From Chrysochromulina tobinii (Eukaryota), in contig JWZX01003208.1 of the NCBI GenBank assembly GCA_001275005.1, positions 1 to 62,309 on the forward strand: a stretch of 62,309 nt of DNA, in the 5' to 3' direction. A model generated the notes under the pieces. That model had not been told where the DNA came from. It was given only the letters and a program-made list of their open reading frames with translations, and did not search any database. The position numbers and the translations under genes were made by a program. Positions 1 through 62,309 of this stretch are shown piece after piece. Positions within the stretch are counted from its first letter, which is position 1; each line of letters opens with the position of its first letter.

Positions 1-124
1 GGGACCGGGTTGTCGCGCTCACCAGGCTGCGTTTGTGTAGCTTTGATGAACCGCAATTCAACGTTTCAACGCGCGACCAGGTTTACGAGCCCGGCCTCAT
101 CTTGCGAGCGCGCTCGAGAAAGAC

Positions 125-3016
125 ATGCTGGAGCTGATCGACGCATTCACAAACGACCTGATCCGCGACCCGGTGCTCGCGACCGATGGCCACGTCTACG
201 ATCGCTCCTCGCTCCTCAAGTACTTTGCCGCCCGGAAGTCCGAAGGACTGCCGATTGTCTCGCCTCAGGACCCGGAGCAGCCCATGCGAGAGGAGTTGGG
301 CGAGGCGCCGGCCGACGTGGTTGCGGCGCTGGCGCAGCTGCGCGCGGACGGCGAGCTGATGAGAAGGGCGCGCCAGGCACGATCCGTCACCTTCAAGAGC
401 CTCGAGGCCCTGAAGGTGGTGTTTGATGTGCTGGACCCGCTGTCGGAGCTGCTGGCTGCGACACTGGAGGGTTGGAAGACGCCGGTGGTGATCGTGTTCG
501 GCCAGGAGACGAGCGGCAAGTCGTCGCTGCTCGAACGGCTCGCGATGATGCCGCTGCTGCCGCGCGGCGAGGACACGTGCACGCGGCTGCCCATCCTGCT
601 CAAGCTGCGTCACACAAAGGAGGCGCAGCTGCCGGTGCTGGTGGTGCGCGACAGCGCGACGGGCAAGGAGGAGGTGCGGCGTACAGTGTCGCTCGCGGGC
701 GGGCAGGTGGACGTGCGGCATGAGATGGAGCGCGTGCTCGCTGCCGAGCAGGGCGGCCTCACCTCGGTCAGCATGACGCGCACGATCGAGGTGCACGTGC
801 ACTCGCCGGCGGTGCCGAGCATCGACCTGGTCGACCTGCCCGGGCTGAGGCTGTCGGCGGGCTCGGACGCGGCGGACATGCCGGAGAAGGCAAAGGCCCT
901 GGTCAAGGCGCAGGTCGAGCAGCACAAGGGATCGGCCATTTTCCTCGTGAGCTGCACAGCCTCCACGCCTCCGTCCCAGTCGCTTGGCTTGCAGCTGGTG
1001 GAGGAGCTGGGCCTGCAGCGCGACACGATCGGTGTGGTGACGATGTGCGACAACATCGGGAAGAAGGACATGACGAAGCTGCCGGACCGGCTGAGGCAGA
1101 CGTCGGGCGATGCGTTTCAGCTCGCGCCGCACGGCTTCATCGGCACGATGACGGACCCGATCAAGGATGAGGGTTTGAGCAACGTGCAGCGGCTTGAGAT
1201 GATGGCGACGGCCGAGCGCAAGTGGTTTGCGTCGCAGCCGCTGCTATCGCCGCTATTGTCCGATGGCCTGCTGACGTGCGATGCGCTCGTGGACAAGCTG
1301 AGCAGTGTCTACGCCCGATATCTGCGCAGCACCTGGGCACCACTGACGCTGATCCGCCTCAACGGAGAGCTCATGCGGCTGCAGGCGAAGAGCGACGCGC
1401 TCGGCTTGCCTGAGGCGGTCGAGGCGCCAACCGGCCCGGCCCTCGACGAGCTTCGGGCGGCGGCGTGCCGAGCCGCCGAGGCGGTGCTGGACGAGGCGAT
1501 GGGTGGGGTGGCTGATGAATGCTTTGATAGCATCATCAAGCCGACGGTTTCGAAGCTGGCGAAGAATGGTCGTGGCACGGGGCTAGTCGCGATGCACCTG
1601 GCGATGGTGAAGAGCGCTATGGAGAGCCACCTCAGGTTTGTGAGCCAGGCGAAGCAGGCGTTCGCCGCTGACGCCTCGACTTTCAGGTTGCAGCGATTCC
1701 CCGCGTTTACCGAGGCGATCGTGGCGAAGCTGCAAACACAGGCCTCGCACGTGCGCGGCACGTTTGTGTGGCGCGAGCAGTCGACGGCGGAGCTCGTGCT
1801 CGAGGCGGCGAACGAGGTGACGGACTGGAGGGAGGCCTGTGCGGCCGAGCGCATCGTGATCCGCGAGCAGATGCTCCAGGTGGAGCCGGTGAAGGCAAAG
1901 ACGCTCGAGTTGCTCGAAATCGCCTCGGAGAGCGCTCTCACCACCGAGGCGGTGGAGCGCGCAGTGGCTGAAAAGGACCCAGCGGCGCTGGTGGCCTTGC
2001 TCCAAGCGTGCGCCATCGGTGCGCGGACGCCGATGGCGAGTGGCATCGCCAGTCTCGCCGACGCACCGCCCGCTCAGTCGACGGATCCGATGCGTGTGGC
2101 ACTCGCCGCGGCCGGCGCCCTCCCGCCGCTGGTGGCGATGCTCGGCGATGGTACCGCTGAGGAGCGTGCCGCAGCCGCGGAGGCCTTGGGGAAGCTAGCG
2201 CGCAACGAAGCCAACAAGGCGGCGATGGCGGCGGCGGGCGCCGTTGAGGCGCTCGTGGCGCTCGTGCGCGACGGCGACGCTCAGGGCAAAGCGAACGCAG
2301 CCGGCGCGTTGTGGACTATGGCGGCTGGCGACGTCGCCATCAAGGCGGCGATGGCGGCGGCCGGCTATTCATTGAGGGACGCGAGGGAGGCTGGGTTCAC
2401 CTGCAAGGACGCGAGGGAGGCTGGGTTCACCTGCAAGGACGTGAGGGAGGCTGGGTTCACCTGCTGGGACGCGAAGGCGGCTGGGTTCACCTGCTGGGAC
2501 GCGAAGGCGGCTGGGTTCACCTGCAAGGACGCGAAGGCGGCTGGGTTCACCTGCAAGGACGCGAGGGAGGCTGGCATGCTGTCGACCTGCAAGGACGCGA
2601 GGGATGCTGGGTTCACCGCGCTGAAGGAGGCTGGGTTCACCTGCATGGACGCGAGGTGGGCTGGGTTCAAGGCTGGGAAGGAATGCTATGAGGCCGGCTT
2701 CACCTACGAAGAGGGCAGGGCGGCTGGTTTTCCTTCGCGTGTCAACTTTAATGGCAAACTTCCTAACGCCCCTGATATCACTTTTTATGACGTGCGACCT
2801 GTTCATTGGCCATCTTGTAAGTCCCCCTCCAAGAATTCGAACCCAGGTTGCCCCTTGCCACCGCGCCCCCCTCCGCCTGGCGAGCATCGCCGCGGCGGCC
2901 ACACCGTGTCGCCGCGCGTGCGGCCCGCCCATTCCAAGTCGTTCGTCTTAACCACTCTTCCCTCTCCCGTGTGCGCAGATAATTTTGACTGGGATGGGAA
3001 GTACCTTCGTGATTGA
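125..3016 (+). CDS. U-box + dynamin/Mx-like GTPase + ARM repeats + C-terminal AGF decapeptide repeats; probable intron 2817-2978
   Basis: U-box-like DPVLATDGHVYDRSSL; dynamin motifs GQETSGKS, TCTR, DLPG, TMCD; ARM-like AAGALPPLVAML/AAGAVEALVALV; repeats AREAGFTCKD. GTAAGT...GCAG (162 nt, in-frame) gives spliced end PSYNFDWDGKYLRD*. Confidence 0.85.
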   Translation: MLELIDAFTNDLIRDPVLATDGHVYDRSSLLKYFAARKSEGLPIVSPQDPEQPMREELGEAPADVVAALAQLRADGELMRRARQARSVTFKSLEALKVVFDVLDPLSELLAATLEGWKTPVVIVFGQETSGKSSLLERLAMMPLLPRGEDTCTRLPILLKLRHTKEAQLPVLVVRDSATGKEEVRRTVSLAGGQVDVRHEMERVLAAEQGGLTSVSMTRTIEVHVHSPAVPSIDLVDLPGLRLSAGSDAADMPEKAKALVKAQVEQHKGSAIFLVSCTASTPPSQSLGLQLVEELGLQRDTIGVVTMCDNIGKKDMTKLPDRLRQTSGDAFQLAPHGFIGTMTDPIKDEGLSNVQRLEMMATAERKWFASQPLLSPLLSDGLLTCDALVDKLSSVYARYLRSTWAPLTLIRLNGELMRLQAKSDALGLPEAVEAPTGPALDELRAAACRAAEAVLDEAMGGVADECFDSIIKPTVSKLAKNGRGTGLVAMHLAMVKSAMESHLRFVSQAKQAFAADASTFRLQRFPAFTEAIVAKLQTQASHVRGTFVWREQSTAELVLEAANEVTDWREACAAERIVIREQMLQVEPVKAKTLELLEIASESALTTEAVERAVAEKDPAALVALLQACAIGARTPMASGIASLADAPPAQSTDPMRVALAAAGALPPLVAMLGDGTAEERAAAAEALGKLARNEANKAAMAAAGAVEALVALVRDGDAQGKANAAGALWTMAAGDVAIKAAMAAAGYSLRDAREAGFTCKDAREAGFTCKDVREAGFTCWDAKAAGFTCWDAKAAGFTCKDAKAAGFTCKDAREAGMLSTCKDARDAGFTALKEAGFTCMDARWAGFKAGKECYEAGFTYEEGRAAGFPSRVNFNGKLPNAPDITFYDVRPVHWPSCKSPSKNSNPGCPLPPRPPPPGEHRRGGHTVSPRVRPAHSKSFVLTTLPSPVCADNFDWDGKYLRD
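2375..2730 (+). repeat. Coding 30-nt tandem repeat (AREAGFTCKD-type decapeptide)
   Basis: Unit gcgagggaggctgggttcacctgcaaggac repeated about 10 times with point variants. Confidence 0.95.
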
Positions 3017-3201
3017 AGGGCTTGGTTGATAACCGCGGTGCCGCCCCCACCATGCCGCGACGACCCCAGATAGCAGCCACCATACCAAGGGCGCGCCGGG
3101 CACCTACACCAGCCGGCGTGGAGCCGCCTTCCAGCCGAGATGCAGGGAGGGGAGGGTGGAATGATTGCCGCAGATGTGCAGGGGTTCCTCGAGTGCGTGC
3201 C

Positions 3202-3542
3202 GTAAGCTCTCCGAGAATCGAACTCAGCTCGACCCTCGCCGCGCGCGCCCTCCGCCCTCCCGCGCGCCCCCCCACCCTCCGCCCGGCGAGGCGGCCGCGC
3301 CGTGCCGCCGCCCGTGCCGCCGCACGTGCGGCCCGCGCCCTGCGTGCGGCCTGGGGCGGCGTGGCGAGCCCGCGCTGCCGCGACTCTCACGCCCGCTCTT
3401 GCGCGTGGCGTCCTCGCATGGCGGCGCAGGGAATTTAGACTGGGATGAGAGAAATTTTGGAAGGAATGGATTCACCTATGAAGAGGGCAGGGCGGCTGCC
3501 TTAGGCACTAATCGGCTGCAGGAGCTCAAGCCGCACCATTAA
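3202..3542 (+). other. Second copy of terminal intron (3202-3429) plus potential alternative last exon
   Basis: GTAAGC...GGCGGCGCAG resembles intron 31063-31257; followed by NLDWDERNFGRNGFTYEEGRAAALG...HH*, in phase with the 2817 donor. Confidence 0.6.
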
Positions 3543-3731
3543 TACTACATGTAGGTTAATGACATCTGTTGAGTGTTGTAACTACTACGTCGTGAACATG
3601 TGTTTTCGCCACGTTCTCATCCCGGCCCTGCGCGGCCACCCGTTCGAGCCACTCAGAGCTCGCTGCTTGGGTCGGCCCCGCCGAACGCTGGACTTGTAAA
3701 GCCGTGTGTCTACGCAACGCTTTCGAGTACA

Positions 3732-6700
3732 TCAGACAGCCCCATTCCCGCCCATCCGCTGGTACGCCACCAAGTACTCAGGGTAGATGTAGCTTCCATG
3801 GAAGACAATAAACTCACGGAAGCGTGCGATGCAGCCGCCAGTCTCAGCCACGAGCGAGTGGAAGTGCACGGGCGGCGATGCGCGAGGCACCGCGGCCAGC
3901 TCACGCTTATCGCCCGTGGCAAAGATCGAGCCACCGCCGCCGTCCATGCTTGTTTGGCCATCTTGGGTGCGGACAGAGTGGCCCAGGGAGACGCGGCACA
4001 CGAGAAGGTAGTGGAGCCTGCCAGGGTGGCGCACCTTCACAAACAGCCGCTCGTGCAGCTCCTTGCGTGCGCCGCTCGTATCGTGCGCAACGTCGGTGGT
4101 CACGTATTGGTCATTCTTGCCCACGTCCTCCGCAAAGTACGTGCCGTGGCCAAAGATCCCCCTGCTGAAATGCTCATTGGGCCCGTTACTCAGGATGCTC
4201 AAGAGCATGTCCGGCTTCGTGCCGTGCAGCAGAACCCGCTCGTTGGCCTCAGCATTCATGCCACCAGGGAAGTGGGCGCGGTCCGTCTTGAGAACCAGGC
4301 TGGACAGGGCGGCCCCGTTCCTGCGGAGCCGCGCGAGCTGCTCCTGGATCTGCTGCTGGCCGGATACGTAGCGGTCCCAGAGCTTCGGGTGCTCGAGCCG
4401 CCACGCGCACGCCAGCTCGAGCCGGCTGTAGACTCCGGGCTGGCGGACGTCTTGACCTCTGGAGAGCTGTGTGGGGTCGGTTTGGAGCAGAGACTGCAGA
4501 GTAGCCCATAGGTTCGCATCGTTGCGGCGATCCAGGGCGATCAATGCGAAGCCGTCGTTGGCACGTGCGGTCGTTGCGAGACTGGGCTGCCAGTAGGCAG
4601 GCGGTGCGCGCCGCTCGGCCGCCATCGCACTCATCTTGCTCTGCGCATGCTCCGCCGCCTTCCGAGCCGCATCCGCCTTTGTCGACGCCTCCGCGTGCCG
4701 CCGGCGCTCCTCCTCGAGACGCCGGCGCTCGGCCTCCGACTGGGCCCTCTGCTCACGTGCGGCCCTCTCCTGGTCTCTCAGCCGTTGGTCGGCGGCGCTC
4801 AGCTCAGCCTCGCGGCGCCGGAGCTCCATATCGCGCAGTCGGCACGCCTCCTCGGCCTCCCGCAGCTGGCGACGCTGCTCGGCCGCAGAGCTCTCGAGCG
4901 CGCTGCGATGCCTGCGCTCCTCCTCCTTCATCCTCGTGCGATGCCCGCGCTCCTCCTCCTCCATCCGCACTCGCTCGGCTTCGGCAACGCTCGCAATCTC
5001 GAGCCGCTCCAGATCCGCCGCCTCCCGCGCCTCCTCTGCGAGCGCGCGTGCCGCCGTCGGATCGAGGAAGGGGTGCTGGCTCGCCGACGTGGCGTCGAAC
5101 CTCGCCTCCGGCGCATCCGCGAGCAGCCCTCGGAGCAGCGCCTCCAGGTGGGCGTACTTGGACTCAGACGCCTCGGCGTCGCTCGCGCTCTTGTGCCACG
5201 AGAGCAGCGCACCCGAGGGCGAGAAGCAGAGCGAGCCCTCCCGGCAGGTCGCCTTCAGCACGCACACGCCATACGCAAAGAGGTCCGCCGCGTGCGTGGG
5301 CTTGGGGGCGGGCGCACTGCTGTTCGCGGGCTGAGAGAGCTCGGGGGCGCGGTACTGCTGCGTCCCCAGCACGCTGCTCGGCGCCGCGCTCATGCTCGCG
5401 ATGTCGCGGCTCGTCTCAAAGTCGGCGAGGCACGCGTTCCACACGCCCTCACCCTGCGCCGCCATCAGGACGTTTGGTAGCTTCACGTCGCCGTGCGCGA
5501 AGCCGTGCCCGTGCAGGTGGCGCAGCGCAAGAGCGACGTCGTTCAGCGCCGCCTTGCGCGCCAGGGCGATTGGGCTCTTCTGCAGCAGCCACGCCTGCAT
5601 GTCGCCCGCGTCACAGTGCCTGAGCTGCATGTACGCGACGCGCCCCCCTGCCCTCGAGCTCTCGAAGAGGCACTCCACCTCGGCGATCAGCGGGTGACGC
5701 AGCTCTGACAGGATGCGCACCTCGCGCTGCAGCCTGCGCCAGTCCTCGCTCCGCTGCAGCGTGTACTCCTTGAGCACACTGCGCCTCCCGCCGAAGACGC
5801 CCGTGAACACGTGGTGTAATGTCTCCGGCGGGCCGCTCATGAGCGAGAGCTGCGAGTAATGCGAGAGCTCGCGCTCGACGAGCATGCCGGGGATGGCGAC
5901 GCCATCGACCTCGCACAGGCGCAGCACGGGCTCGGTCGCCAACCACTCTGGCAAGTGGACGAAGGCCATCGCCGAGAGCGCCACGCGCGTGGACCTCAGG
6001 GCGCTCTCGGCGCGCTGAACCTGATCACGCGCCTCGTCGAGCCGTTCGGTGGCCCCGGGCTCTCCCTTCTCGACGGCGGCGTTGGCGTCGATGAAATCGT
6101 TTCTGGCATCCTTCCAGGCCCTGTGCAGGGCGTGCAGGCTCTCGAGCCCAGCTTGCGCCCCCTCTACCTTTTGGAGCTCCGGAAGCTCCACTCGCGATCG
6201 ATCGACCTCGCGCATGCACCGGCTGATGAGGGGCAGTGCCTCCTCGCGCAGCGCGCCCAAGCGCCGCCTCGGCTCCGCCCCGAGATGTTCCTCCAACTTT
6301 TCCAAGGCCATCGCCTCATTCGGCAAGTCTCTCGCCAATTCTGCACACTCACTCGTGGCGTGCTCGATCAGCGCCTGGAGCCTCTGCATGAGCTCAAGCC
6401 GCGCCGTGTCGCGCCTGGCCACAGCGTCGCCCCTGGCCACAGCGTCGCGCCGGCCCTCGTCCTCCGCGAGTTCCAGCGGCGACGCCTCGAGCGAGAAGCA
6501 AGCGCGCACGTGCTGCTGCGCGCTCGCGAGACGGCCACGGGCCGACGTGACGTGCTCGAGCATCTCAGCGCATACGTGAAAGGCGTCCAGCTCTCCCGGC
6601 TTGATCGGCAGCGACGTCTGCCTCGCCACGGGTAGCGCGGCTGGTGAGGCACGCACGTGGCTGAACTCGACGGGGTCGATCTCTGTGGAGGCAGCCGTAG

Positions 6701-7536
6701 CGTTCACCAGAACTTCCGCACGGCCGTACAATTTGGCCTGGCGCGCACGGGCGATCTCGAGCTGGCCGAAGAGTTCGTCGAGACCGGCGTCGCCGGCTTC
6801 AAGCTCAACGGCCGTCACTGTGCGAGAGTGGACGGTGGCGCCCCCGCCGCCGAGGATGGCATCCACGTGCAGCTCGATGCTCGCGTTGGGCGGCACGAAG
6901 CCCGTCGTCGGGACGAAGGTGCACTCCCCTTCGCAGACCACCTTGAACGCCATATGCGACTGCAGACTGCGGGGACAAGCGGTCACGCACGCGGGAGAGG
7001 GTGCTTACTGCCAGAGATGGTGGGAGTCGAGGGGCATCGTGCGCAGGAAATGCGAACCTTGGATTCGTGATGCGCAGATCGCATGAAGGAGCAGCGACAA
7101 TGCGCAACGATTCCGGAGGATAAGCACCGAGCTCGATGCTTGCCATCGGAAGCGGGGCTTGCTCTTCAGGCTTGGACTCTATCGGATAAAGCTCGATGCG
7201 TCCACTTGAGGCAAACAATGAGGCCATGGCCCTCGCGTCGAATAGATCGCATGCAGCAGAGTCGATCTTCACCGCCTCATGCAATGCGATCGGACGATTC
7301 AGCAAGATGGCCGGAGCCTCAGCAGTAGCTCCTCCCTTGTTTTTGATGACAATCTCGATGCTCCCACCAGGAGCCACTGCGCCGGCTAATGGAATCACGG
7401 TTGTTTGATCGTCGCTCTGGAGGACGAGGAAGGCGTAAAGCTGCTCCGTGGGGTTCTCGAGGCGCACGCTTGCCTCGCCTTCGCAAAAGTGAAGCGCGCT
7501 TCTGTCGCGAACGCCGACGCGGATCGCCGCCATCAT
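3732..7536 (-). CDS. 2x MSP domain + coiled coil + protein kinase + coiled coil + PARP catalytic domain; intron 6967-7057
   Basis: MSP-like LENPTEQLYAF...GAVAPGGSIEI and spliced ITNPSLQSHMAFKV...GFVPPNASIEL; kinase VLKEY, HGDVKLPN, ADFE, YRAPE; PARP LHGT, FGHGTYFAED..K..QY, REFIVF..IYPEYLV. Confidence 0.85.
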
Positions 7537-7896
7537 ATTCGCGACAGGCTCGGAAGAAATACGTGTGAACTGGCTGTGAATAAAACGGACGAGCAATGAT
7601 TCAAAAGTGACAACTCTCATTCCGTCATGAAATTGTCTGACACAGTCACAGATACTCGCGTCTGCAAGCCGGAAGGAAGTCAGGAGCCCGCTGAAGCTGT
7701 GTAGCAGAAAAGTGCTACAGTACAAGCAGCCACATGTGGTGAGTCTCTCCCGGGGGCACTTCCTCATCCGGGCGGTTACTAATTGCGTGGACAACAGGCC
7801 AAGAATTTTTCAAGAGGTTCGTCAGTGGGAGAAGGGGGGTGCAGGTGTGCAACCACAACGCGTCAATTGGTGGACTTGTCGGGCACTTGGTGGACG

Positions 7897-8460
7897 ATGC
7901 GCTCGTTGTCGCTCCTGGCGCTCGTCGCGCTCGTTCGCGGCAATAATGTGCACCGATACGTGCACATGAATGACCTTGAAAAGCTGGAGGCGGAGATCCT
8001 CGGCAAGAGATCCACGGAGCTCAACGCCGTCGAGGCTCACACCGGCCAAACGCCGCTGTTTAAGGCGGTCTCCGAGAAGAAAACCACGGCCGTGAAAATG
8101 CTCCTCAAAGCGGGCGCAGACGCCACCATCGGTGACAAGGATGGCTATACCGTGTGCCACGAAGCCGCCAGGCTGGGTCACCACGAGATCTTGTTGATGC
8201 TCCTTGAGAAAGGACTTCCATGCACGACCGATTATCACACTGATGGGTTCACGCCGCTGCACCGCGCGTGCACGGGGAAGTCGGAGGCACACACGGCCGC
8301 CGTGCGTGCGCTGATTAAGGCGGGCGCGCCAGCCGACCAGAAGGCCAAGAACGGCATGTCTCCTATGGAGCTGGCGGTGGACAATGCGGCGACGAGGGGC
8401 CTGCTCAAAACTCGGCTCAAGAAGGTCGAAATGTCCAAGCAGTACAAGGCGGAGCTCTAA
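7897..8460 (+). CDS. Ankyrin-repeat protein with signal peptide and KDEL-like C-terminus
   Basis: MRSLSLLALVALVRG leader; GQTPLFKA, GYTVCHEA, GFTPLHRA, GMSPMELA ankyrin motifs; ends KAEL. Confidence 0.85.
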   Translation: MRSLSLLALVALVRGNNVHRYVHMNDLEKLEAEILGKRSTELNAVEAHTGQTPLFKAVSEKKTTAVKMLLKAGADATIGDKDGYTVCHEAARLGHHEILLMLLEKGLPCTTDYHTDGFTPLHRACTGKSEAHTAAVRALIKAGAPADQKAKNGMSPMELAVDNAATRGLLKTRLKKVEMSKQYKAEL

Positions 8461-9530
8461 GCGTCGGCCCATCGGTGATCACGCCAAGGACCATGGCTGC
8501 GACGGGGGCAGGGAACCCTTTTAGCACACGCGATGGGCACATGCGGCAGGCCCACACGCATTTTCAATCCCCATTTAATACCCCCCTATCTGCTCACATT
8601 CCCGGAGCGGTCAGGCTACTTTCAGGCTACCCTTGGCGAGGGTCGCAGTTGTGAGTATCTAAGGAAAAGAAAACGCTGAACGCTGAAACCTGATTCGTGC
8701 AACGCTGAATCGTGAATGCTGAACGCTGAATGCATACTCATCTTGATGTGTGTGCACACTCTCCTTGTACGAGTTCCTTACTCCCACGCCGACATCCCCT
8801 TCAAATTCCCCCACCGCAATTCAGGGGGTCCTGCCAATGTGTAGGTAGCTTGGTAAGTTACAAAGTTCTCTCTCCTTGTACGAGTTGACCGCACCACCAT
8901 GCCGCACCACTCCTCCAACATTCCGGCATCGAGAGTACCGGTCGCGAGATGTGGCCGGTGCGTAACGGGTTCTTAAGGTATCGACGTCTTGTTCGTACGA
9001 CGACGACGTGACATTCTCTTTCACGTATTTGTGGTTCACTGCCAGATAAGCCGGTCAAGGCGCCACCGGAGTCCGTACCCCCAAATAGTGAATCAGTAGT
9101 GAATGCGGCGGCGGATTAGTGACTCAATTAGGAACAGTCAAGATAATTCGGGAAAGAGGTTTGGCTCGCCCTCCGTACGTCGTGTTCGTTCCTATAGGCG
9201 AGAGCCAAAACGCGGTGCCTATCACGAACATTTTTCCCCTTGAGATGAGTGAGTTAGTAAGTTATTGAGACACTCAGACACACCGTGCTGGAACAATACG
9301 GGATATACACATACGGGTCGAGATATCCACTAAGGCACATAACTCACTCACTCTACACTCACACTCACTCACTCACCCACCCTTGAGATGCCTACTATGT
9401 ATTCTCATCTTCGAATAGCCGCAACTTTCTCAAAACGGAAATTCAGCCGCGTTCTCGCGACGCATCTGCGACCTCCGAGAGCGGGCTCAGGCTTCGGCCC
9501 CACTAATTGGGTGGATCCCGCCGCATAAAG

Positions 9531-10793
9531 ATGCTGGTGCTCTCCTCCCTCGCGTCGGCGCTCGTGCTGCCCGCTGGCCAGGCGGTCCATGCTGTCCATG
9601 CGCCGCGCTTTGCGGCCGTGACGATGAAGGGCGGCGCGACGGCTTTTGCTTCCAAGCACTCGTCCACCCGTGACCTGAAGACTCTCGAGACGCTTCTCGC
9701 GGATGTGGAGTTGCCCTTTCTGAACCGCAAAGGCAAGGTGGTCGCGACGCTCGGCCCTGCATCGTCCAGCCTCATCATGATCCAGAAGCTCGTCGCCGCG
9801 GGCGTCGACGTCTTCCGGCTCAACGCTTCCCACCGCCGTCCGGGCCAGTTCGAGGAGCTGATTCCGTGGATCCGCGCGGCCGCGACGGCCGCGGGGCGCG
9901 ACGTCCGGATCCTCGGCGACATCCAGGGCCCCAAGTTCCGCTGCTCGCTCACGCAGGACGATGTGCCCGTGCCGCTCACGCGCGGCGAGGTTCTCGAGTT
10001 CGGCCTCGCGGCGAGCAATGCGGACGCAACGCGTCCGGGGCGCATCACGCTTTCGCCGACGGTCGAGCAGACGGCGCTGATGCGCGGCGTGACGCCCGGG
10101 ATGCGGCTGCTGCTCGACGACGGCTTTATGGAGGTCAAGGTCGTCTCGCGCGTCAGCCCCGACCTCGTCAAGGTCGAGGTGCTCGTTGGCGGCAAGCTCA
10201 AGAGCCGAAAGGGTATCAACGTGCCCGAGCTCCAGATCGACTGCTCGGCGCTCACGGCCAAAGATCGTGAGGACGCCAAGTATCTCCTCTCGATGGGTGT
10301 CGACTACATCGCCCTCTCCTTCGCGCAGAAGGCGTCCGACATCCAAGAGCTCATCGACCTGATGGACGCGCAAGGCGTGCCAAAGTCGGCGCGTCCGGCA
10401 ATCATCCCCAAGATCGAGAAGCCGGCGGCGCTGCGCAACATTGACGAGATCCTCGCCCTGTCCGACGGTCTGATGGTGGCGCGCGGCGACCTCGGCGTCG
10501 AGCTCGGGTTGCAGCGTGTGCCTTTCGCCCAAAAGTTCCTTGTGCGCAAGGCGAACGACGCGGGCAAGTTCTGCATCACCGCGACGCAGATGATGGAGTC
10601 GATGATCTCGAACGCCGTGCCGACGCGCGCCGAGGTCTCGGACGTGGCCAACGCCGTCTTCGACGGCACGGACGCCGTGATGCTCAGTGGCGAGTCGGCG
10701 ATGGGTGACGACCCAGTGGGCGTCGTCCAGTGGATGGGACGCATCATCGCGGAGGCGGAGGCGCACGCGGAGGACCTCGCGCCTTCGATGTAA
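9531..10793 (+). CDS. PK: Pyruvate kinase, probably plastid-targeted; C-terminal domain apparently absent
   Basis: [55 protein letters not shown]; signal+transit-like leader. Confidence 0.95.
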
Positions 10794-11502
10794 ACACCAA
10801 GGGCACTTCAGCAGCAGCAGCAGTGGCCGCAGGAGAAGCAGCAGGCACAGGCGGCAGAGTGTGTACGCGATCTCGCAAGAGGACGAGAGCGATTGCGAGT
10901 CGCTGCATGGAAATGAGAGAGAGAGAGAGGGGAGGGGGGGGGATTCCATCGAATGGGATGGACAATGGCGCCCCTGCAAGCCCCAGCGAGAACGCACAGC
11001 TGACGCACATGATGCCATGAACCGAGAACCCAGCCGCATGTTCCCTCGAGGTCGCTGACTCGTCAGTCGCGCGCGGCCGCCCAGGGGGTCTTGGTGTCTT
11101 GCCTCGCACTCCACGCTCCAGATGCGTATCTGCTCAGTATCTCGTATCTACTATCACTTGAAACCATCTTTGGTGAAACATGTGAGAGAGTTTTCCATGG
11201 AGGCCCAGAGGTTGAGCATCAGCGGCGTTTTTTCATTTTTCATCTGAGAAGTGTCAGAAGACGAGATGAGAATTGAGATGGCGTCGCCAGGATTCTGCCA
11301 GGAATATTTTTTCAAGAATCCGTTACCTCCTCATCTCTCATCTCTCTTCCGCTTGCAACCCGCGGAGGAGGCTGTGAGTCAAGTGTGTGAGTCGATTTAT
11401 AAACTTTGCGATGAAACTACCGGTACCGAAACGTGAGAAACGGTCTCGGGACTCCGAGCTCGCGTGTAAATCCCTGTCGCATCACTCCGCTCTTTTGCCA
11501 AC

Positions 11503-12318
11503 ATGCTGCTCCTCGCTGTCGGTACCCTCGCGTTCAACCTGCTCACAGCTCCGTCGCCCGTGGTGCTTCATCCACGCGCCGCCGCGACCATGGCCGTGAC
11601 CGAAGATGCAACCGTCACCGGCTACCTTGCCAAACTCGAGGGCAAGGTTGCCGCGATGGCGGCCCAAGCAGGCCGGCCTGTGCCGGCGCGCTGCATCGAC
11701 GACGCGTGCCTGCCGCTGTCCGAGTACATCTCGGTGCTCGAGGCGGCCGCCGTGGAGCTCGAGGCCTTCGGTGCGGTCGTGCCGACGGGCGCCTCAAACA
11801 ACATCATTCCGATCGGCAAGGCAACCTCATCGGACGGAAGCCTCTCCCTGTACCTGAGCAAGCTCGAGGCCAAGGTGGAGGCGCTGTGCGTGCGCTACGA
11901 CGTGCCCATGCCGCAGCAGTGCAACGCCGAGATGTGCATGGACGTGCAGGAGTACATCGAGCTGCTCGAGGAGACGTCCAGCCAGCTCGAGCAGCAGTGG
12001 CAAGCGGCCTCGACCTCATCCGACTTTGGCTCCGCGTGGGGCCGCGGCGAGTGGGACCAGCTGCAGGCCCTGGATGTGAGGACCGCCGACCGCCCCCCCG
12101 AGGTCGCCTCCGCCCTCGCCCTCGACGGCTCGCTCACCGGCTACCTCTCGCGCCTCGAGGCCAAAGTGGAGGATCTCTCCGCCAAGCTCGGTACGGCGGC
12201 GCCGGCGCGCTGCGTGGGCGACGCGTGCCTGGACCTGCAGACGTACGTTGCGATGCTCGAGGAGTCGGTGGTGACGCTCGAGAAGCAGTGGGCGACGGCG
12301 AAGAGCGGTTCGTGGTGA
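11503..12318 (+). CDS. Hypothetical plastid-targeted protein with three ~50-aa helix-Cx4C-helix repeats
   Basis: Leader MLLLAVGTLAF; three YLxxLExKV...P..Cx4C...Y...LE units. The 3' end is uncertain because a GTGAGC donor overlaps the stop. Confidence 0.75.
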   Translation: MLLLAVGTLAFNLLTAPSPVVLHPRAAATMAVTEDATVTGYLAKLEGKVAAMAAQAGRPVPARCIDDACLPLSEYISVLEAAAVELEAFGAVVPTGASNNIIPIGKATSSDGSLSLYLSKLEAKVEALCVRYDVPMPQQCNAEMCMDVQEYIELLEETSSQLEQQWQAASTSSDFGSAWGRGEWDQLQALDVRTADRPPEVASALALDGSLTGYLSRLEAKVEDLSAKLGTAAPARCVGDACLDLQTYVAMLEESVVTLEKQWATAKSGSW

Positions 12319-12337
12319 GCCCTGCGCGCTTGCTTGC

Positions 12338-12462
12338 TGCATGCGAGGGCGGCACACCTTGTGACTCACTCTCCTCGATGCATGCGAGGGCGGCTCACCT
12401 AGGTGACTCACTCTCCTCGATGCATGCGAGGGCGGCACACCTAGGTGACTCACTCTCCTCGA
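12338..12462. repeat. ~42-nt tandem repeat x3
   Basis: tgcatgcgagggcggcacacctaggtgactcactctcctcga units. Confidence 0.9.
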
Positions 12463-13235
12463 GAACGCTTCGTGAATTGTGTTGGGCGATCAGCGTTCAG
12501 CTCCGCCTTCATGTTTCCGCTATCGGCACCTTTCGAGTTGCGACGTGCCAGGAGCTGCTCGGGTGTCCTCTACATAGTCCACATCCTCACATGTCTGTTA
12601 CGATCTGTCATTTTGGTGCTCCGTTGGGGGTAACAGAGAGCATGTTCACGCGCAGATCGCTTCGAAGTTTTTGGGCGACTCGCACTCGGAAAACACATGA
12701 ACATACTCCATTCATGGACAAGGGTGAAGGGCGCGACGTCCGATCAACATCACGATTGAGAATGAACAGGAAAGATCCGATCGAAAGCGCAAAGCGCGCT
12801 CGCGGCTGAACCCAGCGATCGCTATTCCACAAGGCGAGCGAGCGCGCGCCCGATTAGGAAATCGGGGCGCGGTGCCACGCTCCGGGGGCCGCAAGCCAGG
12901 GCAAGGGCCACACACAGGGGGCACACACTAACACAAGATAGTAGAGACCGTCTGACAGAACAGCCTCAGAATAGCCTGCAGGCATTTCCTTCTCGGACGT
13001 CCAATTCAAGTCAAGAATACATAAACAACAGACAACCTTTTACGGAAGCCTATCGAATGCTCCGGAAGCCAGCGGGGGAGCTAGGCTTGACGTCATCAAC
13101 TACATCAACGAACTTTCCGAGCGTACCGGTACAGTTGCCTAGAAATAGCGCGTCTGCCGTCCCGGTCGCGTCCGTCCACCGATTTGCGCGAGCAACAGAC
13201 CGCGCGCACGTACGTACGGCTCCAAATAGTGCAGC

Positions 13236-14567
13236 ATGAAGACAGCGCTGTGCACGATCGCCCTCATGAGCGCTGCTGTTAACGCGCTATCGCTCGGTGG
13301 TCAGCCGGCCGCGGAACAACATCTTGACAGCCGAGCCCGGCTAGCAGCCCTTTCGGGCGGACAAGTAATGGCGCCCAACAGTGCGCCTTTGGTGCCTCCG
13401 CTCAACGATCCTCCCCAACAGTTGAAGATGCTCGCCTCCGGGCTCGTCAAGGCCGTCACCGTCCCGCAAGCAAAAGTCATCGATGGCAAAGCCTTCCCTC
13501 TAACACTGTCACCCACGGGCACACAATTGGTCGACCGCGCAACCTTAATCCGCGAGAACCGCCAGGAACTTATCGATGTGCTCCGCGAGTACGGTGCCGT
13601 GCTCCTTCGCGGATGGGGAGCGTGCGCCCCGTCACACTTTGCTGAGATCTCTGCAGCGCTGCAGCTGCCCACGACTGAGATGTCATGCTCGGCCGGCCCG
13701 CGCTTTGAGGTCGCGAGCAACGTGTTCACAGCGAACGAGGCGCCACCAACCGAACGCATCCCGTTCCATCACGAGATGGCTCAGTGCAACGCGCCACCCG
13801 CAGTCATTATGTTCTTTTGCGAGCAATCTGCGCCAAGCGGTGGCGCGACACCAATCATCGAGTCGCACCTTGCGGCGGCGTACCTGCGCTCGCGCCACCC
13901 GGACGTGGCTGCGCGCCTCGAGCAGAAGGGCGTGCGCTACGTGCGCATCATGCCGCCCGTGACCGATACCTCCTCGGCGTTGGGTAAGTCGTGGCGAACT
14001 GCCCTACGCGTCGAGTCGCCGGAGGAAGCTGAGGCAGCGCTGCGTGCCATGGGGTCGACGTGGACGTGGCTCGCCGGCGGCATGCTTCGCACGGTGACCG
14101 AGAGCCAAAGGGCCCCTGCATGCACGCGCTCACCATGGCGCCCCTCCCTCTTCCCACAGGTGACCGAGAGCATGCCGGCTCTCCTCCGTGATGAACGCTC
14201 CGGTCGCGAGGTCTTCTTCACGGCCGCTGAGTCCACCTTCAACGGCGTCGCAGACGAGGCCGCCGACCGCATCGCCGTTGAGGGCTCCGAGGAGGGGACT
14301 GAATGCCGGACTGTAAGGCCGGAAAAGTCCATCATCTATGGCGATGGCTCACCGCTCGACAGTCCTACGAAGGCGGCGATGCTCGATGTGAGCGCGTTCA
14401 TGCTAAGGGCGCAGGTGGCCATTCCGTGGCAGCCGGGCGACGCCTTACTTCTCGACAACGCAAGGGTTCAGCACTCTCGAGAGTCGTTCAAGCCGCCGCG
14501 CCGCATCCTTGCCTCCCTTGTGGGGACTCTCTCGAAGTCCCACGGCACGCTCCGATGGGACGCTTAG
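13236..14567 (+). CDS. TauD/clavaminate synthase-like Fe(II)/2-oxoglutarate dioxygenase; intron 14094-14159
   Basis: GAVLLRG, IPFHHEM, GGATP, WQPGDALLLDN...HSR; signal peptide; in-frame 66-nt GT..CCCACAG intron. Confidence 0.9.
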   Translation: MKTALCTIALMSAAVNALSLGGQPAAEQHLDSRARLAALSGGQVMAPNSAPLVPPLNDPPQQLKMLASGLVKAVTVPQAKVIDGKAFPLTLSPTGTQLVDRATLIRENRQELIDVLREYGAVLLRGWGACAPSHFAEISAALQLPTTEMSCSAGPRFEVASNVFTANEAPPTERIPFHHEMAQCNAPPAVIMFFCEQSAPSGGATPIIESHLAAAYLRSRHPDVAARLEQKGVRYVRIMPPVTDTSSALGKSWRTALRVESPEEAEAALRAMGSTWTWLAGGMLRTVTESQRAPACTRSPWRPSLFPQVTESMPALLRDERSGREVFFTAAESTFNGVADEAADRIAVEGSEEGTECRTVRPEKSIIYGDGSPLDSPTKAAMLDVSAFMLRAQVAIPWQPGDALLLDNARVQHSRESFKPPRRILASLVGTLSKSHGTLRWDA

Positions 14568-15000
14568 TAACGACGCTTCCGGGCACACTCGTCCTTCATC
14601 GACAGTTGGACTTGCATGCATCTCAATTAAACAGGACGTTTGATACTTGTACTGTACCGACTACGGCAGACCGAGGCTAGAACCTGGTCGTTAAAGACAT
14701 GAAGACAACAACCGAATGATCGAAGGCGGACGTCGAACCCTCGACGTCGGAGCCGACGAGATGCCGACGACCCGGGGATAAGCGAGCAGGTGTGCGAGCC
14801 GGCTCGGCCTCCCGGCTCCGGTGCGCGCAGGGTTGACCGGGATCGTGGGGCGAAGCCGAGCGGACCTCTGCCTCACGCTTCATTGAGTAAGCGTTATGGT
14901 TCGTCACTTGAGTTGAGTTGACTTGTGCATGCTTCGGCATGCCTTGATCTACATGAATGAACAAAAGGAAAAAACGGCCTTGGAACCTCTATAGGAGCCG

Positions 15001-16262
15001 ATGCCGTCGGCCCACGAGAGCGCCGGGCGACGGCCACCAGCGACACGACTTGCGCTGCTCCTCCACCGCGTGCACTTCAAGGATTTCAAGTCCTTTGCGG
15101 GCCACGTGGTCGTCGGCCCCTTTGACGCTCGCACCACGACCATCGTCGGGCCCAACGGCTCGGGAAAGTCTTGCCTCGTTGAGGGCGTGTGCTTCGCGCT
15201 CGCCGTCGGCTCGCAGCAGCTCCGCGCGCCAGCTCTCGGCTCGCTGGTCAACCACGGCAGCACGACCGGGAACGCGGCCGTCGCCGTCACCTTTGCCGAG
15301 GCTGGTGGCCCACGCTGTCTCGTCGTGCAGCGGCGCATCGTGGGTGGCTGCCGCAGCGAGTGGTTGGTGCAGGAGTGCGTGTGCGGCAGTGGCGGTGGCG
15401 GCGGCGGCGGTGGCGGTACTCGTCGCATCGAGCTGCCGCGCCCGCCATGGGTGTGCAGCACCTGCGCGGCGACCTCGATGAAGCGCGACGAGCTGCGCCA
15501 CGCGCTGCGGCGGCTGCTCGCGCTCGACATCGACCAGCCCGAGCGCTTCGTGGTGCACCAGACGAGCGTGATGAGCGTGGCGTCCAAGAGCCCTTCGGAA
15601 CTCCTACAGTTCCTTGAGGGCGTCTTGGGGACCGCTGGGCTACGTGCAGGCGTCCTCGAGGAGGCCGCACGTTCGCTCGAGCTCAGCGAGGCCGTGAGCT
15701 CGCTCGAGGAGATCCTAACGGTCGCGCGCGCCGACAAGGCGATGCATGCCAAGAGCTTCGAGGCGTACCGTGCCCTCGAGGAGAGCCGTCGGGCGTTCGC
15801 GGCGCTCCAATTTCGTCACCTCAAGCGCGAGCTTGCCTTCCTGGCGTGCAGCCTCGTCAGCAGCGACGCGCGACGCAAGGCTGCGCGCTGCACGCTGCAG
15901 GAGCGCGAGGGCGTGCTCGTGAGCGCCCGTGAAGGCGCACAGGCCGTCGAGGGACGGCTCAAGGCGAGCGGCGCGGCCAAGACGCGCGCCCACCTTGCCT
16001 CGAGCGCTGCCGGCCGCATGCTTGCGAGGCTGAGGGAGGAGAGCACGCGCATGCAATTGCGTCGGAAGCAGGCCTTGGCGAGCGAATGCCGCACTGCCAA
16101 GGCCGCCGCGGCGGTGCGCATGCAGGTGCACGCGCTGGGCGAGGAGGAGCGCACCGCAGCCATCGAGGAGGCACAGGCGCTCGCTACGGCGCGGCGGTCT
16201 GGCGAGTCGCTCGCCTTGTCTGAGGCTGTGCTCGAGGCTCGCGTCGAGCGCATGAACGCCCA

Positions 16263-16304
<42 letters not shown>

Positions 16305-17880
16305 TCGCGCCGATGCGAACGCTGTGAACGCCGATGCGAACGCTGTGAACGCCGATGCGAACGCCGCTGACGCTGCGGACGCGACGGGCGGCGTGGGGCG
16401 TCCGGCTAGCGACAGGCCCCCCAAACGCCAACGGCATCAGTCCAGCGGGGGCGGGGGCGGCAGCACAGGCGGAGGCGGCGGTTTGGGAGGAGGCTCTGTC
16501 ACGGGCAGCACGGGCGGCAGAGGCGGCGGCAGGGCAGGTGGCCTAGGCGGCAGCGTGGGCGGCGGTGGCGTGCTCGACGAGGACAGCAAGCTCGAGGAGC
16601 ATTGCCTCACGATGGAATGCGAGCTGCGCGCCCTCGTGCACGCATCGGCATGCGCGAGCCACTCGGCACAAGCCAGCCGACGGGCAGCCGAGCGATCCCA
16701 ACGCGCCACCGCCGAGATGCACCGCCTCAGTGCTCTACGACAGGGCGCAGGCGAGACCACGACGGCGCTCGAGGCGGCGGTACGCGCCTCGCAGGCCGCC
16801 ATGCTGCAGGCCGAGAGGAGCGCAGCGCTCGCACGCAGCGCGGCAGAGGAGGCTGAGGAGCGACTTCGCGTCCATCGGAGCGGCCTGCGCTCGCTCGAAG
16901 GAGAGCTGAGGGAGCGGAGCGCGCAGCTCGCCAGCTGCGGCGCCCAAGCCTCCTCCGACCGCCGCGCCGGCGCCGTCCGCCAGCTTCGTGCCTCCCTCGG
17001 CGGCGGTGGCGGCTCGGCGGCGTCGCGTGTGCACGGCTTCCTCTGTGAACGCCTCCGCGTGGCGCCAGCCCACATACGGTGCGTGAACGCCGTGCTGGGC
17101 GGCGCGACCCGCTCGACCGTCCTCGTCGACGATAAGCCAACCGCGCTCGCCCTAATTCATTACTTCACAGAGCGCAAGGTGGGCACCGTCACGTGCCAAC
17201 TGCTCGATCAAGCGGACAAGGAGGCCGCCGCCGCCGCGCCGCCCGCCGCCTCCTCCGCGCTCGTGGCGGCAGCCGCGGCAGCCGCGTCAGCGGCGTCAGC
17301 GCCCTCCTCCGTCGCCTCGGGACGCGCAGCACGCGCCGTCCTGGGCACCGACGGCGCGGCGGCCGTGTGGCTATCGGACGTAATCGAGTGCGAGACTCGT
17401 TACCGGCCCGTCGTACAGCAACTCACGAAGGGATGGATCCTCGTCGCCGACGCACAGGCAGCCCTCGCCGTCCACGCTCGGCATTCACACCAGACCGACG
17501 ATCGGACCAATGGCGGGCGCGCCGACGGGGCTGGCGGCACCAATGGCGGGCGCGCCGACGGGGCTGGCGGCCGCAGCGGCGGCGGCGGACGTGCCGGCGG
17601 TAGCGTCGGCAGGGGCGGAGGACGTGGAGGCGGAGGCGAGGGAGGCGGAGGCAGCGGCGCTGGCCTTGGCGGCAGCGGCGGCTCTCGCGGCCGCAGCACC
17701 ATCGGTGGGGGCGGTCGAGGGGCTGGTGCCTCCTCGCTCAACATCGTCACGTTACAAGGAGAGCTCTTTCGAGCCAGTGGCGAAGTGCAGCAGGCGCGGG
17801 CGCCATCGGCCAATGACGCGTACGCCATCGGCGCCACCCTCGCAACCCTGACAAGCGGCGGCGGGTACGACGGCGGCATG

Positions 17881-17928
<48 letters not shown>

Positions 17929-19843
17929 CTTCACGCGCGGCTGAGCCACGAGGTTGAAGCCCTGGAGGCGCAGCTCGCGAGTCTGGGTCAGGCCGACGCC
18001 TCACTCGCGACCGCGGCTGCCGCCGCCGCCGCCGCCGCGGAGTACGCTGCTGCCGAGAGCGCGACGCGCCGCGCCGCCCTGCTGCAGCAGCAGCACGAGC
18101 TGAGCACCGCCCAACACGACGCGCGTGCCCTCGAGCGTAAGCTGAGCGCCGCGAGCGCCACCGTTGCTGCGGCGGCTAGTGCTGAGGCTTCGACCTCGCG
18201 CAGCTCCGCGGAAGAGCAGCGGCTGATGTCATGCATCATCGAGCTACGTGCGCGGCTGCGATGCAAGCGAGCGCCGCCTCCACAGGCCGCCACAGACGAG
18301 ACAGAGGAGACGGGGATGGCGGGGATGGCGGGGGTGGCGGAGGAGGCGGGGGTGGCGGAGGAGGCGGGGATGGCAAGCACGCCTTCATCGTCGGCATGGG
18401 ATGCTCCGGCTGTGCCATGGCACACCTTACTCGACGAGACGAGACGCTGCCGCACTGAGAACGAGGCCGCCACCGAGGCCAAGGAAGAGGCTGCACGCCG
18501 CCATCGGCAGCTGCTTGGGCGGCGCCGAGCTCTCGAGGCCAAGGAGGCCGAGCAGCGCCAGCAAGCGGCCCAGGCGCTACGTGAGAGCGAGAGGGCAATC
18601 GCGGCGCTCGCGGCGTTGCAGACGAAGCTCGAGGCGCAGCGAGAGGTGGCGGAGGCTCGGGCGGCGGAGGCAACGGAGGCGGCGGCCGCGGCGCTCGCTC
18701 TCGCGGACGAGAAGGCGGAGGCAGTGTGCGCTGTCGAGGCGGCGGCGGCGAGCGTGCGGCTGGCGCAGGCTGCATGGAAGGCGGAGGAGGACACTACGGA
18801 GGGGCAGCGGACGGCTCACAGCAAGCTGAGCGAGCAGCTGGCGGTGCTGCGCGCCGCGAGGCGCACGGGGCGAGGGCGGCGCGAGGGCGAGGAGGAGGAG
18901 GGTGGCGAGGACGAGGACGACGAGGAGGACGAGGCAAGTGACGAGGGTGTGGCGGCGGACGAGGCCCCACACACCGAGGATGGCACCCTCGCCGCCGCCG
19001 TCGAGACGGTTGCAAGCCTCGAGGCTGCCCGTATGCGACTCCGCACTGAAGAGCATCATCTCATCTCCAAGCAGCGTGCCATCGACGTGGTCGCGCTCGA
19101 GGCGTACCTGACTGCTTCGGCGGCAGCGGCGCGGCTGCAGGTGCGACTGATTGCGACTGATTGCGACTGATTGCGACTGATTGCGTCTCTGAGACTGAGT
19201 GCATGCATGCGCGGCGCGGCTGCAGGCCGAGGCGCTCGAGGCGAACGATCTGGCTGAGGCGAGCTCGCGCCGTGTCGAGGTGTTGCAGCGCGAGCGCTCG
19301 CGTCGCTTCCTCCGCGGCGCCCAAGCCATCAGCGACGCGCTTCGTGCCACCTTCCGGAGCCTGTGCAAGCACGGCGATGCCGCCCTCGAGTACGCGGATG
19401 TTCCGTCAATCCTCTTCGCCGAGGGGGTCTCGATCGCCGTCAAGCCCCCGCACGGCGAGTGGACGCGCTTCGAGATACTGTCGGGCGGCCAACAGGCGCT
19501 CGTAGCGGTGGCGCTCACGATGGCGCTTCAGGAGGGCACGTACCTTGAGCGCCATGCTGAGCGTGAGGCCGGCGAGCGGACCGCGTTGTCCGAGGGCTAC
19601 GCAATCGAGGGGGGCGGGGAGGCCGACGCTTCCCCCCCTCCCTTTGTGCTCTTTGACGAAATTGACGCGGCGCTCGACACTCAAAAGGTGCGCGCGCTCG
19701 CCGAGCACGTGCGCGCACGCGCGGCCGGCCAAACGGTCTTCGTCTCGCATCGGAAGGAGCTGATCGAGGCGTCGGGTAGGCTGGTGGGCACCTTCATGGT
19801 CGACGGGGGGACACGCGCCGTGAGCGTGCCGTTTGGAGCGTGA
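15001..19843 (+). CDS. Divergent SMC-family ATPase; intron 19141-19225
   Basis: FKSF, Walker A GPNGSGKS, coiled coils, hinge-like VHGFLCERL...VNAVLG...KVGTVTC, signature LSGGQ, Walker B FDEIDAALD, switch SH. Confidence 0.85.
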
Positions 19844-20187
19844 GGGGCGCCCATCACGGCGCCATGCCGGAGAGGAGCACGAGGTCTGGAGGAGCACCCG
19901 GTTTGGGGCGCTGGGCTTGACTTGACTTGACGTGACTCGCGGCGCACCCAGCCCCAAGCGGCGCACTTGTCCGACCACAAGCGACAAGAAGGTACTAGGG
20001 CTCTGCCACTGAGCGGATGTGAGGTGTGGCGGGCTGGCGGTGGATAGGGAACAGACTCTCGCGTCAGGTGAGCGATGGGTAGACAGCGGCCCGTTGGCCG
20101 GTGCGACGTTTCAAAAACATAACAAACTTCTCGCGACCGCCGACGGCTCGAGCACGCCGCGCTCGACCTCGTCTGGATACGCCCATA

Positions 20188-22649
20188 ATGGCGGAGCCGT
20201 GTCCCATTGGGACCCTGTGCCCACGGCGTGCATCTGCTACACTGATGCCTAATCGTGTCTTTGAAAGCCGTCGTGCTGCCAGGCGAGCGCTGCAGCGCAA
20301 AGCAGCGCTGCAGAGCGGTGCAGCGCCCAATTACACTCCCAGGACCGGTCTGCATCTGGACCCGCATGCGCTGGCGCGTCAGCAGTTGGAGGCGCACGTG
20401 GAATCCACGGCAGCCGCCGCCGTGAGCAGCTTGAGGGCGGCACTCGCGCAAGGGACTGCAAGGCATGCTGCTGCCTCCCAGCCTCCCGATGGGCTGCGCG
20501 AGGCTCTCAGCCAAGACCCTGCGGTGGACGTGGACGAGGCCACGGCGGTGTGGGCGACCGTCTGGCGGCAGGAGGCGCGCCTGAGCGCGGGCGGGCTGAC
20601 TCGACAGGCCAAGCGAGGATGGACTCCGGACGGGCGGTTCCCGAGCGCCTCAGACACCGGCTTTGCGACGCTCTGTGAGCGCTTCGGCCTCGAGGCGCAG
20701 GCGCGGCGGCAGAAGGCGTGGGTGGCCGGCACGGCCCGCCCACGGCGAGTGCTGGCGCTGGCGAATCCGACGGCCCATGAGGGGCTCGCGTGGTGGGTCG
20801 CTCGGGTGGCGGCGGGCATGCTCTGGGTGGCCGGCCGTGACAATCACACCGCCCTCACGATCGGGTACTCGGCGCACGACGTCGAGGATGTACTCAACGG
20901 AGCGATCAGGCCGCGCGGACTCGGCGGCGACCTCGCCAGGGCCATGCGACCTCCCGAGGCGTCATCGGCCTCCCTTGACTGGACGCTCGAGGGCGGCGGC
21001 GCGGCGCTGCTCGCCGGCTGCCACGCGCGCACACGAACGGAGACATGCACCCTGCTACGCGATCGGGTGGACGGCGCCGAGAATCTCGAGCTATCTCGGG
21101 AGCAAGCTCGGCACGGAGGCATCAACATGCTGCTCGCCCGCAACCTGTTCAACATCGGCAGGTGCAGCCGCGAAGGGGTCCGCTTCCTCCGCGCCGCATA
21201 CGGCGACCGTTGGGACCAGTCCCGCGCCGTCCTGAGCGCTCGCGCCAACGCGTCCTCGCCGCCTCCTTCGCTCGAGAAGCGCTTGCGCTCGTCGTTTGCG
21301 CTCGCGGCGGCTTGCTCTCTCCAAGCGAGCCTCGGGCCCGCCCCGTCACTGCACCTCTACGTGGCGAACAATCTCGAGCAATCTCGCGGGGGCTCCCACT
21401 CGGCCCCCCTCAGCACTGCCGTCCACCCTTCCTATGGAGCGATTCGAACGGCCCTGCGCGATGCCGCGACGCTCTCGATTGGCATCTACGTGCGCACGCT
21501 CGCGTCCGAGATCCCCGGAGGCTCAGACTCGGAGGCTCGTCGCCGCTTGGGCTTCAGGCACTGGCCCGCGGCGGAACGCTCCGATGACCTTCGGATGGCC
21601 TCTAGACCTCGGATTGTCTGCCTCATCAGTCCGATGACCTTCCGATGACCTTCGGATGACCTCTGATTGTCTGCCTCATCAGTCCGATGACCTTCGGATG
21701 GCCTCTGATGACCTCTGATTGTCTGCCTCATCAGTCCGATGACCTTCGGATGGCCTCTGATGACCTCTGATTGTCTGCCTCATCAGTCCGATGACCTTCA
21801 GATGGCCTATTTGTCGGATGGCCTCTGTTGACCTCTGATTGTCTGCCTCATCAGGCACTGGCCCTCGGCGGAACGCTCCCATTACCTTGGGATTGCGGCG
21901 TGCGCTCTCGCTCTTGAGACGAGGTGGGCTGCAGGCCTCGAGCGCGGATGGCGGCTGATTGCGCCTGATTGCGCCTGATTGCGCCTTGAGCTCATCAGCC
22001 CGGATCTCCCGCTGAGTGATCGATCGTGATGAACAGTCATTGACAGTGAGTGCGCCTCAATTGCGCCTGATTGCGGAGCAGGTGGGCGCCGGGGTTCGAG
22101 AACGTCGCGTGGTTCGTCGCGTCCGATTCTCCGAGCATCGTGAAGCAGCTCGTGATGGACTTTGACGAAACCCTCGGTGTGAACGGAACGCGCCCCCTCA
22201 CCGGTCGGCGCGCCGTGCTGCACACAGGCGCGGGGGGGCTCCACACACGTTTCGATTTAGATTGGGCGGACCCTACCTGGACGGCGCTCCGCACGGCGCG
22301 CAGCACGCCTGCGGCGGCCGGTGCGCGCCCGGCGACGGCTGGCAGTGTCAACGGCAGCGAGGTGCACGCTCTGCGAACTCGGGCACTCGTCGAAGGGTCG
22401 GCCGATTGGCTGCTCCTCTCCGAGGTGGACACGGCGGTCATCGGGACGATCCAGGACGGGAGTGGCGGGTTCACCTTTGGCACGACGGCGCTGCTGCGCG
22501 GCCTGCGCCTCCGAGGAGTTCGCGCCGCACCCTCATGGAACGACCTCGTGAACGCGGCCAATGCGAGGGATGCGCAGGCCATTGCGCAGCGTTGTGTTCG
22601 GAATGAAGAGGCTCGGATCGTGCCAGCGACGAAGTGTCGCGCTCGCTGA
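20188..22649 (+). CDS. Putative fucosyltransferase-like (GT-B) protein; introns 21558-21854 (GC-AG) and 21924-22081
   Basis: Splicing joins the ORFs in frame via a 69-nt exon; IGIYVR, WFVASDS, DWLLLS, FTFG resemble alpha-1,2/1,6-fucosyltransferase motifs I-III. Confidence 0.55.
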
Positions 22650-22848
22650 GCGTCGATGTTTATGTGACGCGAGAATGCGCCATACATGTATGAACTTGTG
22701 TTCGAGCGTTCGTGTAGCCGCAATGGAAGCGCGCCGTGCCGATACCGCAGGTGAGTTTGTGAGCGCGGTGAGACCGGGACGAAACTGACTGATGATCGGC
22801 TGAGAATCCGGGTCCTGCATCATGAAACGACAATTTCTGCGCGACTGA

Positions 22849-25800
22849 ATGGCGACCTCTGCGCGGCGACCAGCCCGGGAACACCATCTGACGCCAGAGA
22901 CGCTGCAGAAAACGCCGTTCACGCCGCTCGGCCGTTGCCCGATTGGCACGCCGACCACCCAGATCGCCACCAAGATCGCTGCTCATCTGCCGATCAGCGC
23001 TTCGGCCACCGAGTCGCTGGTCGAGGATTGCGATGGCGCCTGCCGGTCGCTGCAAAGCACGCTCGCTGGGTTGGCTCTGACGGTGAACGCTCTGCCGCCA
23101 TTATTTTCGATGCCGCCATTGTTTCCGATGCTCTCCGTGCCCACTGCCGGGGCCCACAGCCTCGAGCCGCCAGCACCGCTCCCAGATTTTGTGGGTGCTC
23201 CATCGGCGTGCCGCCGGTCGCCTGTGCCGCTCTCGGAACTGTTGGACCTGCAGATGCGTGGCAGCAAGGTGAAGGCTGCCGAGACGAGCGAGCTGCTCGC
23301 CGAGGTGGAGCGCGAATGGCGCGAGCTCGAGCACGAGATTCAGGAGGTGCGCGACGAGCGAGCCGACACAGCTAACTCCCGCCGCCAGGCAAAGGCGCTG
23401 CGGCAGTCGTTCCGCAAGTGGCACGCGACGGTTCAGCGGTACCAGCGCGCCGCCATGGCCACGTGCCGCGCAATGCGCAGGCTCTTTGACAAATGGCGCT
23501 GCACCGCAGGCAGCCTGCGGCGGCTGATCGCGCTTGCACAGCACATCGTGCGCCCTCGGCTCCGGCGCGGCTACCTTAGGCTGCTCACGCACCACGCCGA
23601 GCGCCGTCGTGAGCATCGGCTGCTGAGCGCTTCCGTCGCGCGCTTTCGTCGCCGAATGCATGCCGAGTGGCGCACTTGGGCATCCGCGGCCGTAGCACGG
23701 TGCGAGGCTCACGCCACGATGCGGCTCGCTGTGCGTGCGCTCACGACACACCGTCGGGCGGTTGGGTGGCGCAGGTGGCGCACGGCCGGCGAGGCGATCA
23801 CCGTCGCGAGGGCGCGGCTCGGCGCGTCGCTCGCGACGATGCGCCGTCGCGCGCGCGCGGCTGCGTGGTGTGAATGGACACACTACGCTCTCGAGCGTGC
23901 CGGGGCCCTCGAGATTCGTCAATGGTGCGCCCGTCGGCTTTGCACGCGCGAGAAGGCGCTGGCGTGGGCGCGCTGGGTAGCGCTCGCAGCGGCATGGGTG
24001 CAGCGCGTCGAGATGGTCTTTCAGTGCGTTGCGCGCATGCGCCAGGAGCAGTTGACCATCGGATGGTTCACGTGGGCATTCAAAAGCCGTGAGCTCCGGG
24101 CCTCGCTCGAGGCCATCCACGACGCGTGCGACGCCCTCGTCCACAACCAACGCCGCCGCGCGTTCGACCATTGGAGGGAGCGCGTGGAGGAGCGTGCCGC
24201 GGCAGCAGAGCACGCGCGCGCCGTGATGAGCATGCTCTCTTCACAGGGCAGAGCGTTGCGCGCCGCTCTGTGGCGATGGGCGGCTGAGCATGCATCGATA
24301 CTCGAGCTGCAACGGTTTGCGCTTCGGTTACTCGACGCGAAGCTCGCGGCGGCGTGGCGCGTCTGGTCAGGGCGGAGTGCGCAGCTGCAGCTTGCCGCAA
24401 CGGCCGCGTGTCAGCAGCGACTCGCCGAGCTAGGCGTCGCTTTACGCACCTGGATTGCAGCTTTGGACGACGCCGACGCGGCGCGGCAGCAGCTCGCGGA
24501 TGCCGTGAGCACGATGCAAGCCCTCGAAGTGGCCATCGCCTTTCGCACCTGGTTCGCGATCGTTGACGCCGCACGCGCGCAGCTCGTTGCCACCGTGCGC
24601 GCGTGGTCGCCCGACGGCCGCGCGATGCGTCGAGTGTTCAACTCATGGGCACACGCAGCAGATGGTCATCGCCAGCTGCTCGCGGCGGCGGTGCGCCTGC
24701 TCGCCGCCAACCTTCTCAAGGCATTCAACGGCTGGACGGCTGCGGCGACCGAGCGGCAGCGGCTCTGGCATACGGCGGGGCGGCATCTCTCGAACGCGAG
24801 CGTGCGGCGCGGGCTCCATTCATGGCGAACGTTCACAGCCGAGCGGCAGGCGCTGGTGCAGCAGGCTGCCAGATGCCTGGCGTCGATGAAGCAGTCGAGC
24901 ATGCGCGCGAGCCTGAACACGTGGATGTCGTATGCCGAGGCGCACGCCGAGGCGTCGCGCGTGCTGGCCGGCGCTTTGAGCTCGCTTCAGCTTGCGGGCC
25001 GTGCGATGCGCAGGGCGTTCAACTGCTGGTGCGTTGATTGCAACTCGCTGCAGTCCATGCAGCGCGCGACAGCTGCGCTGCGGTTGCGCGAGGTGCGTGT
25101 CGCGTTCAGCATTTGGCACGAGCATGTGTGTGGCGACGGCGAGCGCAACGCTGCCATGCGGCGCGCGGTGGCGTCGATGATGCAGTCGAGCATGTGCGCG
25201 AGCCTGAACACGTGGATGTCGTATGCCGAGGCGCACGCGGAGGCGTCGCGCGTGCTGGCCGGCGCTTTGAGCTCGCTTCAGCTTGCGGGCCGTGCGAAGC
25301 GACATGCAATGCGCAGATGGTGGGCCCGGACCAACGTGGCCCGGACCGACCACGTGGCCCGGACCGACCACGTGGCCCGGACCGACCACGTGGCCCGGAC
25401 CGACCACGTGGCCCGGACCGACGTGGCCCTTTGCGTGCGCAGCGTGGCGCAGGGCTTTCGTCTCGCGGGCAGACGGCGCGCGATGACGAGCTGGATGGCT
25501 CATGCGAGCGAGGCAGCTCGGCGGCGGGCGGCGGCACTTGGCTTGCGCCTCGCGGGGCAGCGGGTGGCGCTCATGACGGCGCTCAGGACTTGGGTCGGTG
25601 TGGCCGAAGCCGCCGCCGAGGCGAGATTGCACCTCGAGGCCGTTGAGCTCCACTGGCTCCCGCTCAAGGTGCTCGTCTCGGCGCGGGGGCGTGCGCTGCG
25701 TGCCGCCTTTGGGGCGTGGAGTGACAATCGTCTACGCACCTTCCGCGCCGCGCGCGCCGTGGGAGTTAGGCTTGAGCGCCGTTGGATCGTTGGTGCGTGG

Positions 25801-28363
25801 AAGAGCTGGCAGGCGCTGTTTCGGGTGCGTCGGCGCGAGGCGACGTCGGCAAGGCATGCGGCGACGCTCTTCCACGCTCGCGCGTGGCGCCAATGGCGTG
25901 CATTCGACCTCCGTCAGCTCCAGCAGCAGGACCAGCTCAGCTGCGCGTGCAATCGCATCCAGGCCTTCCTCCGGCTCGTCAAGGGAGGGTGCGCTATGGT
26001 CGCCTGGAAGGCCTTCACCGCCGCCCGGCACGTCGAGCAGCTCGACAGCAGCCGCGCCTACTGGCGATCGGGGATTCGTCAAAAGGCGATCGCCTTCAGC
26101 GCCTGGCGCTCGTGTGCAGAGGCCGGCGTGCTCGTGGGAATCGTCGTGGGCACGGCCCTCGAGCGCAAGGCTTATGCTCAGATCGCGCGCACTTTCACCA
26201 CGTGGCAATCGATCGCCGCGTTCGGACTCATGATCAGCGCCGCCGAGGAACTCTTCGAGGTTCGCGCGAGCTCGCGTGCGTGGCGCGTGTGGGCGGGAGC
26301 CGCGCGCGTGGCGGCGCTCGAAGATGCCTTCGACACCCGCCCACGCTCGTCGCTCCCGCCCAGCTTTGATCTGGTCGTGCAGCGAGCATGTGGGCGCTCC
26401 CAAAGTTACCAGGTCGCATGCGGATGGCGCCGTTGGGTTCGCCATACGTACCTGCTCGAGCTCTCTGCCCTACCGGTCGCGCAGCTCGTCGCATCGCCGC
26501 GTGGGCTGGTACGGCGGCGATTGCTGCGCCGCGCTCTCCAGGCTTGGCGTCACGGCGCGCGTAGGCCGCTCAGAACGGCGCTCCAACGGCCCCAGCAGGG
26601 GAGTCCAATCCGCCATCGGGCGCCGTCGGGCGCCGTGTCGGGCTCGTCCACCCCGCCGTCCAGCCGTCTTGTGCAGCCGCAGCCGCTCAGCCCTCTCGAG
26701 CAGGCACAGGAGAGGCTTCGGTTGCTCTCCCAGCCCTCCCAGCCACCATACCCTGCGCAGCCCCGTCCGCCCCTCAGCCCTGACCACTCCACTCCACTCC
26801 ACTGGACGGGCCAGGCGCAGCCCCCCTTTCCCAGTCAGCCCCCCAGCCCTCTCGCCGCAGCACAGGAGCGGCTTCGGCTGGCGCGTACCGGTACCGCCAT
26901 CGCCGCATCCACCTCCGCCGCCTCCTCCTCCCCCCCCCCTCGACGCCGCTGCCGCCGCTCTCGCCTCTGAGGTCTCCTCCCCCGCCTCTGCCCCGTCCTC
27001 CCTCGCCTCCTCCTTCTCCTCCTCCGCCGCCTCCTCCCCCCCCGCCGCCGCCGCTTCTGCCACCTCCTCCCTCGCCGCCACTGCCGCCACCGCCGCCTCT
27101 GCCGCCTCGGCTCACCGAGCGCGAGGGCTGTGGGAAGGCGCTGGTGTGGCCGCCGCCGCCGCCGCCTCCCATGCCGCTGCCGCACCCGCGCCCGTCACCG
27201 CCGCCGCGCCTGTCGCCTTCGCTTCTGCCGCTACCGCGCCCGAGCCCACCGCCGCCACCCCCCCTGCCCCCCCTGCCCCCCCTGCCCCCCCTACTCCCCC
27301 TGCTCCCCCTGCTCCCACTGCCGCCCTATGGGAGCGATGGGAGCGGCCGGTGAGCACTCGCGAGGAGGAACTCCGGCGGCAGCGGGAGGAGGGCGAGCGC
27401 CGTCGTCTCGAGGCACAGCGTACCGAGGAAGAGCGCCGAAGGAAGGCTGAGGAGGAGGAGCGGGAGCGGCGCAAGCAGGTGCAAAAGGCGCGCTCGCTCT
27501 CGTTTGAGCGCAAGCGGAGGAAGAAGCAGGAGGAGGAGGAGCGCAAGGTTCGTGACGAGGTGGCGGCCAGGGAGGGGCTCGCGCGTAAGTGGCATGAGGA
27601 GGCTGGAATGAAGGGAGCCGGGGCAGATGGACGCATGCAGGCGAGCCTTGAGGCAGCGGGGGTCTCCATTGGTGTCTCGGTCTCTGAGCGCTCGGCCGCC
27701 GCCAACGCCGCCGCGCTCAACGAGCTCAAGGAGCGTGGCAAGGGTGCATCTCTCATTCGTCAAGAGGTTCGTCAAGACGTGGATGCATCTCTCATTCGTC
27801 AAGAGGTTCGTCAAGACGAGGATGCATCTCTCATTCGAGATCTCGATGCAGAGCCGGGGGCCTCGCAGCTCAAATCTCCGGAGCTCAAATCTCCGGAGCT
27901 CAAATCTCTGGAGCGCAAATCTCCGGAGCTCATCCAGCAACATTCACGCGAGATGGTCGTCGACTGGCCGGCTGCGCGTGGCGATACCGAGCATCAAATC
28001 TCGGTGAGCAAGATGATCAAGACGCTCAATCGGGAGATCGCCATCTCCCCAACGGTCGCTGTTGCCTCGCCCGCGGCCGTCGGCATCCGCTCGACCGCCC
28101 TGTCCCAGCGGCCCGAGATGCTGGAGCGCCGTCACGAGCGCTTGCAGGCGCAGAAGGACCAGCAGCAGCAGGGGCAGCAGCAGGGGCAGCAGCAGGGGCA
28201 GCACCCGAAGCAGCAGCCGAAGCAGCAGCCGAAGCAGCCGGGGCACCAGGGGCAGCAGCAGGGGCAGCAGCAGCCGAAGCAGCAGGGGGGGCAGTCGGAA
28301 GCCTCGTTAAATGAGAGGGCCGCAGCACTTCGGGCGCGGCTCGGGCTCGCTCGGACGCCGTGA
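22849..28363 (+). CDS. Sfi1-like Trp-repeat helical protein with low-complexity C-terminus; frame change near C10 run 26930-26939
   Basis: Many R/K..F..W repeats (RRAFDHW, RRVFNSW, LKAFNGW) typical of centrin-binding Sfi1 repeats; removing one C joins the two long ORFs. Start codon uncertain. Confidence 0.6.
25322..25428 (+). repeat. 18-nt coding repeat (ARTDHV)n
   Basis: gcccggaccgaccacgtg about 6 times. Confidence 0.95.
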
Positions 28364-28589
28364 CATATCGTCCGCGTACGTGAACGGGAGGCTGGTAGCA
28401 AAAGCCAAGGTGACGAGAGCGGTGTCACACGATCGCTCGCAGTCGTACTAAGTAGTCAGTGATTCAGGCCCTGACTCTGCGCGAGGGGAGGGGCGCGGCT
28501 GGGGGAAGCAGATTGTCGTTTACGAGCATGAGAACGACGTGAGTGTGAATAAATAAATCTCCGAAGAAACTTGCAGTCGACGCTCGCAG

Positions 28590-31292
28590 ATGGTGTGCAT
28601 GCGCCGCGCCAGCCGCAGAGCGAGCGAGCGAGCGCAGCGCGCGCGAGCTCCTTGCCGACGCCGCGATCCATTTGCCTAGACCTCATGGTTCCATCGCTCT
28701 GCCAGCGCCACTCTGCCAATCTTGACCTGCCCATCTTCTGCCGCCTTCGCAGCCGGGCTGGGACTGGGGCTTCCTGAATGACAAGTATGACTTTGTCATC
28801 GACGTGTCCACCGGTCAGAAAATCCTCGTGGACAAGACGACCCCCAAGTATAAGCTGGATGCGTCGGGTAACATCTTCAAGGGGCCGCCAATCACGGACA
28901 CCCAAACGAAAGAGTGGACCACAGCCGGATGGGTCGGCTCGCTCGACTTTGCTTCTCTTGTCGTCGCCGCGCTGGAGCCGGCGGTGCCCGCGGGCTGCAA
29001 GGCGCTGGAGTACTTTCGCGAGACAGCCAGCCGCGACGAGCTGGACAGCCGCCTCCGCGCGGCCCAGCTCGCTGGTTTCAGCGACCTTGTGTGGGCGGCG
29101 GTCGAGAGGCTGCGCACCGAGCGCACCGCCGCCGAGGTGCAGGAAAAGTTCCTGACGGATGGCATGGGCCTGCTCGAGTACAGCGACCTGAGCACCTTCT
29201 TTGGTGGCCTCGAGGCCAAGGTCGGCGCTCCGAATCCCAAGATTGTGGATGCGATGGCCGCGGAGCATACGGAGCGCGACGACTCGAATGTCGAACTCGT
29301 CTCGAGCAACCACCATATAAAGACCACCTCCGCGATTGAGTGGCGCTTCGTCGTCGAGCCCGACCGCCCGCCTCCCGAGGGCTGGCCTGCCGAAGCGAAG
29401 CTGCTCGCTGCCAAGTTCCGCGCACCGATGCCGATCGCCGATATGGAGCTGCGGCTCACCGAGCGGAACGCGCGGCTGCGAAAGATCAAGGAGCCGTCAT
29501 TGATCCTCGCGGAGGGCTTCGGAGCACGGCTGTACACTGGGCCTCTGTTCACCAAGGTAGGATTGCCCACCGCCCGCACGACCCCTTTTCCACACAACCC
29601 TGCATTTTCCTCAGTGGCTGAGCGCTGCCCTGAAGCTTTGTGGTTTGGTTCGACGCTCTCTCTCTTCCCACACAGTACAATGGCGTCTTGCGCGGCATCG
29701 ATAGCAGCGTGCCGTTTCTCCGAGCTCAGTTCGAGATATTGTGCTTGGGCAACAAGTACACCACGACGCTGCATGCGATCAACTCGGCGATAGTCAAGCT
29801 GAGCAAGCTCACAGCGGCGACCAAGGTGTATCGCGGCTTGAGTGGCATGGGGCTGCCCGATGCGTTTTGGCGGGCCAACGAGTTTGGCGTGCGTGGAGGG
29901 ATCGAGGCCGCGTTCATGTCGACGACCACCGACCGCAAGGTGGCGATGGACTATGCATCGTCCTCGGGGGCCGCCGGCTCGGGCATCGTCTTCGAGGTCC
30001 TGCAGGGCATGATCAATCGCGGCGCCGACATCACCTTCCTCTCCATGTACCCGCACGAGCAAGAGGTCTTGTTTGCGCCTCTGACGGGGCTCGAGGTGCA
30101 CTCGATGCGCGTGGAGGACGCGGTGCTCGTCGTGAGCGTCGGCCTGTCCATCAACCTCACCGCCCTCACGATTGAGCAGGTGATCGGCAAGCGGCGCAAG
30201 CTGCTGGGCGACATGGCAGCCGGGGTGTGCCTCGAAGTGCGAGGCAAGCTCGGGTCGGCAATCGGTCCGCTGTCTGCGACCCTTCTCGATCGCGAGCTGC
30301 AGGCGGTCGCACTGAAGGAGTCGCCCGACTATTACAATGAAGATACGAACTTCAAGAAGGCGGTCGATGGCGTGCTGGCCGCGAAGCAGGTCGCGCTGTC
30401 GGGGGGTGGCGAGAGGCTTGCATTGTGGGGCCGGCGGCTGACCGCCGATGATTCGCGCCGAGTCGCCCAGCTGCGAGAAGCAGGTGCAAAGTCGTGGGAA
30501 CTGCGTGCGGCGGGCAAGGGCGGCTTTTCGGTGGCGGCGTTGCTACAGGGTGGCTACGAGGTGGCCAGTCTCGTTCGGGGTGATGCTGCTTGGGTTGCAG
30601 CAAGTGACAAAGAGCTCAAGGCGGCCGGGTTCGACGCGGCGGCCTTGATGGCAGCGGGAGCGACTGTTGCGGAGCTGAGGCGTGCAGGCTTTTCAGGCAA
30701 GGACGCGAGAGAGGCCGGCTTTTCATGCAAGCAGGCGAGAGAGGCCGGGATGCTGTCAACATGCAAGGACGCGAAGGAGGCTGGCTTTTCATGCAAGGAA
30801 GTACGGGAGGCTTGCTTTTCATGCAAGGACGCGAGGGAGGCCAGCTTTTCATGCAAGGACGCGAGAGAGGCCGGCTATTCAATCAAGCAGGCGAGGGAAG
30901 CCGGCTTTTCGTGCAAGCAGACAAGGGAGGCCGGCATGCTGTCGACCTGCAAGGACGCGAGGGAGGCTGGGTTCAAACCGAAGGAGTGCATGCAGGCCGG
31001 CTTCACATACGAAGAGGGCACGGCGGCTGGTTTCCGTGGTTCTTATCATTTTTGGCACAAATGTAAGCGCTCGCTGAGGATCGAACTCAGACTGCCCCTT
31101 GCCACCGTCCCCCTCCGCCTGGCGAGGCGGGTCGCGGCGGCCGCGCCGTGCTGCCCGCGGTGCGGCCCGCGGTGCCCTGCGTGCGGCCCGCCGGCGTGGC
31201 GAGCCCGCGCTGCCGACTCTCGCCCCCTCATGCTGGCGTCCTCGCGTGGCGGCGCAGATAATCTTGATTGGGATGGGACGAGACTTGGTTGA
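28590..31292 (+). CDS. Mono-ADP-ribosyltransferase (R-S-E class) with C-terminal AGF decapeptide repeats; probable introns 28593-28752, 29557-29675, 31063-31257
   Basis: RLYTGPLFTK|YNGVLRG, KVYRGL, FMSTT, EQEVLF (R, STT, ExE); repeats AREAGFSCKD; spliced end KYNLDWDGTRLG*. The ATG micro-exon start is tentative. Confidence 0.85.
30610..31035 (+). repeat. Coding 30-nt tandem repeat (AREAGFSCKD-type decapeptide)
   Basis: gcgagggaggccggcttttcatgcaaggac-like units, same family as 2375-2730. Confidence 0.95.
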
Positions 31293-31945
31293 TGCCGCCT
31301 GCCCGCGGGACAGCCCTGTCGTGCCGCGATCCCAAGTGTATCATCCTCTATGCTACGGGCACCTACCAGCCGACGTTGAGCCGCCTTCCAGCCGAGATGC
31401 AGGGGGTTGATTGTCAGCCCCATACGAGAATCGAACTCACGCGCGCGCCCTCCCGGCGAGGCGGCGACACCACGCTCGCGCCGTTTGCATGCGGCCCGAC
31501 GGCATGCTTGGCGAGCCCGCGCTGCCGAGTCACGCCCGCTTGTGCGCGTGGCGTCCTCGGTCCTCGCTGGCACAGAACATGTGTTTCTCTCGGCTCCACC
31601 TCCGTACCGCCCTATGTCTGTGAATGTGTTGCAAAACGGCCTGTAAGAACGCTTCACAGTATAAAGGCGAGGCCTTTCTCCTTTGCACTTACGGTCTTAT
31701 CGTCATTCTCATATTCGGCTCTTTGTTTTTAAATCAAAAATGATCTCGTCCCGCGTGTAACGTTTGGGTCCTATCAATAGGGTTCTATAATCTATATAGC
31801 CGTTAGTTAGCCGTTTTCCAACATGAACGCTTTCGTTTTACCAACCCGGCGCGGACTGCGCGCACCCGCGCAGGCGGTGATCCCACGAGATCCCACGAGG
31901 CACCTGCGGCCCGGTGGGAGTGCCAACTCGCTGCGTGGGTGTCCC

Positions 31946-32692
31946 TCACGCCGACCACCAGATGAACTCGTCGGCGCTCGCGCCGCCCGCTGCGAGCATG
32001 TGCATGTACGGCAGCCGCTCGAAGACGGCTATGGCTCGCGGTACTGTGAGCTCAAGCGGTGTCCAGCTCTGGGCGACGCGCGCAAACGCTTCGGCGGCGG
32101 CCGCACGATCATCGGGCTCGGCCGTCCAGCGCACCAGCGTCGAGTGCACGATGTCCGGGATGTGCGGCGGTACTTCGCCCTCTGGAGCGCCATTGAGCGG
32201 CGTGCCCAGAGAGCGGTCGCCACCGCCCTCGACCGCCACGCCACCGGCCGCGACGATGGCGTCGCGAAGCGCCGCGCGCATAGCCGCAATCGCACCGTCG
32301 AGGTCCGCGTAGCGCAGGATCCCCGCGGCGCCCTCGAGCGTAGGTGCCTCCATCCGCAGCCGGACTGGCTGCGTCGGCCAAGTTGGAGACGCCTTGGCCT
32401 TGGCAAGCACCGGCTCCCAGAGGGCCACGCACGCCTCGACTGCGGAAGAATCCATCGCGCCGTGCGTGAAGGCGCGCAACGTCGCGATGGTGCAGTGAAG
32501 CGTCGATGGCGGGTACACGTAGGCTGCAGCCGGCAGCTCAGCGCGCAGCTTCTCGCACAGTGAACCAGCCTGCGACTGGACATCGGACGGCATCGGCCAC
32601 GCGCACACCAGCACGAGCCCGCACACGTTCTCGCCGTCGAAGCGGTCGCCCGCTGCGAGCCGCGCGACTGTCGGGTTGGCCCAGGTCACCAT
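31946..32692 (-). CDS. 2H phosphoesterase superfamily protein
   Basis: Two H-x-T motifs (LHCTI, VHSTL) about 115 aa apart. Confidence 0.65.
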   Translation of the reverse strand: MVTWANPTVARLAAGDRFDGENVCGLVLVCAWPMPSDVQSQAGSLCEKLRAELPAAAYVYPPSTLHCTIATLRAFTHGAMDSSAVEACVALWEPVLAKAKASPTWPTQPVRLRMEAPTLEGAAGILRYADLDGAIAAMRAALRDAIVAAGGVAVEGGGDRSLGTPLNGAPEGEVPPHIPDIVHSTLVRWTAEPDDRAAAAEAFARVAQSWTPLELTVPRAIAVFERLPYMHMLAAGGASADEFIWWSA

Positions 32693-32822
32693 CAATTGTA
32701 TGACTAATAAGGCAGGGAATGCGAGCACCGCCCTTTCCAAAAGTTGAGTCTGTGGCTCACAGCCGTTTCATTCAACTTGAAAGTTGCGAGTTTGGTCGGA
32801 GAGGCCGCGGCGGCCGCGGCTG

Positions 32823-34767
32823 ATGGGCGTCTTGCCGTCGCCCGCCGGCCATCAGGCGGTCGGTGGCGGGAAGGACATCGCCTTCTTCGCGGGCGTCATC
32901 CTGCTCATCAACAACATCACAGGGCCGGGCGTACCTTCCTTGCCGAATCTGTTTGTCGAGGCTGGTTGGCTGCCGCCGACGGCATGCATCATCTGCATGT
33001 GGGTGGTGACGACCCTGAGCGCGTCCATATTTGCCGAAGCGATGGATCGCATCCCCGGCAATGAGGGGTTCAAGGGCCGCGTCGAATTCGTCTCCGTCGT
33101 CGACCATTATTTCGGACGGAGGATGTACGTTGCCAGTCAGATCGGCCTCAACGGCGCGCTCATGTCTCTCAACATCATTTCGGTAATCCTGTCAGCGCAG
33201 GTGATGGACGTGCTGATCTCGGCCCTGTTTGGTAAATCATGCGGCCTCAACCTCACGCCATTTGCCCTGTACAGCAATGCCACGTCCAGCGGCTCTCCCA
33301 TCCCCGGCTCGGATCGTGTCTTCTCATGCATCGACTCGGCTGACCTGAGCCACGGCAACGGCTGGGGCTGTCACATTGTGCTCTCGCTCGGGTACGTGCT
33401 CACCGCGGCGATGGCGATCCCTTGCGGCGCGTGGAACCTCGACGACAACATGATCATCCAAAAGGGCGCCTTTGGCCTCACCGCGTGCTGCTGGCTCATC
33501 TGGATCTTGGCCGCCCTCAGCATGGCCTCGGGTGGTGGCGGTGCTGGTGGCGCTGATGCTGGTGGTGGTGCTGCTGGTGGTGGTGCTGCTGCTGGTGACG
33601 TGGCGGCCTCCGCTGAGCTCGGCCTGCACGCCCTGGTCCGCTCCACCTCCTCGCGGCTGCCCGCGATCAACAACAACCCGCAGCTCGGCTCGGTAGCGGG
33701 CGTGCTCGGTGGCATCCTCTTCAACTTCGGGTTCGTCACCACAGTCCCCTCGTGGCTCGAGATGGCATGCAAGTGCTCACCACGGCGCCATCCCCCCCCT
33801 TTCCCACAGGTTCGTCACCACGGTCCCCTCGTGGCTCAATGAGAAGCTACCGGGCGTGCCCATCAATCGGGCACTCTGGCTCGCGACCACGTTCAGCGCG
33901 CTGCTCTTCGTGGCCATCGGCTTCACGGCCGCTCTGGTCTTCTCCGATGTGCTGCAAGGGCCGGTCACAGCGACGTGCGCGCGCCAGCTCGAGGACCCCA
34001 CCTTTGTCTGCGCCAACGACCTGCTGCAGTTGCTCTCGCAGCCGGCGACCGCGCCGTGGCAGTCGAGCCGGGCGGCAACGACCCTGCTGCAGGCCTCCGT
34101 CTATTGCTTCCCAATCTTCTCGATCGTCTCGTCGATCCCCGTCTTCTCGATCATCATCAAGTATAACCTCATCGAGAATGGCTTCTCGCGCGGCTTCGGC
34201 TTCGCGTGGGGCGTCATCTTCCCGTGGCTCGTCGGCTTCCCTCTGCTCTACATGCCCGACGTCCTCGGGCGCATCATCAACATTACCAGTCTCTTCTTTG
34301 TGTCCTTCTCCAGCTTTGTACTGCCACTCGCCCTCTACGTTGTCCTCCAGCGCAAGGCCGGCCACGTCCGCCTGCAGGCCCAGCCGGGCCTCGGCACCAC
34401 CCTCCTCGGCGGCACACACACGACGAGCACTGCCGAGCACTGCGCGCACACTGCCCCCTCCGCTGTGGGTGTGAATGTGAATGTGGGTGTGAATGTGAAT
34501 GTGACCCTCGCAATGGATGGTCGCGATGCAGGCTCCACCCCGGCGGCGGCGTCGGAGGACGAGGGAGGCTTCATGGCACTCGAGCAGCAAGGGCGCCACC
34601 ATGTGCTGCCACGCTCGTGGACGTGCTGCACGCCGCCCGTCCGCTCCGCGCTCGCGGTGGCCATCGCCATCCTCGTCACCGTGGGCTCGATGACTGCTCT
34701 CTACCTGACGATCACGCAGGGGACGTACGACGTCGATGCGAGCATTTGTGCGACGGTGGGCAACTGA
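32823..34767 (+). CDS. Amino acid transporter (Aa_trans/AAAP family); intron 33731-33809
   Basis: LLINNITGPGVPSLP...AGW; many TM segments; FNFG|FVTTVPSWLNEK after splicing. Confidence 0.85.
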
Positions 34768-34866
34768 ACGTAGAAGTTTAGAGTAAACATGACCTAACGC
34801 CGTCGTGGGCGTGTGAAGTTGCTGTGAGGATTTTTGCTCCTTCTCTCCCACCAACTCCTTGGAGCC

Positions 34867-37800
34867 ATGCCAATGATCGCTGGCCGCGCGGGCGGCGCGT
34901 CGCAGATCATGGCCGCGGTGCGCCGGAGGAGAAAAAAGTCGCCGCCTATCGCGGGCGAGAAGGAGGGCGCCACTCTCGGCCTGAAGTGGAAGGACGTGGG
35001 TGCCAAGCGGCCCACCGAGGGCAAGGAGCTGCAGAATGACGGCCTCTCAAAGGCGCTGCTGCGGCAGAATATGCGCGGCGTTCTGCACTACGTGTTCAGC
35101 GTCGAAGAATTCAAGGAGTTCCACGTTCGCGGCCTCCAACTGAACAGCTTCGTGCGCGCGGGCCCGAGTTACTACGTGCCCGACGAGACGCCCGAGCCCG
35201 AGGAGCTGAAGCCGTGGTTCGTGCGGTGGACGAACAACGTGTTCAACGTTTTGAATTCGCTCTCGCTGCAGGCGTGCCTGTACCTGGTCTTCGTGATCGT
35301 CTTTCAGAACCTCGCGGGCACAATGCGCCGCAGGGAGGAGTACTACATGACGATGCACGTGATGAACAAGTTCGTGACCACGCCATTCGACAGCCAGCAC
35401 AACACGTTCGAGACGATCCGACGCGCTTCGGACATTTATGAGTGGGGCAACCAGGTGCTCTGGCCGGGCTTCTTCGGCGACGCTGGCCCGTGCAACCCCT
35501 TCGTGGGTCTGCCCAACACGCTCCAGAATAAAGGATGCAACGACGACGCGTGGCCCGACGGCGACGGTCCACACCATCTGGTGGGTGCGTCACCGCTCGG
35601 GCTTGACGAGCTGGTGCGTAGGATGGACATGCTCGACTGGACGGAAGGCATCCTGATCAAGCAGGGCCGCGCGGCGCCGCAGAACTGCGCCGGACTGCAC
35701 CAGATCGGGCAGTGCTACCCGGAGCTCGAGAGAGGCATCTACACCTCGTCGACGCAGACGTACGGGTACGTTATGAGCCCGCCCGACGAGACCCTGATTG
35801 CGCCCGACGAGACCCTGATTGCGCCCGACGAGACCCTGATTACACCGGACGAGACCCTGATTGCGCCCGAGAGCTGGTTGTGAGTGCCACACCTGATGGC
35901 CTCCGATGGCCTCCCTCATCAGCTGGTTGTGAGTGCCACCTGATGGCCTCTGATGGCCTGCCTCATCAGGTACAACATCAGCCACCCCGACGAGGAGCCC
36001 GAGATACGATGGAGATACTTCTCAGCTCGGAATCTCGGCGGCAATCCCGGTGGTCAAACCTCGGCGGCGATCCCGTCGATGCGCCAGTACGATACGGACG
36101 GTTTCATTGCGGTCGTCATCCCCTTCTTCTCGGAGATCTATCTCGAGGAGCAGCACGATCTCGTCGATTGGGTCGTCGACTACCGTCTCCACTACGTCAA
36201 CGCGACCAACGGCAAGACGCCACGATACTATTGCGTGCGGCTCTCGCACAACGGGCGCGACATGCATCAGGTGCGTGCGAGACGATTGCGTGGCCATGAA
36301 TGCATATGACAATGACTCATGCATGCTATGCTATGCCTGCATGCATGCAGGTTTGCGACCCAACGACCAATCGGCGCGACGGCTCGGGCAAGATGACCGG
36401 CGTGGTGCGCGCTGCGGTGGAGAACATGTGGAATGACCTCAAGCGTGGCCACTATCTCGATTCGAGATCGCGCGTGCTCACGATCACGCTACAGTACGCC
36501 TTTCTCCTTGATTGCTTCTTGATTGCCTCTTGATTACATCTGGATTACAGTACGCCTTTCCCCTTGATTGCCTCTTGATTGCCTCTTGATTGCCTCTGGA
36601 TTACTTCTGGATTCCCTCTTGAGTGCCGCTGAGGAGCGCTGCTTGCGTCCTTCATCAGGCTCAACTCGAATCACGTGGGCGTGCGATCTCGCTTCACCCT
36701 GATGCTCGAGCTCACCGCCCTCGGAGCGATCTTCCCATCTTACGATGTCGAGACGCGCATCCTGGACGAGGCGGCCCTCGACGACATGCTGCTGTATGCG
36801 CAGATCTCGATGGTGATGGTCGCTTTCTTCGCCATGCTCGAGCTGATCGAGCTCATCCGCCAAGGGCCGATCGACTACGTGCAGAACTTTTGGCACCTGA
36901 TGGACTGGGGAAACTACATCATCTTCCTGCAGGTGTACTTCCAAGTTGTACAGGTACGTGCGGCTCTCGAGCACTCAGACTACCCTCTGATACCCCTCTG
37001 ACACCCCTCTGACACCCCCTGATAACCCTCTGATGGCCCTCTGACACCCCTCTGACACCCCTCTGATGCCCCTCTGATGCCCCTCTGATGCCCCTCTGAT
37101 GCCCCTCTGATGCCCCTCTTGTCGGCGTACCTGATTGCCTCCCTCATCAGGTACGCCAGACCATCGAGAATCCGGACTGCAGCTCGTTCCTGTGCGCCAA
37201 CATCGGCTACTTCGATGATTGGAAGGCGATGGGCGAGTACCGCATCTGCAAGCAGTACCTCGCCCTCTGCGTGTGCCTACAGCTCTTCAAGATCACCAAG
37301 TTCACCAGCCAGCTCGTGCCAAAGATGGGCCTCATGTCGAATGTGCTCCGGCACGCGGCCATCGACATCTTCTTCTTCGCGATCGTCTTCTTCAACTCCC
37401 TCCTCGCCTTCTCGACCATGCTCTACGTGCAGGTGCGCTGATGACCACTGATTACCATTGATGACCCCTGATGACCATGCTCTACGTGCAGATGGGAGTG
37501 CCTCTCTCTGAGTGCCTCTCGGCGTGCTTCTTTCGGAGTGCCTTTCGGATGGCCTTTCGGATGGCCTCTCGGATGGCATGCTGATTGCATCTGCCTGCTT
37601 TGTGTGTTCTGCGTGCAGCTTGGGCCGGTGATGGAAGACTTTTACGACCAAGGGCCCGCGATCGTGTCGCTCTTCCGAGCTCTCTTCGGAGATTTCGATC
37701 TGGATGAGGTGATGAACCAGTCCTCAGGCTACATGAACGCGCTCCTCTTCCTCGTCTACCTCTTTGTCGCGATCTTCATCATGCTCTCTCTCTTCCTCGC

Positions 37801-39060
37801 CATCCTGGCGGAGGCGCAGGCAGCCGTTCGAGAGCGCGAAGCAATCAAGAAGGTCGACGATCCCAACTTCAACGAGTTTGGCGTGATGCACACGTGCTGG
37901 GACTTCCTCGGCTTCGGCTATCGCAGGGTACGCCAGGCGCAGATTCGGGTCTGATTCGGGTCTGATTCGGGTCTGATTCGGGTCTGATTCGGGTCTGATT
38001 TGGTTCTGATTGGGGTCTGATTGCCCTCCTCATCAGGTGCGCCAGACCTTGTATCCCGAGGAGGAGGCCCCCGCATGCAAGTGCTCACCACGACGCCATC
38101 GCTTCTCTCCCACAGGTTCGTCAGACATTGTATCCCGAGGAGGAGGCTCCCGTCGCCGAAGCAGTGCCGGGGCCCGAGCCGCCTCCGACCGTGGACGCAA
38201 TGGTCAAAGATCTCCGGGGCGAGGTCAAGACCATCAGCGAGATTGTGAACACGCTCTGCAGAGAGGTCGTCTTGCTGCGCTCGAATGGCCTCGTCGGCAC
38301 TCCGGAAGGGTGGCTCGCGCCCGACGGCACGCTACGTGGCACCGGCGAGCATGGCGCCCGCGACGACGCCGATGGCGGCGTCGTGAGTGTGGAAGACGCC
38401 CGGCGCATGCGCCTCGGGATACACGCCGAGATACACGCCGAGATGGTGAGTGTGGAAGACGCCCGTCGCATGCGCCTGGTGGTCGAGGGGCTCGATGCGA
38501 AGCTCACCAAGAAGCTCGAACAGATCGACGAGCGTCTCGCGAAGCGTGAGAAGGTGGCCGCGATCGAGCGCAAGGGCCACTTACCGGCCGGTAAGTCGAG
38601 GCCGTCGCCCTTGGTGAACGAGCGCACTGCCGCGGGCGCGGCCAGTGACTTTCAGCCCATCGCCGCACAGAGTTGGTTGGCGGGTACTACGGCCGCAGGC
38701 GGTGGCGTGGCCGCAGGCGGTGGCGGCGGCGACCGCGGCGCTGGCGGCGGCGGCGGCAGAGGGTGTGGGGAGAGCCCCGGTGCGGCGCTGGCGGCGGCGG
38801 CAGCGGCACTGGCGGTGGCGGCCCCGCCGCTGCATGCACGCCCACGCTCGCCTGCCGACCCGCTGCATGCATGCTCTCGCTCGCCTGCCACTCGGCCGCC
38901 CGTCCACTTCTCACCTGAACTCCTCACTTCCACACCAAGCAGCCTGCCGAAGCTGCTTGGGCCACCGACACGCGGACAACTCTTGGGTGCCCCCGACGAG
39001 CACCTAGATCACGCGATGTCACAGTACAGTGGCAAGTCGATCGCCGGCTTGTCAGCGTAG
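34867..39060 (+). CDS. Polycystin (PKD2/TRPP)-like cation channel; introns 35766-35969, 36271-36350, 36494-36658, 36954-37150, 37433-37618, 37928-38115
   Basis: Large extracellular loop ending LKRGHYLDSRSR; WHLMDW; pore SLFRALFGDFD; S6 FIMLSLFLAIL; all six introns preserve the frame. Confidence 0.85.
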
Positions 39061-39326
39061 GCAAATGTGTAGCGAGCCGCCGACGTGAATCGTGCACGAC
39101 GCGCTTTAGGCACCTTAGCTTAGGACTTCGCCGGTGATGGTCGGCGGCGGATTTCAGATTCGATCTACCGTTGACCGTCAGCTCGGCGTGTAAATAATGG
39201 TTAATGCTCTTGTTGCGATACCTCGCCTCGTGCAGGTGTACCGTACGTCGTAAGATTGGACCGCTAGGGTACTAGGTGTCTGACACAACCGTGTTCATCT
39301 CAGTGCAGACTATAACGCATAACAGT

Positions 39327-39608
39327 ATGTCATCTACTGGCTCTCCAACTCTAGGCGCTCTCGAGGGCGTTTCTGACGATGAGATGTTGTTGAGCGGCGG
39401 AGCTGTGCCTCGGTCGCTCGGTGCGGCGGGGGTCGAGCCTGGCGCCGCGATCGCGTCGTCCGCGTCGCACGACGTGTTCTCCAACGACGATGGCCACACC
39501 TTCCGCTTCGAGGATGGCAGCATGGTGCGACTCTCGGGGATCGTCCCCGAGAACCGGCCGATAGCTCTACAAGGCGTTCGAGTCCCTCGTCGCGAAACGC
39601 CGCGCTGA
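39327..39608 (+). CDS. Short hypothetical ORF, possibly a gene fragment
   Basis: GC-rich coding-like 3' half; stop lies 9 nt from the convergent SMI1/KNR4 stop. Confidence 0.3.
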   Translation: MSSTGSPTLGALEGVSDDEMLLSGGAVPRSLGAAGVEPGAAIASSASHDVFSNDDGHTFRFEDGSMVRLSGIVPENRPIALQGVRVPRRETPR

Positions 39609-39617
39609 CGGGGACCG

Positions 39618-40256
39618 TCAGCTTCCGGCCGCGAATTGCTCCGCAGGGTGGGCCTGGAAGGGCGCCACACCGGCAGGGTGGGTCGCGCCTCGCGCGGCGT
39701 CGACGGTCCACGCTCCCGACTCGAGGGCCTCGACCCAGTGGGCGAGCGCAGCCTCGAAGCTCGGGCCCAGCGTGACGAAGTCGCACTCGGTCACCAGCGT
39801 GATCAGCTGGCCCGACGTGCCGGCGGGGCCGGGGTCGAGGTCGAGGTAGGTCGTGTCGCCATCCCAGTAGGGCGTACCGGCGATCGGAATGCGCCGCGCG
39901 CGGTAGGCCCCGGAGCGGATTCGGTCCTCGTCCTCGGTGGCCTCGGGCAGCGGGAAGTCGGCTACGAGCGATTGGACCTCGGCCCATTGCTCGAGCACCT
40001 TCGCGAGCGGCGCGAGCGCCCCGCAGCCCGGCATCCAGGGCAGGCCACCGCCACCGCCTGCGAAGGAGGCTTGGCCGTCGTGCAGCGCGAGCGAGGCGCG
40101 GTAGCCGGCCGGCAGCGAGGCTCCGAGCTTCGCCTCGGCGGCAGCGATCGCGTCTTCGGAGAGCGCGGGAGCCAGCGCAAGGGTGGCGCCGTGTCGTACT
40201 GCGAGCGCTTCGAGTCGGGTCCAGAGATCGCGGAGCGTGGCGTCGAGACTCGTCAT
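39618..40256 (-). CDS. SMI1/KNR4 (SUKH superfamily) protein, bacterial type, intronless
   Basis: LAPALSEDAIAAAEAKLGASLPAGYRASLALHDGQ...IPIA...YLDLDPGPAGTSGQLI...SFEAAL. Confidence 0.85.
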   Translation of the reverse strand: MTSLDATLRDLWTRLEALAVRHGATLALAPALSEDAIAAAEAKLGASLPAGYRASLALHDGQASFAGGGGGLPWMPGCGALAPLAKVLEQWAEVQSLVADFPLPEATEDEDRIRSGAYRARRIPIAGTPYWDGDTTYLDLDPGPAGTSGQLITLVTECDFVTLGPSFEAALAHWVEALESGAWTVDAARGATHPAGVAPFQAHPAEQFAAGS

Positions 40257-40610
40257 ACCCGAACGACTACCATGCGACCGAGAGGGCCACCATCCAGCGT
40301 CGGCTGCTCGGTGCGGCGCGGGCTTCGGCCGAAGTTCCTCGAAGTTTAATTACAGTAATTCAACTCGACCATGGAGTTAATTCTCGTTTCTTGTCACGAA
40401 CGACGACGCTGTATGCAACGATACCGTGGTCTCGATCATATCTTCATATGAAGCGCGGCCCAGGCGGCTAGTCGCTCGCCTAATACACGCACACATGTCC
40501 TCCGGAGAACGCACACTTGCGCGCACACACGCGCACAAGGTCAAGGAACCGGGTGCGGGGCAAACGCCGATGGGGCAGCAGAGACTCGGCTGAGACTCTT
40601 CCGGAGAGCC

Positions 40611-41069
40611 TCAGATGCAAGGATTGTACGTGCCGGGCCCTGGCGTCGCGGTCGCTCGCTGGAAGCGCTCTATCGCCCCCCAGCGCGTGTCCTTGCTCGT
40701 GATCGGGCGCGCCGCCGTGAAGAACGTCGAGAGCGGCTGCGGACCGAAGGTGGAGTACGCCGGGAACTGCGGGCCCGGTGGCCCGCGGTAGCTCCACTTC
40801 GTGAAGGTGTGGAAGCGCTCCGGGCCGCCTCCGAGCACGACGCTCGCGGGCGATTCGCGCAACGAATTGGCCTGCAGGCCAAACGAAGATGTTAGCACGC
40901 GCGGCTTCAGGCTCGGGTCGGCGGCCCATAGAGCTTTCAGGGCCGGATCGACCGCAGTTTCTGCCCTGGTGCTGTGGCTGGTGTGGCTGCGGTGGCTCCG
41001 AGCCGTCAGCGGGAACATGGCCTCCCCACGCTCCCACGGCAGCCCGTAGGTGGACGGGAGGATGGGCAT
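40611..41069 (-). CDS. STPG/SHIPPO-repeat (ODF3-like) flagellar protein
   Basis: GPPGPQF, SSFGLQ, STFGPQ, TPGPGTYN. Start may be at 41114. Confidence 0.65.
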   Translation of the reverse strand: MPILPSTYGLPWERGEAMFPLTARSHRSHTSHSTRAETAVDPALKALWAADPSLKPRVLTSSFGLQANSLRESPASVVLGGGPERFHTFTKWSYRGPPGPQFPAYSTFGPQPLSTFFTAARPITSKDTRWGAIERFQRATATPGPGTYNPCI

Positions 41070-41353
41070 GTGTCGACTCCGAGCCCCGAGGGGTGAGTAG
41101 GAGGGGGAGTTCATTCGAGTGCAGCGGCTAGTTGTCCGACGACCGCGGACAGAATTCCTCGCAAGACGGAACGAGAATGTTGGTTTCAAACGCGTAACGA
41201 ATAGCGACAAAACTTGAAGATGACATGTACCTCGGGTTTGCCCGGCTCCCCCCGATGTTTTTGAACCGGGCATGGCGCTGAAGACGACAAAAGACAGTAG
41301 ACGACTGACTGGTCCTTCATAGGTCTGTCAGCGCTGCCACGTCGACCCCCTCG

Positions 41354-43486
41354 CTAGTCCTCAACCTCGAATAGCGTCGCCTGCGCCTGGCGGAGCACTT
41401 GATAGTCCCTCTCCACCTGCGCCTCGTCCGCGTGAAGCAGCAGCGCGTAGCCTGCACACGTGGCGAGGTCGATGGTGAGAGCCACGTACTCGCCTGGCTC
41501 GCTCGCCTCATACTCGACCCTAATTAGGGAGGGCAGCCCCTCCAAGGGCTCGTCATGCAGCCGTTTCAGCCGACCCTGCACCGGTGAGATCAGCTTCACC
41601 AGACGCGCGGCGCCCAGCAGCGCCGACGCGGGCGCCCGCGGCAGCGCGTTCCACGCAGCTTCGTCAAAGAGGGCGTCGAGGTACGCTTCGAGCTGCGGCA
41701 CACCTCCGCAAGCCCGAACGAGGAACATGCCGCCGTGCCCGTCGCACCCGTTCAGGCGGCCCGCATTCACCTGAGGAGGGAGGCCATCGGAGGCCCATCA
41801 GAGGCGTCGCACCCGTTCAAGAAGCGGCACCGCATGCGTCTCACCCCAATGAGCCGTGGGCCATCAGCATGCAATCACCTCAATGAGCCGTGGGCCATCA
41901 GCATGCAATCACCTCAATGAGCCGTGGGCCATCAGCATGCAATCACCTCAATGAGCCGTGGGCCATCAGCATGCAATCACCTCAATGAGCCGTGGGCCAT
42001 CAGCATGCAATCACCTCAATGAGCCGTGGGCCGTCGACGGTGCTCATCAGCTCGATGTGGGCGGGCCCCCATTGCCAACCTAGAGCATCGAGCGTCGCGA
42101 AGGCGTACTCGACGAGCGCCCTCTCCTTGGGGCCAGCGCATGGCATCAGCTGCGAGCGCAATCAGACATCATCAGCTGCGAGCGCAATCAGACGTCATCA
42201 GCTGCGAGCGCAATCAGACGTCATCAGCCCCAATCTGTCGCAATCAGTCCCAATGCATCAGCCATCTCTTTTGAGCCAGCGTATGGCATGAGCTGACGAG
42301 CGTACTCGTATACATGAACGGCAGCCATAGTAGCATAGCACTCAGTGCTAATTCGTCGTCATCAGTCATCATCAGTCATCAGTGGTCATCAGTGCTAATT
42401 CGTCGTCATCAGTCATCAGCAGTCATCAGTGGTCATCAGCGCTCATCAGCAGCACCCAGTGCTCATTCGTGGTCACCTCTGGCCATCAGCATGCAATCAC
42501 CTGATCGTAATCGTACACGAAAGGCGCGCCGTTCCGCTCGCCTTTCGAATACCGCCAGAGGGCGACCGCCTTGTGCTCGCCCGCACGCGACACCACATCG
42601 ACAACGAACTGCGAGGGCGATCAGTCCCAAATCAGTCCCGATGGAATCCGAGGCAATCAACGCCTATACGACGAATAGCTCCTGCAATCCATGTATCCAT
42701 CGCAATCACCTCCTCTCCCACCAATAGCTCCTGCAATCAGTCCCAATCAGTCCCGATGCAATCCATCGCAATCACCTCCTCTCCCACCAACAGCTCCTGC
42801 ACCACCACCTCGCCGCCACCACGCGCGTCGAGGGAGACTTTGGAGGCCTGGAGCCGGTCGAACATGTGCCGCGCCTGTTCGAGCGAGCGCGCCAGGCCGA
42901 CCATCACGCTCGCCTGCCCTCGTCGAGGCTTGACCACAGCACGCAGCGGCGGCTGCGGCAGCGTGCGCAGAAACGCCTCAGCGGCGGCCCAGCTGCCGGG
43001 CGACGTCTGCTGCACGACGGCCAAGCCAGCGGCGCGTAGGGCCTCGTTGGCCAGGAATTTGTCGCGGCGGGCCGGCAGCACGCCATTCGAGCGCTCCGGC
43101 ACCAGCGCGTGCAGCATGCGCTCCGCATCCGCCAGGCCACCATCGGTGCCGCACAGAACGCCAGCGAACGAGACGTCTCGCGGCAGCACCATCTTGGCCC
43201 AGCCGAGCTCCTCACCGGCTGGTGGCACTTCGTTTGCGCGCACGCGCTTCACGACTGCGTCATCGGCTTCGCCAGCGTCACGGCACAGCATGTCGGCGAT
43301 CGCCGATGAATGGACCTGCACACACAGCGCGCCGCGACGCTCGGCCTCGCTGAGAACGCTCATGCGCTCGCCTGCCTCTGCCGGAGGATCCACGTACAAA
43401 AACGCCAGCGGCGATGCGGTTGTGAATTTGCTGACAGTGCAGACGAAACACAAGACCGTCGCGACGAGCCGGAGGTCGGTCGCCAT
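41354..43486 (-). CDS. ATP-grasp ligase (L-amino acid ligase/carnosine synthase-like), multi-intron
   Basis: RRDKFLANEAL, VVKP, VVQELLVGEE, VVDVVS, GPAHIE, GPRLIE|VNAGR; last intron 41771-42014; middle exon boundaries not fully resolved. Confidence 0.8.
41848..42032. repeat. 34-nt tandem repeat, 5 units plus a partial, spanning an exon/intron junction
   Basis: aatgagccgtgggccatcagcatgcaatcacctc at period 34. Confidence 0.95.
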
Positions 43487-43753
43487 TAAAAAATTTGGCT
43501 TCACAGCCAATCATGTAGTTCACACCCATTGGGGCGGGCCTCTCGATCAAGTGAAGGACTGAGTACGAGTGAACCTTTTTCCTCCTTGGTTGCAGGGCTT
43601 TCAGTAAGGTTCTAATAAGGCTTGACGACTCGACATGGCCGCATGGCATGATGTGAGGGCGGGTAGCGGGCAGAGTCCGGAGACATGCCGGCGACCGGCC
43701 AGAATGGGGGGCGGGGGCACGAAACCCATGGTGGGCGCCATGCGTACCCGTGA

Positions 43754-44305
43754 TCACTTCTCCCCATCGTAGTGTTTGCCGTAGCTCGTCACGATCTTCA
43801 TAAAGTCCGCCTGGCCGACGACCCCCTCCCCTGTAGAGTCCGCCTCGCGAAGCATCTGCATGAGCTCCTCGTCGTCAATCACCTCGCCAATCTGGCCTGC
43901 GATCCGTTTGAGGTCGTTGAAATCCACGTGCTGCTTGCTGCCCTGGTCGAAGAGGCGGAACGCCTTCTCAAGGTCGCCCTGGCTCGGCCGCTCAGCGAGC
44001 TTGTTCAAGATGATGTTGAGGTAGCCATCAAAGTCAAGCCGGCCCGTGTTCTCGGGGTCTGACTCCTGCGCGAGCTTTTTCAGTGCCAACTTGTCGGGCT
44101 CGTGCCCGAGCGCGCGCATCACTACCACCAGCTCCTCCACATCAATCTTGGGCGGGCCGTCGTCGCTTTCGTTCGCGCTCGTGAAGAGATCAAAAGAATC
44201 CTGGATCTCGGTCAGCATATCGTCGGTGAGCTCCCTCTTCCGCCGGTAAAATTTGCCCTGGTTGTACCCCACCGCCGCCTTCTCAGCCTTCTTGGCCGCC
44301 GGCAT
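43754..44305 (-). CDS. Centrin/caltractin-like EF-hand protein
   Basis: ELVVVMRALG, DPENTGRLDFDGY, KAFRLFD, DLKRIA..IGE..DDEELMQMLREAD. Confidence 0.85.
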   Translation of the reverse strand: MPAAKKAEKAAVGYNQGKFYRRKRELTDDMLTEIQDSFDLFTSANESDDGPPKIDVEELVVVMRALGHEPDKLALKKLAQESDPENTGRLDFDGYLNIILNKLAERPSQGDLEKAFRLFDQGSKQHVDFNDLKRIAGQIGEVIDDEELMQMLREADSTGEGVVGQADFMKIVTSYGKHYDGEK

Positions 44306-44465
44306 GGCTGGCCAGAGTTTAGGGCTCGGCCTCCTGCGTTCTTCAGCAACGGGCCCAAGTCAAGTTTCAAGTGCCGCGACGGCGCGAAAACTTCTCTGAG
44401 CGGACGACGCTCAGCACACACTGAGCACACACTTTCCTCCCCCACCTACCCCTGGACTCGAAAGT

Positions 44466-45617
44466 TCACATCTCCCGCAGATTCGCCACGAGCGGCTTGC
44501 CTCCGAATGGCGAGGTCCGAACAGCCTTGGACGCGAACGCGGCTGATGGCCGCATGTTCTTCGGGCTCAAGTTGCGGCTCAAGTTGAAGCCGCCCACATC
44601 GTACGAGCCGGGACCCGCCTGCTGGACAGCAGTTTTGACATGCTGCAAGCGAGAAGCCGTTGATGCGCGGTTCATTCCAGGGCTCACGCGGCCGACGTGC
44701 TTGGCTGCCTCGTTGGCCATGTTGCGGCACGACGTTCGGTAGTCCCCCATCGCCGGCGTGACATCCCTCTCGTCCCATGGCATGCTACGCTGCCCTTCGT
44801 CATCCTCGTCGCCCTCCTTCTTGAGCCGCGACTTTGTTGTCGAAATGCGGCTCCAGGTCGACCCCTTGCACGACTTCGAGGCAATCTCCGCCGGATCGTA
44901 CGCCCCAGGAGCGGGTGAATCGATCGACGTATCCTTGAAGCATCCCACCTTGATTCCTGGGTGCAGCCGCTCGGAGTTCGAGCCAAAGCCGCCCGCACCA
45001 CCGGCACCCACAGGAGCAGCGAGCCATCTGCGAAGGGAGGGCGAGGGCGTCCGCGTGTTGTTGGCTCCGATTCCGAGCGTGTTCGCTCCGAGCTTCCGAT
45101 GAGCCGCGGTCGCCTCGGTGATGAGCTTCTCTGAAGGCGTCGTCTCGTCGCCCGTCAGCTTCCGCCAGAGATCGACGGCAACGGTCGAGCGACGTTCCGA
45201 TGTGACGATCCCTGCGTTGCGAGTTTGGAATGGGCAACCATTGCCATGGGTGGCCGTCCAACAGCCCAACAATATCATCCGCGAAGGCTCCTGCCGGAAC
45301 CACCGGCCTCCGTGGAGCGGCAGCGGTGTTGTGCGGCTTATCAGATGATCGTAGAGCTGCTCATCCACCTCGAAAGTCGCCTCCTCTGGAACGGGCCGAG
45401 GGCTGACAGCACGACGTGGGCTGGCGGCTCGCGGACTGTCCTGAAAACGAGGGCGCGGGCTGCTCTGGCGGGCGCTGTTGCTCGGGGTGCTCTCTCGTGG
45501 CACGCGAAGCGGACTGCTTGCCCTCGGGCTTTGTTGGCGTGGCGTGCGCGGAGAGATGCCCCTCAGCCCCACAATCTTGGGCACGTGTGTACTCGATGGC
45601 GGCGCGTTCTCGTCCAT
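44466..45617 (-). CDS. Hypothetical protein with STPG-like motifs and SPR repeats
   Basis: SPAPGAYD, TPAMGDY, AGPGSYDV, SAAFAS..R. Confidence 0.6.
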   Translation of the reverse strand: MDENAPPSSTHVPKIVGLRGISPRTPRQQSPRASSPLRVPRESTPSNSARQSSPRPRFQDSPRAASPRRAVSPRPVPEEATFEVDEQLYDHLISRTTPLPLHGGRWFRQEPSRMILLGCWTATHGNGCPFQTRNAGIVTSERRSTVAVDLWRKLTGDETTPSEKLITEATAAHRKLGANTLGIGANNTRTPSPSLRRWLAAPVGAGGAGGFGSNSERLHPGIKVGCFKDTSIDSPAPGAYDPAEIASKSCKGSTWSRISTTKSRLKKEGDEDDEGQRSMPWDERDVTPAMGDYRTSCRNMANEAAKHVGRVSPGMNRASTASRLQHVKTAVQQAGPGSYDVGGFNLSRNLSPKNMRPSAAFASKAVRTSPFGGKPLVANLREM

Positions 45618-46194
45618 CCGTCTGTACTCGAAAATTGGACCCGTCCGCCTGGGCCGCGTTGCGGCAAACAAAAGCGAACGATTACAAGTGCCATCAATAG
45701 TAGTAGTACTTGTACCGGTAATTTGTAAGATGCTAAGACATTTGATTTGGTGGTTTCGGCGTCAGCCGCGAGGAAAAAGCGTCAGCCGCGTCAGAATTGC
45801 CTTCAGCTATGATTTCATCATCTGGAGTCAGCAAGAGTTGGACTTGGAGATCACTTGGATCTCAATTGTTACTCAATTGGATCTTGGTCGCAATTTCTGA
45901 CGTGATGTCAGGGTCGATGATGCGGCATGTCGAGCTCCGTCCGCCACCTTTTAGCTTTTTCATCGCCCCAGGCACCGAATCCGTCACGACGACTCAGCAC
46001 GATCCCGCACGGCACGCACCGGGTCACCAACGTGGCGTCAAGTTACATCGGACGACGACGAGCACAATAACACGAACGAAAGCGTGTATTGGACCGCGGG
46101 GTAACACTGAGACTGGACACTTGACTGACTCAGGACTCTACGATGACACACAGCGCCTTTGAAGAGTGTTCTGCTCAAAGCTCTGCCGCGCGCC

Positions 46195-49100
46195 TCATTG
46201 TTGGATGAACTTGCGATGGCTATCGAAGGCGACGCGCTTGAAGAGCTCGATCGTGCCGGTCGCCTCAAGGATCGGGATGCCGTAGCCGGCGGCGGTGACC
46301 GTCCCGATGGAGTCGAAGGCCGTCACGATGCCGTCGATGAGCGGAAAGTGCCCGTTCGTCATCACGGGCGAGTGCAGCCCCTTCTTGCTCGCAGTGGCCA
46401 TCTTGGTCACGGCGGAGGGCATGGCCGCGCCGGTGGTCGATGAGAGCCACAAGGTGTCGCCCAGCTCAATCTCGCCCGCCGTCTTGAGGGTGGCGCAGCA
46501 GGACGGGCCAACCGGCACGTGGTGCTCCTCAGTGAGGGTTACATTGCGGCCGGCAGCCGTCGAGAGCACGAGGAACGTCGACACCGCGTCCTCGTCGGCG
46601 AGCGAGAGAGCGCTCACGGTATCGGTGGTCAGGACGCCCTCAGCCGTGGCCACGACGATCTCGTCGCCCACCTGCACAGCATCGAGCGAGCGCTTGGCGC
46701 CACTAGCCAGCACGACGGTGGCCGAGGAGGGGAAGCAGGGTAGCCCGTCGCTGTTCTCCTTTACCGACTCATAGGTGACGATGGATGCTGTGGACACGCT
46801 GCCTCCAGTGAGAACTACGATCTGGACGCCGGGCACGGAGGCGAAGGCAGCTTGCAAATTGCCTAGACTCAGGTCGGCAGTGTTCATGGCGGTCTGCGCG
46901 GTGGCTGCGGCCTCCTGGCTGCCAAAGCTTTGCGAGAAGCGGAGGGTCGATGTGGCCTGGGTTGATAGGCGCCGTCGATACGCGGCGCCGGTGGCATCAT
47001 CAACGATGGTCAGAGTCCGCGTGGGTGCGCCCGCACCGAGGGGGAATGCGCCGTTGAAGGCTGCGAGGAGGGCGGGCTTGCTGCTCGCCAGCGTGAGCGC
47101 TTGTGCCTGCACACTCGTGCTGACCTCAACGATGTACCGAACGACCTCGACTTGGCCTGCTCCGATGGTCGGCGGCCGCGCTGGCGGCGAGGGCGGCGGC
47201 GGCGAGGGCGAGGGCGGCGGCGGCGAGGGCGGCGGCGGTGAGGGTGAGGGCGGCGGCGGAGAGGGCGCCGGCGGTGGCGAGGGCGAGGGCGGGGGCGGCG
47301 AGGGCGCGGGGGGCGGCGAGGGCGCTGGGGGCGGCGAGGGCGAGGGCGGGGGCGGCGAGGGCGCGGGCGACAGTGTTGCACACGTCGTTCCGAATGCAGC
47401 GCCGCACGTACACACGCCGCCGTTGCATGTATCGAGGCCGTTACATGCGAGTCCGGGGCACTCGTGCGGTGAGCAAAGCAGGAACAGCGCCAGCTCGGGG
47501 CACTGGATGCTACCGGTAAAGCCGAGGGAGCTCGGTGGCGTGACGAAAGCCCCAGGGCTCGGGCAGGTGAGCCAATGCTCTACGCCACTGGCGGCGAGCA
47601 CCCTCAGCTGCAGTGCGCCTGCGGAGCAGCGGGTGACGTGGCAGGCGCTTCGGACGGGCTCGCTGGTGCGATAGTTGTTGATGACTTGCGAGAGCGAGCT
47701 ATTGACGCAGCGCCCGCCAGTGCCAAAGGTCTCTCCGCGAAAGTTCTGCGAGCTCGAGGGCGCATTCGGCGTCTCGTCACACTCGCCATTCGAATAGCTC
47801 CGAAAGATGGGGCAGTAGTCGGACACGGCTATCGAACCGCCTAGGCTCGGGTTGGCGCTGAAGTACTGATAACCCACGGGCAGCGCAGAATTGTACGTGA
47901 CGAGATTGCACTGGCCGCGTGCGGCGTGGTCGGCCGTGCACCTGTCATCAGAGGTTATCGGCGGTTATGAGCGGTCATGAGCGGTCATGAGCGGTGATCA
48001 GTGGTCATCAGTGGGGTCGGCCGCATGCACCCGTCTTGTTGAGCCACGTTGCAGAAGCCGTCCTGTGCTACGCCGCTGCTGTCGATGCACCGCTCCGTCG
48101 CCCACGCACAGCCCGCATTCCGGCCGTATACGAGTGGCTCCGCCATGCTCCAGTTGGCACGGTACCTGCGCGAGGGGAGGTAGCCATCAGAGGTAGCCAT
48201 CAGAGGTAGCCATCAGAGGTAGCCATCAGAGGTAGCCATCAGAGGTACTGTGGCTCTAAGGGGCAGCCTTCAGAGGCATCGAGCAGAGTCATCGGGGAGA
48301 GAGGCAATGAGAAGAGTCATTGGGGAGAGAGGTAATGAGAAGAGTCATAGGGGAGAGAGGCAATGAGAAGAGTCATAGGGGAGAGAGGCAATGAGAAGAG
48401 TCATCGGGGAGAGAGGTAATGAGATGAGTCTTCGGGGAGAGAGGTAATGAGACCCCTTCGGCGTGCGGGGGCGGTAATGAGGTAATGAAAGGTAATGAGA
48501 GGTAATGAGAGGTAATGAGAGGTAATGAGAGGTAATGAGAGGTAATGAGAGGTAATGAGAGGTAATGAGACCCCTTCGGCGTGCGGAGGCGGCGCGCACC
48601 AGCCGCTGTCCTCGAGGGCTGCGAGCGTGAGCGCCGAAATGAAAGAGTTATGCGACGCCGTCGACGCCATCATCTCTTGTGGGAAGAGCCGTTGCTCCCA
48701 GTGGGAACCGAAGCAGCTGCCGCTTGTGGTGGGCTGGTTCTCGAGCTCTGGGCCTTCGAGTGTGCTGCAGCCGAGGAGGTCGCGCGCAACCGCGACTACC
48801 TTGGGCGTGACCATGCGGTTCACGATCACGCCGCGCTCCTGCCTGACCAGAAGCGTGCTCGCGCTGGGCGCCCTCACAGTGCGGGTCACACCGTCGGTGC
48901 ACAGGGTTGGCGTGAGCGCAGGCAGACCGTCCGCCCCGCGCGGTGTGCGCGGGGTGCCATCCTGGTGGCGGAAGAGCGCCCAGGAATCCGTCGAAAAGCC
49001 GAGCGCGTGCAGGAGCTCGTGCACCTGATGAGGATGGTCATCAGAGGTCATCAGTTGGTCTTCAGAGGTCATCATCAGTTGGTCATCAGAGGTCATCAGA

Positions 49101-49847
49101 GGTCATCAGAGGCACAGGCTCGTGCACCGCAGTACTCAGTTGGTCTTCCCACGCGCTCGAACTCGACGAGAGCGCCACCGGACAGAAGTTTGCCTGACCC
49201 ATGATCGGTCGATCGTATTGATCGCGCACACACGTGGAGGCGTACGCGAGCGTGCCATCGCCGGCCGACGCCGGGCAGCTGCCCGTGGTCGCCGACGTGA
49301 CATACAAGACAAAGTCTGCGTTGCTCACGCCTGTGCCGTTGGCCGAAGTGGTGCAACTCGACGGATTGCACGTGCCGTCTGCGTTGCACGAACTGCAGGT
49401 CTGCAGACTGTTGAGCAGATAGTCGGCCACGGCCGCCGACGTCCCGTCCGGCATGTAGCCGCAACGCACTGGCTGGCCCACGCTCGCGCATGGCGAGCCA
49501 GCCACCTGCCATGTCGAACCGCAGTTGCGATTGACACGCAGCGGTCCCTGCACACGCACGACTGACAACGCTCGAGAGAGCACCGAGACGGCCGCGGGCA
49601 CAAGCGTGTTCATCAAGAAAGATTGCCTGGCGCTATCGAGCGCCGCTAGGTTCTGCGTGATGACGTGAATGCGGATGGGCTCGTAGCTGTTGCTCGTCGT
49701 CCGCCGGCCGTGGCCTGTGGGCTCGTAGTACTCCTGCGCTGCAAAGTTGTATGGAGGTGCTGGAATCTCGTCGTGTGCGCAGTGATGATTGTGATGGCGG
49801 CCGCATGCCACGCTCAGCATCAGGAATATTAAGAAGACTGCTTCCAT
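46195..49847 (-). CDS. Secreted leishmanolysin (peptidase M8) + Cys-rich + Pro-rich stalk + C-terminal Hog-type Hint domain; introns 49025-49127, 48166-48599, 47942-48030
   Basis: Signal peptide; HCAHD; RDQYDRP; HELLHALGF; SHWEQR; LEDSGWY; DYCP; (SPPPP)n; Hint CFP...VQVGD...LTEEH...GLHSP...DG. Confidence 0.9.
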
Positions 49848-49885
49848 GGAAAAGGCGTGTGCTTTCTATTGCTTTGTCGTTATTA

Positions 49886-50700
49886 GAGACGAGTTCATCT
49901 CTCTCTCGAGATTGGCCGTGACTCACAAACGGTAAAAAGACACCGGGGGGAGCCGGGACAAACGGTACCGTGAAGTCTCACAAACGGTGCCGTGAAGTCT
50001 CACAAACGGTACCGTGAAGTCTCACGAGCGGTACCGTGAAGTCTCACAAACGGTACCGCCGCAAAGTCTCACAAACGGTACCGCGAAGTCTCACAAACGG
50101 TACCGTGAAGTCTCACAAACGGTACCGTGAAGTCTCACAAACGGTACCGTGAAGTCTCACAAGCGGTACCGTGAAGTCTCACAAACGGTACCGTGAAGTC
50201 TCAAAGCGGTACCGTGAAGTCTCACAAACGGTACCGTGAAGTCTCACAAACAATAACCGCGATACGGTAGTGGTCGAACTCATGTCTCACACACGGTAGT
50301 GGCCAAGTCTCACAAACGGTAGTGGTCGAACTCATGTCTCACAAACGGTAGTGGCCAAGTCTCACAAACGGTAGTGGTCGAACTCAAGTCTCACAAACGG
50401 TAGTGGCGAAAAGAACTCATGAAGTCTCACAAATGGTAGTGGTCGAACTAAAATCTCACAAATGGTCGTGGCCAAAAGAACCCAAGTCTCACAAACGTTC
50501 GCCGAAGTCTCACAAACTGAACCGGGAACTGGAGGACCGTGAAGTCTCACAAACGGTACCGCGCGTCTTTAGAAACTGCTTACCCGAAGTCTCACAAACG
50601 GTAGTGGTCGAACTGCGAAGTCTCACAAACGGTAGTGTTCGAACTCAAGTCTCACAAACGGAAGTGACGAACTGCGAAGTCTCACAAACGAACTCGTCTC
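49886..50700. mobile_element. Putative non-autonomous DNA transposon (MITE-like): 11-bp terminal inverted repeats around a satellite
   Basis: GAGACGAGTTC (49886-49896) and GAACTCGTCTC (50690-50700); no clean target-site duplication. Confidence 0.55.
49920..50690. repeat. Minisatellite, core GTCTCACAAACGGTA, about 29 copies (22-nt period in the first half)
   Basis: gtctcacaaacggtaccgtgaa units grading into ...gtggtcgaactc variants. Confidence 0.95.
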
Positions 50701-51289
50701 ATTGGGGTTACATGCACATGAACCATAGACGCGACAACCGGTGCTACGGCACTGTTACTGCCCGCTCAGGATACACACCCCCCTTACATGACTAATTACA
50801 TGACCCCATACGAGACACGGAGCATGCGCGAGCTTGCGGCATTGAGGCCCTTGCATTGAGGATAGTTTGTAGCGAATCCAGAAGGAAACAAGGAAACCTC
50901 CCCCTAACCGGGCGCCCCTCTGGCGCCCCTACCGCTACCCCTTTGGGTCAACCTCAACGGGGTAAGTTCGGGACAGAACAGAATGAGAAAGCGATTTGAG
51001 CGGCGTTCATGACTTAACACAAGCTAGAAGCTACCATACCAATTCGGGCTGGACACGCCCTGAATTGCTCTTTAATTGCTCTTTTTGGAAGGCGGACGAG
51101 TTCACACCTAACCTGTAGTTAACCTGTAGTCCCCAAATTTCGCACTTAGGAAGAGCGTCAAATGGTCCTCATATTTCTTGCTGCCTCAGCTTGTGCCTGT
51201 GCCTACTTACGTTCTCTACCTGTCTGCCTGCCATGAATCATGGGCCATCTGCCTGCCTGGGCATAGTGCGCCTCACATAGCGCATCGTG

Positions 51290-52522
51290 TCACTTTCGGA
51301 AGGTGTTCGCGGCGCGGTGACGACGAAACACTTGGCGACCCAGGAACTCCTCAAACGGCGCCGTCACCTGGTGCATCCGATCAGCAAATGACGTCACTTG
51401 AGGTGAAGCCGACCGGTTCCATTTATACGCATGGTAGAGCATCGGACGGTCGAGCCTTTGCAGTACGGCATCTTGCACGCCGCTGTCGCTCTTGTACGAG
51501 GCTATCCATCGGCTCCGCGCCCGAAATATTTCCTGGCTCGACCAAGCTGGAGCCGACGGGTTAAGATCTACTGCCAGTCCCGAGGATATTCGACTTGCAG
51601 TGTGAAACAGGTGCAGCCGGTCGTGATCAAAGAGCGATCTCATGGTGCACCAGGAGTTCATAGCACAGACAGAACCCGCGCGCATCTCGCAGAACATAGC
51701 TGCCTGTGGCTGCTGCGATAACTTGAGCATGGCACCGAGCAGGCGATGCGTGAGTCTATAGACTTCTGTGACGCAACGATGCACAAACGTGTGATTGACG
51801 ATCCTCAAGCTGCGCTTCTTCCGATGAACCCAGTTGCGCACAGCCCAACTTGGGTTGGCACAGAGCAAATCATGGTTGTAGAGCCGGCGGCTATCGAAGG
51901 AATAGATGTCCTTGCCGATGAGAGGTGGGGAACGTCTGGAGGGGTTGATTACGTCCACCGCGTCCGATACGTTAAAGGGTTCATGCAGAGCACTCCACGC
52001 TGACAGGACAGTGGTAATGTCGCCCGTCCACACGACATCCCACTCCAGAAACCAGAAGAACTGGACGTGCTGAAGCGCGCTGCCAATACGACTATACCAG
52101 AGAAGGTACGGCGCGTCGCAGCTGTGCCAACACCATCCTCGCTCCCCGATTTCCAGGGGGTGCGTCTTGCAGCGGGTCCTCTTTTGGTTCTCACCTAGGG
52201 CACAATATGTCTGATTGTATGTCCCGGGTGCTCCACCATAATCGCCATCGAAGACGAGTCGAAGTTTCGAAAATGCTGGCAAAGCTCTCACCACATCGGT
52301 TGCGTTGGAGCATGTCACGTTGTCAACAAGCGGCCTGGCTTTCTGCAGCAGGGTCGAACATGGTTCCGAGTCGCCACACGAGGACAATACGACGTGGTGC
52401 TCGGCGAACGACGAACGCAAAATCTGTTCGCGGGCAAGCAGCAGCATGGGCTTCATCACGAGCGTGTGAGTCCACTGCACTATTGCGAGAGGTGCCGTGG
52501 CTGACGGCTGTGACGCCACCAT
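51290..52522 (-). CDS. Hypothetical protein, possibly glycosyltransferase-like
   Basis: Long intronless ORF; FFWFLEWDVVWTGD (ExD motif), FCEM, LYHAYK; visibly lower GC than neighbours. Confidence 0.55.
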   Translation of the reverse strand: MVASQPSATAPLAIVQWTHTLVMKPMLLLAREQILRSSFAEHHVVLSSCGDSEPCSTLLQKARPLVDNVTCSNATDVVRALPAFSKLRLVFDGDYGGAPGTYNQTYCALGENQKRTRCKTHPLEIGERGWCWHSCDAPYLLWYSRIGSALQHVQFFWFLEWDVVWTGDITTVLSAWSALHEPFNVSDAVDVINPSRRSPPLIGKDIYSFDSRRLYNHDLLCANPSWAVRNWVHRKKRSLRIVNHTFVHRCVTEVYRLTHRLLGAMLKLSQQPQAAMFCEMRAGSVCAMNSWCTMRSLFDHDRLHLFHTASRISSGLAVDLNPSAPAWSSQEIFRARSRWIASYKSDSGVQDAVLQRLDRPMLYHAYKWNRSASPQVTSFADRMHQVTAPFEEFLGRQVFRRHRAANTFRK

Positions 52523-53348
52523 GATAGCTCGCGCCGCAACAGCTCGACAGACCGCGGGGCTTGTGCTCTGTGCGGACACACAAATCGACGACTTGTGTCG
52601 GCACCGAAGTGCCGCGGACCGCGGTCGGTGTCTGCCCGCAAGACGGCGTGCGTTCCTCTTTGCCGCAAACCGTCCTAAAAGTCGGCAGTCGGTTGGTACC
52701 GGTAAAAAGACACTGGGGGGAGCAACCGGTACTGTACCGGTACAGGCTAGACTGTGACCACGATGTGCGCGTGAAACCGTGAATACACAGGGTCCCCGCT
52801 TTTTTCAGATCCTCGTGTCGCCATCCGCGGGCAGGGTGATGTGACGAATCACGATCGAGGTGTTCGAAATCAAGCAGTCTTTTATCGCTGTTCACTCCAC
52901 ACATCTTTGCCACAATCCCGTGAAATAGCCCCGTAATAGCCGCTCGGCTTCATCAGCAGAATGTGTTGAGAGCGCGTCCTCACAACCAGCCGGCCGCCGC
53001 GCATCCCACAGGCGGCGCGAAAACTGGCAGGAGCCACTCGCACGCGTCCATGCCGTGTAGGGCGCCACGCTCGCGCCCGGCCCCTTAAGTACTTCTGCCC
53101 TCGGGCCGCCCATCTGCATCGCATCTCGCCAAATCTGGCCCCTGACCTCCATCCCTGTGAACCCTGCTGTGCCTCGATCCAACACCTAGTGCGCACCGCG
53201 GGCAAGCCGCGGCGCACTGCCGCTGCGCCTCTGTCTCAGCACCTCTCACTTGTACATGCAACGAAACTCCAGCAAGCCGAAGGCTCCGCTGTGCGACTTG
53301 CCCGAGAGTTGGCAAGACCATGTGATGAACAATTGATAGTACGCATCA

Positions 53349-54908
53349 TCATTGCACTGAGAGGACCTGATCCATCAGCTCGGAGCGGAGGGAGGCGCGG
53401 CCGCACTTGAGCTTCTCCATGCCCGATGAAAGCGGCGAGAGGTCCTTGTTTGCGCCTCCCTTGTTGCCCTTCTTGCCCCTCTTGCCCCCCTTTTGCTTCA
53501 CCACCTCGGCGATGACGCCCTTCAATTTAGGCTCTTGCTTGGCAGACATGGACTTGGTGAGCTGGAAGTGCGCGGCGAGCCACTCGTTCTCCTCGGGCGG
53601 AGGTTGGGGCGAGGTCGACTCCGCGCCCTCGCGGGACTCTCGGTTGCGGCGGCGCTTCTCACGGCCGCTGGGCGTCTCCTCGGTGGCATTGGCTGCGGCC
53701 TTCTCCCACTTGAACGCGCCCGACATGGCGCCCGTCGCCCCGGTGGCAACGACGTGCAGCAGCCCCGGCTCGGGCACATTCGCAAGCAGTAGAGGCGACG
53801 GTGGCTCGGAGTCGCTCACCGAGAAGGTGGGCGTCGCTGGCTCGGAGGCCACGAGCGACGATGGCTCCGAATCATGTGGAGTACGTTTGGTTGACGACAC
53901 TGGCGGTTCGACCTTGGACCCAGCCTTGTCGGCCTTTGCCAAGTTTCGCCGGTCGGACCGGCCGCGTGCCACCGCCTGCAGGCGCGCGGCGGCGTGGTAG
54001 TCGAGCTCGACGTCCCGAAACTCATGCAGGTCCACGACGTCCTCGTCGTCCACGGCGAGCGCGGCGGCCGTGTGCGCCTGCAGCCAGCGCTCCTGGACCG
54101 CAACCGTCGCGTCGGAGTCTGGGGAGGGGCTCGTGCGCGAGCCGAGCTTGTCCAGGTCGAGGACCCGTTCGGGGCACTTGGACAGGTCCAGAGTGGGCAC
54201 CGCGGGCTTCGACGAGTGCACGTTGGGCACGATGACAATCTCGGAGACAATCTCGGATAGATCCTGCTCGAGATTCTTGAACGCGCTCCCGAGACCCGCC
54301 TCGTTCTTCGTGAGCCTTGAGCCTGCGACATTTGCGAGGGATGCCTGCGGGCTGCCCCAAAAGCGCTCCTGCGCCTTCGAGACGGGTACGAAATGCTGTG
54401 GGCTGCGCTCGTGCGTCTTCTTGGGGAAGCGCGAATACTCGGACGAAGAGGGCGAGCCAGCCCTCGGCGGTTCCATCGCTCCGTGCGCTGCGAGCGCGGC
54501 GCACAGGGCCTCACGCATGTGCGGCACGCCGGATTGCTTTGCGAAGTCATTCACGAGCACGGTGAGCTTGGGGTCCATGGGCTTCACAGCTTGGGCCGCC
54601 GACTTTGGACACGGCGCAGCCACAGCCTTCGCGTCCTTTGCGACCTCTGCCTTGCGCATCGTGAGCGCCAGCGCGATCACGCGAATCGCCACCGCATCCG
54701 CCTCGGCCAAGTCGGCTGCAGTGGGCGCCTCACTTGGCCAAGTCTTCACATCAATTCTCACATCCTGAGGTTTGGACTTGAGCTTCTCGTCGGACAGCCC
54801 GATGGCAATCTTGGTAGGCGGAACTGTGGCGACCTCCTCGCCCGAGGCAGGGATGGGCTTGGTGTCAGTGGCGGCATCGGCCGACTTTTTGGACGAGCAG
54901 GCTCCCAT
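53349..54908 (-). CDS. N-acylated (MGAC) low-complexity protein with IQ motif
   Basis: MGACSSKK myristoylation/palmitoylation motif; AAARLQAVARGRSDRR. Confidence 0.7.
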   Translation of the reverse strand: MGACSSKKSADAATDTKPIPASGEEVATVPPTKIAIGLSDEKLKSKPQDVRIDVKTWPSEAPTAADLAEADAVAIRVIALALTMRKAEVAKDAKAVAAPCPKSAAQAVKPMDPKLTVLVNDFAKQSGVPHMREALCAALAAHGAMEPPRAGSPSSSEYSRFPKKTHERSPQHFVPVSKAQERFWGSPQASLANVAGSRLTKNEAGLGSAFKNLEQDLSEIVSEIVIVPNVHSSKPAVPTLDLSKCPERVLDLDKLGSRTSPSPDSDATVAVQERWLQAHTAAALAVDDEDVVDLHEFRDVELDYHAAARLQAVARGRSDRRNLAKADKAGSKVEPPVSSTKRTPHDSEPSSLVASEPATPTFSVSDSEPPSPLLLANVPEPGLLHVVATGATGAMSGAFKWEKAAANATEETPSGREKRRRNRESREGAESTSPQPPPEENEWLAAHFQLTKSMSAKQEPKLKGVIAEVVKQKGGKRGKKGNKGGANKDLSPLSSGMEKLKCGRASLRSELMDQVLSVQ

Positions 54909-55421
54909 ATTGGAGATTGGGCGACGCAAAAGGGAGAACCTCCGGTCGGGGTCGATGGCTGATGCGGGAGAAGCGAAGGGCGACGAAGCCGGTTGCGAAG
55001 TGGAGATTTGACGACACCGAACTTCCCGAAAAAGCATGTCGGACGAAACACATTTGAGCCTCTCGCGAATTTGACGAATCGCTACTTCGGAAAAGGCAAG
55101 GAAACGGCGTGGAAACGGCCAAATGGAGTTCAACACCTTCCTGTTATCAGTGTGTAGACACTCCAGCACGTGTAAAAGGTCGTGTATGATCTCCGACAGC
55201 ACAAAAACGTTTCTTATCGTATTAGACTAAACCGAAAAGTATCGCGGTATCGGGTTTCGTGTCTGTTCGACCTCGAGTTCGACCCTTCCGCGGTGACGAG
55301 CCCGCGTGCTCGTACGTATCCAAAAATCCTCCAGGGGGAGCGCGGCTATTATCTAATCCATTACAGCACGGCATATTTTTAGTCCTCGGCTAGTTGGTTT
55401 CGACTCACAGTTGTACCCCAC

Positions 55422-56688
55422 CTACTCGGCGCTCAGCACGCGCCACGACGAGGACGCGGGTGGCATGGCCTGCGCCACGCGCTCCGCCGTCTTGGGCGCC
55501 GCGCCGTGCAAGATGAACAAGAAGAGATCCCACAGGCTCTCCGCGTCCGCCGAGGGCGCCGTCCCGAGCTGCGCGCCGCCGCCACCGCCGGTGGCGGCCG
55601 CGGTGGCGGCGGCAGCTCGACTGCTCGCGCGCACCTGATGAGGGAAGCAATAGTTGGTCATCATTGGTCATCAGTGGTCATCAGCACACCGCGCTCGACT
55701 GCTCGCGCGCACCTGATGAGGGACGCCATCAGAGGCAATCAGAGCTCTTCGGCCATGGCACTCAACGGCTCGAGCGCACCTCGGCAAATTCCTCCGAGGC
55801 TGCTAGGATGATGGCTCCGGTGGCGGTCACGGCAAAGGTGGAGACGAGGTAGACCGCGGCGATGTCGAGCTTGAGTAGCCCCTCGGGCAAGGTGCTCAGG
55901 CCCGTCAGGTAGCGCGAGGGGAAGGACCACACGCCCTGCTGCTGCCCCACGCAGTCGATGCACACCGTCCACATCCCCGGCGGCAGCCAACTCGACACAA
56001 ATAACCGCCAGTGCGAGCGGAGATAGCGAGCTCCCAGGTTCCAAACGACCGCGAACACGGGCGCGAAAAAGGTGGCGATGAGCCCGAGGCACTTGTGATG
56101 GTCCTCGTCGCCCGCAAGCGCCGCCAACCCCGCGAGCGTCATCGCCGCCAGCACGGCATTGCCCGCGGCGCGCACCGAATCGGCCATTGGCGCTGGCGTG
56201 CCGTCGGGCGCGGCGGTGAGAGTCCACTCAGACATCTTGAGTGTCCAGAGCGCGGCCTTGATGACGTGGTGGAAGAGCCACAGGATCTCCTCGAGCGGCA
56301 GCAGCGTCGCCGCACCCAGCCCGGTCACCTTCGCGGGATTGAAGGTCCAGATGCCAATCTGTGCCCCGACCGAATCCCAGACAAAGGCCTGACCGACGGC
56401 GATGGTGAGGATGAAGGCGAGGTAGGCGAAAGAGGCGGTGGTTTTCAGCGGGTCGCGCTCGTCGTTGAGCATCGTTGGCTTTCCGGCCGTGAGCAGCCAG
56501 AGCGTGGGCAAGAGCAGGAAGCCGTGCAGGTCCCAGTAGGAGAGCTCGAGGCCTCCACTCGCCACGAAGCCGGGGCCGTCCCAGCCGGACGAGCCGAATG
56601 CGACGCAGGTGGGTGGCAGCGTGCGCGGGGCCATGGACAAGCCGGCCGTGGCCATCGGCGCGAGCGAAGGAAATCTCAAGATGCGCAT
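55422..56688 (-). CDS. CrtYcd/CarR-type membrane lycopene cyclase domain protein; intron 55635-55779
   Basis: Two hydrophobic repeats: WDSVGAQIGIWTF...LPLEE and IDCVGQQQGVWSF. Confidence 0.7.
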
Positions 56689-56941
56689 CGCGCCGCCGTC
56701 GTCGAGCAAGAAAGATTCATCGCTTGCATGAGGAGAATCTCTCTAAAGAGCGACCTCTAATGAAGCGCGCATGTCTGCGGTGTTAAGCGACGAAAAGAAG
56801 GGTCGGCCTGCGGGTTGCTCGCGTGAGGCTGCAAGCGGCACCCCTGCGTTCCGCCTCTGTGAATTCACACTATTTCGGCCTTCGCCGCAAGCTCTTCGCC
56901 GCTGTCGCCGCCGCCGCCGCTGCCACTTTTTGAGCGCAGCC

Positions 56942-58189
56942 ATGTTCGGCATGCCTGGCGCGTCTCCGGAGCTCGTCTCCATGAGGGCTGGCAAGGCCAA
57001 CCTGGAGGGTACCACCGTCACGTCCGACCCGAGGAAAGGGTGCGCACCACGCCGCCTTCTGCACCTGCGCCTGCGCCTCCTGCGCGCCCGCTCGTGCGCG
57101 CGCATTGGGCCGTGGCGCGCTCATCGATTACCCGTGTGCTGTGCCGCGCAGCTTGCTCATAATGCGCAAGTCGGACGACGGCCTCACGCACCTCATCTGG
57201 AAGGACCGCGTCGCCAACTCGGTGGTGGACGACCTGATCGTCTTCGAAGGCGACGCAAAGATCCAGCGCGTGGAGGAGTGCAAGGACGGCTTCTGCATGC
57301 TCATCGCGTTCGCTGCGGGCGGCCGCAAGCTCTTCTTCTACTCCCAGGAGCCACGTAAGAAGGGGAGCGATTGGGAGGACGTGAGCAAAGAGAAGGACCT
57401 CATGGACAAGTTCCACAGGGTGCTTACGGGCGAGTCCGCGACGGCACGGGAGGGGACTGGTGCGCTCGGCATGACGCAGGCCGAGCTGCTTGCGATGCTC
57501 GGCGGCACCGTCGCCCCGCCAGCGCCCGCCGCGCCCGCCGCGCCCGCCTCCTCCGCCGCTCCCGCCGCTGCGGCGGGCGCGGCGCCCGCCTTCTCCGCCG
57601 ACGCGATCTCGAGCATCCTCGGGGGGCTGGGGCCCGCAGCAGGGCCGCCCGTCGCCCTCAACGACGTCCTACGCGCGGAGGACGTCGTGCCGAAGGTGGA
57701 TGAGGCGATGGAGGCGGCGCTCGCCGAGCACCTGCCCAGCGGAGACAGCGCGGCGGCGACGCTCTCGACGCCGCAGATGGCCCAGGTGCGAGATACGCCC
57801 GAGATCGCGCGAGATATGCCCCGCCCACGTGCACATGCACCTCCACTCCCCCTCCCCTGCCCAGCTCCCCGCTGTATACCCCCTCCCAGCCCGCGCCCTT
57901 CTCGCGCGACAAGGCGCCTTCTCGCCTCCTCGAGTGCCTCCGATGCGCGCCAGAGTGCCCTCCGAATGGCTCTGATTGGCCCTGATTGGCCCTGATGAAC
58001 GGCCAGGCGGCCATGCGCTTCAACGAGGCACTCTACCAAGGAGATGCGTTTGGCCTGATGCGCGAACTAAACCTCAATCCGACTGGACCGGGCCTTGAGC
58101 CCTTTCTGCGGGCGTTGCAGGCTTCCACGGACGCGGCGAAAGCGAAGGAGGAGGAGGAGGAGCCGGTCGACAAGATGGATGAGAGCTGA
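56942..58189 (+). CDS. RPN13: Proteasome ubiquitin receptor Rpn13/ADRM1; introns 57040-57151, 57786-58006
   Basis: Pru domain RAGK...DPRKG|LL...DGLTHLIWKDR...DDLIVF...FFYSQE; C-terminal HLP...LSTPQ...F..AL. Confidence 0.9.
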
Positions 58190-58565
58190 GCGCGCCGAGA
58201 TGAGCGCGCCGTCGAGAGGTCCGACCGTCTGTGAACCTTGGCTGTGAACCTTGCCTGTCGACCTTTTGGCCGGCCACGGAGAGTGGAGAGGGACGCGACG
58301 TCGTGCGCATCCGTTTCGGCTCACGGCTCACGCGACAAGCGCAGAGCGGGCACAAGAGCCAGGGTTGGCCGTTGACAGTTCCGGAGCGGACGTACCGTCT
58401 TCTGCCCCAGGTAAAGTGCACCGACGGCTGTTGCGCCATAAAGAAGCGAAAACCAAGGCGCCCTCACCGCACGGAGTTACACACGAAAATCCGTCTAACG
58501 ATTAAGATAACATGTGACCGTGCGGTTCAGTCCTCGCTCGCGCGACAGCCGCGCACTGACGGTCA

Positions 58566-61500
58566 TCACTTCGTGAATTCGTAATCGTCGGGATTCGTCA
58601 TCTTCGTGATTGCTGATTCCATCGTCAGCGCGAAGGATCCGTGCCCGCCCACCCCCTCCTCCGCGTCGTCGCACGGCTCTACGTGGGCGAGTCGTGGCTC
58701 ACGCTTGCGAAGATGAGGGACGTCATCAGTCGTCATCAGTCGTCATCAGTCGTCATCAGGCTCTACGTGGGCGACGTGGCTCTCGCTTGCGAAGATGAGG
58801 GACGCATCGCGCTTGAGGACGAGCCCATCGCGCCAGCGCATGCCGCGTGCGTCCTCGCGGGGGCGCAGTCCCTGGCCGCGATTGAGCACGCACAAGACGG
58901 CGCGCATACTCGCGCCCCCGCCCGCCGCCCCCGCCCCCGCCCCCGCCCCCGACTTACCGGTACTGACCGCGGCGGCGCTGGCGTTGGCGTTGGCGGCGTT
59001 GGCGTTGGCGGTGGCGGCGGCGGCGGCGGCATCGGCGCTGCCACTCTGAGGGTCGAGATAGATTGCATGCGGCGGGCCTGCTAACGGTCGGCCGAAGAAC
59101 TTGGAGTTCGGGTCCGCTTCGTATTTGAACAAGCAGAGCTCGGCGCCCGCGACGGCGGCGAGCTGTCGGCGCTCGGCTTCCCCAAGGTTGGAGAGGCCAC
59201 TGCCCACGCGCCCGCGGCGAGGGCGGTACACGCCGCATTTGGCAACTGAGGCATCGGTCCGGAGGCCGTCAGGCGCGGTGGCTGGCGAGGTGAAGCCGTC
59301 GAACGCGCCCCCGCCGCCGTCGTTCACACCTCCGCCGCCGTCGTTCGCGCCTATGTTGCTGTCGTTCGCGTCGCCGCCGCCGTCCGCGCCCCCGCCGCCG
59401 TCGTCCACGCTGTCGTTCACACCTCCGCCGCCGTCCACACCTCCGCCGCCGTCGTCCACGCTGTCGGCCGTTTCGGAATCGCCTTTCATCCGGCGAGCCT
59501 GCGCTTCACACTCGAGTGAGTGTGAACATGCGACCTGCACCCGCCGAAGCATGCCTCGCAGTGCAGCGGCGGCCGCCTCGGGCGAAGCCCCGTCGGCAGG
59601 GGCAGCACGGGCGTAGAGAAAGGCCGCCACAAGCTGCAGCGTCTCGGCGCGCCGCTGCGCGAGATCGAGCGGAGATCGAGCGGAGATCGAGCGGAGATCG
59701 AGCGGAGATCGAGCGGACGCCAGGTCAGAGGGCAATCAAGGACGTCATCGGGGGTCATCAAGCACGCAATCAGGGTGGACGATGAGGTTGGCAATCAGGG
59801 GGGGGGGGTACGCAGGTAGAAGAAGAAGATGATGATGATGGCAGCCATCACGAGGGCACTCGAGCGCACCTGCACGTCAAGCAAGTCCTCATACCGAATC
59901 GCGAGCAGCGGCGTGCGAGTGCCCAGCCAATAGCGATGGAACGCCGCCCACACGGCCGCCTCCCGATGGACGTGCTCACGCCACTCGTCACGAAGACGGG
60001 TGTACTCGGTCGCACGCACGGAGCGCGTGTGGCTCTTGGTCAGAACCATATTCCAATACGAGTCGATCGCATCCACCGGGCTACGCACGAGGAGCACCGC
60101 CGCATGCACTCGCACCTGGGGGGGGCGAGGGGCGAGGGGAACGAGGGGCGAGGGGGGGCGCGCGCCGTGGTGACCGATGCATGCCGAAGGGTGGCGGAGA
60201 CTCGCGCGCCGTGGTGAGCAGATGCATGCCGAAGGGTGGCGGAGACGCGCGCGCCGTGGTAAGCACTCGCATGCGCGCGTCGTCGCGGCACACGCACCTC
60301 GGCCGCGCCGCGCCTCTCGGGCCAATGGCTCTTGACGAGCCAGACGCGACCATCCGAGATGCCCTCCGCCGCGAGCCCAAAGGCCGCCAAGTCGCGCGAG
60401 AGGGGCGCGTCTGCGTGCCCATCAGAGCCAGTGAGGATACCGGTACAGGACTCAAGGAGAGAGCGAAGTAACGAATTCCCAGAGCGGGGGTAGGAGACGA
60501 GGGCTACCTGCCGTGAGATGGGCGCCATGGTGAGCACATGCATGCAGAGCGGGGGTAGGAGACGAGGGCTACCTGCCGTGAGCGCTCGTGCGGCGCGAGA
60601 AAGCGTGCTGGCGCCAATCTCGCTGCAGCTCCCGTCACATCATCATCGTCATCATCCTCGCCGCCTTCCTGCGTGCCCAACAACAACAGCGACGACGCCG
60701 CCGCCCGGCCGCCGACTCCGTCGTCCAGCGCAGTCGGCGGATCGGCCGCAAGCCGCATCACTGCAAGCTCGTGCGCCGTCAGCCGTGCCTCCAGCTCGGC
60801 GTCCGACCCCCAATCTCCCCAATCGAGCTCCAAGGCTGCCGCCGCCACCGCTGCCGCCTCCATTTCCATGCCTGCATAGGGACGTCCAGCAGCAGCAGCG
60901 GCGGCGGCGGCGGCGGCGGCGGCGTCCTTGGCACGTCTCCATTCGTCGAGTCGAGCGCGTCGCTCGTCTCGCTCGGCTTCGGCACGGCGCGCCGCCTCGG
61001 TCTGTGCACTGGCGTCCTGAGCGCGCTTGCTCGCACGCCAGGCGGGCAGTTGAGATCTCCTCTCCGATATCCAACGCTGGAGTGCAGCAGTCGCAGCGAG
61101 GTGGCGCTCGAGTGCCGCCTCGGCCTCGCGACGTGCGCGGGCCTCGGCGAGTGCGGCCGCGTGCTCTGCGTCCTCGGCCGCTGCCTCGAGGCGCTCCTGC
61201 CGCCTGATGAGGGAGGCAATCCGACGGAGTTAATGAGGGAGGCAATCGGACGGAGTTGATGAGGGAGGCAATCGGACGGAGTCCATCGAGGCACACATGG
61301 GGTCACCAGAGGCACACATGGGGTCATCAGAGGCAGCTCTCACCGCTCAAGCCAGCGCTCGCGCCGCTGTCGCGTCTGCTCACGCGTCGCCTCCTCCGCC
61401 GCGGCCGCGAGGGCTGCGGCGTCCGCGGCTGCCTGCTGCTGTGTGCGCCGCTCCTCCTCTTCGAGGGCGCGCCGCTGCGCCATCGCGGCCTCGGCTGCCT

Positions 61501-62140
61501 TGGCGGCCGCACGCCGCTCGCGCGCCGCGCGCTCATTCAGGGCTGCCTCCCGCGCCAACGCCTGCGCTTGCCGTTCCGCCGCTTGTCGCTCCGCCTCGGC
61601 TCGCCGCGCGCGTGCTGTCGTGAGCTGCTCACGCAGGGCGGCCTTGTGCTCTTGCTCGCGCCGGCGGTCGGCCTCGATCTGTGCGCGCTCCGCGGCCAGC
61701 CGCGCCTCGCGATGCGATGACACGTGTGCGCGCTTGCGCGCCTGCTCTTCCTGGAGCTTCACAGCCTGCCGGTCCTGCCGCTCGCGCTCGCGCCGCTGCT
61801 CCTCGTCGTGGTACTGCGCCGCCGCCTCGCGAGTGAGCGCCGCGCAGAGCTGCACGCGCGACGCCCGCTCTTGGAGCTGCTCCCGTCGCGCGAGCGGCAA
61901 CTCGCTCTCGACGAGCTCGTCATCGGGCGCCTCCCACGCCCGCAGCGCGGTCGCCTGGGATGCAACTACTCGTAGTGGCACGTCGGGAGGCTTCGCCTGC
62001 GTAGAGACGCGAGACGCGCTCTTGCTCTGCGCGGCCGCGAGCAATGCGTCGAGGCGCGAGGCGGCCTGCGTCGTGCTCCTGTCCGGCGCCACGACCAACG
62101 CGCGTCCGGCGCCACGACCACCTTCACGCGGCGTCGCCAT
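58566..62140 (-). CDS. Coiled-coil N-terminus fused to sulfotransferase (WSCD-like) domain, multi-intron; 3' end uncertain
   Basis: PAPS-binding LVSYPRSGNSLLRSLLE, VKSHWP, VRSPVDAIDSY, RYEDLL; exons join in frame across introns near 61.2-61.3, 60508-60572, 60.1-60.3 and 59.7-59.9 kb. Confidence 0.75.
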
Positions 62141-62309
62141 TCGTACAAATCACCGTTTCACACGACATCCGTTGTGTGAATGACGACATAAGAGCAAGTA
62201 AACTTGGTCGCGTAGGTTGGTGATAGTCGTCGACGAACGCCCCCACCAGCACCAGCCCCGCACCAGCACGCGGTGCAACGAAGGCCTGACCGTTAGGGGG
62301 GAGTAACGC

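Follow-up and report, generated by a model that had tools for sequence, protein, structure and literature searches.

Why do two genes of the freshwater alga Chrysochromulina tobinii that encode unrelated enzymes end in the same C-terminal unit? Both lie in the window, as we call the whole stretch of DNA analysed here (62,309 nucleotides, contig JWZX01003208.1). An initial annotation interpreted the unit as a repeat-based sensor, recently shuffled onto different effectors in the manner of NLR-type receptors. We find this interpretation partly supported: the common unit is real and is part of a larger Chrysochromulina family, in which the variation is located in a short tail behind the repeats.

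Two unrelated genes with a common 3′ end

Gene 1 has the following layout:
125..3016, + strand: gene 1, with U-box-like N-terminus, dynamin GTPase, ARM repeats and cassette
488..1045, + strand: Dynamin_N (PF00350), E 8e-19; G1 and G3 intact, G4 reads TMCD
2084..2323, + strand: ARM/HEAT repeats (PF00514), E 1e-9
2342..2368, + strand: fusion point, where the ARM unit has ~20 nt of microhomology to the start of the cassette in the TIR and PARP-like paralogs
2360..2659, + strand: decapeptide array (PF25296), 10 units, including a 12-aa unit (2570-2605) and an 8-aa unit (2606-2629)
2660..2731, + strand: conserved cap, the last two modified repeats
2732..2816, + strand: hypervariable aromatic-rich tail, 28 aa, 46% GC, GC3 0.36
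2817..2978, + strand: phase-1 intron, with 94-95% identity to that of the TIR and PARP-like paralogs
2979..3016, + strand: last exon, YNFDWDG to stop
3017..3429, + strand: shared 3′ flank, containing a second, paralogous intron-like element (3202-3429)
3430..3542, + strand: piece resembling an exon, in frame with the 2817 donor and bearing a second DWD and cap motif

With its last intron spliced out (exons 125-2816 and 2979-3016), gene 1 would encode 909 aa. Its start is U-box-like, as annotated, but scores only 20.1 bits against a Pfam cut-off of 21.4. The top solved relative of the GTPase is human Mx1 (E 3e-19, 72 bits; other dynamins, ≤59 bits), an Mx assignment by best-match ranking without a tree. 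The G1 to G4 motifs were read by the usual dynamin definitions. The likeness of gene 1 to its TIR paralog L005 stops at 3430, and the exon-like piece that begins there is a possible alternative last exon.

Gene 2 has the following layout:
28590..31292, + strand: gene 2, ADP-ribosyltransferase (ART) and cassette, 742 aa
29748..30122, + strand: ART domain (PF01129), E 3e-7, complete with R, STT and ExE motifs
30684..30965, + strand: decapeptide array, 9 units, with 12-aa units at 30744 and 30930 and degenerate units from 30624
30966..31034, + strand: conserved cap
31035..31062, + strand: short tail of 9 aa with 36% GC, conserved without change in two lake relatives
31063..31257, + strand: phase-1 intron, 79% identical to the gene 1 intron
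31258..31292, + strand: last exon, YNLDWDG to stop
31293..31575, + strand: shared 3′ flank, together with a second intron-like element, now decayed

Introns in gene 2 are inferred at 28593-28752, 29557-29675 and 31063-31257. The ART domain scores 30.4 bits (PF01129 cut-off, 22.3), and its motifs, those of R-S-E ADP-ribosyltransferases, align with those of HopU1 (E 0.003).

The N-termini of the two genes are unrelated, as the initial annotation held (blastp, no match at E 10). Their 30-nt repeat arrays, which it also described, match each other strongly (blastn, E 1e-42) and are detected by TRF with a period of 30 (2377-2669, 9.8 copies; 30687-30967, 9.0 copies); blastn and sequence search found no third decapeptide array within the window. 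The cap, the phase-1 GTAAG intron and the YNxDWDG last exon are as first described, and the reported post-stop likeness is an exact 27-nt identity between 3121 and 31378. For the odd unit present in both arrays, the 32-nt identity between 2573 and 30933 is likewise exact, but the unit is 12 aa (36 nt) long, not 11 aa. The hypervariable stretch between cap and intron and the second intron-like copy behind each gene are absent from the initial annotation. The proposed recent exchange between genes 1 and 2 does not hold, with introns 79% and UTRs 75% identical; the recent exchange is instead between gene 1 and the TIR and PARP-like paralogs.

Because the last introns of both genes (162 and 195 nt) are divisible by three and contain no stop codon, the window alone is no proof of introns. 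However, the homologous intron breaks the frame or contains stops in paralogs and alleles, and matched intron-less and intron-containing forms occur in three subfamilies (P0155/157/158/160/165 vs P0004; P0425/426 vs P0423/424; P0445 vs P0443/444). The last introns of both window genes are thus supported by their relatives, although no spliced form of either gene itself was seen. An origin of the intron from a tRNA/SINE or a primer-binding site is unsupported by any tRNA-like match (Rfam, none at E 10 in 2700-3600; ARAGORN, no tRNA gene in the window or 10 loci).

A family with many N-termini

The cap occurs in 95 of 382 collected proteins and in 128 of 445 in an enlarged collection, and the named members of the family belong to C. 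tobinii and C. parva. Their common C-terminal unit runs in the order repeat, cap, tail, intron and last exon. It follows about 10 kinds of N-termini: dynamin, R-S-E ART, PARP-like ART, TIR_2, HET-like, U-box, ankyrin, pentapeptide, coiled-coil and M48 peptidase. The idea of a portable unit is borne out by further copies behind many N-termini, TIR and another class of ART among them, and no copy seen is attached to a core housekeeping enzyme. TIR_2 is above its cut-off in P0001, P0132 and P0206 and below it in P0002 and P0004, and the HET match is weak (E 0.24). NLR membership, in contrast, is not upheld, because there is no STAND NTPase: a Pfam scan of the window genes and family members gave no NACHT/NB-ARC match, and the sole Walker A motif among the 128 cap-bearing proteins is that of the dynamin.

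Likeness to the TIR gene L005 begins at different points in different genes, and both its 5′ and 3′ limits vary by gene, without the constant ends of a transposable element or fixed mobile cassette. Such staggered fusion points indicate recombination rather than a fixed mobile element. Broken copies exist (L004/L012/L014; L003). In other proteins, such as P0193, these repeats are followed by a terminal AbfB sugar-binding domain (E 4e-20), which makes the end piece interchangeable. A viral origin was rejected, since in viral contigs the intron start has no exact match and the cap-tail profile no relative. Searches of BFVD (E 0.001) gave no match, PADLOC nothing relevant, and ESM Atlas no usable match for the cap-tail (a lead at 0.76 was for the HET-like part only).

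Near-monotonous repeats and a hypervariable tail

The arrays match PF25296 at 105 and 134 bits (E 1e-30 and 2e-39; curated cut-off, 45 bits). Across 159 units the repeats are near-monotonous (0-2.1 bits per position); swaps are mostly K/R, D/E and E/A, and position 6 is occasionally Trp or Gln. As the initial annotation anticipated, repeat number differs between assemblies: variants were found in 1/10 members for gene 1 (11 vs 10 units), 1/13 for gene 2 (3 vs 9), 1/6 for TIR-WW and 1/10 for HET-like, with 5-10 units in a coiled-coil family and 11/16/20 in a PARP-like pseudogene; one TIR cluster is invariant (0/12). These differences may be short-read assembly errors, and the widest spread is in a frameshifted copy. 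The repeats are predicted by AlphaFold2 to form an alpha-solenoid of 6-residue helices, which the tail, as a beta-hairpin and a short helix, would cap. The pLDDT of cap and tail is 72-84 in P0158, in which the TIR part is unreliable (<50), and 94-98 in P0376. A Foldseek search of the PDB with P0158 gave nothing at E 0.001, and the linker alone gave weak Tudor-like matches. For P0376, the N-terminal helix took up the VIA-align list, which barely tested solenoid and tail; we therefore do not claim a novel fold.

We collected 55 distinct tails, of which 48 could be parsed (8-30 aa). Trp is within the last six residues of 43 of these 48, and W, Y and F together make up 20% of the tails vs 4.5% of the two gene bodies. 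In a set of 10 proteins that read through the same intron, the cap averages 86% identity and the read-through 96%, but the tail only 25% (5-52%). The same holds for the DNA of gene 1, L005 and L004 (three pairs), with identities of 87-93% in the cap, 61-66% with gaps in the tail, 91-95% in the intron, 63-78% in the last exon and 91-97% in the UTR. TIR paralogs that are ~80% identical carry unrelated tails, and P0190 joins a 95%-identical dynamin body to five repeats and a tail of another sequence. Many of the tails lie on short contigs, where loci and alleles are indistinguishable.

Within a locus the tail is stable. It is identical in 10/10 full-length members of the gene 1 cluster, a constancy to be read with the fact that these members may derive from few cultures. 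In gene 2 it is unchanged in the two lake relatives, and tail (27/28) and last exon (35/35) are better conserved than the UTR (174/189). Neither window locus thus shows signs of a current arms race, and ongoing hypermutation was not seen there.

What the module may do

We lean toward the reading that this is a Chrysochromulina module fused to many N-termini, whose tail binds a foreign or non-self ligand and thereby switches on the effector. The module would have moved by ectopic recombination, aided by repeats and microhomology, and its tail would have been altered by diversifying selection after each duplication. The solenoid may act as a spacer or oligomerisation scaffold, and, as a defence against viruses or other invaders, ligand binding would cluster or release whichever domain is attached (dynamin, ART, TIR or HET-like). 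Judged from its sequences, the family is likely a set of detectors, assembled in varying combinations and coupled to defence enzymes.

The module could instead be a targeting or assembly tag, with solenoid and tail docking each enzyme on its own partner, membrane or organelle, or aiming it at prey or competitors of this mixotroph. The constancy of tails within loci and the AbfB end piece of P0193 would fit a tag, as would the N-termini that look like adaptors; about half of the classes, namely U-box, ankyrin, pentapeptide, coiled coil and M48, fall outside the classical effectors, which also weighs against the favored reading. We consider a tag unlikely, however, because docking seldom calls for aromatic tails by the dozen, unrelated to one another, that arose over an intron divergence of 5%, and because neither window gene has an evident signal peptide-like start (judged by eye).

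To a near-neutral origin we give somewhat less credence. Here ectopic recombination, driven by the arrays, would pull a ready-made 3′ end onto whatever gene it reached, and fast mutation alone would account for the T-rich tail. The staggered fusion points, microhomology and broken copies are all consistent with such a by-product. So is the last exon of the disabled copies L003 and L004, heavily altered despite 91-94% UTR identity. Four-fold sites of the tail are, moreover, strand-biased toward T (30/50 vs 53/656), and protein selection does not explain this T-ending codon bias. A by-product would not, however, be expected to keep its frame: 48 of the 55 tails are in phase 1 or spliced, 3 are out of phase and 4 unplaceable (locus L004 is also out of phase), and frame is kept 48 vs 4. 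The conservation of Trp and N-x-D-W-x-G, the confident predicted fold, and a tail and last exon in gene 2 that are better conserved than the UTR likewise argue against neutrality.

A bolder form of the favored ligand-binding reading is less probable still. In this form the family would be an immune repertoire built in anticipation, in which a portable receptor of solenoid and tip is recombined onto a menu of effectors, and either templated conversion or targeted mutagenesis serves as a dedicated local mechanism that diversifies the tip. Such a mechanism would account for the sharp splice-site borders of divergence, for the strand bias toward T-ending codons and for the altered last exons in disabled copies. 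A diversity-generating retroelement would be marked by a nearby reverse transcriptase and an invariant template repeat; no reverse transcriptase was detected among 31 + 16 proteins scanned, and neither tail has a copy elsewhere in the window.

Least probable is the initial proposal that the array itself is the sensor, with unit number and order setting specificity as in the WD40/TPR arrays of fungal NLRs: unit number does vary in several clusters and position 6 is sometimes Trp or Gln, but the near-monotonous units, the invariant TIR cluster and the doubtful counts all speak against it.

Comparison with known systems

The suggested resemblance to Legionella DotG/IcmE (T4BSS) is real, for DotG and the window genes share the repeat family PF25296. 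TrbI (PF03743), however, is part of DotG (10.1101/312009) and of 103 of the 120 matches listed, but is absent from both window genes in a Pfam scan; conversely, the cap found here is absent from those DotG-type matches listed. The DotG repeats were modelled as a beta-helix stalk (10.1101/312009), in contrast to the alpha-solenoid predicted here.

Podospora NLRs with repeats of high internal conservation likewise combine TIR or HET-like, cell-death-type N-termini with near-identical C-terminal repeats exchanged between genes (PMC13449251). Unlike them, the algal family lacks NACHT/NB-ARC and varies in the terminal tail; the NLR feature of hypervariable ligand-binding repeats was not found. The candidate ROCO-LRR and NB-ARC-TPR receptors of Ectocarpus (PMC3341825) are also algal, with fast turnover and a diversifying ligand-binding part, and their combination of NTPase and repeats is matched here by gene 1. 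Their repeats, however, are encoded one per exon and exon-shuffled (PMC3341825), whereas here the arrays lie in one intron-free open frame and it is the entire 3′ end that passes from one effector to another, unrelated one. Lamprey variable lymphocyte receptors (VLRs) similarly join a repeat solenoid to a C-terminal cap with a highly variable part, the antigen-binding insert being the VLRs' (PMC3308329). There is no homology (LRR vs decapeptide), and VLRs are extracellular and somatically assembled (PMC3308329), of which we see no evidence here. By analogy, the best reading would be an effector with a diversifying ligand-binding tip, NLR- or VLR-like in its working and neither in kind.

Compared with Mx-like dynamins, lineages of which occur in haptophytes (PMC11789081), gene 1 is set apart by the ARM repeats and cassette behind its GTPase and by a deviating G4.

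Significance

Haptophytes are major primary producers and are controlled by giant viruses. Literature searches, which covered papers outside subscription, found no established pathogen receptor family for haptophytes and no description of this family. The words "ribosyl," "TIR," "dynamin" and "virus" are absent from the main text of the C. tobin genome paper, whose supplements may annotate these genes. Chrysochromulina hosts a giant virus and virophages (PMC6459981), and because alga and viruses are both cultured, the ligand-binding reading is directly testable. If it holds, the family would represent a receptor design without an NTPase (effector, decapeptide solenoid and variable cap) that is independent of NLRs and VLRs. 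PF25296 would gain a role outside secretion systems, and the cap and tail would provide a scaffold of 40-60 residues that tolerates a free loop.

Two genes sharing a C-terminal cassette

Two genes of the window, which is eukaryotic DNA with 64% GC, end in the same cassette: an array of decapeptide repeats (PF25296, found in both genes alike), a cap, a tail, a phase-1 intron and a last exon encoding N-x-D-W-x-G.

125-3016 (+): gene 1, with Dynamin_N, ARM and a sub-threshold U-box (Pfam) before the cassette
28590-31292 (+): gene 2, with an ADP-ribosyltransferase (ART) domain (PF01129, Pfam) before the cassette

In both genes, the repeat arrays, cap, introns and last exons lie where the initial annotation had placed them, and the 32-nt and 27-nt identities between the genes are exact. 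Their N-termini are dissimilar, as claimed, with no mutual blastp match. The odd repeat unit, described as 11 aa long, has 12 aa. The last introns of both genes are multiples of three and stop-free; homologous introns in relatives disrupt the reading frame, and three subfamilies of relatives have matched spliced and unspliced forms. Short intron-less contigs of relatives are probably transcripts.

Other features of the window are as follows.

3202-3542 region and 31425-31575: second paralogous intron-like elements, 3′ of gene 1 and gene 2, respectively
3732-7004 (-): fusion of a protein kinase (E 1e-23) with a PARP catalytic domain (E 7e-13), tail to tail with gene 1
7783-8460: gene for an ankyrin protein; a paralog with 74% identity lies at L007 9398-9827
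31946-32767 (-): 2H phosphoesterase/2′-5′ RNA ligase-like frame, sub-cut-off (Pfam E 7e-4), directly past gene 2
46195-47964 (-): Leishmanolysin-type M8 peptidase (E 2e-23) fused with a Hint module (9e-18)
49958-50690: array of 13 copies of a 22-nt unit, accompanied by related arrays of 29, 31 and 52 nt; long frames are absent from this region

The kinase-PARP fusion is a further conflict-type enzyme adjoining a family member. Because the ankyrin paralog lies immediately upstream of gene 1 in loci L007 and L008, the block of gene 1 and the kinase-PARP gene is flanked by related ankyrin genes. Past the second intron-like element of gene 1 lies an exon-like piece, in frame and bearing another DWD and cap motif, which has no counterpart in loci L004 and L005 and is possibly an alternative C-terminus.

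Range of the family

The family was gathered through three homolog searches (best 120 to 150 matches each), one profile search, two cluster look-ups (15 of the 51 members of the gene 2 cluster were listed) and one metagenome scan. The expectation of further cassette copies was borne out: at least 128 of the 445 collected proteins bear the cap, many of them alleles or fragments, with many different N-termini.

N-termini of cap-bearing relatives (P, proteins; L, DNA loci)
Dynamin: P0007, P0190
R-S-E ART: P0168
PARP-like ART: L012, P0178 (Pfam E 0.002-0.03, under cut-off)
TIR_2, with or without WW: P0001, P0002, P0004
HET-like, by motif: P0003, P0207, P0229 (Pfam E 0.24 on one cluster member)
U-box: P0186, P0192
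Ankyrin: P0167, P0212
Pentapeptide: P0209, P0222, P0251
Coiled-coil: P0169, P0173, P0200, P0376 (from sequence and predicted model)
M48 peptidase, broken copy: L003

All cap-bearing proteins with a source name, a minority of the set, are from Chrysochromulina. Proteins that cluster with relatives of the window's genes bear the names Chrysochromulina tobinii and C. parva, which suggests that the window, too, comes from a Chrysochromulina. Cap-less decapeptide repeats occur in DotG/IcmE (103 of the 120 best matches listed in one homolog search) and in other proteins, including a Haptolina TIR protein. In two proteins on short contigs, the tail behind the repeats is replaced, in P0193 by a sugar-binding AbfB domain (E 4e-20) and in P0208 by a small unassigned domain. 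Four large proteins (P0008, P0010, P0011, P0098) combine decapeptide repeats scoring >100 bits with EF-hands and a membrane segment weakly matching XK-related proteins; they lack the cap and form a separate repeat family.

Spread of the cassette

The cassette is fused modularly, and its joints are staggered. Similarity to the TIR-WW paralog locus L005 runs from L005 3766 to 6776 for the PARP-like gene and from 5021 to 6633 (window 2334 to 3430) for gene 1; HET-like and U-box proteins have joints at still different points. The joint of gene 1 falls within ~20 nt that the gene's ARM unit shares with the beginning of the cassette. These staggered limits and the overlap at the joint are consistent with spread by ectopic recombination, judging from sequence comparison. 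A fixed-end mobile element does not fit, since the 5′ and 3′ limits differ between genes.

Gene 1 is 94 to 95% identical to the TIR and PARP-like copies in the intron and 91 to 97% in the UTR, compared with 79% and 75%, respectively, for gene 2. The split between the two window genes is therefore older, contrary to the recent sharing first proposed.

The PARP-like ART copy (L004/L012/L014, cassette on the - strand, ~5900-7900) is broken by two frameshifts and carries 11, 16 and 20 repeat units across three assemblies. In the M48 peptidase copy (L003 2400-2728), the intron has a recombinant appearance and the last exon is strongly altered, with a stop inside; the UTR after it is 94% identical to that of gene 1.

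Variation in the tail

The tail, between cap and intron, is hypervariable yet constrained: 95 cap-bearing proteins have 55 distinct tails, of which 48 could be parsed (8 to 30 aa; P0311 doubtful) and seven could not (three out of phase, four unplaced). In 10 proteins, tail identity is 25% where intron read-through identity is 96%, and the borders of divergence are equally sharp at the DNA level. Tails retain a framework: they start with P-S, often have a hairpin, carry Trp close to their end and lead into the N-x-D-W-x-G exon. They are enriched in W/Y/F/N and depleted in K/E/A. T-ending codons occupy 30 of 50 four-fold sites in tails (five, non-independent) versus 53 of 656 in gene bodies; the bias is absent at the exon end before another gene 2 donor (2/17). 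Tails are stable within a locus, with slight changes in some alleles (P0392-394, P0170).

Predicted fold and function

AlphaFold2 models of two spliced paralogs (P0158; P0376, mean pLDDT 87) predict a solenoid of six-residue helices with a capping domain, in which a beta-hairpin and a short helix precede the DWDG turn. Fold searches, which probed the solenoid and tail region poorly, gave no clear match.

We lean toward a mechanism in which the tail would bind a ligand and, once bound, would control the attached effector, in a setting of defence. It is unlikely, though conceivable, that the cassette is instead a docking or prey-targeting tag, and rather doubtful that the chimeras are near-neutral, with a tail that is simply mutable. 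The initial proposal that the repeats themselves are the sensor is improbable, because the 159 decapeptide units compared are monotonous, differing chiefly in number (short-read artefacts possible), and variation is concentrated in the tail.

If the tail does control the effector, its working mode would resemble that of NLRs with exchanged repeats (PMC13449251) and brown-algal ROCO/NB-ARC receptors (PMC3341825), although the tests defining either group exclude the cap-tail family. Lamprey VLRs (PMC3308329) have a similar shape, and a variable cap insert is a VLR feature; VLR-defining tests likewise exclude the family. Mx-like proteins are known from haptophytes (PMC11789081) and viruses infecting Chrysochromulina are known (PMC6459981). 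Among the papers listed by literature searches, none described the cap-tail family with its variable tip. Its separate parts are already known; the combined family is real, and its function is predicted.

Follow-up and report, generated by a model that had tools for sequence, protein, structure and literature searches.

Two long-standing questions, the origin of new spliceosomal introns and the source of the filler DNA in break-repair introns, are touched by a sequence that recurs in the freshwater haptophyte alga Chrysochromulina tobinii (contig JWZX01003208.1, positions 1 to 62,309; this whole stretch of 62,309 nt is called the window). A sequence-only reading of the window proposed that a common core lies in introns of four unrelated genes, that each intron opens with a copy of the next exon, and that these introns form an introner-like family inserted at staggered breaks or from a repair template. 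The question raised by this locus is how a shared sequence came to lie between two copies of host DNA at unrelated sites.

Layout and spread of the core family

The core was confirmed in four unrelated genes, with six matches in the window (up to 3 mismatches allowed) versus a mean of 0.00 in 100 shuffles (Table 1). The TauD and PKD_channel genes were called by Pfam match, and the amino-acid transporter and sulfotransferase genes via the Pfam labels of homologues. The core was also found in at least 138 metagenome loci, and 233 distinct copies were counted, where introners are recognized by a common sequence in at least four introns. The statistics given here are drawn from the window and 139 short loci, and every copy was ascertained via the core. 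If the window is typical, there would be roughly 1,500-11,000 sites per 59 Mb. The core pattern had 0 matches in a genome-contig collection and matched one contig in a viral-contig collection, a phage-like and probably chimeric one with one end that resembles an intron.

In 101/213 copies, a copy of the next exon starting with GT or GC is followed by the core, a pyrimidine tail, AG and the exon itself, compared with 9/4204 permuted pairs, and this ~200-fold excess removes the concern that such duplications are no commoner than chance. A duplication at any position was found in 151/213 copies (versus 21/632). The duplications spread over 11-50 nt, in keeping with the variable length first proposed; this host-exon copy forms the 5' 11-50 nt of the intron, the core starts a median of 35 nt from the GT, and ~40% of each intron is locus-specific. 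Exon copy and core are separated by a linker of 0-40 nt, the length of which is inversely related to that of the duplication (rho -0.66). Tails end in CCCACAG in 77/107 cases, and the earlier observation that the three plus-strand cases in the window do so was correct. Another 33 non-anchored copies have the duplication and lack a CCCACAG-type tail, and 3' junctions may fall within the tail. Orientation is strongly biased (115 sense versus 6 antisense among 121 callable copies), and the core is nearly always copied whole: inspection by eye gave ~5 truncated copies, compared with 48 that are near-complete but not exact. Lengths show no excess of multiples of three (31/31/26), and the donors of 3n and non-3n copies are alike (18/31 versus 34/57).

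MITE/TIR features are absent, since there are no inverted termini or common element ends and the duplication length is not fixed. Six folds gave z-scores of -1.8 to +1.3, with no stable or conserved structure, and an Rfam search of 10 loci out of the 139 gave 0 matches at E<=1 and no tRNA/7SL/5S-derived head. The longer autonomous element or small RNA suggested at the outset was not found by the Rfam or viral-contig searches.

The duplication is not a hallmark of the core family alone, because introns that contain CTGAT repeats and no core carry the same signature, two of them RNA-supported and with a decayed copy. A mirror-class unit, in which a GT-CTGAT cassette precedes a copy of the previous exon end, forms the start of RNA-supported intron 37433-37618. 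The CTGAT acceptor 20-mer matched 0 viral contigs.

Table 1. Positions of core units, duplicated host segments and CTGAT-repeat introns in the window.
Feature	Position	Strand	Remark
Cores, plus strand	14118-14142, 33765-33789, 38073-38097	+	
Cores, minus strand	60545-60521, 60274-60250, 60229-60205	-	
TauD insert, 66 nt	14094-14159	+	In frame, stop-free; retained in RNA, adds 22 aa
TauD insert parts	14094-14105, 14118-14142	+	12-nt exon copy; 12-nt linker; core; tail ending CCCACAG
TauD duplication, second (exonic) copy	14160-14171	+	
Transporter insert, 79 nt	33731-33809	+	Predicted intron; removal restores frame
Transporter insert parts	33731-33758, 33765-33789	+	28-nt exon copy; 6-nt linker; core; tail ending CCCACAG
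Transporter duplication, second copy	33810-33837	+	28 nt, 1 mismatch
PKD intron, 188 nt	37928-38115	+	RNA-supported: X13 record 2 joins 37926 to 38115; 1/3 RNA runs
PKD intron, CTGAT-type repeat part	37928-38036	+	Ends CATCAG
PKD core unit	38037-38115	+	~36-37-nt exon copy; core 38073-38097; tail with CCCACAG
PKD duplication, second copy	38116-38151	+	4 mismatches, all synonymous
Sulfotransferase site 1, 65 nt	60508-60572	-	Predicted intron
Site 1 duplicate copies	60582-60546 and 60517-60481	-	37-38 nt, across AG-GT
Sulfotransferase site 2, 182 nt	60116-60297	-	Predicted intron; three tandem cores, period 45
Site 2 tandem cores	60274-60250, 60229-60205, 60184-60161	-	Third one degenerate
CTGAT-repeat intron	36954-37150	+	RNA-supported; opens with decayed next-exon copy (19/30)
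CTGAT-repeat intron	35766-35969	+	RNA-supported; opens with decayed next-exon copy (19/25)
Mirror-class unit	37433-37491	+	GT-CTGAT cassette, then 19-nt copy of previous exon end
CTGAT-repeat predicted intron	21558-21854	+	GC donor; opens with next-exon copy
CTGAT-repeat predicted intron	55635-55712	-	20-nt next-exon copy at start; 11 nt upstream match
CTGAT-repeat predicted intron	58676-58759	+	GC donor; 15-nt next-exon copy at start

Splicing and recent gain at individual sites

Clean removal by splicing is predicted for most inserts; in RNA, one was seen spliced and one retained. The retained one is the TauD insert, the reading of which as an intron was not borne out: it is present in 4/4 RNA runs examined (bridged with 31 or more nt on each side in 1/4), and a splice joint at the insert was seen in 0/4, with positions 14887-16200 lying outside RNA cover. 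At the PKD gene, the joint in X13 record 2 shows that the core unit is the 3' end of an intron that starts at 37928, rather than the whole intron as first read. The CCCACAG of this unit is the acceptor used in RNA, and the spliced ORF has 936 stop-free codons. At the transporter insert, no bridging RNA contig was found in 3 runs, a result that neither supports nor opposes splicing.

At sulfotransferase site 1, both predicted splice sites fall inside the duplicated segment, so the insert proper consists of the core plus 3 nt. At site 2, the proposed three tandem cores are present within intron 60297-60116, the third being degenerate, and the intron has only an 11/12 match (including AG) that is alone not above chance. 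The repeat number at this site varies among relatives, and 16 relatives run into different sequence there. Of the proposed duplications, those at the TauD, transporter, PKD and first sulfotransferase sites are present, although the PKD unit does not stand at the start of its intron.

Presence/absence polymorphism was found at three window sites, which are empty in relatives at 87-99% protein identity: TauD (8/28 close proteins), the transporter (11/15 close proteins) and sulfotransferase site 1 (17/24 close proteins, one with 98/99 identity upstream). The TauD site is also empty in 7/7 distant orthologues aligned. These empty sites in close relatives indicate that the inserts are recent. Thus, the genome-wide layout, the polymorphism and the sense bias uphold the proposed introner-like family with variable-length duplication, whereas the TauD copy is retained and the PKD copy was added to an existing intron.

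Donors, junctions and possible origins

Core units resemble their neighbors. Pairs on the same contig share linker ends in 12/78 cases versus 169/4656, and tails in 9/78 versus 80/4656; whole-core identity is not raised on the same contig (0.156 versus 0.214), and, in the long-contig set, a common non-A base at core position 8 is not significantly enriched (8/78 versus 269/4656, p=0.14). Two donor-daughter pairs could be traced: L107 bears part of the duplicated exon of L108, through a 5-nt overlap, and in L088 the duplication of copy 300 contains a base from its donor, copy 440. At 5' junctions, the donor flank resembles the host ends (n=19, p=0.0003) and overlaps into the host by 3.55 versus 2.07 nt (40/88 copies, p=0.002), a microhomology result confined to this side because the 3' signal is inseparable from donor-site selection.

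The explanation that we favor, with about even confidence, combines a local duplication with microhomology-joined copying of an acceptor cassette from another intron, probably by host repair and under selection for splicing. The event would start at a DNA end that has slipped or at a staggered break, such that a host site of 11-50 nt becomes duplicated and the cassette (core with predicted branch point, pyrimidine tail and AG) is set between its two copies, having probably been copied via microhomology from the DNA, rather than the RNA, of another and often nearby intron. The enzymes would probably be those of host repair, and the unit would have no dedicated transposase. With a 5' splice site from the first host copy and a 3' splice site from the cassette, splicing would restore the mRNA exactly, and selection may retain events with a GTR.G donor and sufficient spacing, while in-frame failures can persist unspliced, as at TauD. 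The two donor-daughter pairs suggest that each new intron is a possible next donor; the unit can be doubled when the two copies recombine, as seen in two proteins, and the same process would also delete it cleanly.

Break repair is consistent with the same duplication flanking CTGAT cassettes and the mirror class, with variability at both insert ends, with the layout statistics and the empty alleles, with the trade-off between duplication and linker length, with the lack of inverted ends, of a stable fold and of Rfam matches, and with the lack of a 3n length excess. Breaks whose 3' overhangs are complementary are known to give tandem duplications (PMC8355091), and new Daphnia introns bear 4-12-bp repeats (PMC4202315). 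The junction microhomology and local donor-daughter pairs support the repair-templated part of the original proposal, and the staggered geometry of the break is plausible. Against break repair, GT or GC directly follows 126/138 acceptor-type copies, which demands heavy purging unless targeting exists; some linkers are common to different contigs; and a duplicated GT was not seen as donor in the RNA examined at the TauD, PKD and transporter sites, the TauD insert being retained and the PKD donor lying upstream of the unit.

It is also possible, if somewhat unlikely, that a LINE/Penelope-type or host reverse transcriptase was primed at a nick with pre-mRNA or excised-intron RNA, often of the same gene, as its template and copied from the acceptor back through the core; joining by microhomology would then leave a target duplication of variable length, like that of target-primed reverse transcription. 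Non-LTR elements typically give variable duplications, and Chlamydomonas has short, 5'-truncated, intronic Penelope-like insertions (PMC9977147); the frequent CCCACAG tail end, variable 5' end and within-gene kinship agree with this route, as does the sense bias, which is as expected from an RNA template and so counts against break repair. However, the tails are variable pyrimidine tracts with no poly(A) or simple-repeat end, some 3' junctions lie inside the tail, and mirror-class donor cassettes would need a second geometry. In addition, L105 has two opposite-strand core copies with a duplication at each, no Rfam match was found in the 10 loci searched, and no reverse transcriptase partner was seen in the window and short loci.

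That the core is copied as a whole suggests a cis element recognized by a dedicated enzyme, which speaks against break repair and for a non-autonomous element moved in trans, for example by a Replitron-type HUH transposase that recognizes the core. Replitron-1 shows orientation-specific copy-and-paste, variable duplications and a fuzzy end from parent flank, and C. tobinii is reported to have one Replitron locus (PMC10288648). We consider a transposase-driven origin improbable, as the core units lack terminal direct repeats and vary at both ends instead of having a fixed terminus, the target in this class starts with GT instead of ending in RG, CTGAT cassettes share the signature, and the junctions show microhomology.

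Still less probable is a two-step origin, in which a plain tandem duplication, an accepted route to introns (PMC3443670; PMC4974935), made a weak intron into which gene conversion later pasted a strong acceptor cassette from other introns. Unit doubling and tandem cores indicate active local recombination, and codon-periodic mismatches between duplicate copies (40/74 pairs) hint at allelic exchange, but no duplication-only allele that lacks the cassette was found at the three window sites, and 36/88 duplications are perfect with the cassette in place. Finally, the idea that the core is a mere extended branch-point consensus with chance duplications, in line with the CTCAC that it carries 22-36 nt upstream of AG, is refuted by the layout statistics, the empty alleles, the expectation of 0 matches and the absence of the core from 5/6 RNA-supported PKD introns.

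Known systems and implications for intron gain

Introners that gain a 5' splice site by target duplication (Symbiodinium) and a family from a Chrysochromulina sp. MAG (4-bp duplication) are, like the core units, multi-copy and sense-oriented, carrying one splice site and co-opting the other from duplicated host DNA, such that their splicing would leave the mRNA as it was, but their duplications are 3-9 bp versus a variable 11-50 nt, and the core units differ in being ~40% locus-specific, with no inverted ends, variable ends, microhomology and local donors (PMC9860276). Recent gain at empty sites agrees with the introner definition of Gozashti 2022, but the similarity near both intron boundaries that it also asks for is lacking, so the core family is introner-like yet fails the published definition through its locus-specific 5' halves.

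Staggered-break introns of Daphnia pulex share polymorphic gains, a direct repeat of the adjacent exon at the opposite end, secondary insertions and parallel gains at one position, but their filler is mostly of unknown source, whereas that of core units is a recognizable family with traceable donors (PMC4202315). The tandem genomic duplication model likewise takes the donor from a duplicated exon; in the potato RdRp case the acceptor signals came from the parental intron, while the cassette here originates at a different locus and is found again across the genome (PMC3443670; PMC4974935). A Rogers-type origin from only local duplicated sequence does not describe the five window sites, all of which have a foreign core between the copies, 60572-60508 coming closest.

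Among mobile elements, Replitron-1/Replitron-N1 of Chlamydomonas share copy-and-paste, orientation specificity, a variable duplication and parent flank at one end, but are 0.9-3.6 kb long, whereas the core unit is 40-60 nt and lacks a Rep gene and terminal direct repeats (PMC10288648); coding sequence and introns are depleted in Replitron insertions (PMC9977147). Non-LTR and Penelope-like elements have variable duplications, variable 5' ends and tandem partial copies, as here, but core units have no poly(A), ribozyme or Rfam match and a variable 3' junction (PMC8557442, PMC9977147).

No description of the core family was found in the literature covered, which included parts of the 2022 and 2025 survey supplements. 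The 2025 survey gives 0 introner families for C. tobinii, and the 2022 method requires similarity at both intron ends (Gozashti 2022, PMC9860276), so the half-local build of core introns makes them invisible to introner surveys. Transposon-centered counts of intron gain would miss this whole class. Here the filler has visible donors, and the many events segregate among close relatives of an organism that can be cultured, which makes the mechanism testable.

We tentatively propose a transposase-free chain reaction, in which a break or slip copies the cassette of a neighboring intron, the duplication gives the other splice site, and the product is a new donor. If true, this would cover the core family as well as the CTGAT-repeat introns, and so a large share of the introns of this lineage; these introns would be reversible via their flanking repeats and would form a class of proliferating introns that is invisible to end-to-end homology surveys.

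The core and the exon copies that precede it

Six cores, the short shared sequence between each exon copy (plus any linker) and a pyrimidine tail ending in AG, were found in the window when as many as three mismatches were allowed, while 100 shuffled versions contained none; a seventh copy is degenerate. As the sequence-only reading had claimed, the core follows a copy of the next exon's start in four genes (see table); at sulfotransferase site 1 the repeat reaches 10 nt further upstream, and both splice sites lie inside it. The GC content of the window is 64.4%, and the closest named eukaryotic homologue of TauD among the matches listed is that of Emiliania huxleyi (42-44%). Sequencing runs containing the window carry the label mixed-culture metagenome, and its source is probably a freshwater haptophyte close to Chrysochromulina tobinii, whose GC content is 63.4%.

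Coordinates of inserts, the degenerate core and repeat arrays in the window
Feature	Position	Observation
TauD	14094-14159	Next-exon start repeated ahead of core, 12 nt
Transporter	33731-33809	Next-exon start repeated ahead of core, 28 nt
PKD	38037-38115	Next-exon start repeated ahead of core, 36-37 nt
Sulfotransferase site 1	60572-60508	Next-exon start repeated ahead of core, 28 nt
Degenerate core	60184-60161	
CTGAT unit arrays	36983-37119, 37942-38022, 47944-48570, 49036-49112	10-11-nt units; many arrays, mostly intronic
AT-richer tandem array	49958-50690	22-nt unit, 13 copies, 29-65-nt variants; differs from intronic repeats
Paralogous coding arrays	2377-2669, 30687-30967	30-nt units (10-aa repeats)
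Triple repeat	12338-12462	42-nt unit near 3' gene end, under RNA contigs

A scan of metagenome contigs extended the core to at least 138 loci. Once the window and a single viral locus were added, the set comprised 248 cores, 233 after removal of duplicates, 213 of them with 100 nt of flank. At a duplication score of at least 12, an upstream GT or GC opened a copy of the sequence after the downstream AG for 101 of these 213, versus 9 of 4204 permuted pairs, so the possibility that such duplications are no commoner than chance fell away; duplications at any flanking position accompanied 151/213 cores versus 21/632.

Of 107 anchored copies, 88 were kept; those left out belonged to tandem arrays, were shorter than 55 or longer than 105 nt, or had long tails or extended matches upstream. 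Their duplications are of variable length, as proposed (11-50 nt, median 25.5; 36 perfect), and longer ones go with shorter linkers between duplication and core (rho -0.66). Units span 57-102 nt (median 77; 31/31/26 by length modulo 3), with CTCAC 22-36 nt ahead of the AG, and among the 88 donors GT opens 85, a purine stands at +3 in 79 and G at +5 in 61. GT or GC follows 126 of 138 acceptor-type copies. With gene strand taken by proxy from CTGAT motifs, 115 of 121 callable copies (out of 231) lie in sense, a strong orientation bias, and 52 of 54 multi-core loci use a single strand. If the window is typical, its 5 sites in 62 kb scale to ~4,700 (1,500-11,000) per 59 Mb.

Across the 88 clean loci, mismatches between intron and exon copies are codon-periodic (40/74 pairs, p<0.0002), with 23 of 44 at third positions, and all are synonymous in PKD (4/4; 38037-38151) and metagenome locus L125 (6/6), possibly reflecting exchange with diverged alleles. 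One locus, L105, carries two opposite-strand, tail-less cores separated by ~120 nt, and a separate duplication accompanies each of them.

Empty alleles and splicing

Presence/absence polymorphism was observed at three sites, counted among at most 15 listed members per protein cluster. In two close TauD clusters (28 proteins), 18 carry the insert, which two of them have in doubled form; another 8, at 95-97% identity, have an empty site, and the site is not covered in 2; exactly the 22 insert residues are absent from seven distant orthologues. Of 15 transporter relatives, a single one has the insert and 3 lack coverage; the remaining 11 are uninterrupted, with identities of 94-97%, and for one of these the contigs reach 30 kb. 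Sulfotransferase site 1 is empty in 17 of 24 relatives and filled in 7; one protein, P0219, is empty there with 98/99 identity upstream, yet continues into the site 2 cores. Lineage-specific gain is the simplest reading of these alignments, and clean loss through the flanking repeats could account for some empty alleles.

The doubled TauD inserts (P0145, P0146) are tandem, as expected from unequal crossing-over between flanking repeats. Eight insert-less relatives (P0122, P0127-P0134) continue, some codons further on, into another intervening sequence of CTGAT-like type, a nearby independent gain. At the intron position of 60297-60116, sixteen relatives (the P0220 cluster) hold different sequence, implying parallel gain or content turnover.

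The claim that these are introns opening with an exon copy stood as to the copies and less well as to splicing. The TauD insert, in frame and without a stop, is kept in 4/4 RNA runs (spanned with at least 31 bases on both sides in one); no splice joint was found there in the four runs, in which adjoining 14887-16200 is without cover. A minor spliced form may exist, since contigs lose rare forms. In PKD, a splice joint between 37926 and 38115 appears in record 2 of RNA contig set X13 (1 of 3 runs). Splicing there thus employs the family acceptor, with its donor at 37928, ahead of a segment of CTGAT type. No RNA contig in three runs spans the transporter insert, which is evidence neither way; removing it, or the sulfotransferase inserts, restores the reading frame. 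Because TauD is kept, the PKD donor lies upstream and the transporter insert is unbridged, use of the duplicated GT as donor is a prediction. Within 37928-38115, two intron-like units adjoin directly, without an intervening exon; the first unit's opening 9 nt match the second unit at 8/9 and the exon at 7/9.

Source of the cassette and mode of insertion

In the long-contig set, at least 4 pre-core bases are common to 12/78 same-contig pairs versus 169/4656, and tails are near-identical in 9/78 versus 80/4656; the other contig set is consistent (6/17 versus 86/1624), and whole-core identity showed no same-contig relatedness. Judged by these similarities, copies on one contig are kin. Individual donors can be seen: L107 holds part of L108's duplicated exon, ~1.5 kb away, with a 5-nt overlap at the joint, and in L088 the copy at 300 has one base that disagrees with its exon and agrees with the copy at 440; L089, on that contig, has the same tail. 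Core-adjoining host ends are closer to donor flanks than random exon positions are (n=19, p=0.0003), and sequence shared with other loci extends 3.55 nt into host versus 2.07 expected (40/88, p=0.002). The 3' junction also varies, the tail being absent from 33 duplicated copies, and the core itself is seldom truncated.

Several ordinary introns (36271-36350; L012, L042, L061) end in GCATGCAG followed by GT, and the core resembles a GCATGCAG-type acceptor in which AG has lost its G to another base and to which 15 nt of exon are attached; position 8 in 233 cores is A 148, T 54, C 26 and G 5. The core may be a captured intron-exon junction. The phage-like viral contig L140 runs at its end (4300-4554) into intron-like algal sequence that contains the core, and is probably chimeric.

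Core-less CTGAT-repeat introns ending CATCAG also start with exon copies, decayed in two RNA-supported PKD cases (19/25 and 19/30), and a mirror class places a GT cassette before a copy of the preceding exon's end (10 of 30 candidates CTGAT-rich). Several cassettes under one process fit better than a single element with fixed ends. CTGAT arrays join the core directly in L031, L073 and L076.

The observed geometry is what a break would give if its complementary 3' overhangs were 11-50 nt long, or a nascent strand that departs, copies a donor and re-enters upstream; tandem duplications at breaks of this kind are shown in mammalian cells (PMC8355091). The proposed staggered-break or repair-templated insertion keeps an even chance, in the form of host repair or of template switching that draws on a DNA donor; the chief points against it are that the core is conserved whole, that GT is strongly preferred and that nearly all callable copies lie in sense. 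Copying of pre-mRNA or intron RNA by a reverse transcriptase is a less likely second. A dedicated enzyme, for example a Replitron Rep, is rather improbable; Replitron-1 likewise has duplications of variable length and ends taken from its parent, and differs in having terminal repeats and a Rep gene (PMC10288648). Duplication first with conversion afterwards is very doubtful, and chance, given the excess over permuted pairs, is scarcely credible.

Relation to known intron gain

The literature searched, which covered few subscription papers, held no account of the core family. In the portions available, published introners take a splice site from 3-9-bp duplications (4 bp in a marine Chrysochromulina family), and the method requires similarity at both intron ends, which core-family introns lack; in that 2022 supplement C. 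tobinii appears in the genome list only (PMC9860276), and a 2025 survey supplement, as far as available, assigns it 0 families (PMC12130899). New Daphnia introns, in the part of the report at hand, carry 4-12-bp repeats with filler of mostly unknown origin (PMC4202315). By the features tested, the core system falls outside the introner, SINE and Replitron families; it is real, recent, abundant and introner-like, and it operates in the manner of intron gain by break repair, with a donor that can be traced.

What the first reader, a model, noticed from the sequence alone, without database searches (positions are those of the whole stretch)
21558..61340. Intron family B: CTGAT-microsatellite introns, many ending CCTCATCAG, with an age series of exon duplicates
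Seen: introns at 21558, 21924, 35766, 36954, 37928, 47942, 49025, 55635 and ~61204 are filled with CTGATG/CTGATT repeats of differing unit length. Most begin with a copy of the next exon, ranging from near-exact (21558) to diverged: WAAGLE vs WAPGFE, YVMSPPDE vs YNISHPDE, VRAALEHSDY vs VRQTIENPDC. Others copy the upstream exon end (19141-19225, 37433). Inference: a long-running process, with repeats built from branchpoint-like CTGAY words.
Basis: partly seen in the sequence, partly recalled or inferred. Interest (0 to 1): 0.75.

Follow-up and report, generated by a model that had tools for sequence, protein, structure and literature searches.

The report
Self-copying introns with long site duplications
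Most introns in this stretch of a Chrysochromulina alga's genome consist of a 10-55-base copy of the gene's own neighbouring sequence plus a short, strand-specific filler shared by many other introns, likely made when repair synthesis briefly copies an existing intron, which would be a transposon-free way to gain introns on a genome scale.

Summary
The window is from the Chrysochromulina tobinii/parva complex. 22 of 25 placed introns carry family words: B (10-11-mer CTGAT repeats, often ending CCTCATCAG) or A (a ~45-nt branch/acceptor cassette). 17 of the 22 hold a flanking-exon copy. RNA contigs support 13 introns. In 128 more loci plus the window, 103 of 199 acceptors have an upstream copy (about 2 expected). 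Copies are 10-55 nt and run from exact to under 80% identical. Genomic orthologs lack all nine positions tested, and one carries A and B introns elsewhere in the same gene, so these are gains. One copy keeps ancestral residues. Three splice geometries, non-spliceable cases, junction microhomology (4.8 vs 1.35 nt) and sense orientation (90 vs 2) point to template-switch repair that copies existing introns. A retroelement-type insertion is the main rival. Corrections: 61204 has no copy, 37928 ends at 38115, only 6 of 9 named introns end CCTCATCAG, and identity versus age is untested (one proxy failed). No enzyme or de novo event was seen. A published introner survey lists none for C. tobinii.

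The parts
21558..21854 (+). GC-AG intron, family B; starts with 24/25 copy of next exon (similarity runs on to about 39 nt into the first repeat words); 52-nt tandem expansion; ends CCTCATCAG
   Evidence: ORF restored; no RNA laid
21924..22081 (+). family B intron, diverged next-exon copy
   Evidence: no RNA laid
19141..19225 (+). family B intron in SMC-like gene; donor from filler, acceptor from 15-nt copy of upstream exon end
14094..14159 (+). family A intron in TauD-like gene, 12-nt next-exon copy
33731..33809 (+). family A intron in amino-acid transporter gene, 28-nt copy with 1 mismatch
35766..35969 (+). family B intron 1 of polycystin-like gene; diverged copy; 21-nt units that include exon-derived letters
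36494..36658 (+). family B intron without detectable exon copy
36954..37150 (+). family B intron; old copy that keeps two ortholog residues lost from the exon
37433..37618 (+). family B intron with exact 19-nt internal copy of upstream exon end
37928..38115 (+). two-layer intron: B layer (to 38036) then A layer with its own 36-nt next-exon copy; spliced as one
41771..42014 (-). family B intron in ATP-grasp gene; 34-nt units of filler plus upstream-exon copy, then next-exon copy
42150..42500 (-). family B intron with a central diverged copy of both sides of the exon junction
42609..42775 (-). family B intron with internal upstream-exon copy; shares its acceptor words with 42150
47942..48030 (-). 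family B intron in leishmanolysin-like gene, next-exon copy
48166..48599 (-). long family B intron, several expansions, no detectable copy
49025..49127 (-). family B intron, 10-nt exact next-exon copy, ends CCTCATCAG
55635..55779 (-). two-layer family B intron: outer diverged copy, inner exact 19-nt copy
   Evidence: no RNA joint listed
57786..58006 (+). Rpn13 intron with B words near the acceptor, no copy
   Evidence: RNA joint, 2 of 3 RNA runs
58676..58804 (-). 45-nt duplication around a CTGATGACGA filler, no exact splice register; returns at an 11-nt match to the B acceptor word; at the end of a reading frame
   Evidence: an RNA contig runs unspliced into the filler
59655..59869 (-). family B intron, no copy
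   Evidence: RNA joint, 2 of 3 RNA runs
60116..60297 (-). family A intron with 45-nt tandem units, diverged next-exon copy
60508..60572 (-). 65-nt family A intron inside an exact 38-nt duplication (10 nt of it upstream of the donor)
   Evidence: RNA joint, 2 of 3 RNA runs, 38 letters fit both sides
61204..61343 (-). family B intron ending CCTCATCAG, no significant exon copy
57040..57151 (+). control: plain Rpn13 intron with no family words and no copy (also 29557-29675)
   Evidence: RNA joint, 3 of 3 RNA runs

Best explanation
These are spliced introns at positions that relatives lack, each built from a 10-55-nt duplicate of the host gene plus a filler shared with many other introns, likely made in one step by microhomology-guided template switching during repair synthesis. 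Inferred steps: (1) at a break or stall in a transcribed gene, synthesis jumps to an existing family intron, mostly elsewhere in the genome and sometimes nearby, and copies about 45-60 nt; (2) it rejoins the gene upstream of where it left through a few matching bases, which creates the duplicate; (3) products last in coding DNA when a GT/GC donor and an AG acceptor fall in exact register and the total reaches about 65 nt: donor from the duplicate and acceptor from the filler, the reverse, or both from the duplicate; (4) each new intron is a new template, and B/A acceptors are nearly always followed by GT/GC, so rejoining would tend to land on a usable donor; (5) afterwards the 10-11-mers expand by slippage, events recur at the same junction, and the intronic copy decays. 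The strict sense orientation suggests an RNA template or transcription-coupled strand choice. Shown: splicing, duplicates, shared fillers, absence in orthologs, microhomology, strand bias. Not shown: enzyme, template molecule, any de novo event.
For: Copies: 66 of 138 acceptors in the searched set and 103 of 199 in the wider set exceed the 99th percentile of mismatched controls. Lengths 10-55 nt, median 24, no fixed size. After the acceptor, 131 of 138 read GT/GC, with the G set by the search pattern; unselected A acceptors 86% of 28 vs 14% of all YAG. Of 35 clean young events, 27 have an exact splice register vs 23% simulated, in three geometries, and 8 have none. Rejoining microhomology 4.8 vs 1.35 nt (p 5e-12), leaving junction 2.5 vs 1.6 (p 0.007); 4.3 nt for 18 rejoinings away from splice sites. 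Sense 90, antisense 2 (one a miscall, one a chance match), 4 ambiguous among arrays with a strand call. 21 of 21 window arrays or A motifs lie in genes. Intron-naive ORF calls on contigs of up to 9-131 kb run straight across the three ATP-grasp and six polycystin positions. P0018 reads through an A and a B intron at other positions. Fillers within 800 nt are somewhat more alike than fillers of different loci (p 0.01-0.02). Repeat number differs between alleles or strains. DNA depth over B repeats is hundreds of times single copy.
Against: No enzyme or exact template locus was found, and no whole genome was available. No presence/absence polymorphism in 5 aligned pairs or in run X21, which was shallow. 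For the commonest geometry the rejoining microhomology overlaps the donor consensus, so selection inflates it. The vocabulary used for the test comes from loci chosen by a B acceptor. Family A has a fairly constant core and 3' end, as a discrete element would. 5 of 22 family introns show no copy. Of 347 arrays, 251 got no strand call (edge, word-rich flanks or low coding score). The window's arrays cluster in 10 genes, so their absence between genes is weak evidence alone.
Confidence: 0.5

Rival explanations
1. A and B are short non-autonomous retroelements (or intron 3' tails) inserted by target-primed reverse transcription with a non-LTR element's enzymes; the duplicate is a true target-site duplication, and 5' truncation and slippage give the variety.
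For: Variable-length duplications, a constant 3' end at the AG, a variable 5' end, and stronger microhomology at the 3' junction are what such insertion gives (established knowledge). One Pavlovales introner family is classed non-LTR.
Against: Many events rejoin in the middle of a repeat word or begin with a donor cassette, with no fixed end. No poly(A) tail or longer parent was seen in the printed fillers. Random-orientation and intergenic copies are missing.
Confidence: 0.25
2. Two steps: plain tandem duplication around AG|GT makes the intron, and repeat words arrive later by gene conversion or slippage and are kept as splicing signals.
For: Some events have both splice sites inside the duplicate, the classical geometry (PMC3443670). 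Repeat number is labile.
Against: Exact duplicates already carry full fillers, and most duplicates (median 24 nt) are far below the shortest intron seen (65 nt), so a filler-less intermediate would likely be unspliceable. In the commonest geometry the acceptor comes from the filler. My searches required family words, so filler-less cases would not have been seen.
Confidence: 0.1
3. Old introns were patched with spliced-mRNA sequence (aborted intron loss), so the exon copy is a repair scar at an ancestral position.
For: 42150 and 41771 hold copies of both sides of the exon junction, and events recur at the same junction (37928, 55635).
Against: All nine positions tested are absent from genomic orthologs, including one at 62-85% identity. 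The two plain introns have no copy. Duplication plus filler also occurs away from splice sites.
Confidence: 0.07
4. A DNA transposon makes them: a cut-and-paste miniature element, or an HUH element such as a Replitron, whose type member gives variable duplications at RG targets and fuzzy ends.
For: CCTCATCAG is the reverse complement of CTGATGAG(G), so B can look like a short inverted repeat. Replitron-1 has variable duplications and orientation-specific RG targets, and one Replitron protein is reported from C. tobinii (bioRxiv 2022.12.15.520654).
Against: No fixed duplication length, no fixed left end, no end-to-end identity between copies. Cassettes fold no better than shuffles (z -1.0 and -0.2). 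No terminal direct repeat was seen.
Confidence: 0.08

Closest known systems
Introners that co-opt a splice site from the target-site duplication (Aureococcus, Symbiodinium, Polarella classes 4/5 and 6/8/10, Chrysochromulina sp. MAG; PMC9860276 and bioRxiv 2020.10.14.339549, passages read)
   Same: One splice site from the duplicate and one from the insert, exact mRNA restoration, phase-0 bias (35:12:18), many copies, gene bias.
   Different: Published duplications are 3-9 nt and fixed per family, and copies are alike end to end. Here they are 10-55 nt and variable, ends are not fixed, three geometries share one vocabulary, and layers stack. The 2022 survey filtered out microsatellite-like families; the 2025 table lists 0 families for C. 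tobinii.
Emiliania huxleyi introner fam24 (PMC12130899 supplement row)
   Same: Haptophyte, about 68 nt, co-opts 5' and carries 3' site, noted '10bp terminal direct repeats', mechanism unknown.
   Different: Five copies; I saw no sequence, so a relation to A or B is unknown.
Intron gain at staggered double-strand breaks in Daphnia pulex (PMC4202315, passages)
   Same: New introns with an exon-end direct repeat, and repeated later events inside young introns.
   Different: Repeats 4-12 bp in 33 of 90 introns; the passages read name no shared insert family. Here a genome-wide shared, sense-only filler and longer duplicates.
Intron gain by tandem genomic duplication of AGGT (PMC3443670; Cryptococcus repeat expansion PMC2395259)
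   Same: The geometry with both sites inside the duplicate; later slippage.
   Different: No foreign filler in that model; here the filler supplies length, branch-like words and often a splice site.
Strand-biased 10-11-bp tandem repeats in E. huxleyi introns (Read et al. 2013, Nature; recalled, paper not held)
   Same: As recalled: 10-11-nt period, intronic, strand-specific, haptophyte.
   Different: As recalled, descriptive only, with no link to exon duplicates or intron gain. I could not check the text.
Replitron-1 of Chlamydomonas (bioRxiv 2022.12.15.520654, passages)
   Same: Variable-length duplications, orientation-specific insertion at RG, variable extra sequence from the parent locus.
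   Different: 0.9-3.6 kb elements with fixed termini and a transposase; not reported there as introns.

Membership tests
Spliceosomal (GT/GC-AG) intron | Removed from RNA at GT/GC...AG ends, restoring the frame | tested here: met
   4 direct joints, 6 by exact length, 3 by contig coordinates; the rest by ORF only
Spliceosomal (GT/GC-AG) intron | Branch point at the CTGAT/CTCAC words | not testable with these tools
   A motif lies 22-33 nt from the AG; no lariat data
Introner (transposon-derived intron family) | Recent gain at many unrelated, lineage-specific positions | tested here: met
   9 of 9 positions absent from genomic orthologs; A and B at other positions in P0018
Introner (transposon-derived intron family) | Copies similar from one intron end to the other | tested here: not met
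   Only part of each intron is shared; starts or ends are locus-specific copies and B fillers vary
Introner (transposon-derived intron family) | Splice site co-opted from a target-site duplication | tested here: met
   27 of 35 clean events in exact register
Introner (transposon-derived intron family) | An autonomous element or enzyme that mobilises it | not testable with these tools
   No genome held; no transposase or RT recognised by eye among ORFs at 49.8-53.4 kb, which were not scanned against a library
Cut-and-paste DNA transposon / MITE | Fixed short duplication and terminal inverted repeats | tested here: not met
   10-55 nt duplications, no fixed left end, no stable fold
Non-LTR retroposon / SINE | Variable duplication with constant 3' end and truncated 5' end | tested here: inconclusive
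   Fits A and type-1 B events; does not fit events that end mid-word or carry only a donor
Non-LTR retroposon / SINE | Insertion in both orientations and between genes | tested here: not met
   90 sense vs 2; 21 of 21 window arrays in genes
Microhomology-mediated templated insertion (theta-type or replication template switch) | Microhomology at both junctions | tested here: met
   4.8 vs 1.35 and 2.5 vs 1.6 nt
Microhomology-mediated templated insertion (theta-type or replication template switch) | Insert traceable to a specific template, often nearby | tested here: inconclusive
   Modest excess similarity within 800 nt, none beyond; no genome to trace templates
Microhomology-mediated templated insertion (theta-type or replication template switch) | Dependence on the repair polymerase | not testable with these tools
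   Needs genetics

The most novel reading that the evidence does not exclude
Introns propagate in this alga without any transposon. Intron RNA (pre-mRNA or excised intron) templates repair of transcribed genes, and because each product again places an acceptor next to a GT/GC, the process feeds itself and has built most of the genome's introns. It would also explain the strand-biased 10-11-nt intron repeats of haptophytes, and each intron would carry a dated fossil of its own exon.
Probability: 0.3. Interest if true: 0.9.

Novelty: new variant of a known kind. Interest (0 to 1): 0.72.

Why it matters
Where new introns come from is a long-standing question, and transposon-derived introners are held to be the only genome-scale source (PMC12130899). 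Here is an abundant gain process in a cultured alga that the published surveys would filter out by design and that fails the introner membership test on end-to-end identity and fixed ends. Every event leaves its own clock (intron copy versus exon) and its own junction record, so mechanism, rate and age can be tested on many introns. [quoted passage not shown]

Tried and rejected
Assembly artefact: rejected; the stretch is in 12 DNA and 6 RNA runs and in another assembly at 99.98%. Copies taken from a paralog under protein selection: rejected, no codon-position bias (8.8, 7.5, 10.5%, p 0.45). Donor optimisation concentrated in the first 6 nt: not seen (7.4 vs 9.7%). CpG-specific decay: not seen (p 0.47). 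Filler length as an age proxy: no relation. Duplicate and filler length are inversely related in 27 young introns (rho -0.69), but this is partly built in by how filler is defined, so I use it only as a hint of a size floor. Presence/absence polymorphism: none in 5 pairs; X21 too shallow. Viral contigs: 0 matches. Rfam: 0 matches. The first read-laying (85% likeness) was swamped by repeats and listed no true splice joints. The GC-poor 50-52 kb region showed no recognisable mobile-element ORF by eye. Two catalogue boundaries used (60575, 59868) were corrected by RNA to 60572 and 59869. Dropped rows: 73 of 211 matches as duplicates or too near an edge; 62 of 261 acceptors with words downstream and 25 nested copies; 24 redundant records. 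Ten literature searches and motif searches in two supplements (files 13-14 of PMC12130899 not searched, the PMC9860276 file is cut, bioRxiv supplements not seen) found no description of this system. Subscription papers, including Read 2013 and Huff 2016, were not available, so absence from print is not established.


Full report
Setting. The window is eukaryotic, about 65% GC. Its Rpn13 exon is 99% identical over the aligned part to a protein named Chrysochromulina tobinii, and a C. parva protein differs mainly by one indel, so it belongs to that haptophyte species complex. No whole genome was held. I placed 25 introns by restoring reading frames; the list was built while looking for this pattern and probably misses some plain introns. 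The hosts are ordinary genes: polycystin-like channel, leishmanolysin-like protease, SMC-like, TauD, amino-acid transporter, Rpn13 and an ATP-grasp protein.

Are they introns? Yes where tested. An RNA contig spans 34858-35764 and 38115-38635 with 1,330 letters between, against 2,350 in the genome; the six predicted introns sum to 1,020 and give a 1,057-residue frame. Four more have direct joints in 2 or 3 of 3 RNA runs, including 60508-60572, where 38 letters fit on both sides. Contig coordinates fit 47942, 48166 and 49025.

Anatomy. 22 of 25 introns carry family words. B is a set of 10-11-nt words of the type CTGAT(T/G)(G/A)C.., often ending CCTCATCAG. A is a roughly 45-nt cassette with a GCTCACCACGGCG core, a pyrimidine run and CCCACAG. 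They occur together in single introns (37928) and are joined at other loci. 17 of the 22 hold a copy of a flanking exon end, and 0 of 2 plain introns do. For the named set, 7 of 9 start with a significant copy, 37928 has it in an inner layer and 61204 has none; 6 of 9 end in CCTCATCAG.

Generality. Of 138 distinct acceptors, 131 are followed by GT or GC (the G was part of the pattern) and 66 have an upstream copy above the 99th percentile of controls. Taking all A and B acceptors, 103 of 199 have one (A 25 of 43, B 78 of 156); the 78 first-layer cases have copies of 10-55 nt (median 24) in introns of 65-291 nt (median 84). They come from the window, from assemblies like the window's and from other metagenome records. 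DNA depth over B and A words reaches 1,000-34,000 per bin against about 45 for single-copy DNA.

Gain, not patching. Homologous ORFs on long contigs run without a break across all three ATP-grasp positions (P0009, P0010, P0011, P0016, P0019; contigs up to 9-131 kb; also P0017 and P0018) and all six polycystin positions (P0023 at 62-85% identity on a 12-kb contig, P0004/P0026 up to 63 kb, P0058). That these calls ignore introns is inferred from read-through in P0006, P0009, P0017 and P0018. P0018, at 47% identity, reads through one A intron and one B intron at positions the window lacks. The vocabulary is therefore shared across species while the positions are not.

Age. Identity runs from exact (23 of 78) to below 80% (5 of 78, detection-limited). 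Differences lean to A/T in the intron copy (74 vs 39) with no codon-position bias, as neutral decay predicts. At 36954 the copy reads VRAALEHSDY, the exon VRQTIENPDC and the ortholog VVDAIEHPDC: the copy keeps A and H that the exon lost. This is one case.

Mechanism. Among 35 clean events with an exact duplicate of 16 nt or more, 27 have an exact splice register against 23% in simulation. The script classed 13 as donor from the duplicate, 3 as acceptor from it and 11 as both inside it, and I judge about 4 of the 11 to be of the first kind. 8 have no exact register. The window's own example, 58676-58804, rejoins at an 11-nt match to the B acceptor word. Junctions match the family vocabulary more than controls, more so where the insert rejoins the gene (4.8 vs 1.35 nt) than where it leaves (2.5 vs 1.6); away from splice sites the rejoining mean is 4.3 nt. 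Arrays are in the sense orientation (90 vs 2 of those callable; neighbours within 600 nt agree in 221 of 232), and all 21 in the window lie in genes, which cover 79% of it by my annotation; they cluster in 10 genes, so this last point is weak alone. Nearby fillers are slightly more alike. Repeat number varies between strains or alleles, while no intron was polymorphic in 5 pairs. I read this as single-step templated insertion by microhomology-guided template switching from existing introns, filtered for spliceability, then slippage (0.5). Target-primed insertion of short retroposed cassettes is the main rival (0.25). The two overlap if the template is intron RNA.

Comparison. It works like an introner that borrows a splice site from its target duplication (PMC9860276; bioRxiv 2020.10.14.339549; passages), but fails membership on end-to-end identity and fixed ends, and its duplicates are several times longer and variable. 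It resembles break-repair gain in Daphnia (4-12-bp repeats; PMC4202315) but with a shared, sense-only filler. The 2022 survey removed low-complexity families, the 2025 table gives C. tobinii 0 families, and a five-copy E. huxleyi family with 10-bp direct repeats is the nearest entry. The C. tobin genome paper passages mention only about one intron per gene. I recall strand-biased 10-11-bp intron repeats from the E. huxleyi genome paper but could not read it. An earlier unchecked note on another piece of this genome reached a similar footprint (e1-2577349); it is not independent support and lowers the novelty within this scan.

Verdict. A real, abundant and apparently undescribed variant of duplication-linked intron gain. 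The architecture and the gain are well supported; enzyme and template are inferred. Interest 0.72.

Noticed in passing
window 49920-50700 and 52690-52745: About 730 bp of 22-31-nt tandem units upstream of the leishmanolysin-like gene; a similar motif recurs in inverted orientation near 52700, bracketing a GC-poor 2.7-kb segment with a 504-codon ORF of unknown family, possibly an inserted element.
   Followed up: partly
window 46195-49847 (-): Leishmanolysin-like protease fused to a proline-rich stalk and a C-terminal Hint domain; RNA and DNA contigs show paralogs of the Hint part.
   Followed up: no
window 125-3500 and 28686-31570: Two different genes (GTPase-like; ADP-ribosyltransferase-domain) share a C-terminal 10-residue repeat and a similar downstream region with plain-looking introns; related stretches occur in L012, L013 and L016.
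   Followed up: no
window 42150-42775 (-): Adjacent introns of the ATP-grasp gene share unusual donor and acceptor words, suggesting copying in cis.
   Followed up: partly
window 59661-59717: An 11-nt GAGATCGAGCG-type array inside a B intron, a different word class that resembles repeats I recall from E. huxleyi introns.
   Followed up: no
window 36271-36350: Intron rich in TGCATGCA words without clear A or B structure; its position is also absent from orthologs.
   Followed up: partly
L067 4141-4230: The one B array with an AT-rich, apparently non-coding upstream flank, followed by an A-type acceptor; possibly a UTR intron or a non-genic event.
   Followed up: no
P0017, P0018, P0009, P0006, P0061-P0065: Database proteins that read through introns; peptide traces of A and B could be used to screen protein collections for the range of this system.
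   Followed up: partly

Follow-up and report, generated by a model that had tools for sequence, protein, structure and literature searches.

Back-to-back introns of two repeat families in a channel gene of Chrysochromulina tobinii: probable separate gains at one site and their possible removal in two cuts

The intron between exons 6 and 7 of a polycystin/TRP-like channel gene in Chrysochromulina tobinii consists of a family-B unit at 37928-38036 (109 nt) that directly adjoins a family-A unit at 38037-38115 (79 nt), with a zero-length exon between them and a total intron length of 109 + 79 = 188 nt. Positions are those of the window, by which is meant the whole 62,309-nt stretch of contig JWZX01003208.1 that was analysed. 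The data are read as two separate gains at one site that are likely removed in two cuts, and a probability of about 50% is attached to this reading. The stack is regarded as a by-product of a lineage-wide mode of intron gain by long duplication, and no regulatory role is proposed for it.

Structure of the stack and its mRNA

The splice signals can be followed in the sequence as GT at 37928-9, a CCTCATCAG end at 38036, GT at 38037-8, AG at 38114-5 and exon again from 38116 (Table 1). An earlier note on this DNA had described back-to-back introns with a zero-length exon at 38036/38037, and this description was borne out, as the coordinates are correct in the sequence and both units are missing from mature RNA. 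The GT at 38037, which the earlier note had assigned to family A, does directly follow the B acceptor, but it belongs to a duplicated exon start, and the family-A repeat begins near 38074. Three copies of the exon start had also been proposed (37928, 38037 and 38116). Copies 2 and 3 are well founded, with 4 mismatches over 37 nt, a similarity far above chance, and all of the mismatches at third codon positions. Copy 1 is weaker than had been implied: it is 9 nt long, its first 6 nt are the lineage donor consensus, and among 68 unrelated donors, 2 fit the 9-mer of copy 2 equally well. All 4 differences between copies 2 and 3 (38037-38073 and 38116-38152) are synonymous, and it was noticed post hoc that the exon copy has the rarer, A/T-ending codon each time. 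Three synonymous changes and no other change between intron copy and exon were seen in 1 of 49 other loci. Since relatives start with GTG at the exon-7 copy, at least one of the changes between copies 2 and 3 is on the exon side. The B and A inserts have a longest local match of at most 7 nt; being unrelated, they do not represent one tandem duplication.

Table 1. Coordinates of the stacked introns, their host gene and comparable introns of the window
Feature	Position	Strand	Basis
Host gene, 7 exons, 1057-aa polycystin/TRP-like cation channel	34867..39060	+	open spliced frame, domain matches, RNA contig
Exon 6, upstream of the stack	37619..37927	+	RNA contigs, domain search
Unit B, 109 nt, with a GT donor (8.1 bits), an array of 11-bp tandem repeats, CTGAT at -17 and a CCTCATCAG acceptor	37928..38036	+	sequence and donor scoring
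Exon-start copy 1, 9 nt, weakly supported, coincides in part with the donor consensus	37928..37936	+	sequence comparison
11-bp tandem repeat, 7.4 copies, within unit B	37942..38022	+	repeat search
Junction CAG/GTGCGC: B acceptor and, immediately after it, a strong donor (9.9 bits here, 8.3 bits when next to exon 6)	38034..38042	+	sequence, donor scoring
Exon-start copy 2, 37 nt, 5' part of unit A and source of its GT	38037..38073	+	4 mismatches to copy 3
3' core of family A, 42 nt, made up of the conserved repeat with a branch-like CTCAC at 38084-38088, a run of pyrimidines and the CAG acceptor	38074..38115	+	acceptor used in RNA
Exon-start copy 3, first 37 nt of exon 7, version present in mRNA	38116..38152	+	RNA joint
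Exon 7, last exon	38116..39060	+	RNA joint
Stand-alone family-A intron, 79 nt: 28-nt exon-start copy plus core	33731..33809	+	sequence; no joint among the RNA matches listed
Second pair in the window, B-type 67 nt and B-type 78 nt	55635..55779	-	sequence only

RNA was read as assembled contigs from four (X15-X18) of the six RNA runs that contain the region; rare forms and intermediates are invisible in such contigs. The joint 37927/38116 was found in two of the four runs: in X15, where a 2758-nt record (depth 9.8) joins 37926 to 38115, i.e. 37927/38116, and in X16, in a 1904-nt record (depth 14). In both, 188 nt from GT to AG are skipped with 0 other letters. The A acceptor at 38115 is used in 2/4 runs, and no contig showed unit A excised from its own donor. 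The contigs of X17 are broken across the joint, and an X18 contig (37760-37935) stops 8 nt inside unit B, with coverage again from 38224; the end at 37935 may be unspliced RNA, DNA or a GC donor at 37937. Use of that GC donor, with copy 1 as exon, was rejected as the main form: the contigs that span the joint contain copy 3, with 0 other letters, and the GC donor reaches 0.9 bits under a matrix built on few GC donors. No splicing intermediate was seen: no RNA contig covers 38007-38101 in X16, X17 or X18 and X15 has depth 0 at 38098-38108, which is weak evidence against removal in two cuts, as rare forms drop out of contigs. Neither copy 2 nor the A core of the stack locus occurs in any RNA contig of X16, X17 and X18. 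RNA contigs of 41 nt at 37953-38000, which fall within the multi-copy tandem repeat, were excluded from the counts. The main mRNA is without both units and uses copy 3, and no exon sequence of the zero-length exon is retained in it. When the units were removed in silico, the frame was open with both units out. Removal of B only gave a frameshift with a stop near 38547, 170 codons past the junction, and removal of A only, or of neither unit, gave an immediate stop.

The junction between the units is supported by DNA run X14, in which overlapping contigs (37971-38034, 38012-38102 and 38074 onward) chain across it at a single-copy depth of 39-50. The bridging contig 38012-38102 has a depth of 50 and 0 other letters; its overlap on the B side is 25 letters, below the 31-letter rule, and the support is that of a contig chain and not of one spanning record. 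No alternative DNA joint at the B/A junction is listed in the X14 contigs. The junction is not an assembly artefact.

Construction of the introns and occurrence of other stacks

Many introns of the window open with a copy of the start of the next exon. When metagenome contigs were searched with the family-A core, at least 137 loci at unrelated gene positions were found, drawn from several assemblies that may span strains or species, and 4 A-like units lie within the window. Of 168 unique A cores, 134 were examined; the rest were 14 that touched an edge and 20 that lacked an acceptor within 48 nt. An exon-start copy was present in 69/134 of the examined cores compared with 10/665 mismatched controls, and it was below threshold in 65/134; copies shorter than 9 nt are hidden by the score threshold. 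In the 69 introns with a copy, the copy is 9-53 nt long (median 27), with 0-34 nt of filler behind it; the insert measures 39-73 nt and the whole intron 57-94 nt (median 78). Sequence similarity is confined to the 3' 40-50 nt of the family. The donor is GT in 66 and GC in 3 of these introns, and the exon start bears the same donor-like hexamer. Matches of at least 6 nt between the two ends, as expected of terminal inverted repeats, were found in 2/69 introns against 4% in shuffles. These data show that a family-A intron is a copy of the first 9-53 nt of the next exon plus a family 3' end of about 50 nt. B-type ends have the same build in 10/30 cases compared with 11/582 controls. An Rfam search gave one chance match (E 0.51, far under its cut-off).

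When the copies were compared with their exons at 49 loci (19 loci with ambiguous frame were dropped, and the stack locus itself, L042, was excluded), 34 of 59 mismatches were at third codon positions (p = 0.30 against 0.5). This fits a neutral intron copy beside a constrained exon. The possibility that intron copies are relics of diverged alleles, suggested by their synonymous-looking mismatches, was rejected on the same count.

The proposed model is that a 3' core with branch site, pyrimidines and AG would be inserted together with a target duplication of variable length, and that the GT of the duplicate would become the donor of the new intron. Since each gain copies the exon start, a donor-like site is left right behind the acceptor, and the exon behind such an intron, starting as AG/GT plus a donor-like hexamer, would be a ready site for the next insertion. 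AG/GT stacks would then arise at chance rate without targeting. Of 55 donor-like GTs in exons, 5 lie at exon starts, as expected if exon starts behind such introns are donor-like, although this figure comes from the exons of two genes only. Among the 68 other A introns, 6 clear and 3 variant cases abut an upstream intron end. The clear cases are L015, L030, L038, L061, L063 and L120, of which L038 and L061 are cross-family as at the stack locus; the variant cases are L010 and L032 (tandem units) and L121 (AG from a copied exon end). When 6/68 and 9/68 were compared with the chance figure of 5/55, Fisher tests gave p = 1.0 and 0.57. The abutting rate does not differ from the chance rate, and targeted insertion at acceptors is not needed to account for it.

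The second pair in the window, at 55635-55779, also has three exon-start copies, of which copy 2 is identical to the exon over 20 nt and copy 1 is decayed. Stacks with A followed by B occur at L054 and L081. At L103, L105 and L116 a repeat-type intron end lies 5-8 nt upstream of the A-intron donor, which leaves possible micro-exons. That in this long-duplication gain each new exon start is the next landing site, with about 1 in 10 A introns standing in an AG/GT stack that is removed piecewise, is a tentative generalization on which the odds are on the unfavorable side. If the piecewise reading is true, the genome would hold a genome-wide, datable source of recursive sites within short introns, with young and old, same-family and cross-family examples together.

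Mode of removal and order of gain

Removal in two cuts could take either of two routes. With B removed first, the donor would be regenerated on exon 6; with A removed first, 38037-38115 would go out and B would be left beside exon 7. The earlier note had held that finding only the single long splice would speak against recursive splicing. Since one-step, B-first and A-first removal yield identical mRNA, a test on the net joint is too strict, and because the A-first route leaves a 38036/38116 junction, the check it had proposed for a 37927/38037 intermediate would alone miss that route.

Judged from the splice signals, removal in two steps is plausible at roughly even odds. The B acceptor has CTGAT at -17 and G at +1 and is of the same type as the acceptors at 35969 and 37150, which are used in RNA, and the three internal CAGs that are skipped (introns 1, 3 and 5) have no G at +1. 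For the donor at 38037, the score is 9.9 bits as it stands, among the highest in the gene, and would be 8.3 bits after removal of B, compared with a median of 6.9. The length of unit A (79 nt) is about the family median (78 nt). Given the origin proposed here, the spliceosome is predicted, by a slight preference, to handle the two units (109 and 79 nt) as separate, normal introns. The premise that small introns are the first to be paired is drawn from Lipomyces (PMC7138796) and may hold for Chrysochromulina by analogy.

The strongest competitor has the same origin and takes the stack as one ordinary 188-nt intron that is cut in one step, with the internal AG/GT as a silent leftover. Its chance is considerable, though below even. 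The 188-nt joint is the only one seen in RNA, and this length is usual for the gene, in which 5/6 introns are 165-204 nt and intron 4 (197 nt) is spliced without an internal AG. Also, a B-type CCTCATCAG acceptor at 35922 is skipped in the RNA of intron 1, and at L024 the first acceptor of a stack reads CAC and is lost, so some stacks need no internal site. The internal donors of abutting pairs are not stronger than those of stand-alone introns (p = 0.76), and some are poor (L032, L063). However, the B acceptor at this locus is intact and, with its G at +1, differs from the skipped ones, the internal donor is strong, and copy 2 still reads the same peptide in P0084, a relative whose exon 7 differs at 5 of its first 88 residues. 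A separate suggestion, that RNA structure hides the B acceptor, was rejected as folding there is unremarkable (z = 0.39). If two cuts are made, the short introns of this lineage would provide a large number of natural ratchet points that can be dated, in an alga that can be cultured. If one cut is made, the case would still explain many composite introns of the lineage and would warn annotators that AG/GT stacks are by-products and not regulated isoforms.

Two separate gains leave the order to be considered, and here it is fairly probable that B came first and that A entered later at the acceptor of B. Only 0-1 nt separate the downstream copy from its exon in 6/6 clear parallel cases, and such near-identity points to a later gain at an existing acceptor; the visible upstream copies (L038, L061 and window 55779) are more decayed than the downstream ones. 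The claim of the earlier note that the second insertion took place at an existing acceptor thus fits the pattern of the lineage, but L121 shows the opposite order and the stack locus does not itself fix it; rooting its three exon-start copies takes an outgroup. The reverse order, in which A was first and B was inserted at the donor of A with a 9-nt duplication, is very improbable as a complete account, though on the order alone it keeps a substantial minority share. It would agree with copy 1 being nearer to copy 2 (1/9 differ) than to copy 3 (2/9 differ), with copy 2 differing from the exon at 4/37 positions and so being more diverged than in the six parallel cases, and with the order seen at L121 and in the A-then-B stacks, and it runs against the near-identical downstream and decayed upstream copies elsewhere.

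The relatives of the gene were compared as predicted ORFs, with unit lengths inferred from translations. The start of unit B follows exon 6 in 11/11 new members that have exon 6, among the matches listed (15 of 41). Five related exon-7 ORFs begin inside an A core that is one base longer, so that unit A is predicted at 80 nt, and in P0084 copy 2, the A core and exon 7 are in one frame, with unit A at 81 nt (in frame). ORFs that start from the exon-7 GTG (clusters 2-5) are uninformative on the presence of unit A. When orthologous DNA of the stack locus was sought, genome contigs gave one low-complexity bacterial match, viral contigs gave none and the A core gave one edge locus; no intron-less or single-unit allele was found as DNA in genome or viral contigs.

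These lengths bear on regulated alternative 3' sites. On that reading, splicing to the AG at 38036 would lengthen the channel mRNA by 79 nt and shift its frame, and the product would tune expression or the C-terminus. In its favor, the B acceptor has the look of a functional site, splicing of B only is possible on paper, and the break of X17 at the joint and the X18 contig end leave room for minor forms. However, copy 2 and the A core are missing from the contigs of three runs, no 79-nt-longer form was found in the RNA contigs of any of the four (contigs being weak evidence for absence), and as unit A is 79 nt here and predicted at 80 or 81 nt in relatives, the 79-nt frameshift is not conserved. 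The alternative 3' sites with a 79-nt frameshift offered in the earlier note are thus not supported: a regulated frameshift isoform is unlikely, this version of it strongly so, the mRNA being a plain 188-nt splice product, and the protein-level effect of the stack at this single locus is nil. An artefact from collapsed alleles, or one tandem duplication across an intron-exon boundary, has a negligible chance, for although DNA contigs break in the tandem repeat and same-family stacks such as L015 and L032 may be simple duplications, the contigs here chain at single-copy depth, the two inserts are unrelated, and in many related ORF records exon 6 runs into B and exon 7 is preceded by A.

Comparison with other systems and further features of the gene

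Family A shares with introners the many similar copies and a splice site recruited from a target duplication. In Symbiodinium and Polarella, introner-like elements of classes 4/5 and 6/8/10 are described as carrying the 3' site and taking the 5' site from the target duplication (10.1101/2020.10.14.339549, PMC9860276), and acceptor-carrying elements of dinoflagellates are reported with 4-8-nt duplications (10.1101/2020.10.14.339549, PMC9860276, PMC12130899). Family A resembles these in being a repeated family with the acceptor in the repeat, the donor from duplicated exon and an unchanged mRNA length. It differs from them in that their duplications are fixed at 4 or 8 nt whereas those of family A are variable at 9-53 nt with 0-34 nt of filler, and in that Symbiodinium introners have terminal inverted repeats and family A is without inverted ends. 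The fixed 3-9-nt duplication of TIR/MITE-type introners is likewise at variance with 9-53 nt (median 27). A figure in PMC9860276 shows a Chrysochromulina introner of the opposite polarity to family A, with a duplication of 4 bp and the 5' site carried by the element. Among openly accessible papers, supplementary introner lists aside, no report was found of repeat-family introns standing in stacks, or of long duplications of exon starts, in haptophytes, and haptophytes are not mentioned in the main text of PMC12130899.

At 38036/38037 a 3' splice site is immediately followed by a 5' splice site, the arrangement of a zero-length exon. Recursive splicing at such sites is described for Drosophila ratchet points and human RS-sites in long introns (PMC5126111) and for the 336-nt intron of SPNCRNA.445 in S. 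pombe (10.1101/226894), and as in these cases a donor would be restored once the first unit is out. The SPNCRNA.445 intron is short, as is the stack. However, intermediates have been measured in Drosophila, human and S. pombe, whereas the stack is read from sequence and the net mRNA joint. Also, its units of 109 and 79 nt are derived from repeat families, unlike those sites, and its internal site may be conserved, to judge from predicted ORFs. The origin of recursive splice sites is unexplained in the papers cited here, and at this locus a route is visible in the sequence.

Intron gain has been described by tandem duplication across an intron-exon boundary in a potato RdRp gene (PMC4974935) and by staggered break repair in Daphnia, with repeat footprints and repeated gains at one site (PMC4202315). 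The stack is similar to both in having a donor from former exon, 3' signals from an existing intron end and a direct-repeat footprint. Its 3' end comes from a dispersed family and not from a neighbouring intron, unlike in potato RdRp and Daphnia, and the parallel gains of Daphnia are on separate alleles whereas here they are stacked on one. In Lipomyces, stwintrons and complex intervening sequences have been described, for which pairing over the smallest intron is invoked (PMC7138796). These share with the stack two U2 intron units at one position that are excised in one or two reactions. However, the inner intron of a stwintron is nested, interrupting or abutting the outer donor, whereas no donor, branch or acceptor element is interrupted here and both units are complete and in series.

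Matches to PKD_channel or Ion_trans were obtained on 3/5 exon pieces of the channel gene. RNA record 10 of X15 aligns along its exons, exon 3 being deduced from a gap of 146 nt among the aligned pieces. A homologue with 76% over exon 5 falls into one cluster with a protein that bears the name Chrysochromulina rotalis; the host is accordingly a haptophyte. The exon-6 read-through ORFs P0040, P0042, P0044, P0049 and P0050 carry the source label 'preprotein translocase subunit SecG', which is an error of prokaryotic gene calling. In intron 1 (35766-35969, +), two CCTCATCAG ends stand in a 47-bp tandem and RNA uses the distal one; the skipped end at 35922 has CCGAT at -17 and C at +1. In intron 4, a decayed exon-start copy (36954-36983) reads AAL where the exon (37151-37180) reads QTI and homologues read AAL, AAI or DAI, so the copy looks closer to the ancestral state than its exon.

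Within exon 7, a 63-nt in-frame duplication at 38383-38445 (+) has a GATACACGCCGA repeat and is intron-like with a GTGAGT donor, yet it is retained in mRNA, being contiguous in the RNA of X15, X16 and X17 and adding 21 residues. It is read as an insertion of the family-A/B build that was retained in the coding sequence. As clusters 3-5 of the relatives are without it, such duplications are derived insertions, and unit A is probably the older of the two. The neighbouring membrane-protein gene (32826-34768, +), amino-acid-transporter-like by eye, has one stand-alone family-A intron, and a putative intron at 21558-21854 (+) has a 52-bp tandem with four internal CCTCATCAG ends ahead of the last one. 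The whole window is eukaryotic and rich in GC, and an AT-richer array of 22- to 31-bp tandem repeats of about 730 bp lies at 49958-50690.

Follow-up and report, generated by a model that had tools for sequence, protein, structure and literature searches.

A recent intron built of a reused branch-point/acceptor cassette between duplicated exon segments in Chrysochromulina tobinii: a possible route of intron gain without a transposon

The window analysed here is a stretch of 62,309 nt of Chrysochromulina tobinii DNA (contig JWZX01003208.1), which carries on its minus strand a five-exon gene for a sulfotransferase-like protein (58746..62140). Its exons (62140-61344, 61203-60573, 60507-60298, 60115-59870 and 59654-58746) are separated by four introns, all with GT..AG ends, and the joined frame encodes 930 aa with 58% identity to the homolog P0009 over 780 aligned residues. 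The start codon and the intron 61343-61204 are putative parts of this model, and the skip of the intron 59869-59655 is seen in an RNA contig (X14 record 19). The gene is termed sulfotransferase-like because homologs of its product carry PF13469/PF00685; searches with Pfam matched neither single exons of the gene nor P0007 or P0009. The best named match of a neighbouring gene is a Chrysochromulina parva model (88% identity), as fits a Chrysochromulina-like haptophyte. At the stop codon of the host gene lies a duplication with a repeat filler (58676-58803, minus strand), which appears to create this stop codon; the RNA contig X14 record 17 spans 58118-58750 without a skip.

The second intron of this gene (60508..60572, minus strand) is a phase 0 GT..AG intron of 65 nt, whose position is set by the only GT..AG register on the minus strand among the 39 listed registers of the 65-nt deletion (60572..60508), by a skip in RNA and by the 930-aa frame. 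Its removal joins ...APHERSRQ to VALVSYPRSGNS..., and its retention leads to a stop at 498 aa. The intron is flanked and partly formed by an exact direct duplication of 38 nt, for which the chance expectation in the window is roughly 4e-13. Copy 1 (60545..60582, minus strand) comprises the last 10 nt of the upstream exon and the first 28 nt of the intron and provides the GT donor, while copy 2 (60480..60517, minus strand) comprises the last 10 nt of the intron, including the AG, and the first 28 nt of the downstream exon. The duplication spans CAG|GT and gives both splice sites. The 28 nt of copy 1 encode the conserved motif VALVSYPRS, and thus the exon is the original and the intronic piece is the copy. 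Between the two copies is a 27-nt filler (60518..60544, minus strand), made up of a cassette common to a family of introns and the start of the tail that usually follows it; it breaks off 7 nt short of the usual AG, at a CTC whose 3 nt match the exon upstream. The filler holds a predicted branch-point motif, TGCTCAC (60530..60536, minus strand), a motif that was itself part of the filter used in the cassette search, and the adenine at position 60531, which lies 24 nt before the 3' end, presumably acts as the branch point. The original prediction had given the repeat as 60481-60517 and 60546-60582, that is, 37 nt around a 28-nt core. The identity of the two segments holds, each being one base longer (60480-60517 and 60545-60582), so that the true sizes are 38 nt and 27 nt, and splicing from the GT at 60572 to the AG at 60508 restores the coding frame as predicted.

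In both RNA runs examined, contigs join 60545 to 60479 and skip the 65 nt (X13 record 14 and X14 record 20), and the second of these continues in a manner fitting splicing of the next intron. No listed piece crosses the 65-nt skip in either DNA run (X1 and X5). The assembly of X1 breaks at the repeat and contains a separate 57-nt contig over the core with a depth of 43.8, close to the flanking contigs (35 and 44.4), which gives no hint of a half-dose allele; a core contig of this type is absent among the listed pieces of X5. Base differences from the window were not found among the listed pieces of the runs examined, and the 38-nt repeat is assembled in the loci L011 and L030 as well. These comparisons cover two DNA and two RNA runs at the contig level, with RNA and DNA from different samples; all or part of the stretch is present in 12 DNA and 6 RNA runs among the 21 listed, and X19-X21 share 0.00 of its words. 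The segment has the GT..AG ends of a U2-type intron and is removed from RNA, and it is a real, spliced, lineage-specific intron. Both the RNA junction and the support by DNA contigs for the duplication (the core in X1 standing at full depth), which the original prediction had named as checks, are therefore at hand.

Seven protein records (P0001-P0005, P0134 and P0135), which come from several assemblies, start within the focal intron, P0004 with a variant of its tail. In the locus L016, which is 96.7% identical, copy 1 and the cassette are already in place; at the cassette (about 1296-1340) this locus leaves the focal gene and runs on into the L008/L029 gene, either as a misassembly (chimera) or by ectopic recombination between cassettes, and hence it does not date the tail. 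In the sister lineage (~90% identity; 87-91% in the upstream exon), the intron is missing from all 15 listed proteins of a 26-member cluster, and P0008 and the outgroups P0009-P0012 are likewise continuous at the site, the empty site being read in all these relatives from protein rather than DNA sequence. The sister-lineage proteins all read out into the next intron and most start in the previous one, from which it follows that they probably represent genomic DNA. P0006 is 99% identical and empty at the site, and it shares a variant with L016, apparently of the same lineage, which is filled; its empty site may be due to repeat collapse or polymorphism, and it was set aside from the counts. The anticipated lack of the 65 nt in relatives is thus found in the 15 listed proteins of the sister lineage and in P0008. 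The intron described as newborn is indeed a recent gain, as the empty sister lineage indicates, although it is not private, being carried also by L016 and the seven protein records.

What the original prediction overlooked is that the core is a repeated family cassette, with three further occurrences in the window, every one of them preceded by a copy of the start of the next exon. These siblings, all on the plus strand, are a predicted intron of 66 nt (14094..14159), consisting of a 12-nt exon copy, the cassette and CCCACAG, another of 79 nt (33731..33809) with a 28-nt exon copy (one mismatch), the cassette and an acceptor, and a third (38037..38115) with a 36-nt exon copy (four mismatches), the cassette and an acceptor, which sits directly behind an older CTCATCAG acceptor. 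The next intron of the host gene (60116..60297, minus strand) contains three diverged tandem copies of the cassette. The 27-nt filler is found exactly in other loci, while neighbouring copies in the window differ from it by at least 2 bases; its identity to an intron of L007 is unbroken over 37 nt, and that to L008-3199 extends over 32 nt.

Scanning of metagenomes for exact matches to the focal 24-mer yielded 29 loci, a sample biased to the focal variant. From these loci, L004 and the window, 86 terminal cassettes were collected, which correspond to 30 distinct sites after orthologous repeats and sites short of flank were dropped. The 70 nt before each cassette were compared with the downstream exon, and 858 mismatched pairs served as control. 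A copy of the exon start precedes the cassette above the 99th percentile of the control at 25 of the 30 sites and above the control maximum at 20; the five sites below the threshold include true short cases such as L034-405. The 25 exon copies are 12-45 nt long (median 27) with 92% identity, 11 of them being perfect, and they start with GT in 21 cases and with GC in one. A linker of 0-15 nt lies between exon copy and cassette. Introns of the family are 60-110 nt long, their similarity is limited to the 3' half, and about half of each is site-specific sequence. The tail usually ends in (C/T)CCCACAG (20 of 25 sites), and a predicted branch-point motif lies 23-35 nt from the 3' end in 24 of the 25 members. 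Upstream of the donor, the two copies match over only 0-1 nt at 17 of the 25 sites, where the duplication alone consequently yields no AG. The base before the donor is G at 18 of the 25 sites, which fits microhomology and splice selection equally. With similar introns at 30 distinct sites in unrelated places, the family has the property of introners in the broad sense.

Terminal inverted repeats (TIRs) are lacking: the inverted match at the filler ends is at most 2-4 nt at all 25 sites, and at the intron ends it reaches 7 nt at one site and stays at 2-4 nt at the other 24. Among the listed tails there is neither a poly(A) nor a repeat tail, no Rfam family was found at the gathering score in 60000-61400, and folding z-scores of -1.1 to +1.3 give no signal of structure. 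The 5' half of the cassette accompanies 36 of 60 loose matches to its 3' half, many of the other 24 looking like chance. Cassettes of one locus all lie on one strand, with the exception of L028, and none of the copies recognised in the loci examined was clearly intergenic or antisense. Among 50 exon frames of siblings, Pfam gave two matches above the cutoff, both to RIBIOP_C in L019, and no site was matched on both sides. Scanning of prokaryote genomes for the cassette gave none, and that of viral contigs gave five loci, of which L004 alone is real, but incomplete; L001-L003 and L005 were low-GC chance matches and were dropped. In L004 (1400-1560), the cassette and an acceptor lie in sequence of 70% GC on a contig filed as viral, which is likely algal DNA. 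At least 13 cassettes on one strand are packed into 5.5 kb of L008 (700-6200), where the variants group by position and several units have been re-duplicated in tandem; this arrangement suggests local copying.

A second, unrelated filler, made up of GATTGC/CTGATGAC repeats ending in CTCATCAG, is found in the window at 21558-21854 (plus strand) and 55635-55712 (minus strand) as well as in L022, L028 and L031. An exon-start copy above the control precedes it at 11 of 30 sites, and the viral contigs contained no instance of it. L034 and L010 have chimeras of both fillers with 24 nt in common. A mirror architecture, in which the donor belongs to the filler and the acceptor to a copy of the end of the upstream exon, occurs in the window at 19141-19225 and 37433-37491 (both plus strand) and in L033 at 2492-2620 (minus strand).

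Presence and absence of cassette introns can be seen within the species. In the TSR1 gene (named after the source records), a cassette intron of 74 nt is present in L034, where a duplication of 8 nt gives both splice sites (AG|GC), and absent in L019, the flanks being 98.9% identical over 560 nt; a repeat of 8 nt is too short for assembly collapse to explain the difference. Among 15 listed proteins of an 18-member cluster, six start inside this intron, eight are continuous and one is uninformative. A second site is occupied by a cassette intron in L019, L027, L034 and P0125 and empty in seven genomic proteins, while P0132 opens with a peptide compatible with the second type of filler, which points to a separate gain at this very position. 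Five other near-identical pairs of loci showed no whole-intron difference. The gain of cassette introns is ongoing, and the family is active. As a separate observation, a 19-nt partial cassette with short matches at both ends lies within an intron of one strain only (L008 3401, compared with L021).

These introns are best explained, with about as much belief as doubt on our part, by template switching, in which a piece with branch point and acceptor would be copied out of an existing intron and set into a duplicated stretch of exon, with selection deciding which products persist. A staggered break or a stalled fork in a gene would be the start, upon which the polymerase engaged in repair or replication would switch to an existing intron at a microhomology of 1-5 nt, at a point 12-45 nt past the future donor. 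It would copy ~27-60 nt, stopping at the AG of the donor intron or, at the focal site, at the internal CTC match, and its return upstream on the original template would duplicate the exon segment, all in one step. Selection would keep those events in which the exon copy starts with GT or GC and both branch point and acceptor come from the filler, and each new intron could in turn be copied into later ones. Break, enzyme and template alike are postulated. The variable ends of the filler and the existence of two unrelated fillers favour such a general process, and the variable duplication (12-45 nt) without TIR or poly(A) also counts for it. Three introns at different sites share the 15-19 nt that directly precede the cassette, and at one of these sites, L008-2426, this stretch matches the exon; to judge from these sequences, this suggests copying from intron to intron with capture. 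Junction overlaps of at least 3 nt occur at 4 of 11 direct joins, compared with 8% expected (p ~0.009, the source site L008-2426 being excluded). An extra linker at 13 of the 25 junctions is unexplained by the family model, which was built from the same sequences. Two sites with neither GT nor GC at the start of copy or exon are 3n and stop-free, which is weakly consistent with selection, not targeting, setting the GT.

Other features argue against this account. The strand concordance and the lack of clearly antisense or intergenic copies among the loci examined are at least as compatible with an RNA template, the near-fixed 3' end (20 of 25 sites) with a variable 5' end resembles target-primed retroposition, and the conservation of the 5' half of the cassette far beyond the branch site resembles a discrete element. 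SINEs and other non-LTR elements are marked by a target-site duplication (TSD) of variable length, a fixed 3' end, a variable 5' end, a poly(A) or repeat tail and a structured-RNA head. Copying by reverse transcriptase, either by target-primed retroposition of intron RNA, which would be SINE-like with a long variable TSD, or by template switching on cDNA followed by recombination into the gene, is thus a possible, if rather unlikely, explanation. Besides these ends, strand concordance and variable duplication, it would accommodate the 5' flank of the donor intron that some fillers have captured, and it has precedents in the accessible parts of the literature: non-LTR introners, ~5% of the classified ones, including a family of Pavlovales that 'co-opt 5', carry 3'' (PMC12130899), and a proposal of template switching by reverse transcriptase (PMC3443670). 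Ends of the retroposon type, found at 20 of 25 sites, are however not those of the focal site or L034, where the fillers end inside the donor intron, and the lack of a poly(A) or repeat tail, the mirror-image cases and the two unrelated fillers also speak against this route, and a reverse-transcriptase partner was not noticed in the loci examined.

It is improbable that two steps were involved, in which an intron is created or renewed in cis by simple tandem duplication and later receives the cassette by gene conversion, since the cassette improves splicing. In line with the classic AGGT model outlined in PMC3443670, the focal duplication covers CAG|GT and with it both splice sites, and several units are tandem copies or lie directly behind older acceptors, for which a potato RdRp case offers a parallel as far as the available text of PMC4974935 goes. 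On the other hand, the duplication provides no AG at the 17 sites with an upstream match of 0-1 nt, the sister lineage and the outgroups have no intron at the focal site, and 38 nt alone would be shorter than any intron of the family. Still less probable, and largely refuted already, is a MITE-like DNA-transposon introner, to which the dispersed similar sequences, the donor co-opted from a duplication as in Symbiodinium and in Polarella classes 4-10 (bioRxiv 2022.06.06.494994; 2020.10.14.339549) and the introner families of marine Chrysochromulina MAGs, many of which have an unresolved TSD status among the 30 rows covered of the 99 in PMC12130899, might point; filler ends with an inverted match of 2-4 nt at the longest are no TIR, the element ends are variable, and duplications of 12-45 nt (38 at the focal site, 8 in L034) are not of a fixed 3-8 nt. 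An assembly artefact or an unspliced frameshift allele, conceivable with contig data from differing RNA and DNA samples and a 38-nt repeat longer than the 31-letter word, is hardly credible in view of the core contig at full depth in X1, the RNA contigs that pass straight across and the seven protein records of several assemblies that read through the intron.

The template-switch account has parts that are not new. AGGT tandem duplication, break-repair filler and intron transfer are all precedented routes of intron gain, as the available text of PMC3443670 describes them. The mechanism was called distinct in the original prediction, which is likely, although its components have these precedents. 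Gain by tandem duplication is similar in that a duplicated exon segment gives the donor (here the acceptor too) and splicing restores the coding sequence exactly; the present introns differ in that a foreign filler, common to many genes and recurring at many sites, lies between the copies, gives the acceptor in most siblings and requires no parent intron at the site. A duplicated AG|GT gives both splice sites at the focal site and, as AG|GC, in L034, but not in most siblings, and with its foreign 27-nt filler the focal intron does not consist wholly of local duplicate. The family therefore resembles gain by tandem duplication but with a foreign, reused filler. Known gains at staggered breaks, as far as they are described in the sources at hand, also show direct repeats with filler DNA, but their repeats are short, and reuse of one intron-derived filler across genes does not appear in these descriptions; the present family has long repeats, and its filler, a 3' piece of introns, recurs in many genes.

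Among introners, those of Symbiodinium and of Polarella classes 4, 5, 6, 8 and 10 are alike in that, in the accessible text, a repeated insert gives the acceptor and a duplication the donor of many introns. Their duplications are fixed at 4 or 8 nt and they often have TIRs (bioRxiv 2022.06.06.494994; 2020.10.14.339549, both in part), whereas the present duplications are 12-45 nt (8 in L034), with no TIR, variable ends and about half of each intron site-specific. Family fam24 of E. huxleyi, unclassified and present in 5 copies, has '10bp terminal direct repeats' and co-opts the 5' and carries the 3' splice site, according to the accessible part of PMC12130899. It belongs to the same phylum and shares the splice-site logic, and its mechanism is likewise unclassified there; its automated TSD call is 2 nt, and it was compared by description, not by sequence. 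E. huxleyi also reportedly has intronic repeats of 10-11 nt. A published Chrysochromulina introner, as far as its description is available, has a 4-nt duplication and carries its own donor, the reverse of the cassette family. Introners in print have duplications of ~3-8 nt or none in the accessible parts of the sources (PMC3443670, PMC12130899, PMC11282704, PMC4202315, PMC7407515, PMC8469720, PMC4580454, PMC4974935, PMC9860276, bioRxiv 2022.06.06.494994 and 2020.10.14.339549). The view that described introners are DNA transposons with short TSDs, which accompanied the original prediction, does not hold for all of them, as ~72% are unclassified and some are retroelements in the available part of PMC12130899. 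A search of titles and abstract openings, with most subscription journals outside it, found no description of the duplication-plus-cassette anatomy. The cassette family works as an introner that co-opts the 5' and carries the 3' splice site, yet has neither TIRs nor a duplication of fixed size.

The origin of new spliceosomal introns is a long-open question, to which the present answer is mainly transposons. Tentatively, and with slightly more doubt than belief, we regard this alga as running a transposon-free intron factory, in which branch-point/acceptor ends of existing introns would be pasted between duplicated exon segments throughout the genome and continuingly, with independent introns arising even at one site, and in which standard introner screens would miss introns that are half unique. 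This may account for C. tobinii scoring 0 introner families in a large survey (PMC12130899, in its accessible part). The new introns keep a readable record, in that the exon copy is long, the donor piece can be traced and an empty allele exists, and they segregate in a mixed-culture species with DNA and RNA runs, in which donor tracing, age ordering, orientation tests and likewise mutation-accumulation experiments are directly feasible. The alga would thereby become a test case for intron origin without a recognisable transposon. The case is also a warning that repeats of this sort can be collapsed or mis-annotated.

Tandem repeats of other kinds lie in the same material. L027 has an array with alternating spacings of ~92 and 104-106 nt (about 6700-7330), in which a motif that we take to resemble a tRNA T-arm is present. 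In the window, a complex array of 22/29/52-nt units surrounds AAGTCTCACAAACGGTA (49958-50690), and two 30-nt tandem arrays with related units (2377-2669 and 30687-30967) likely encode 10-residue repeats.
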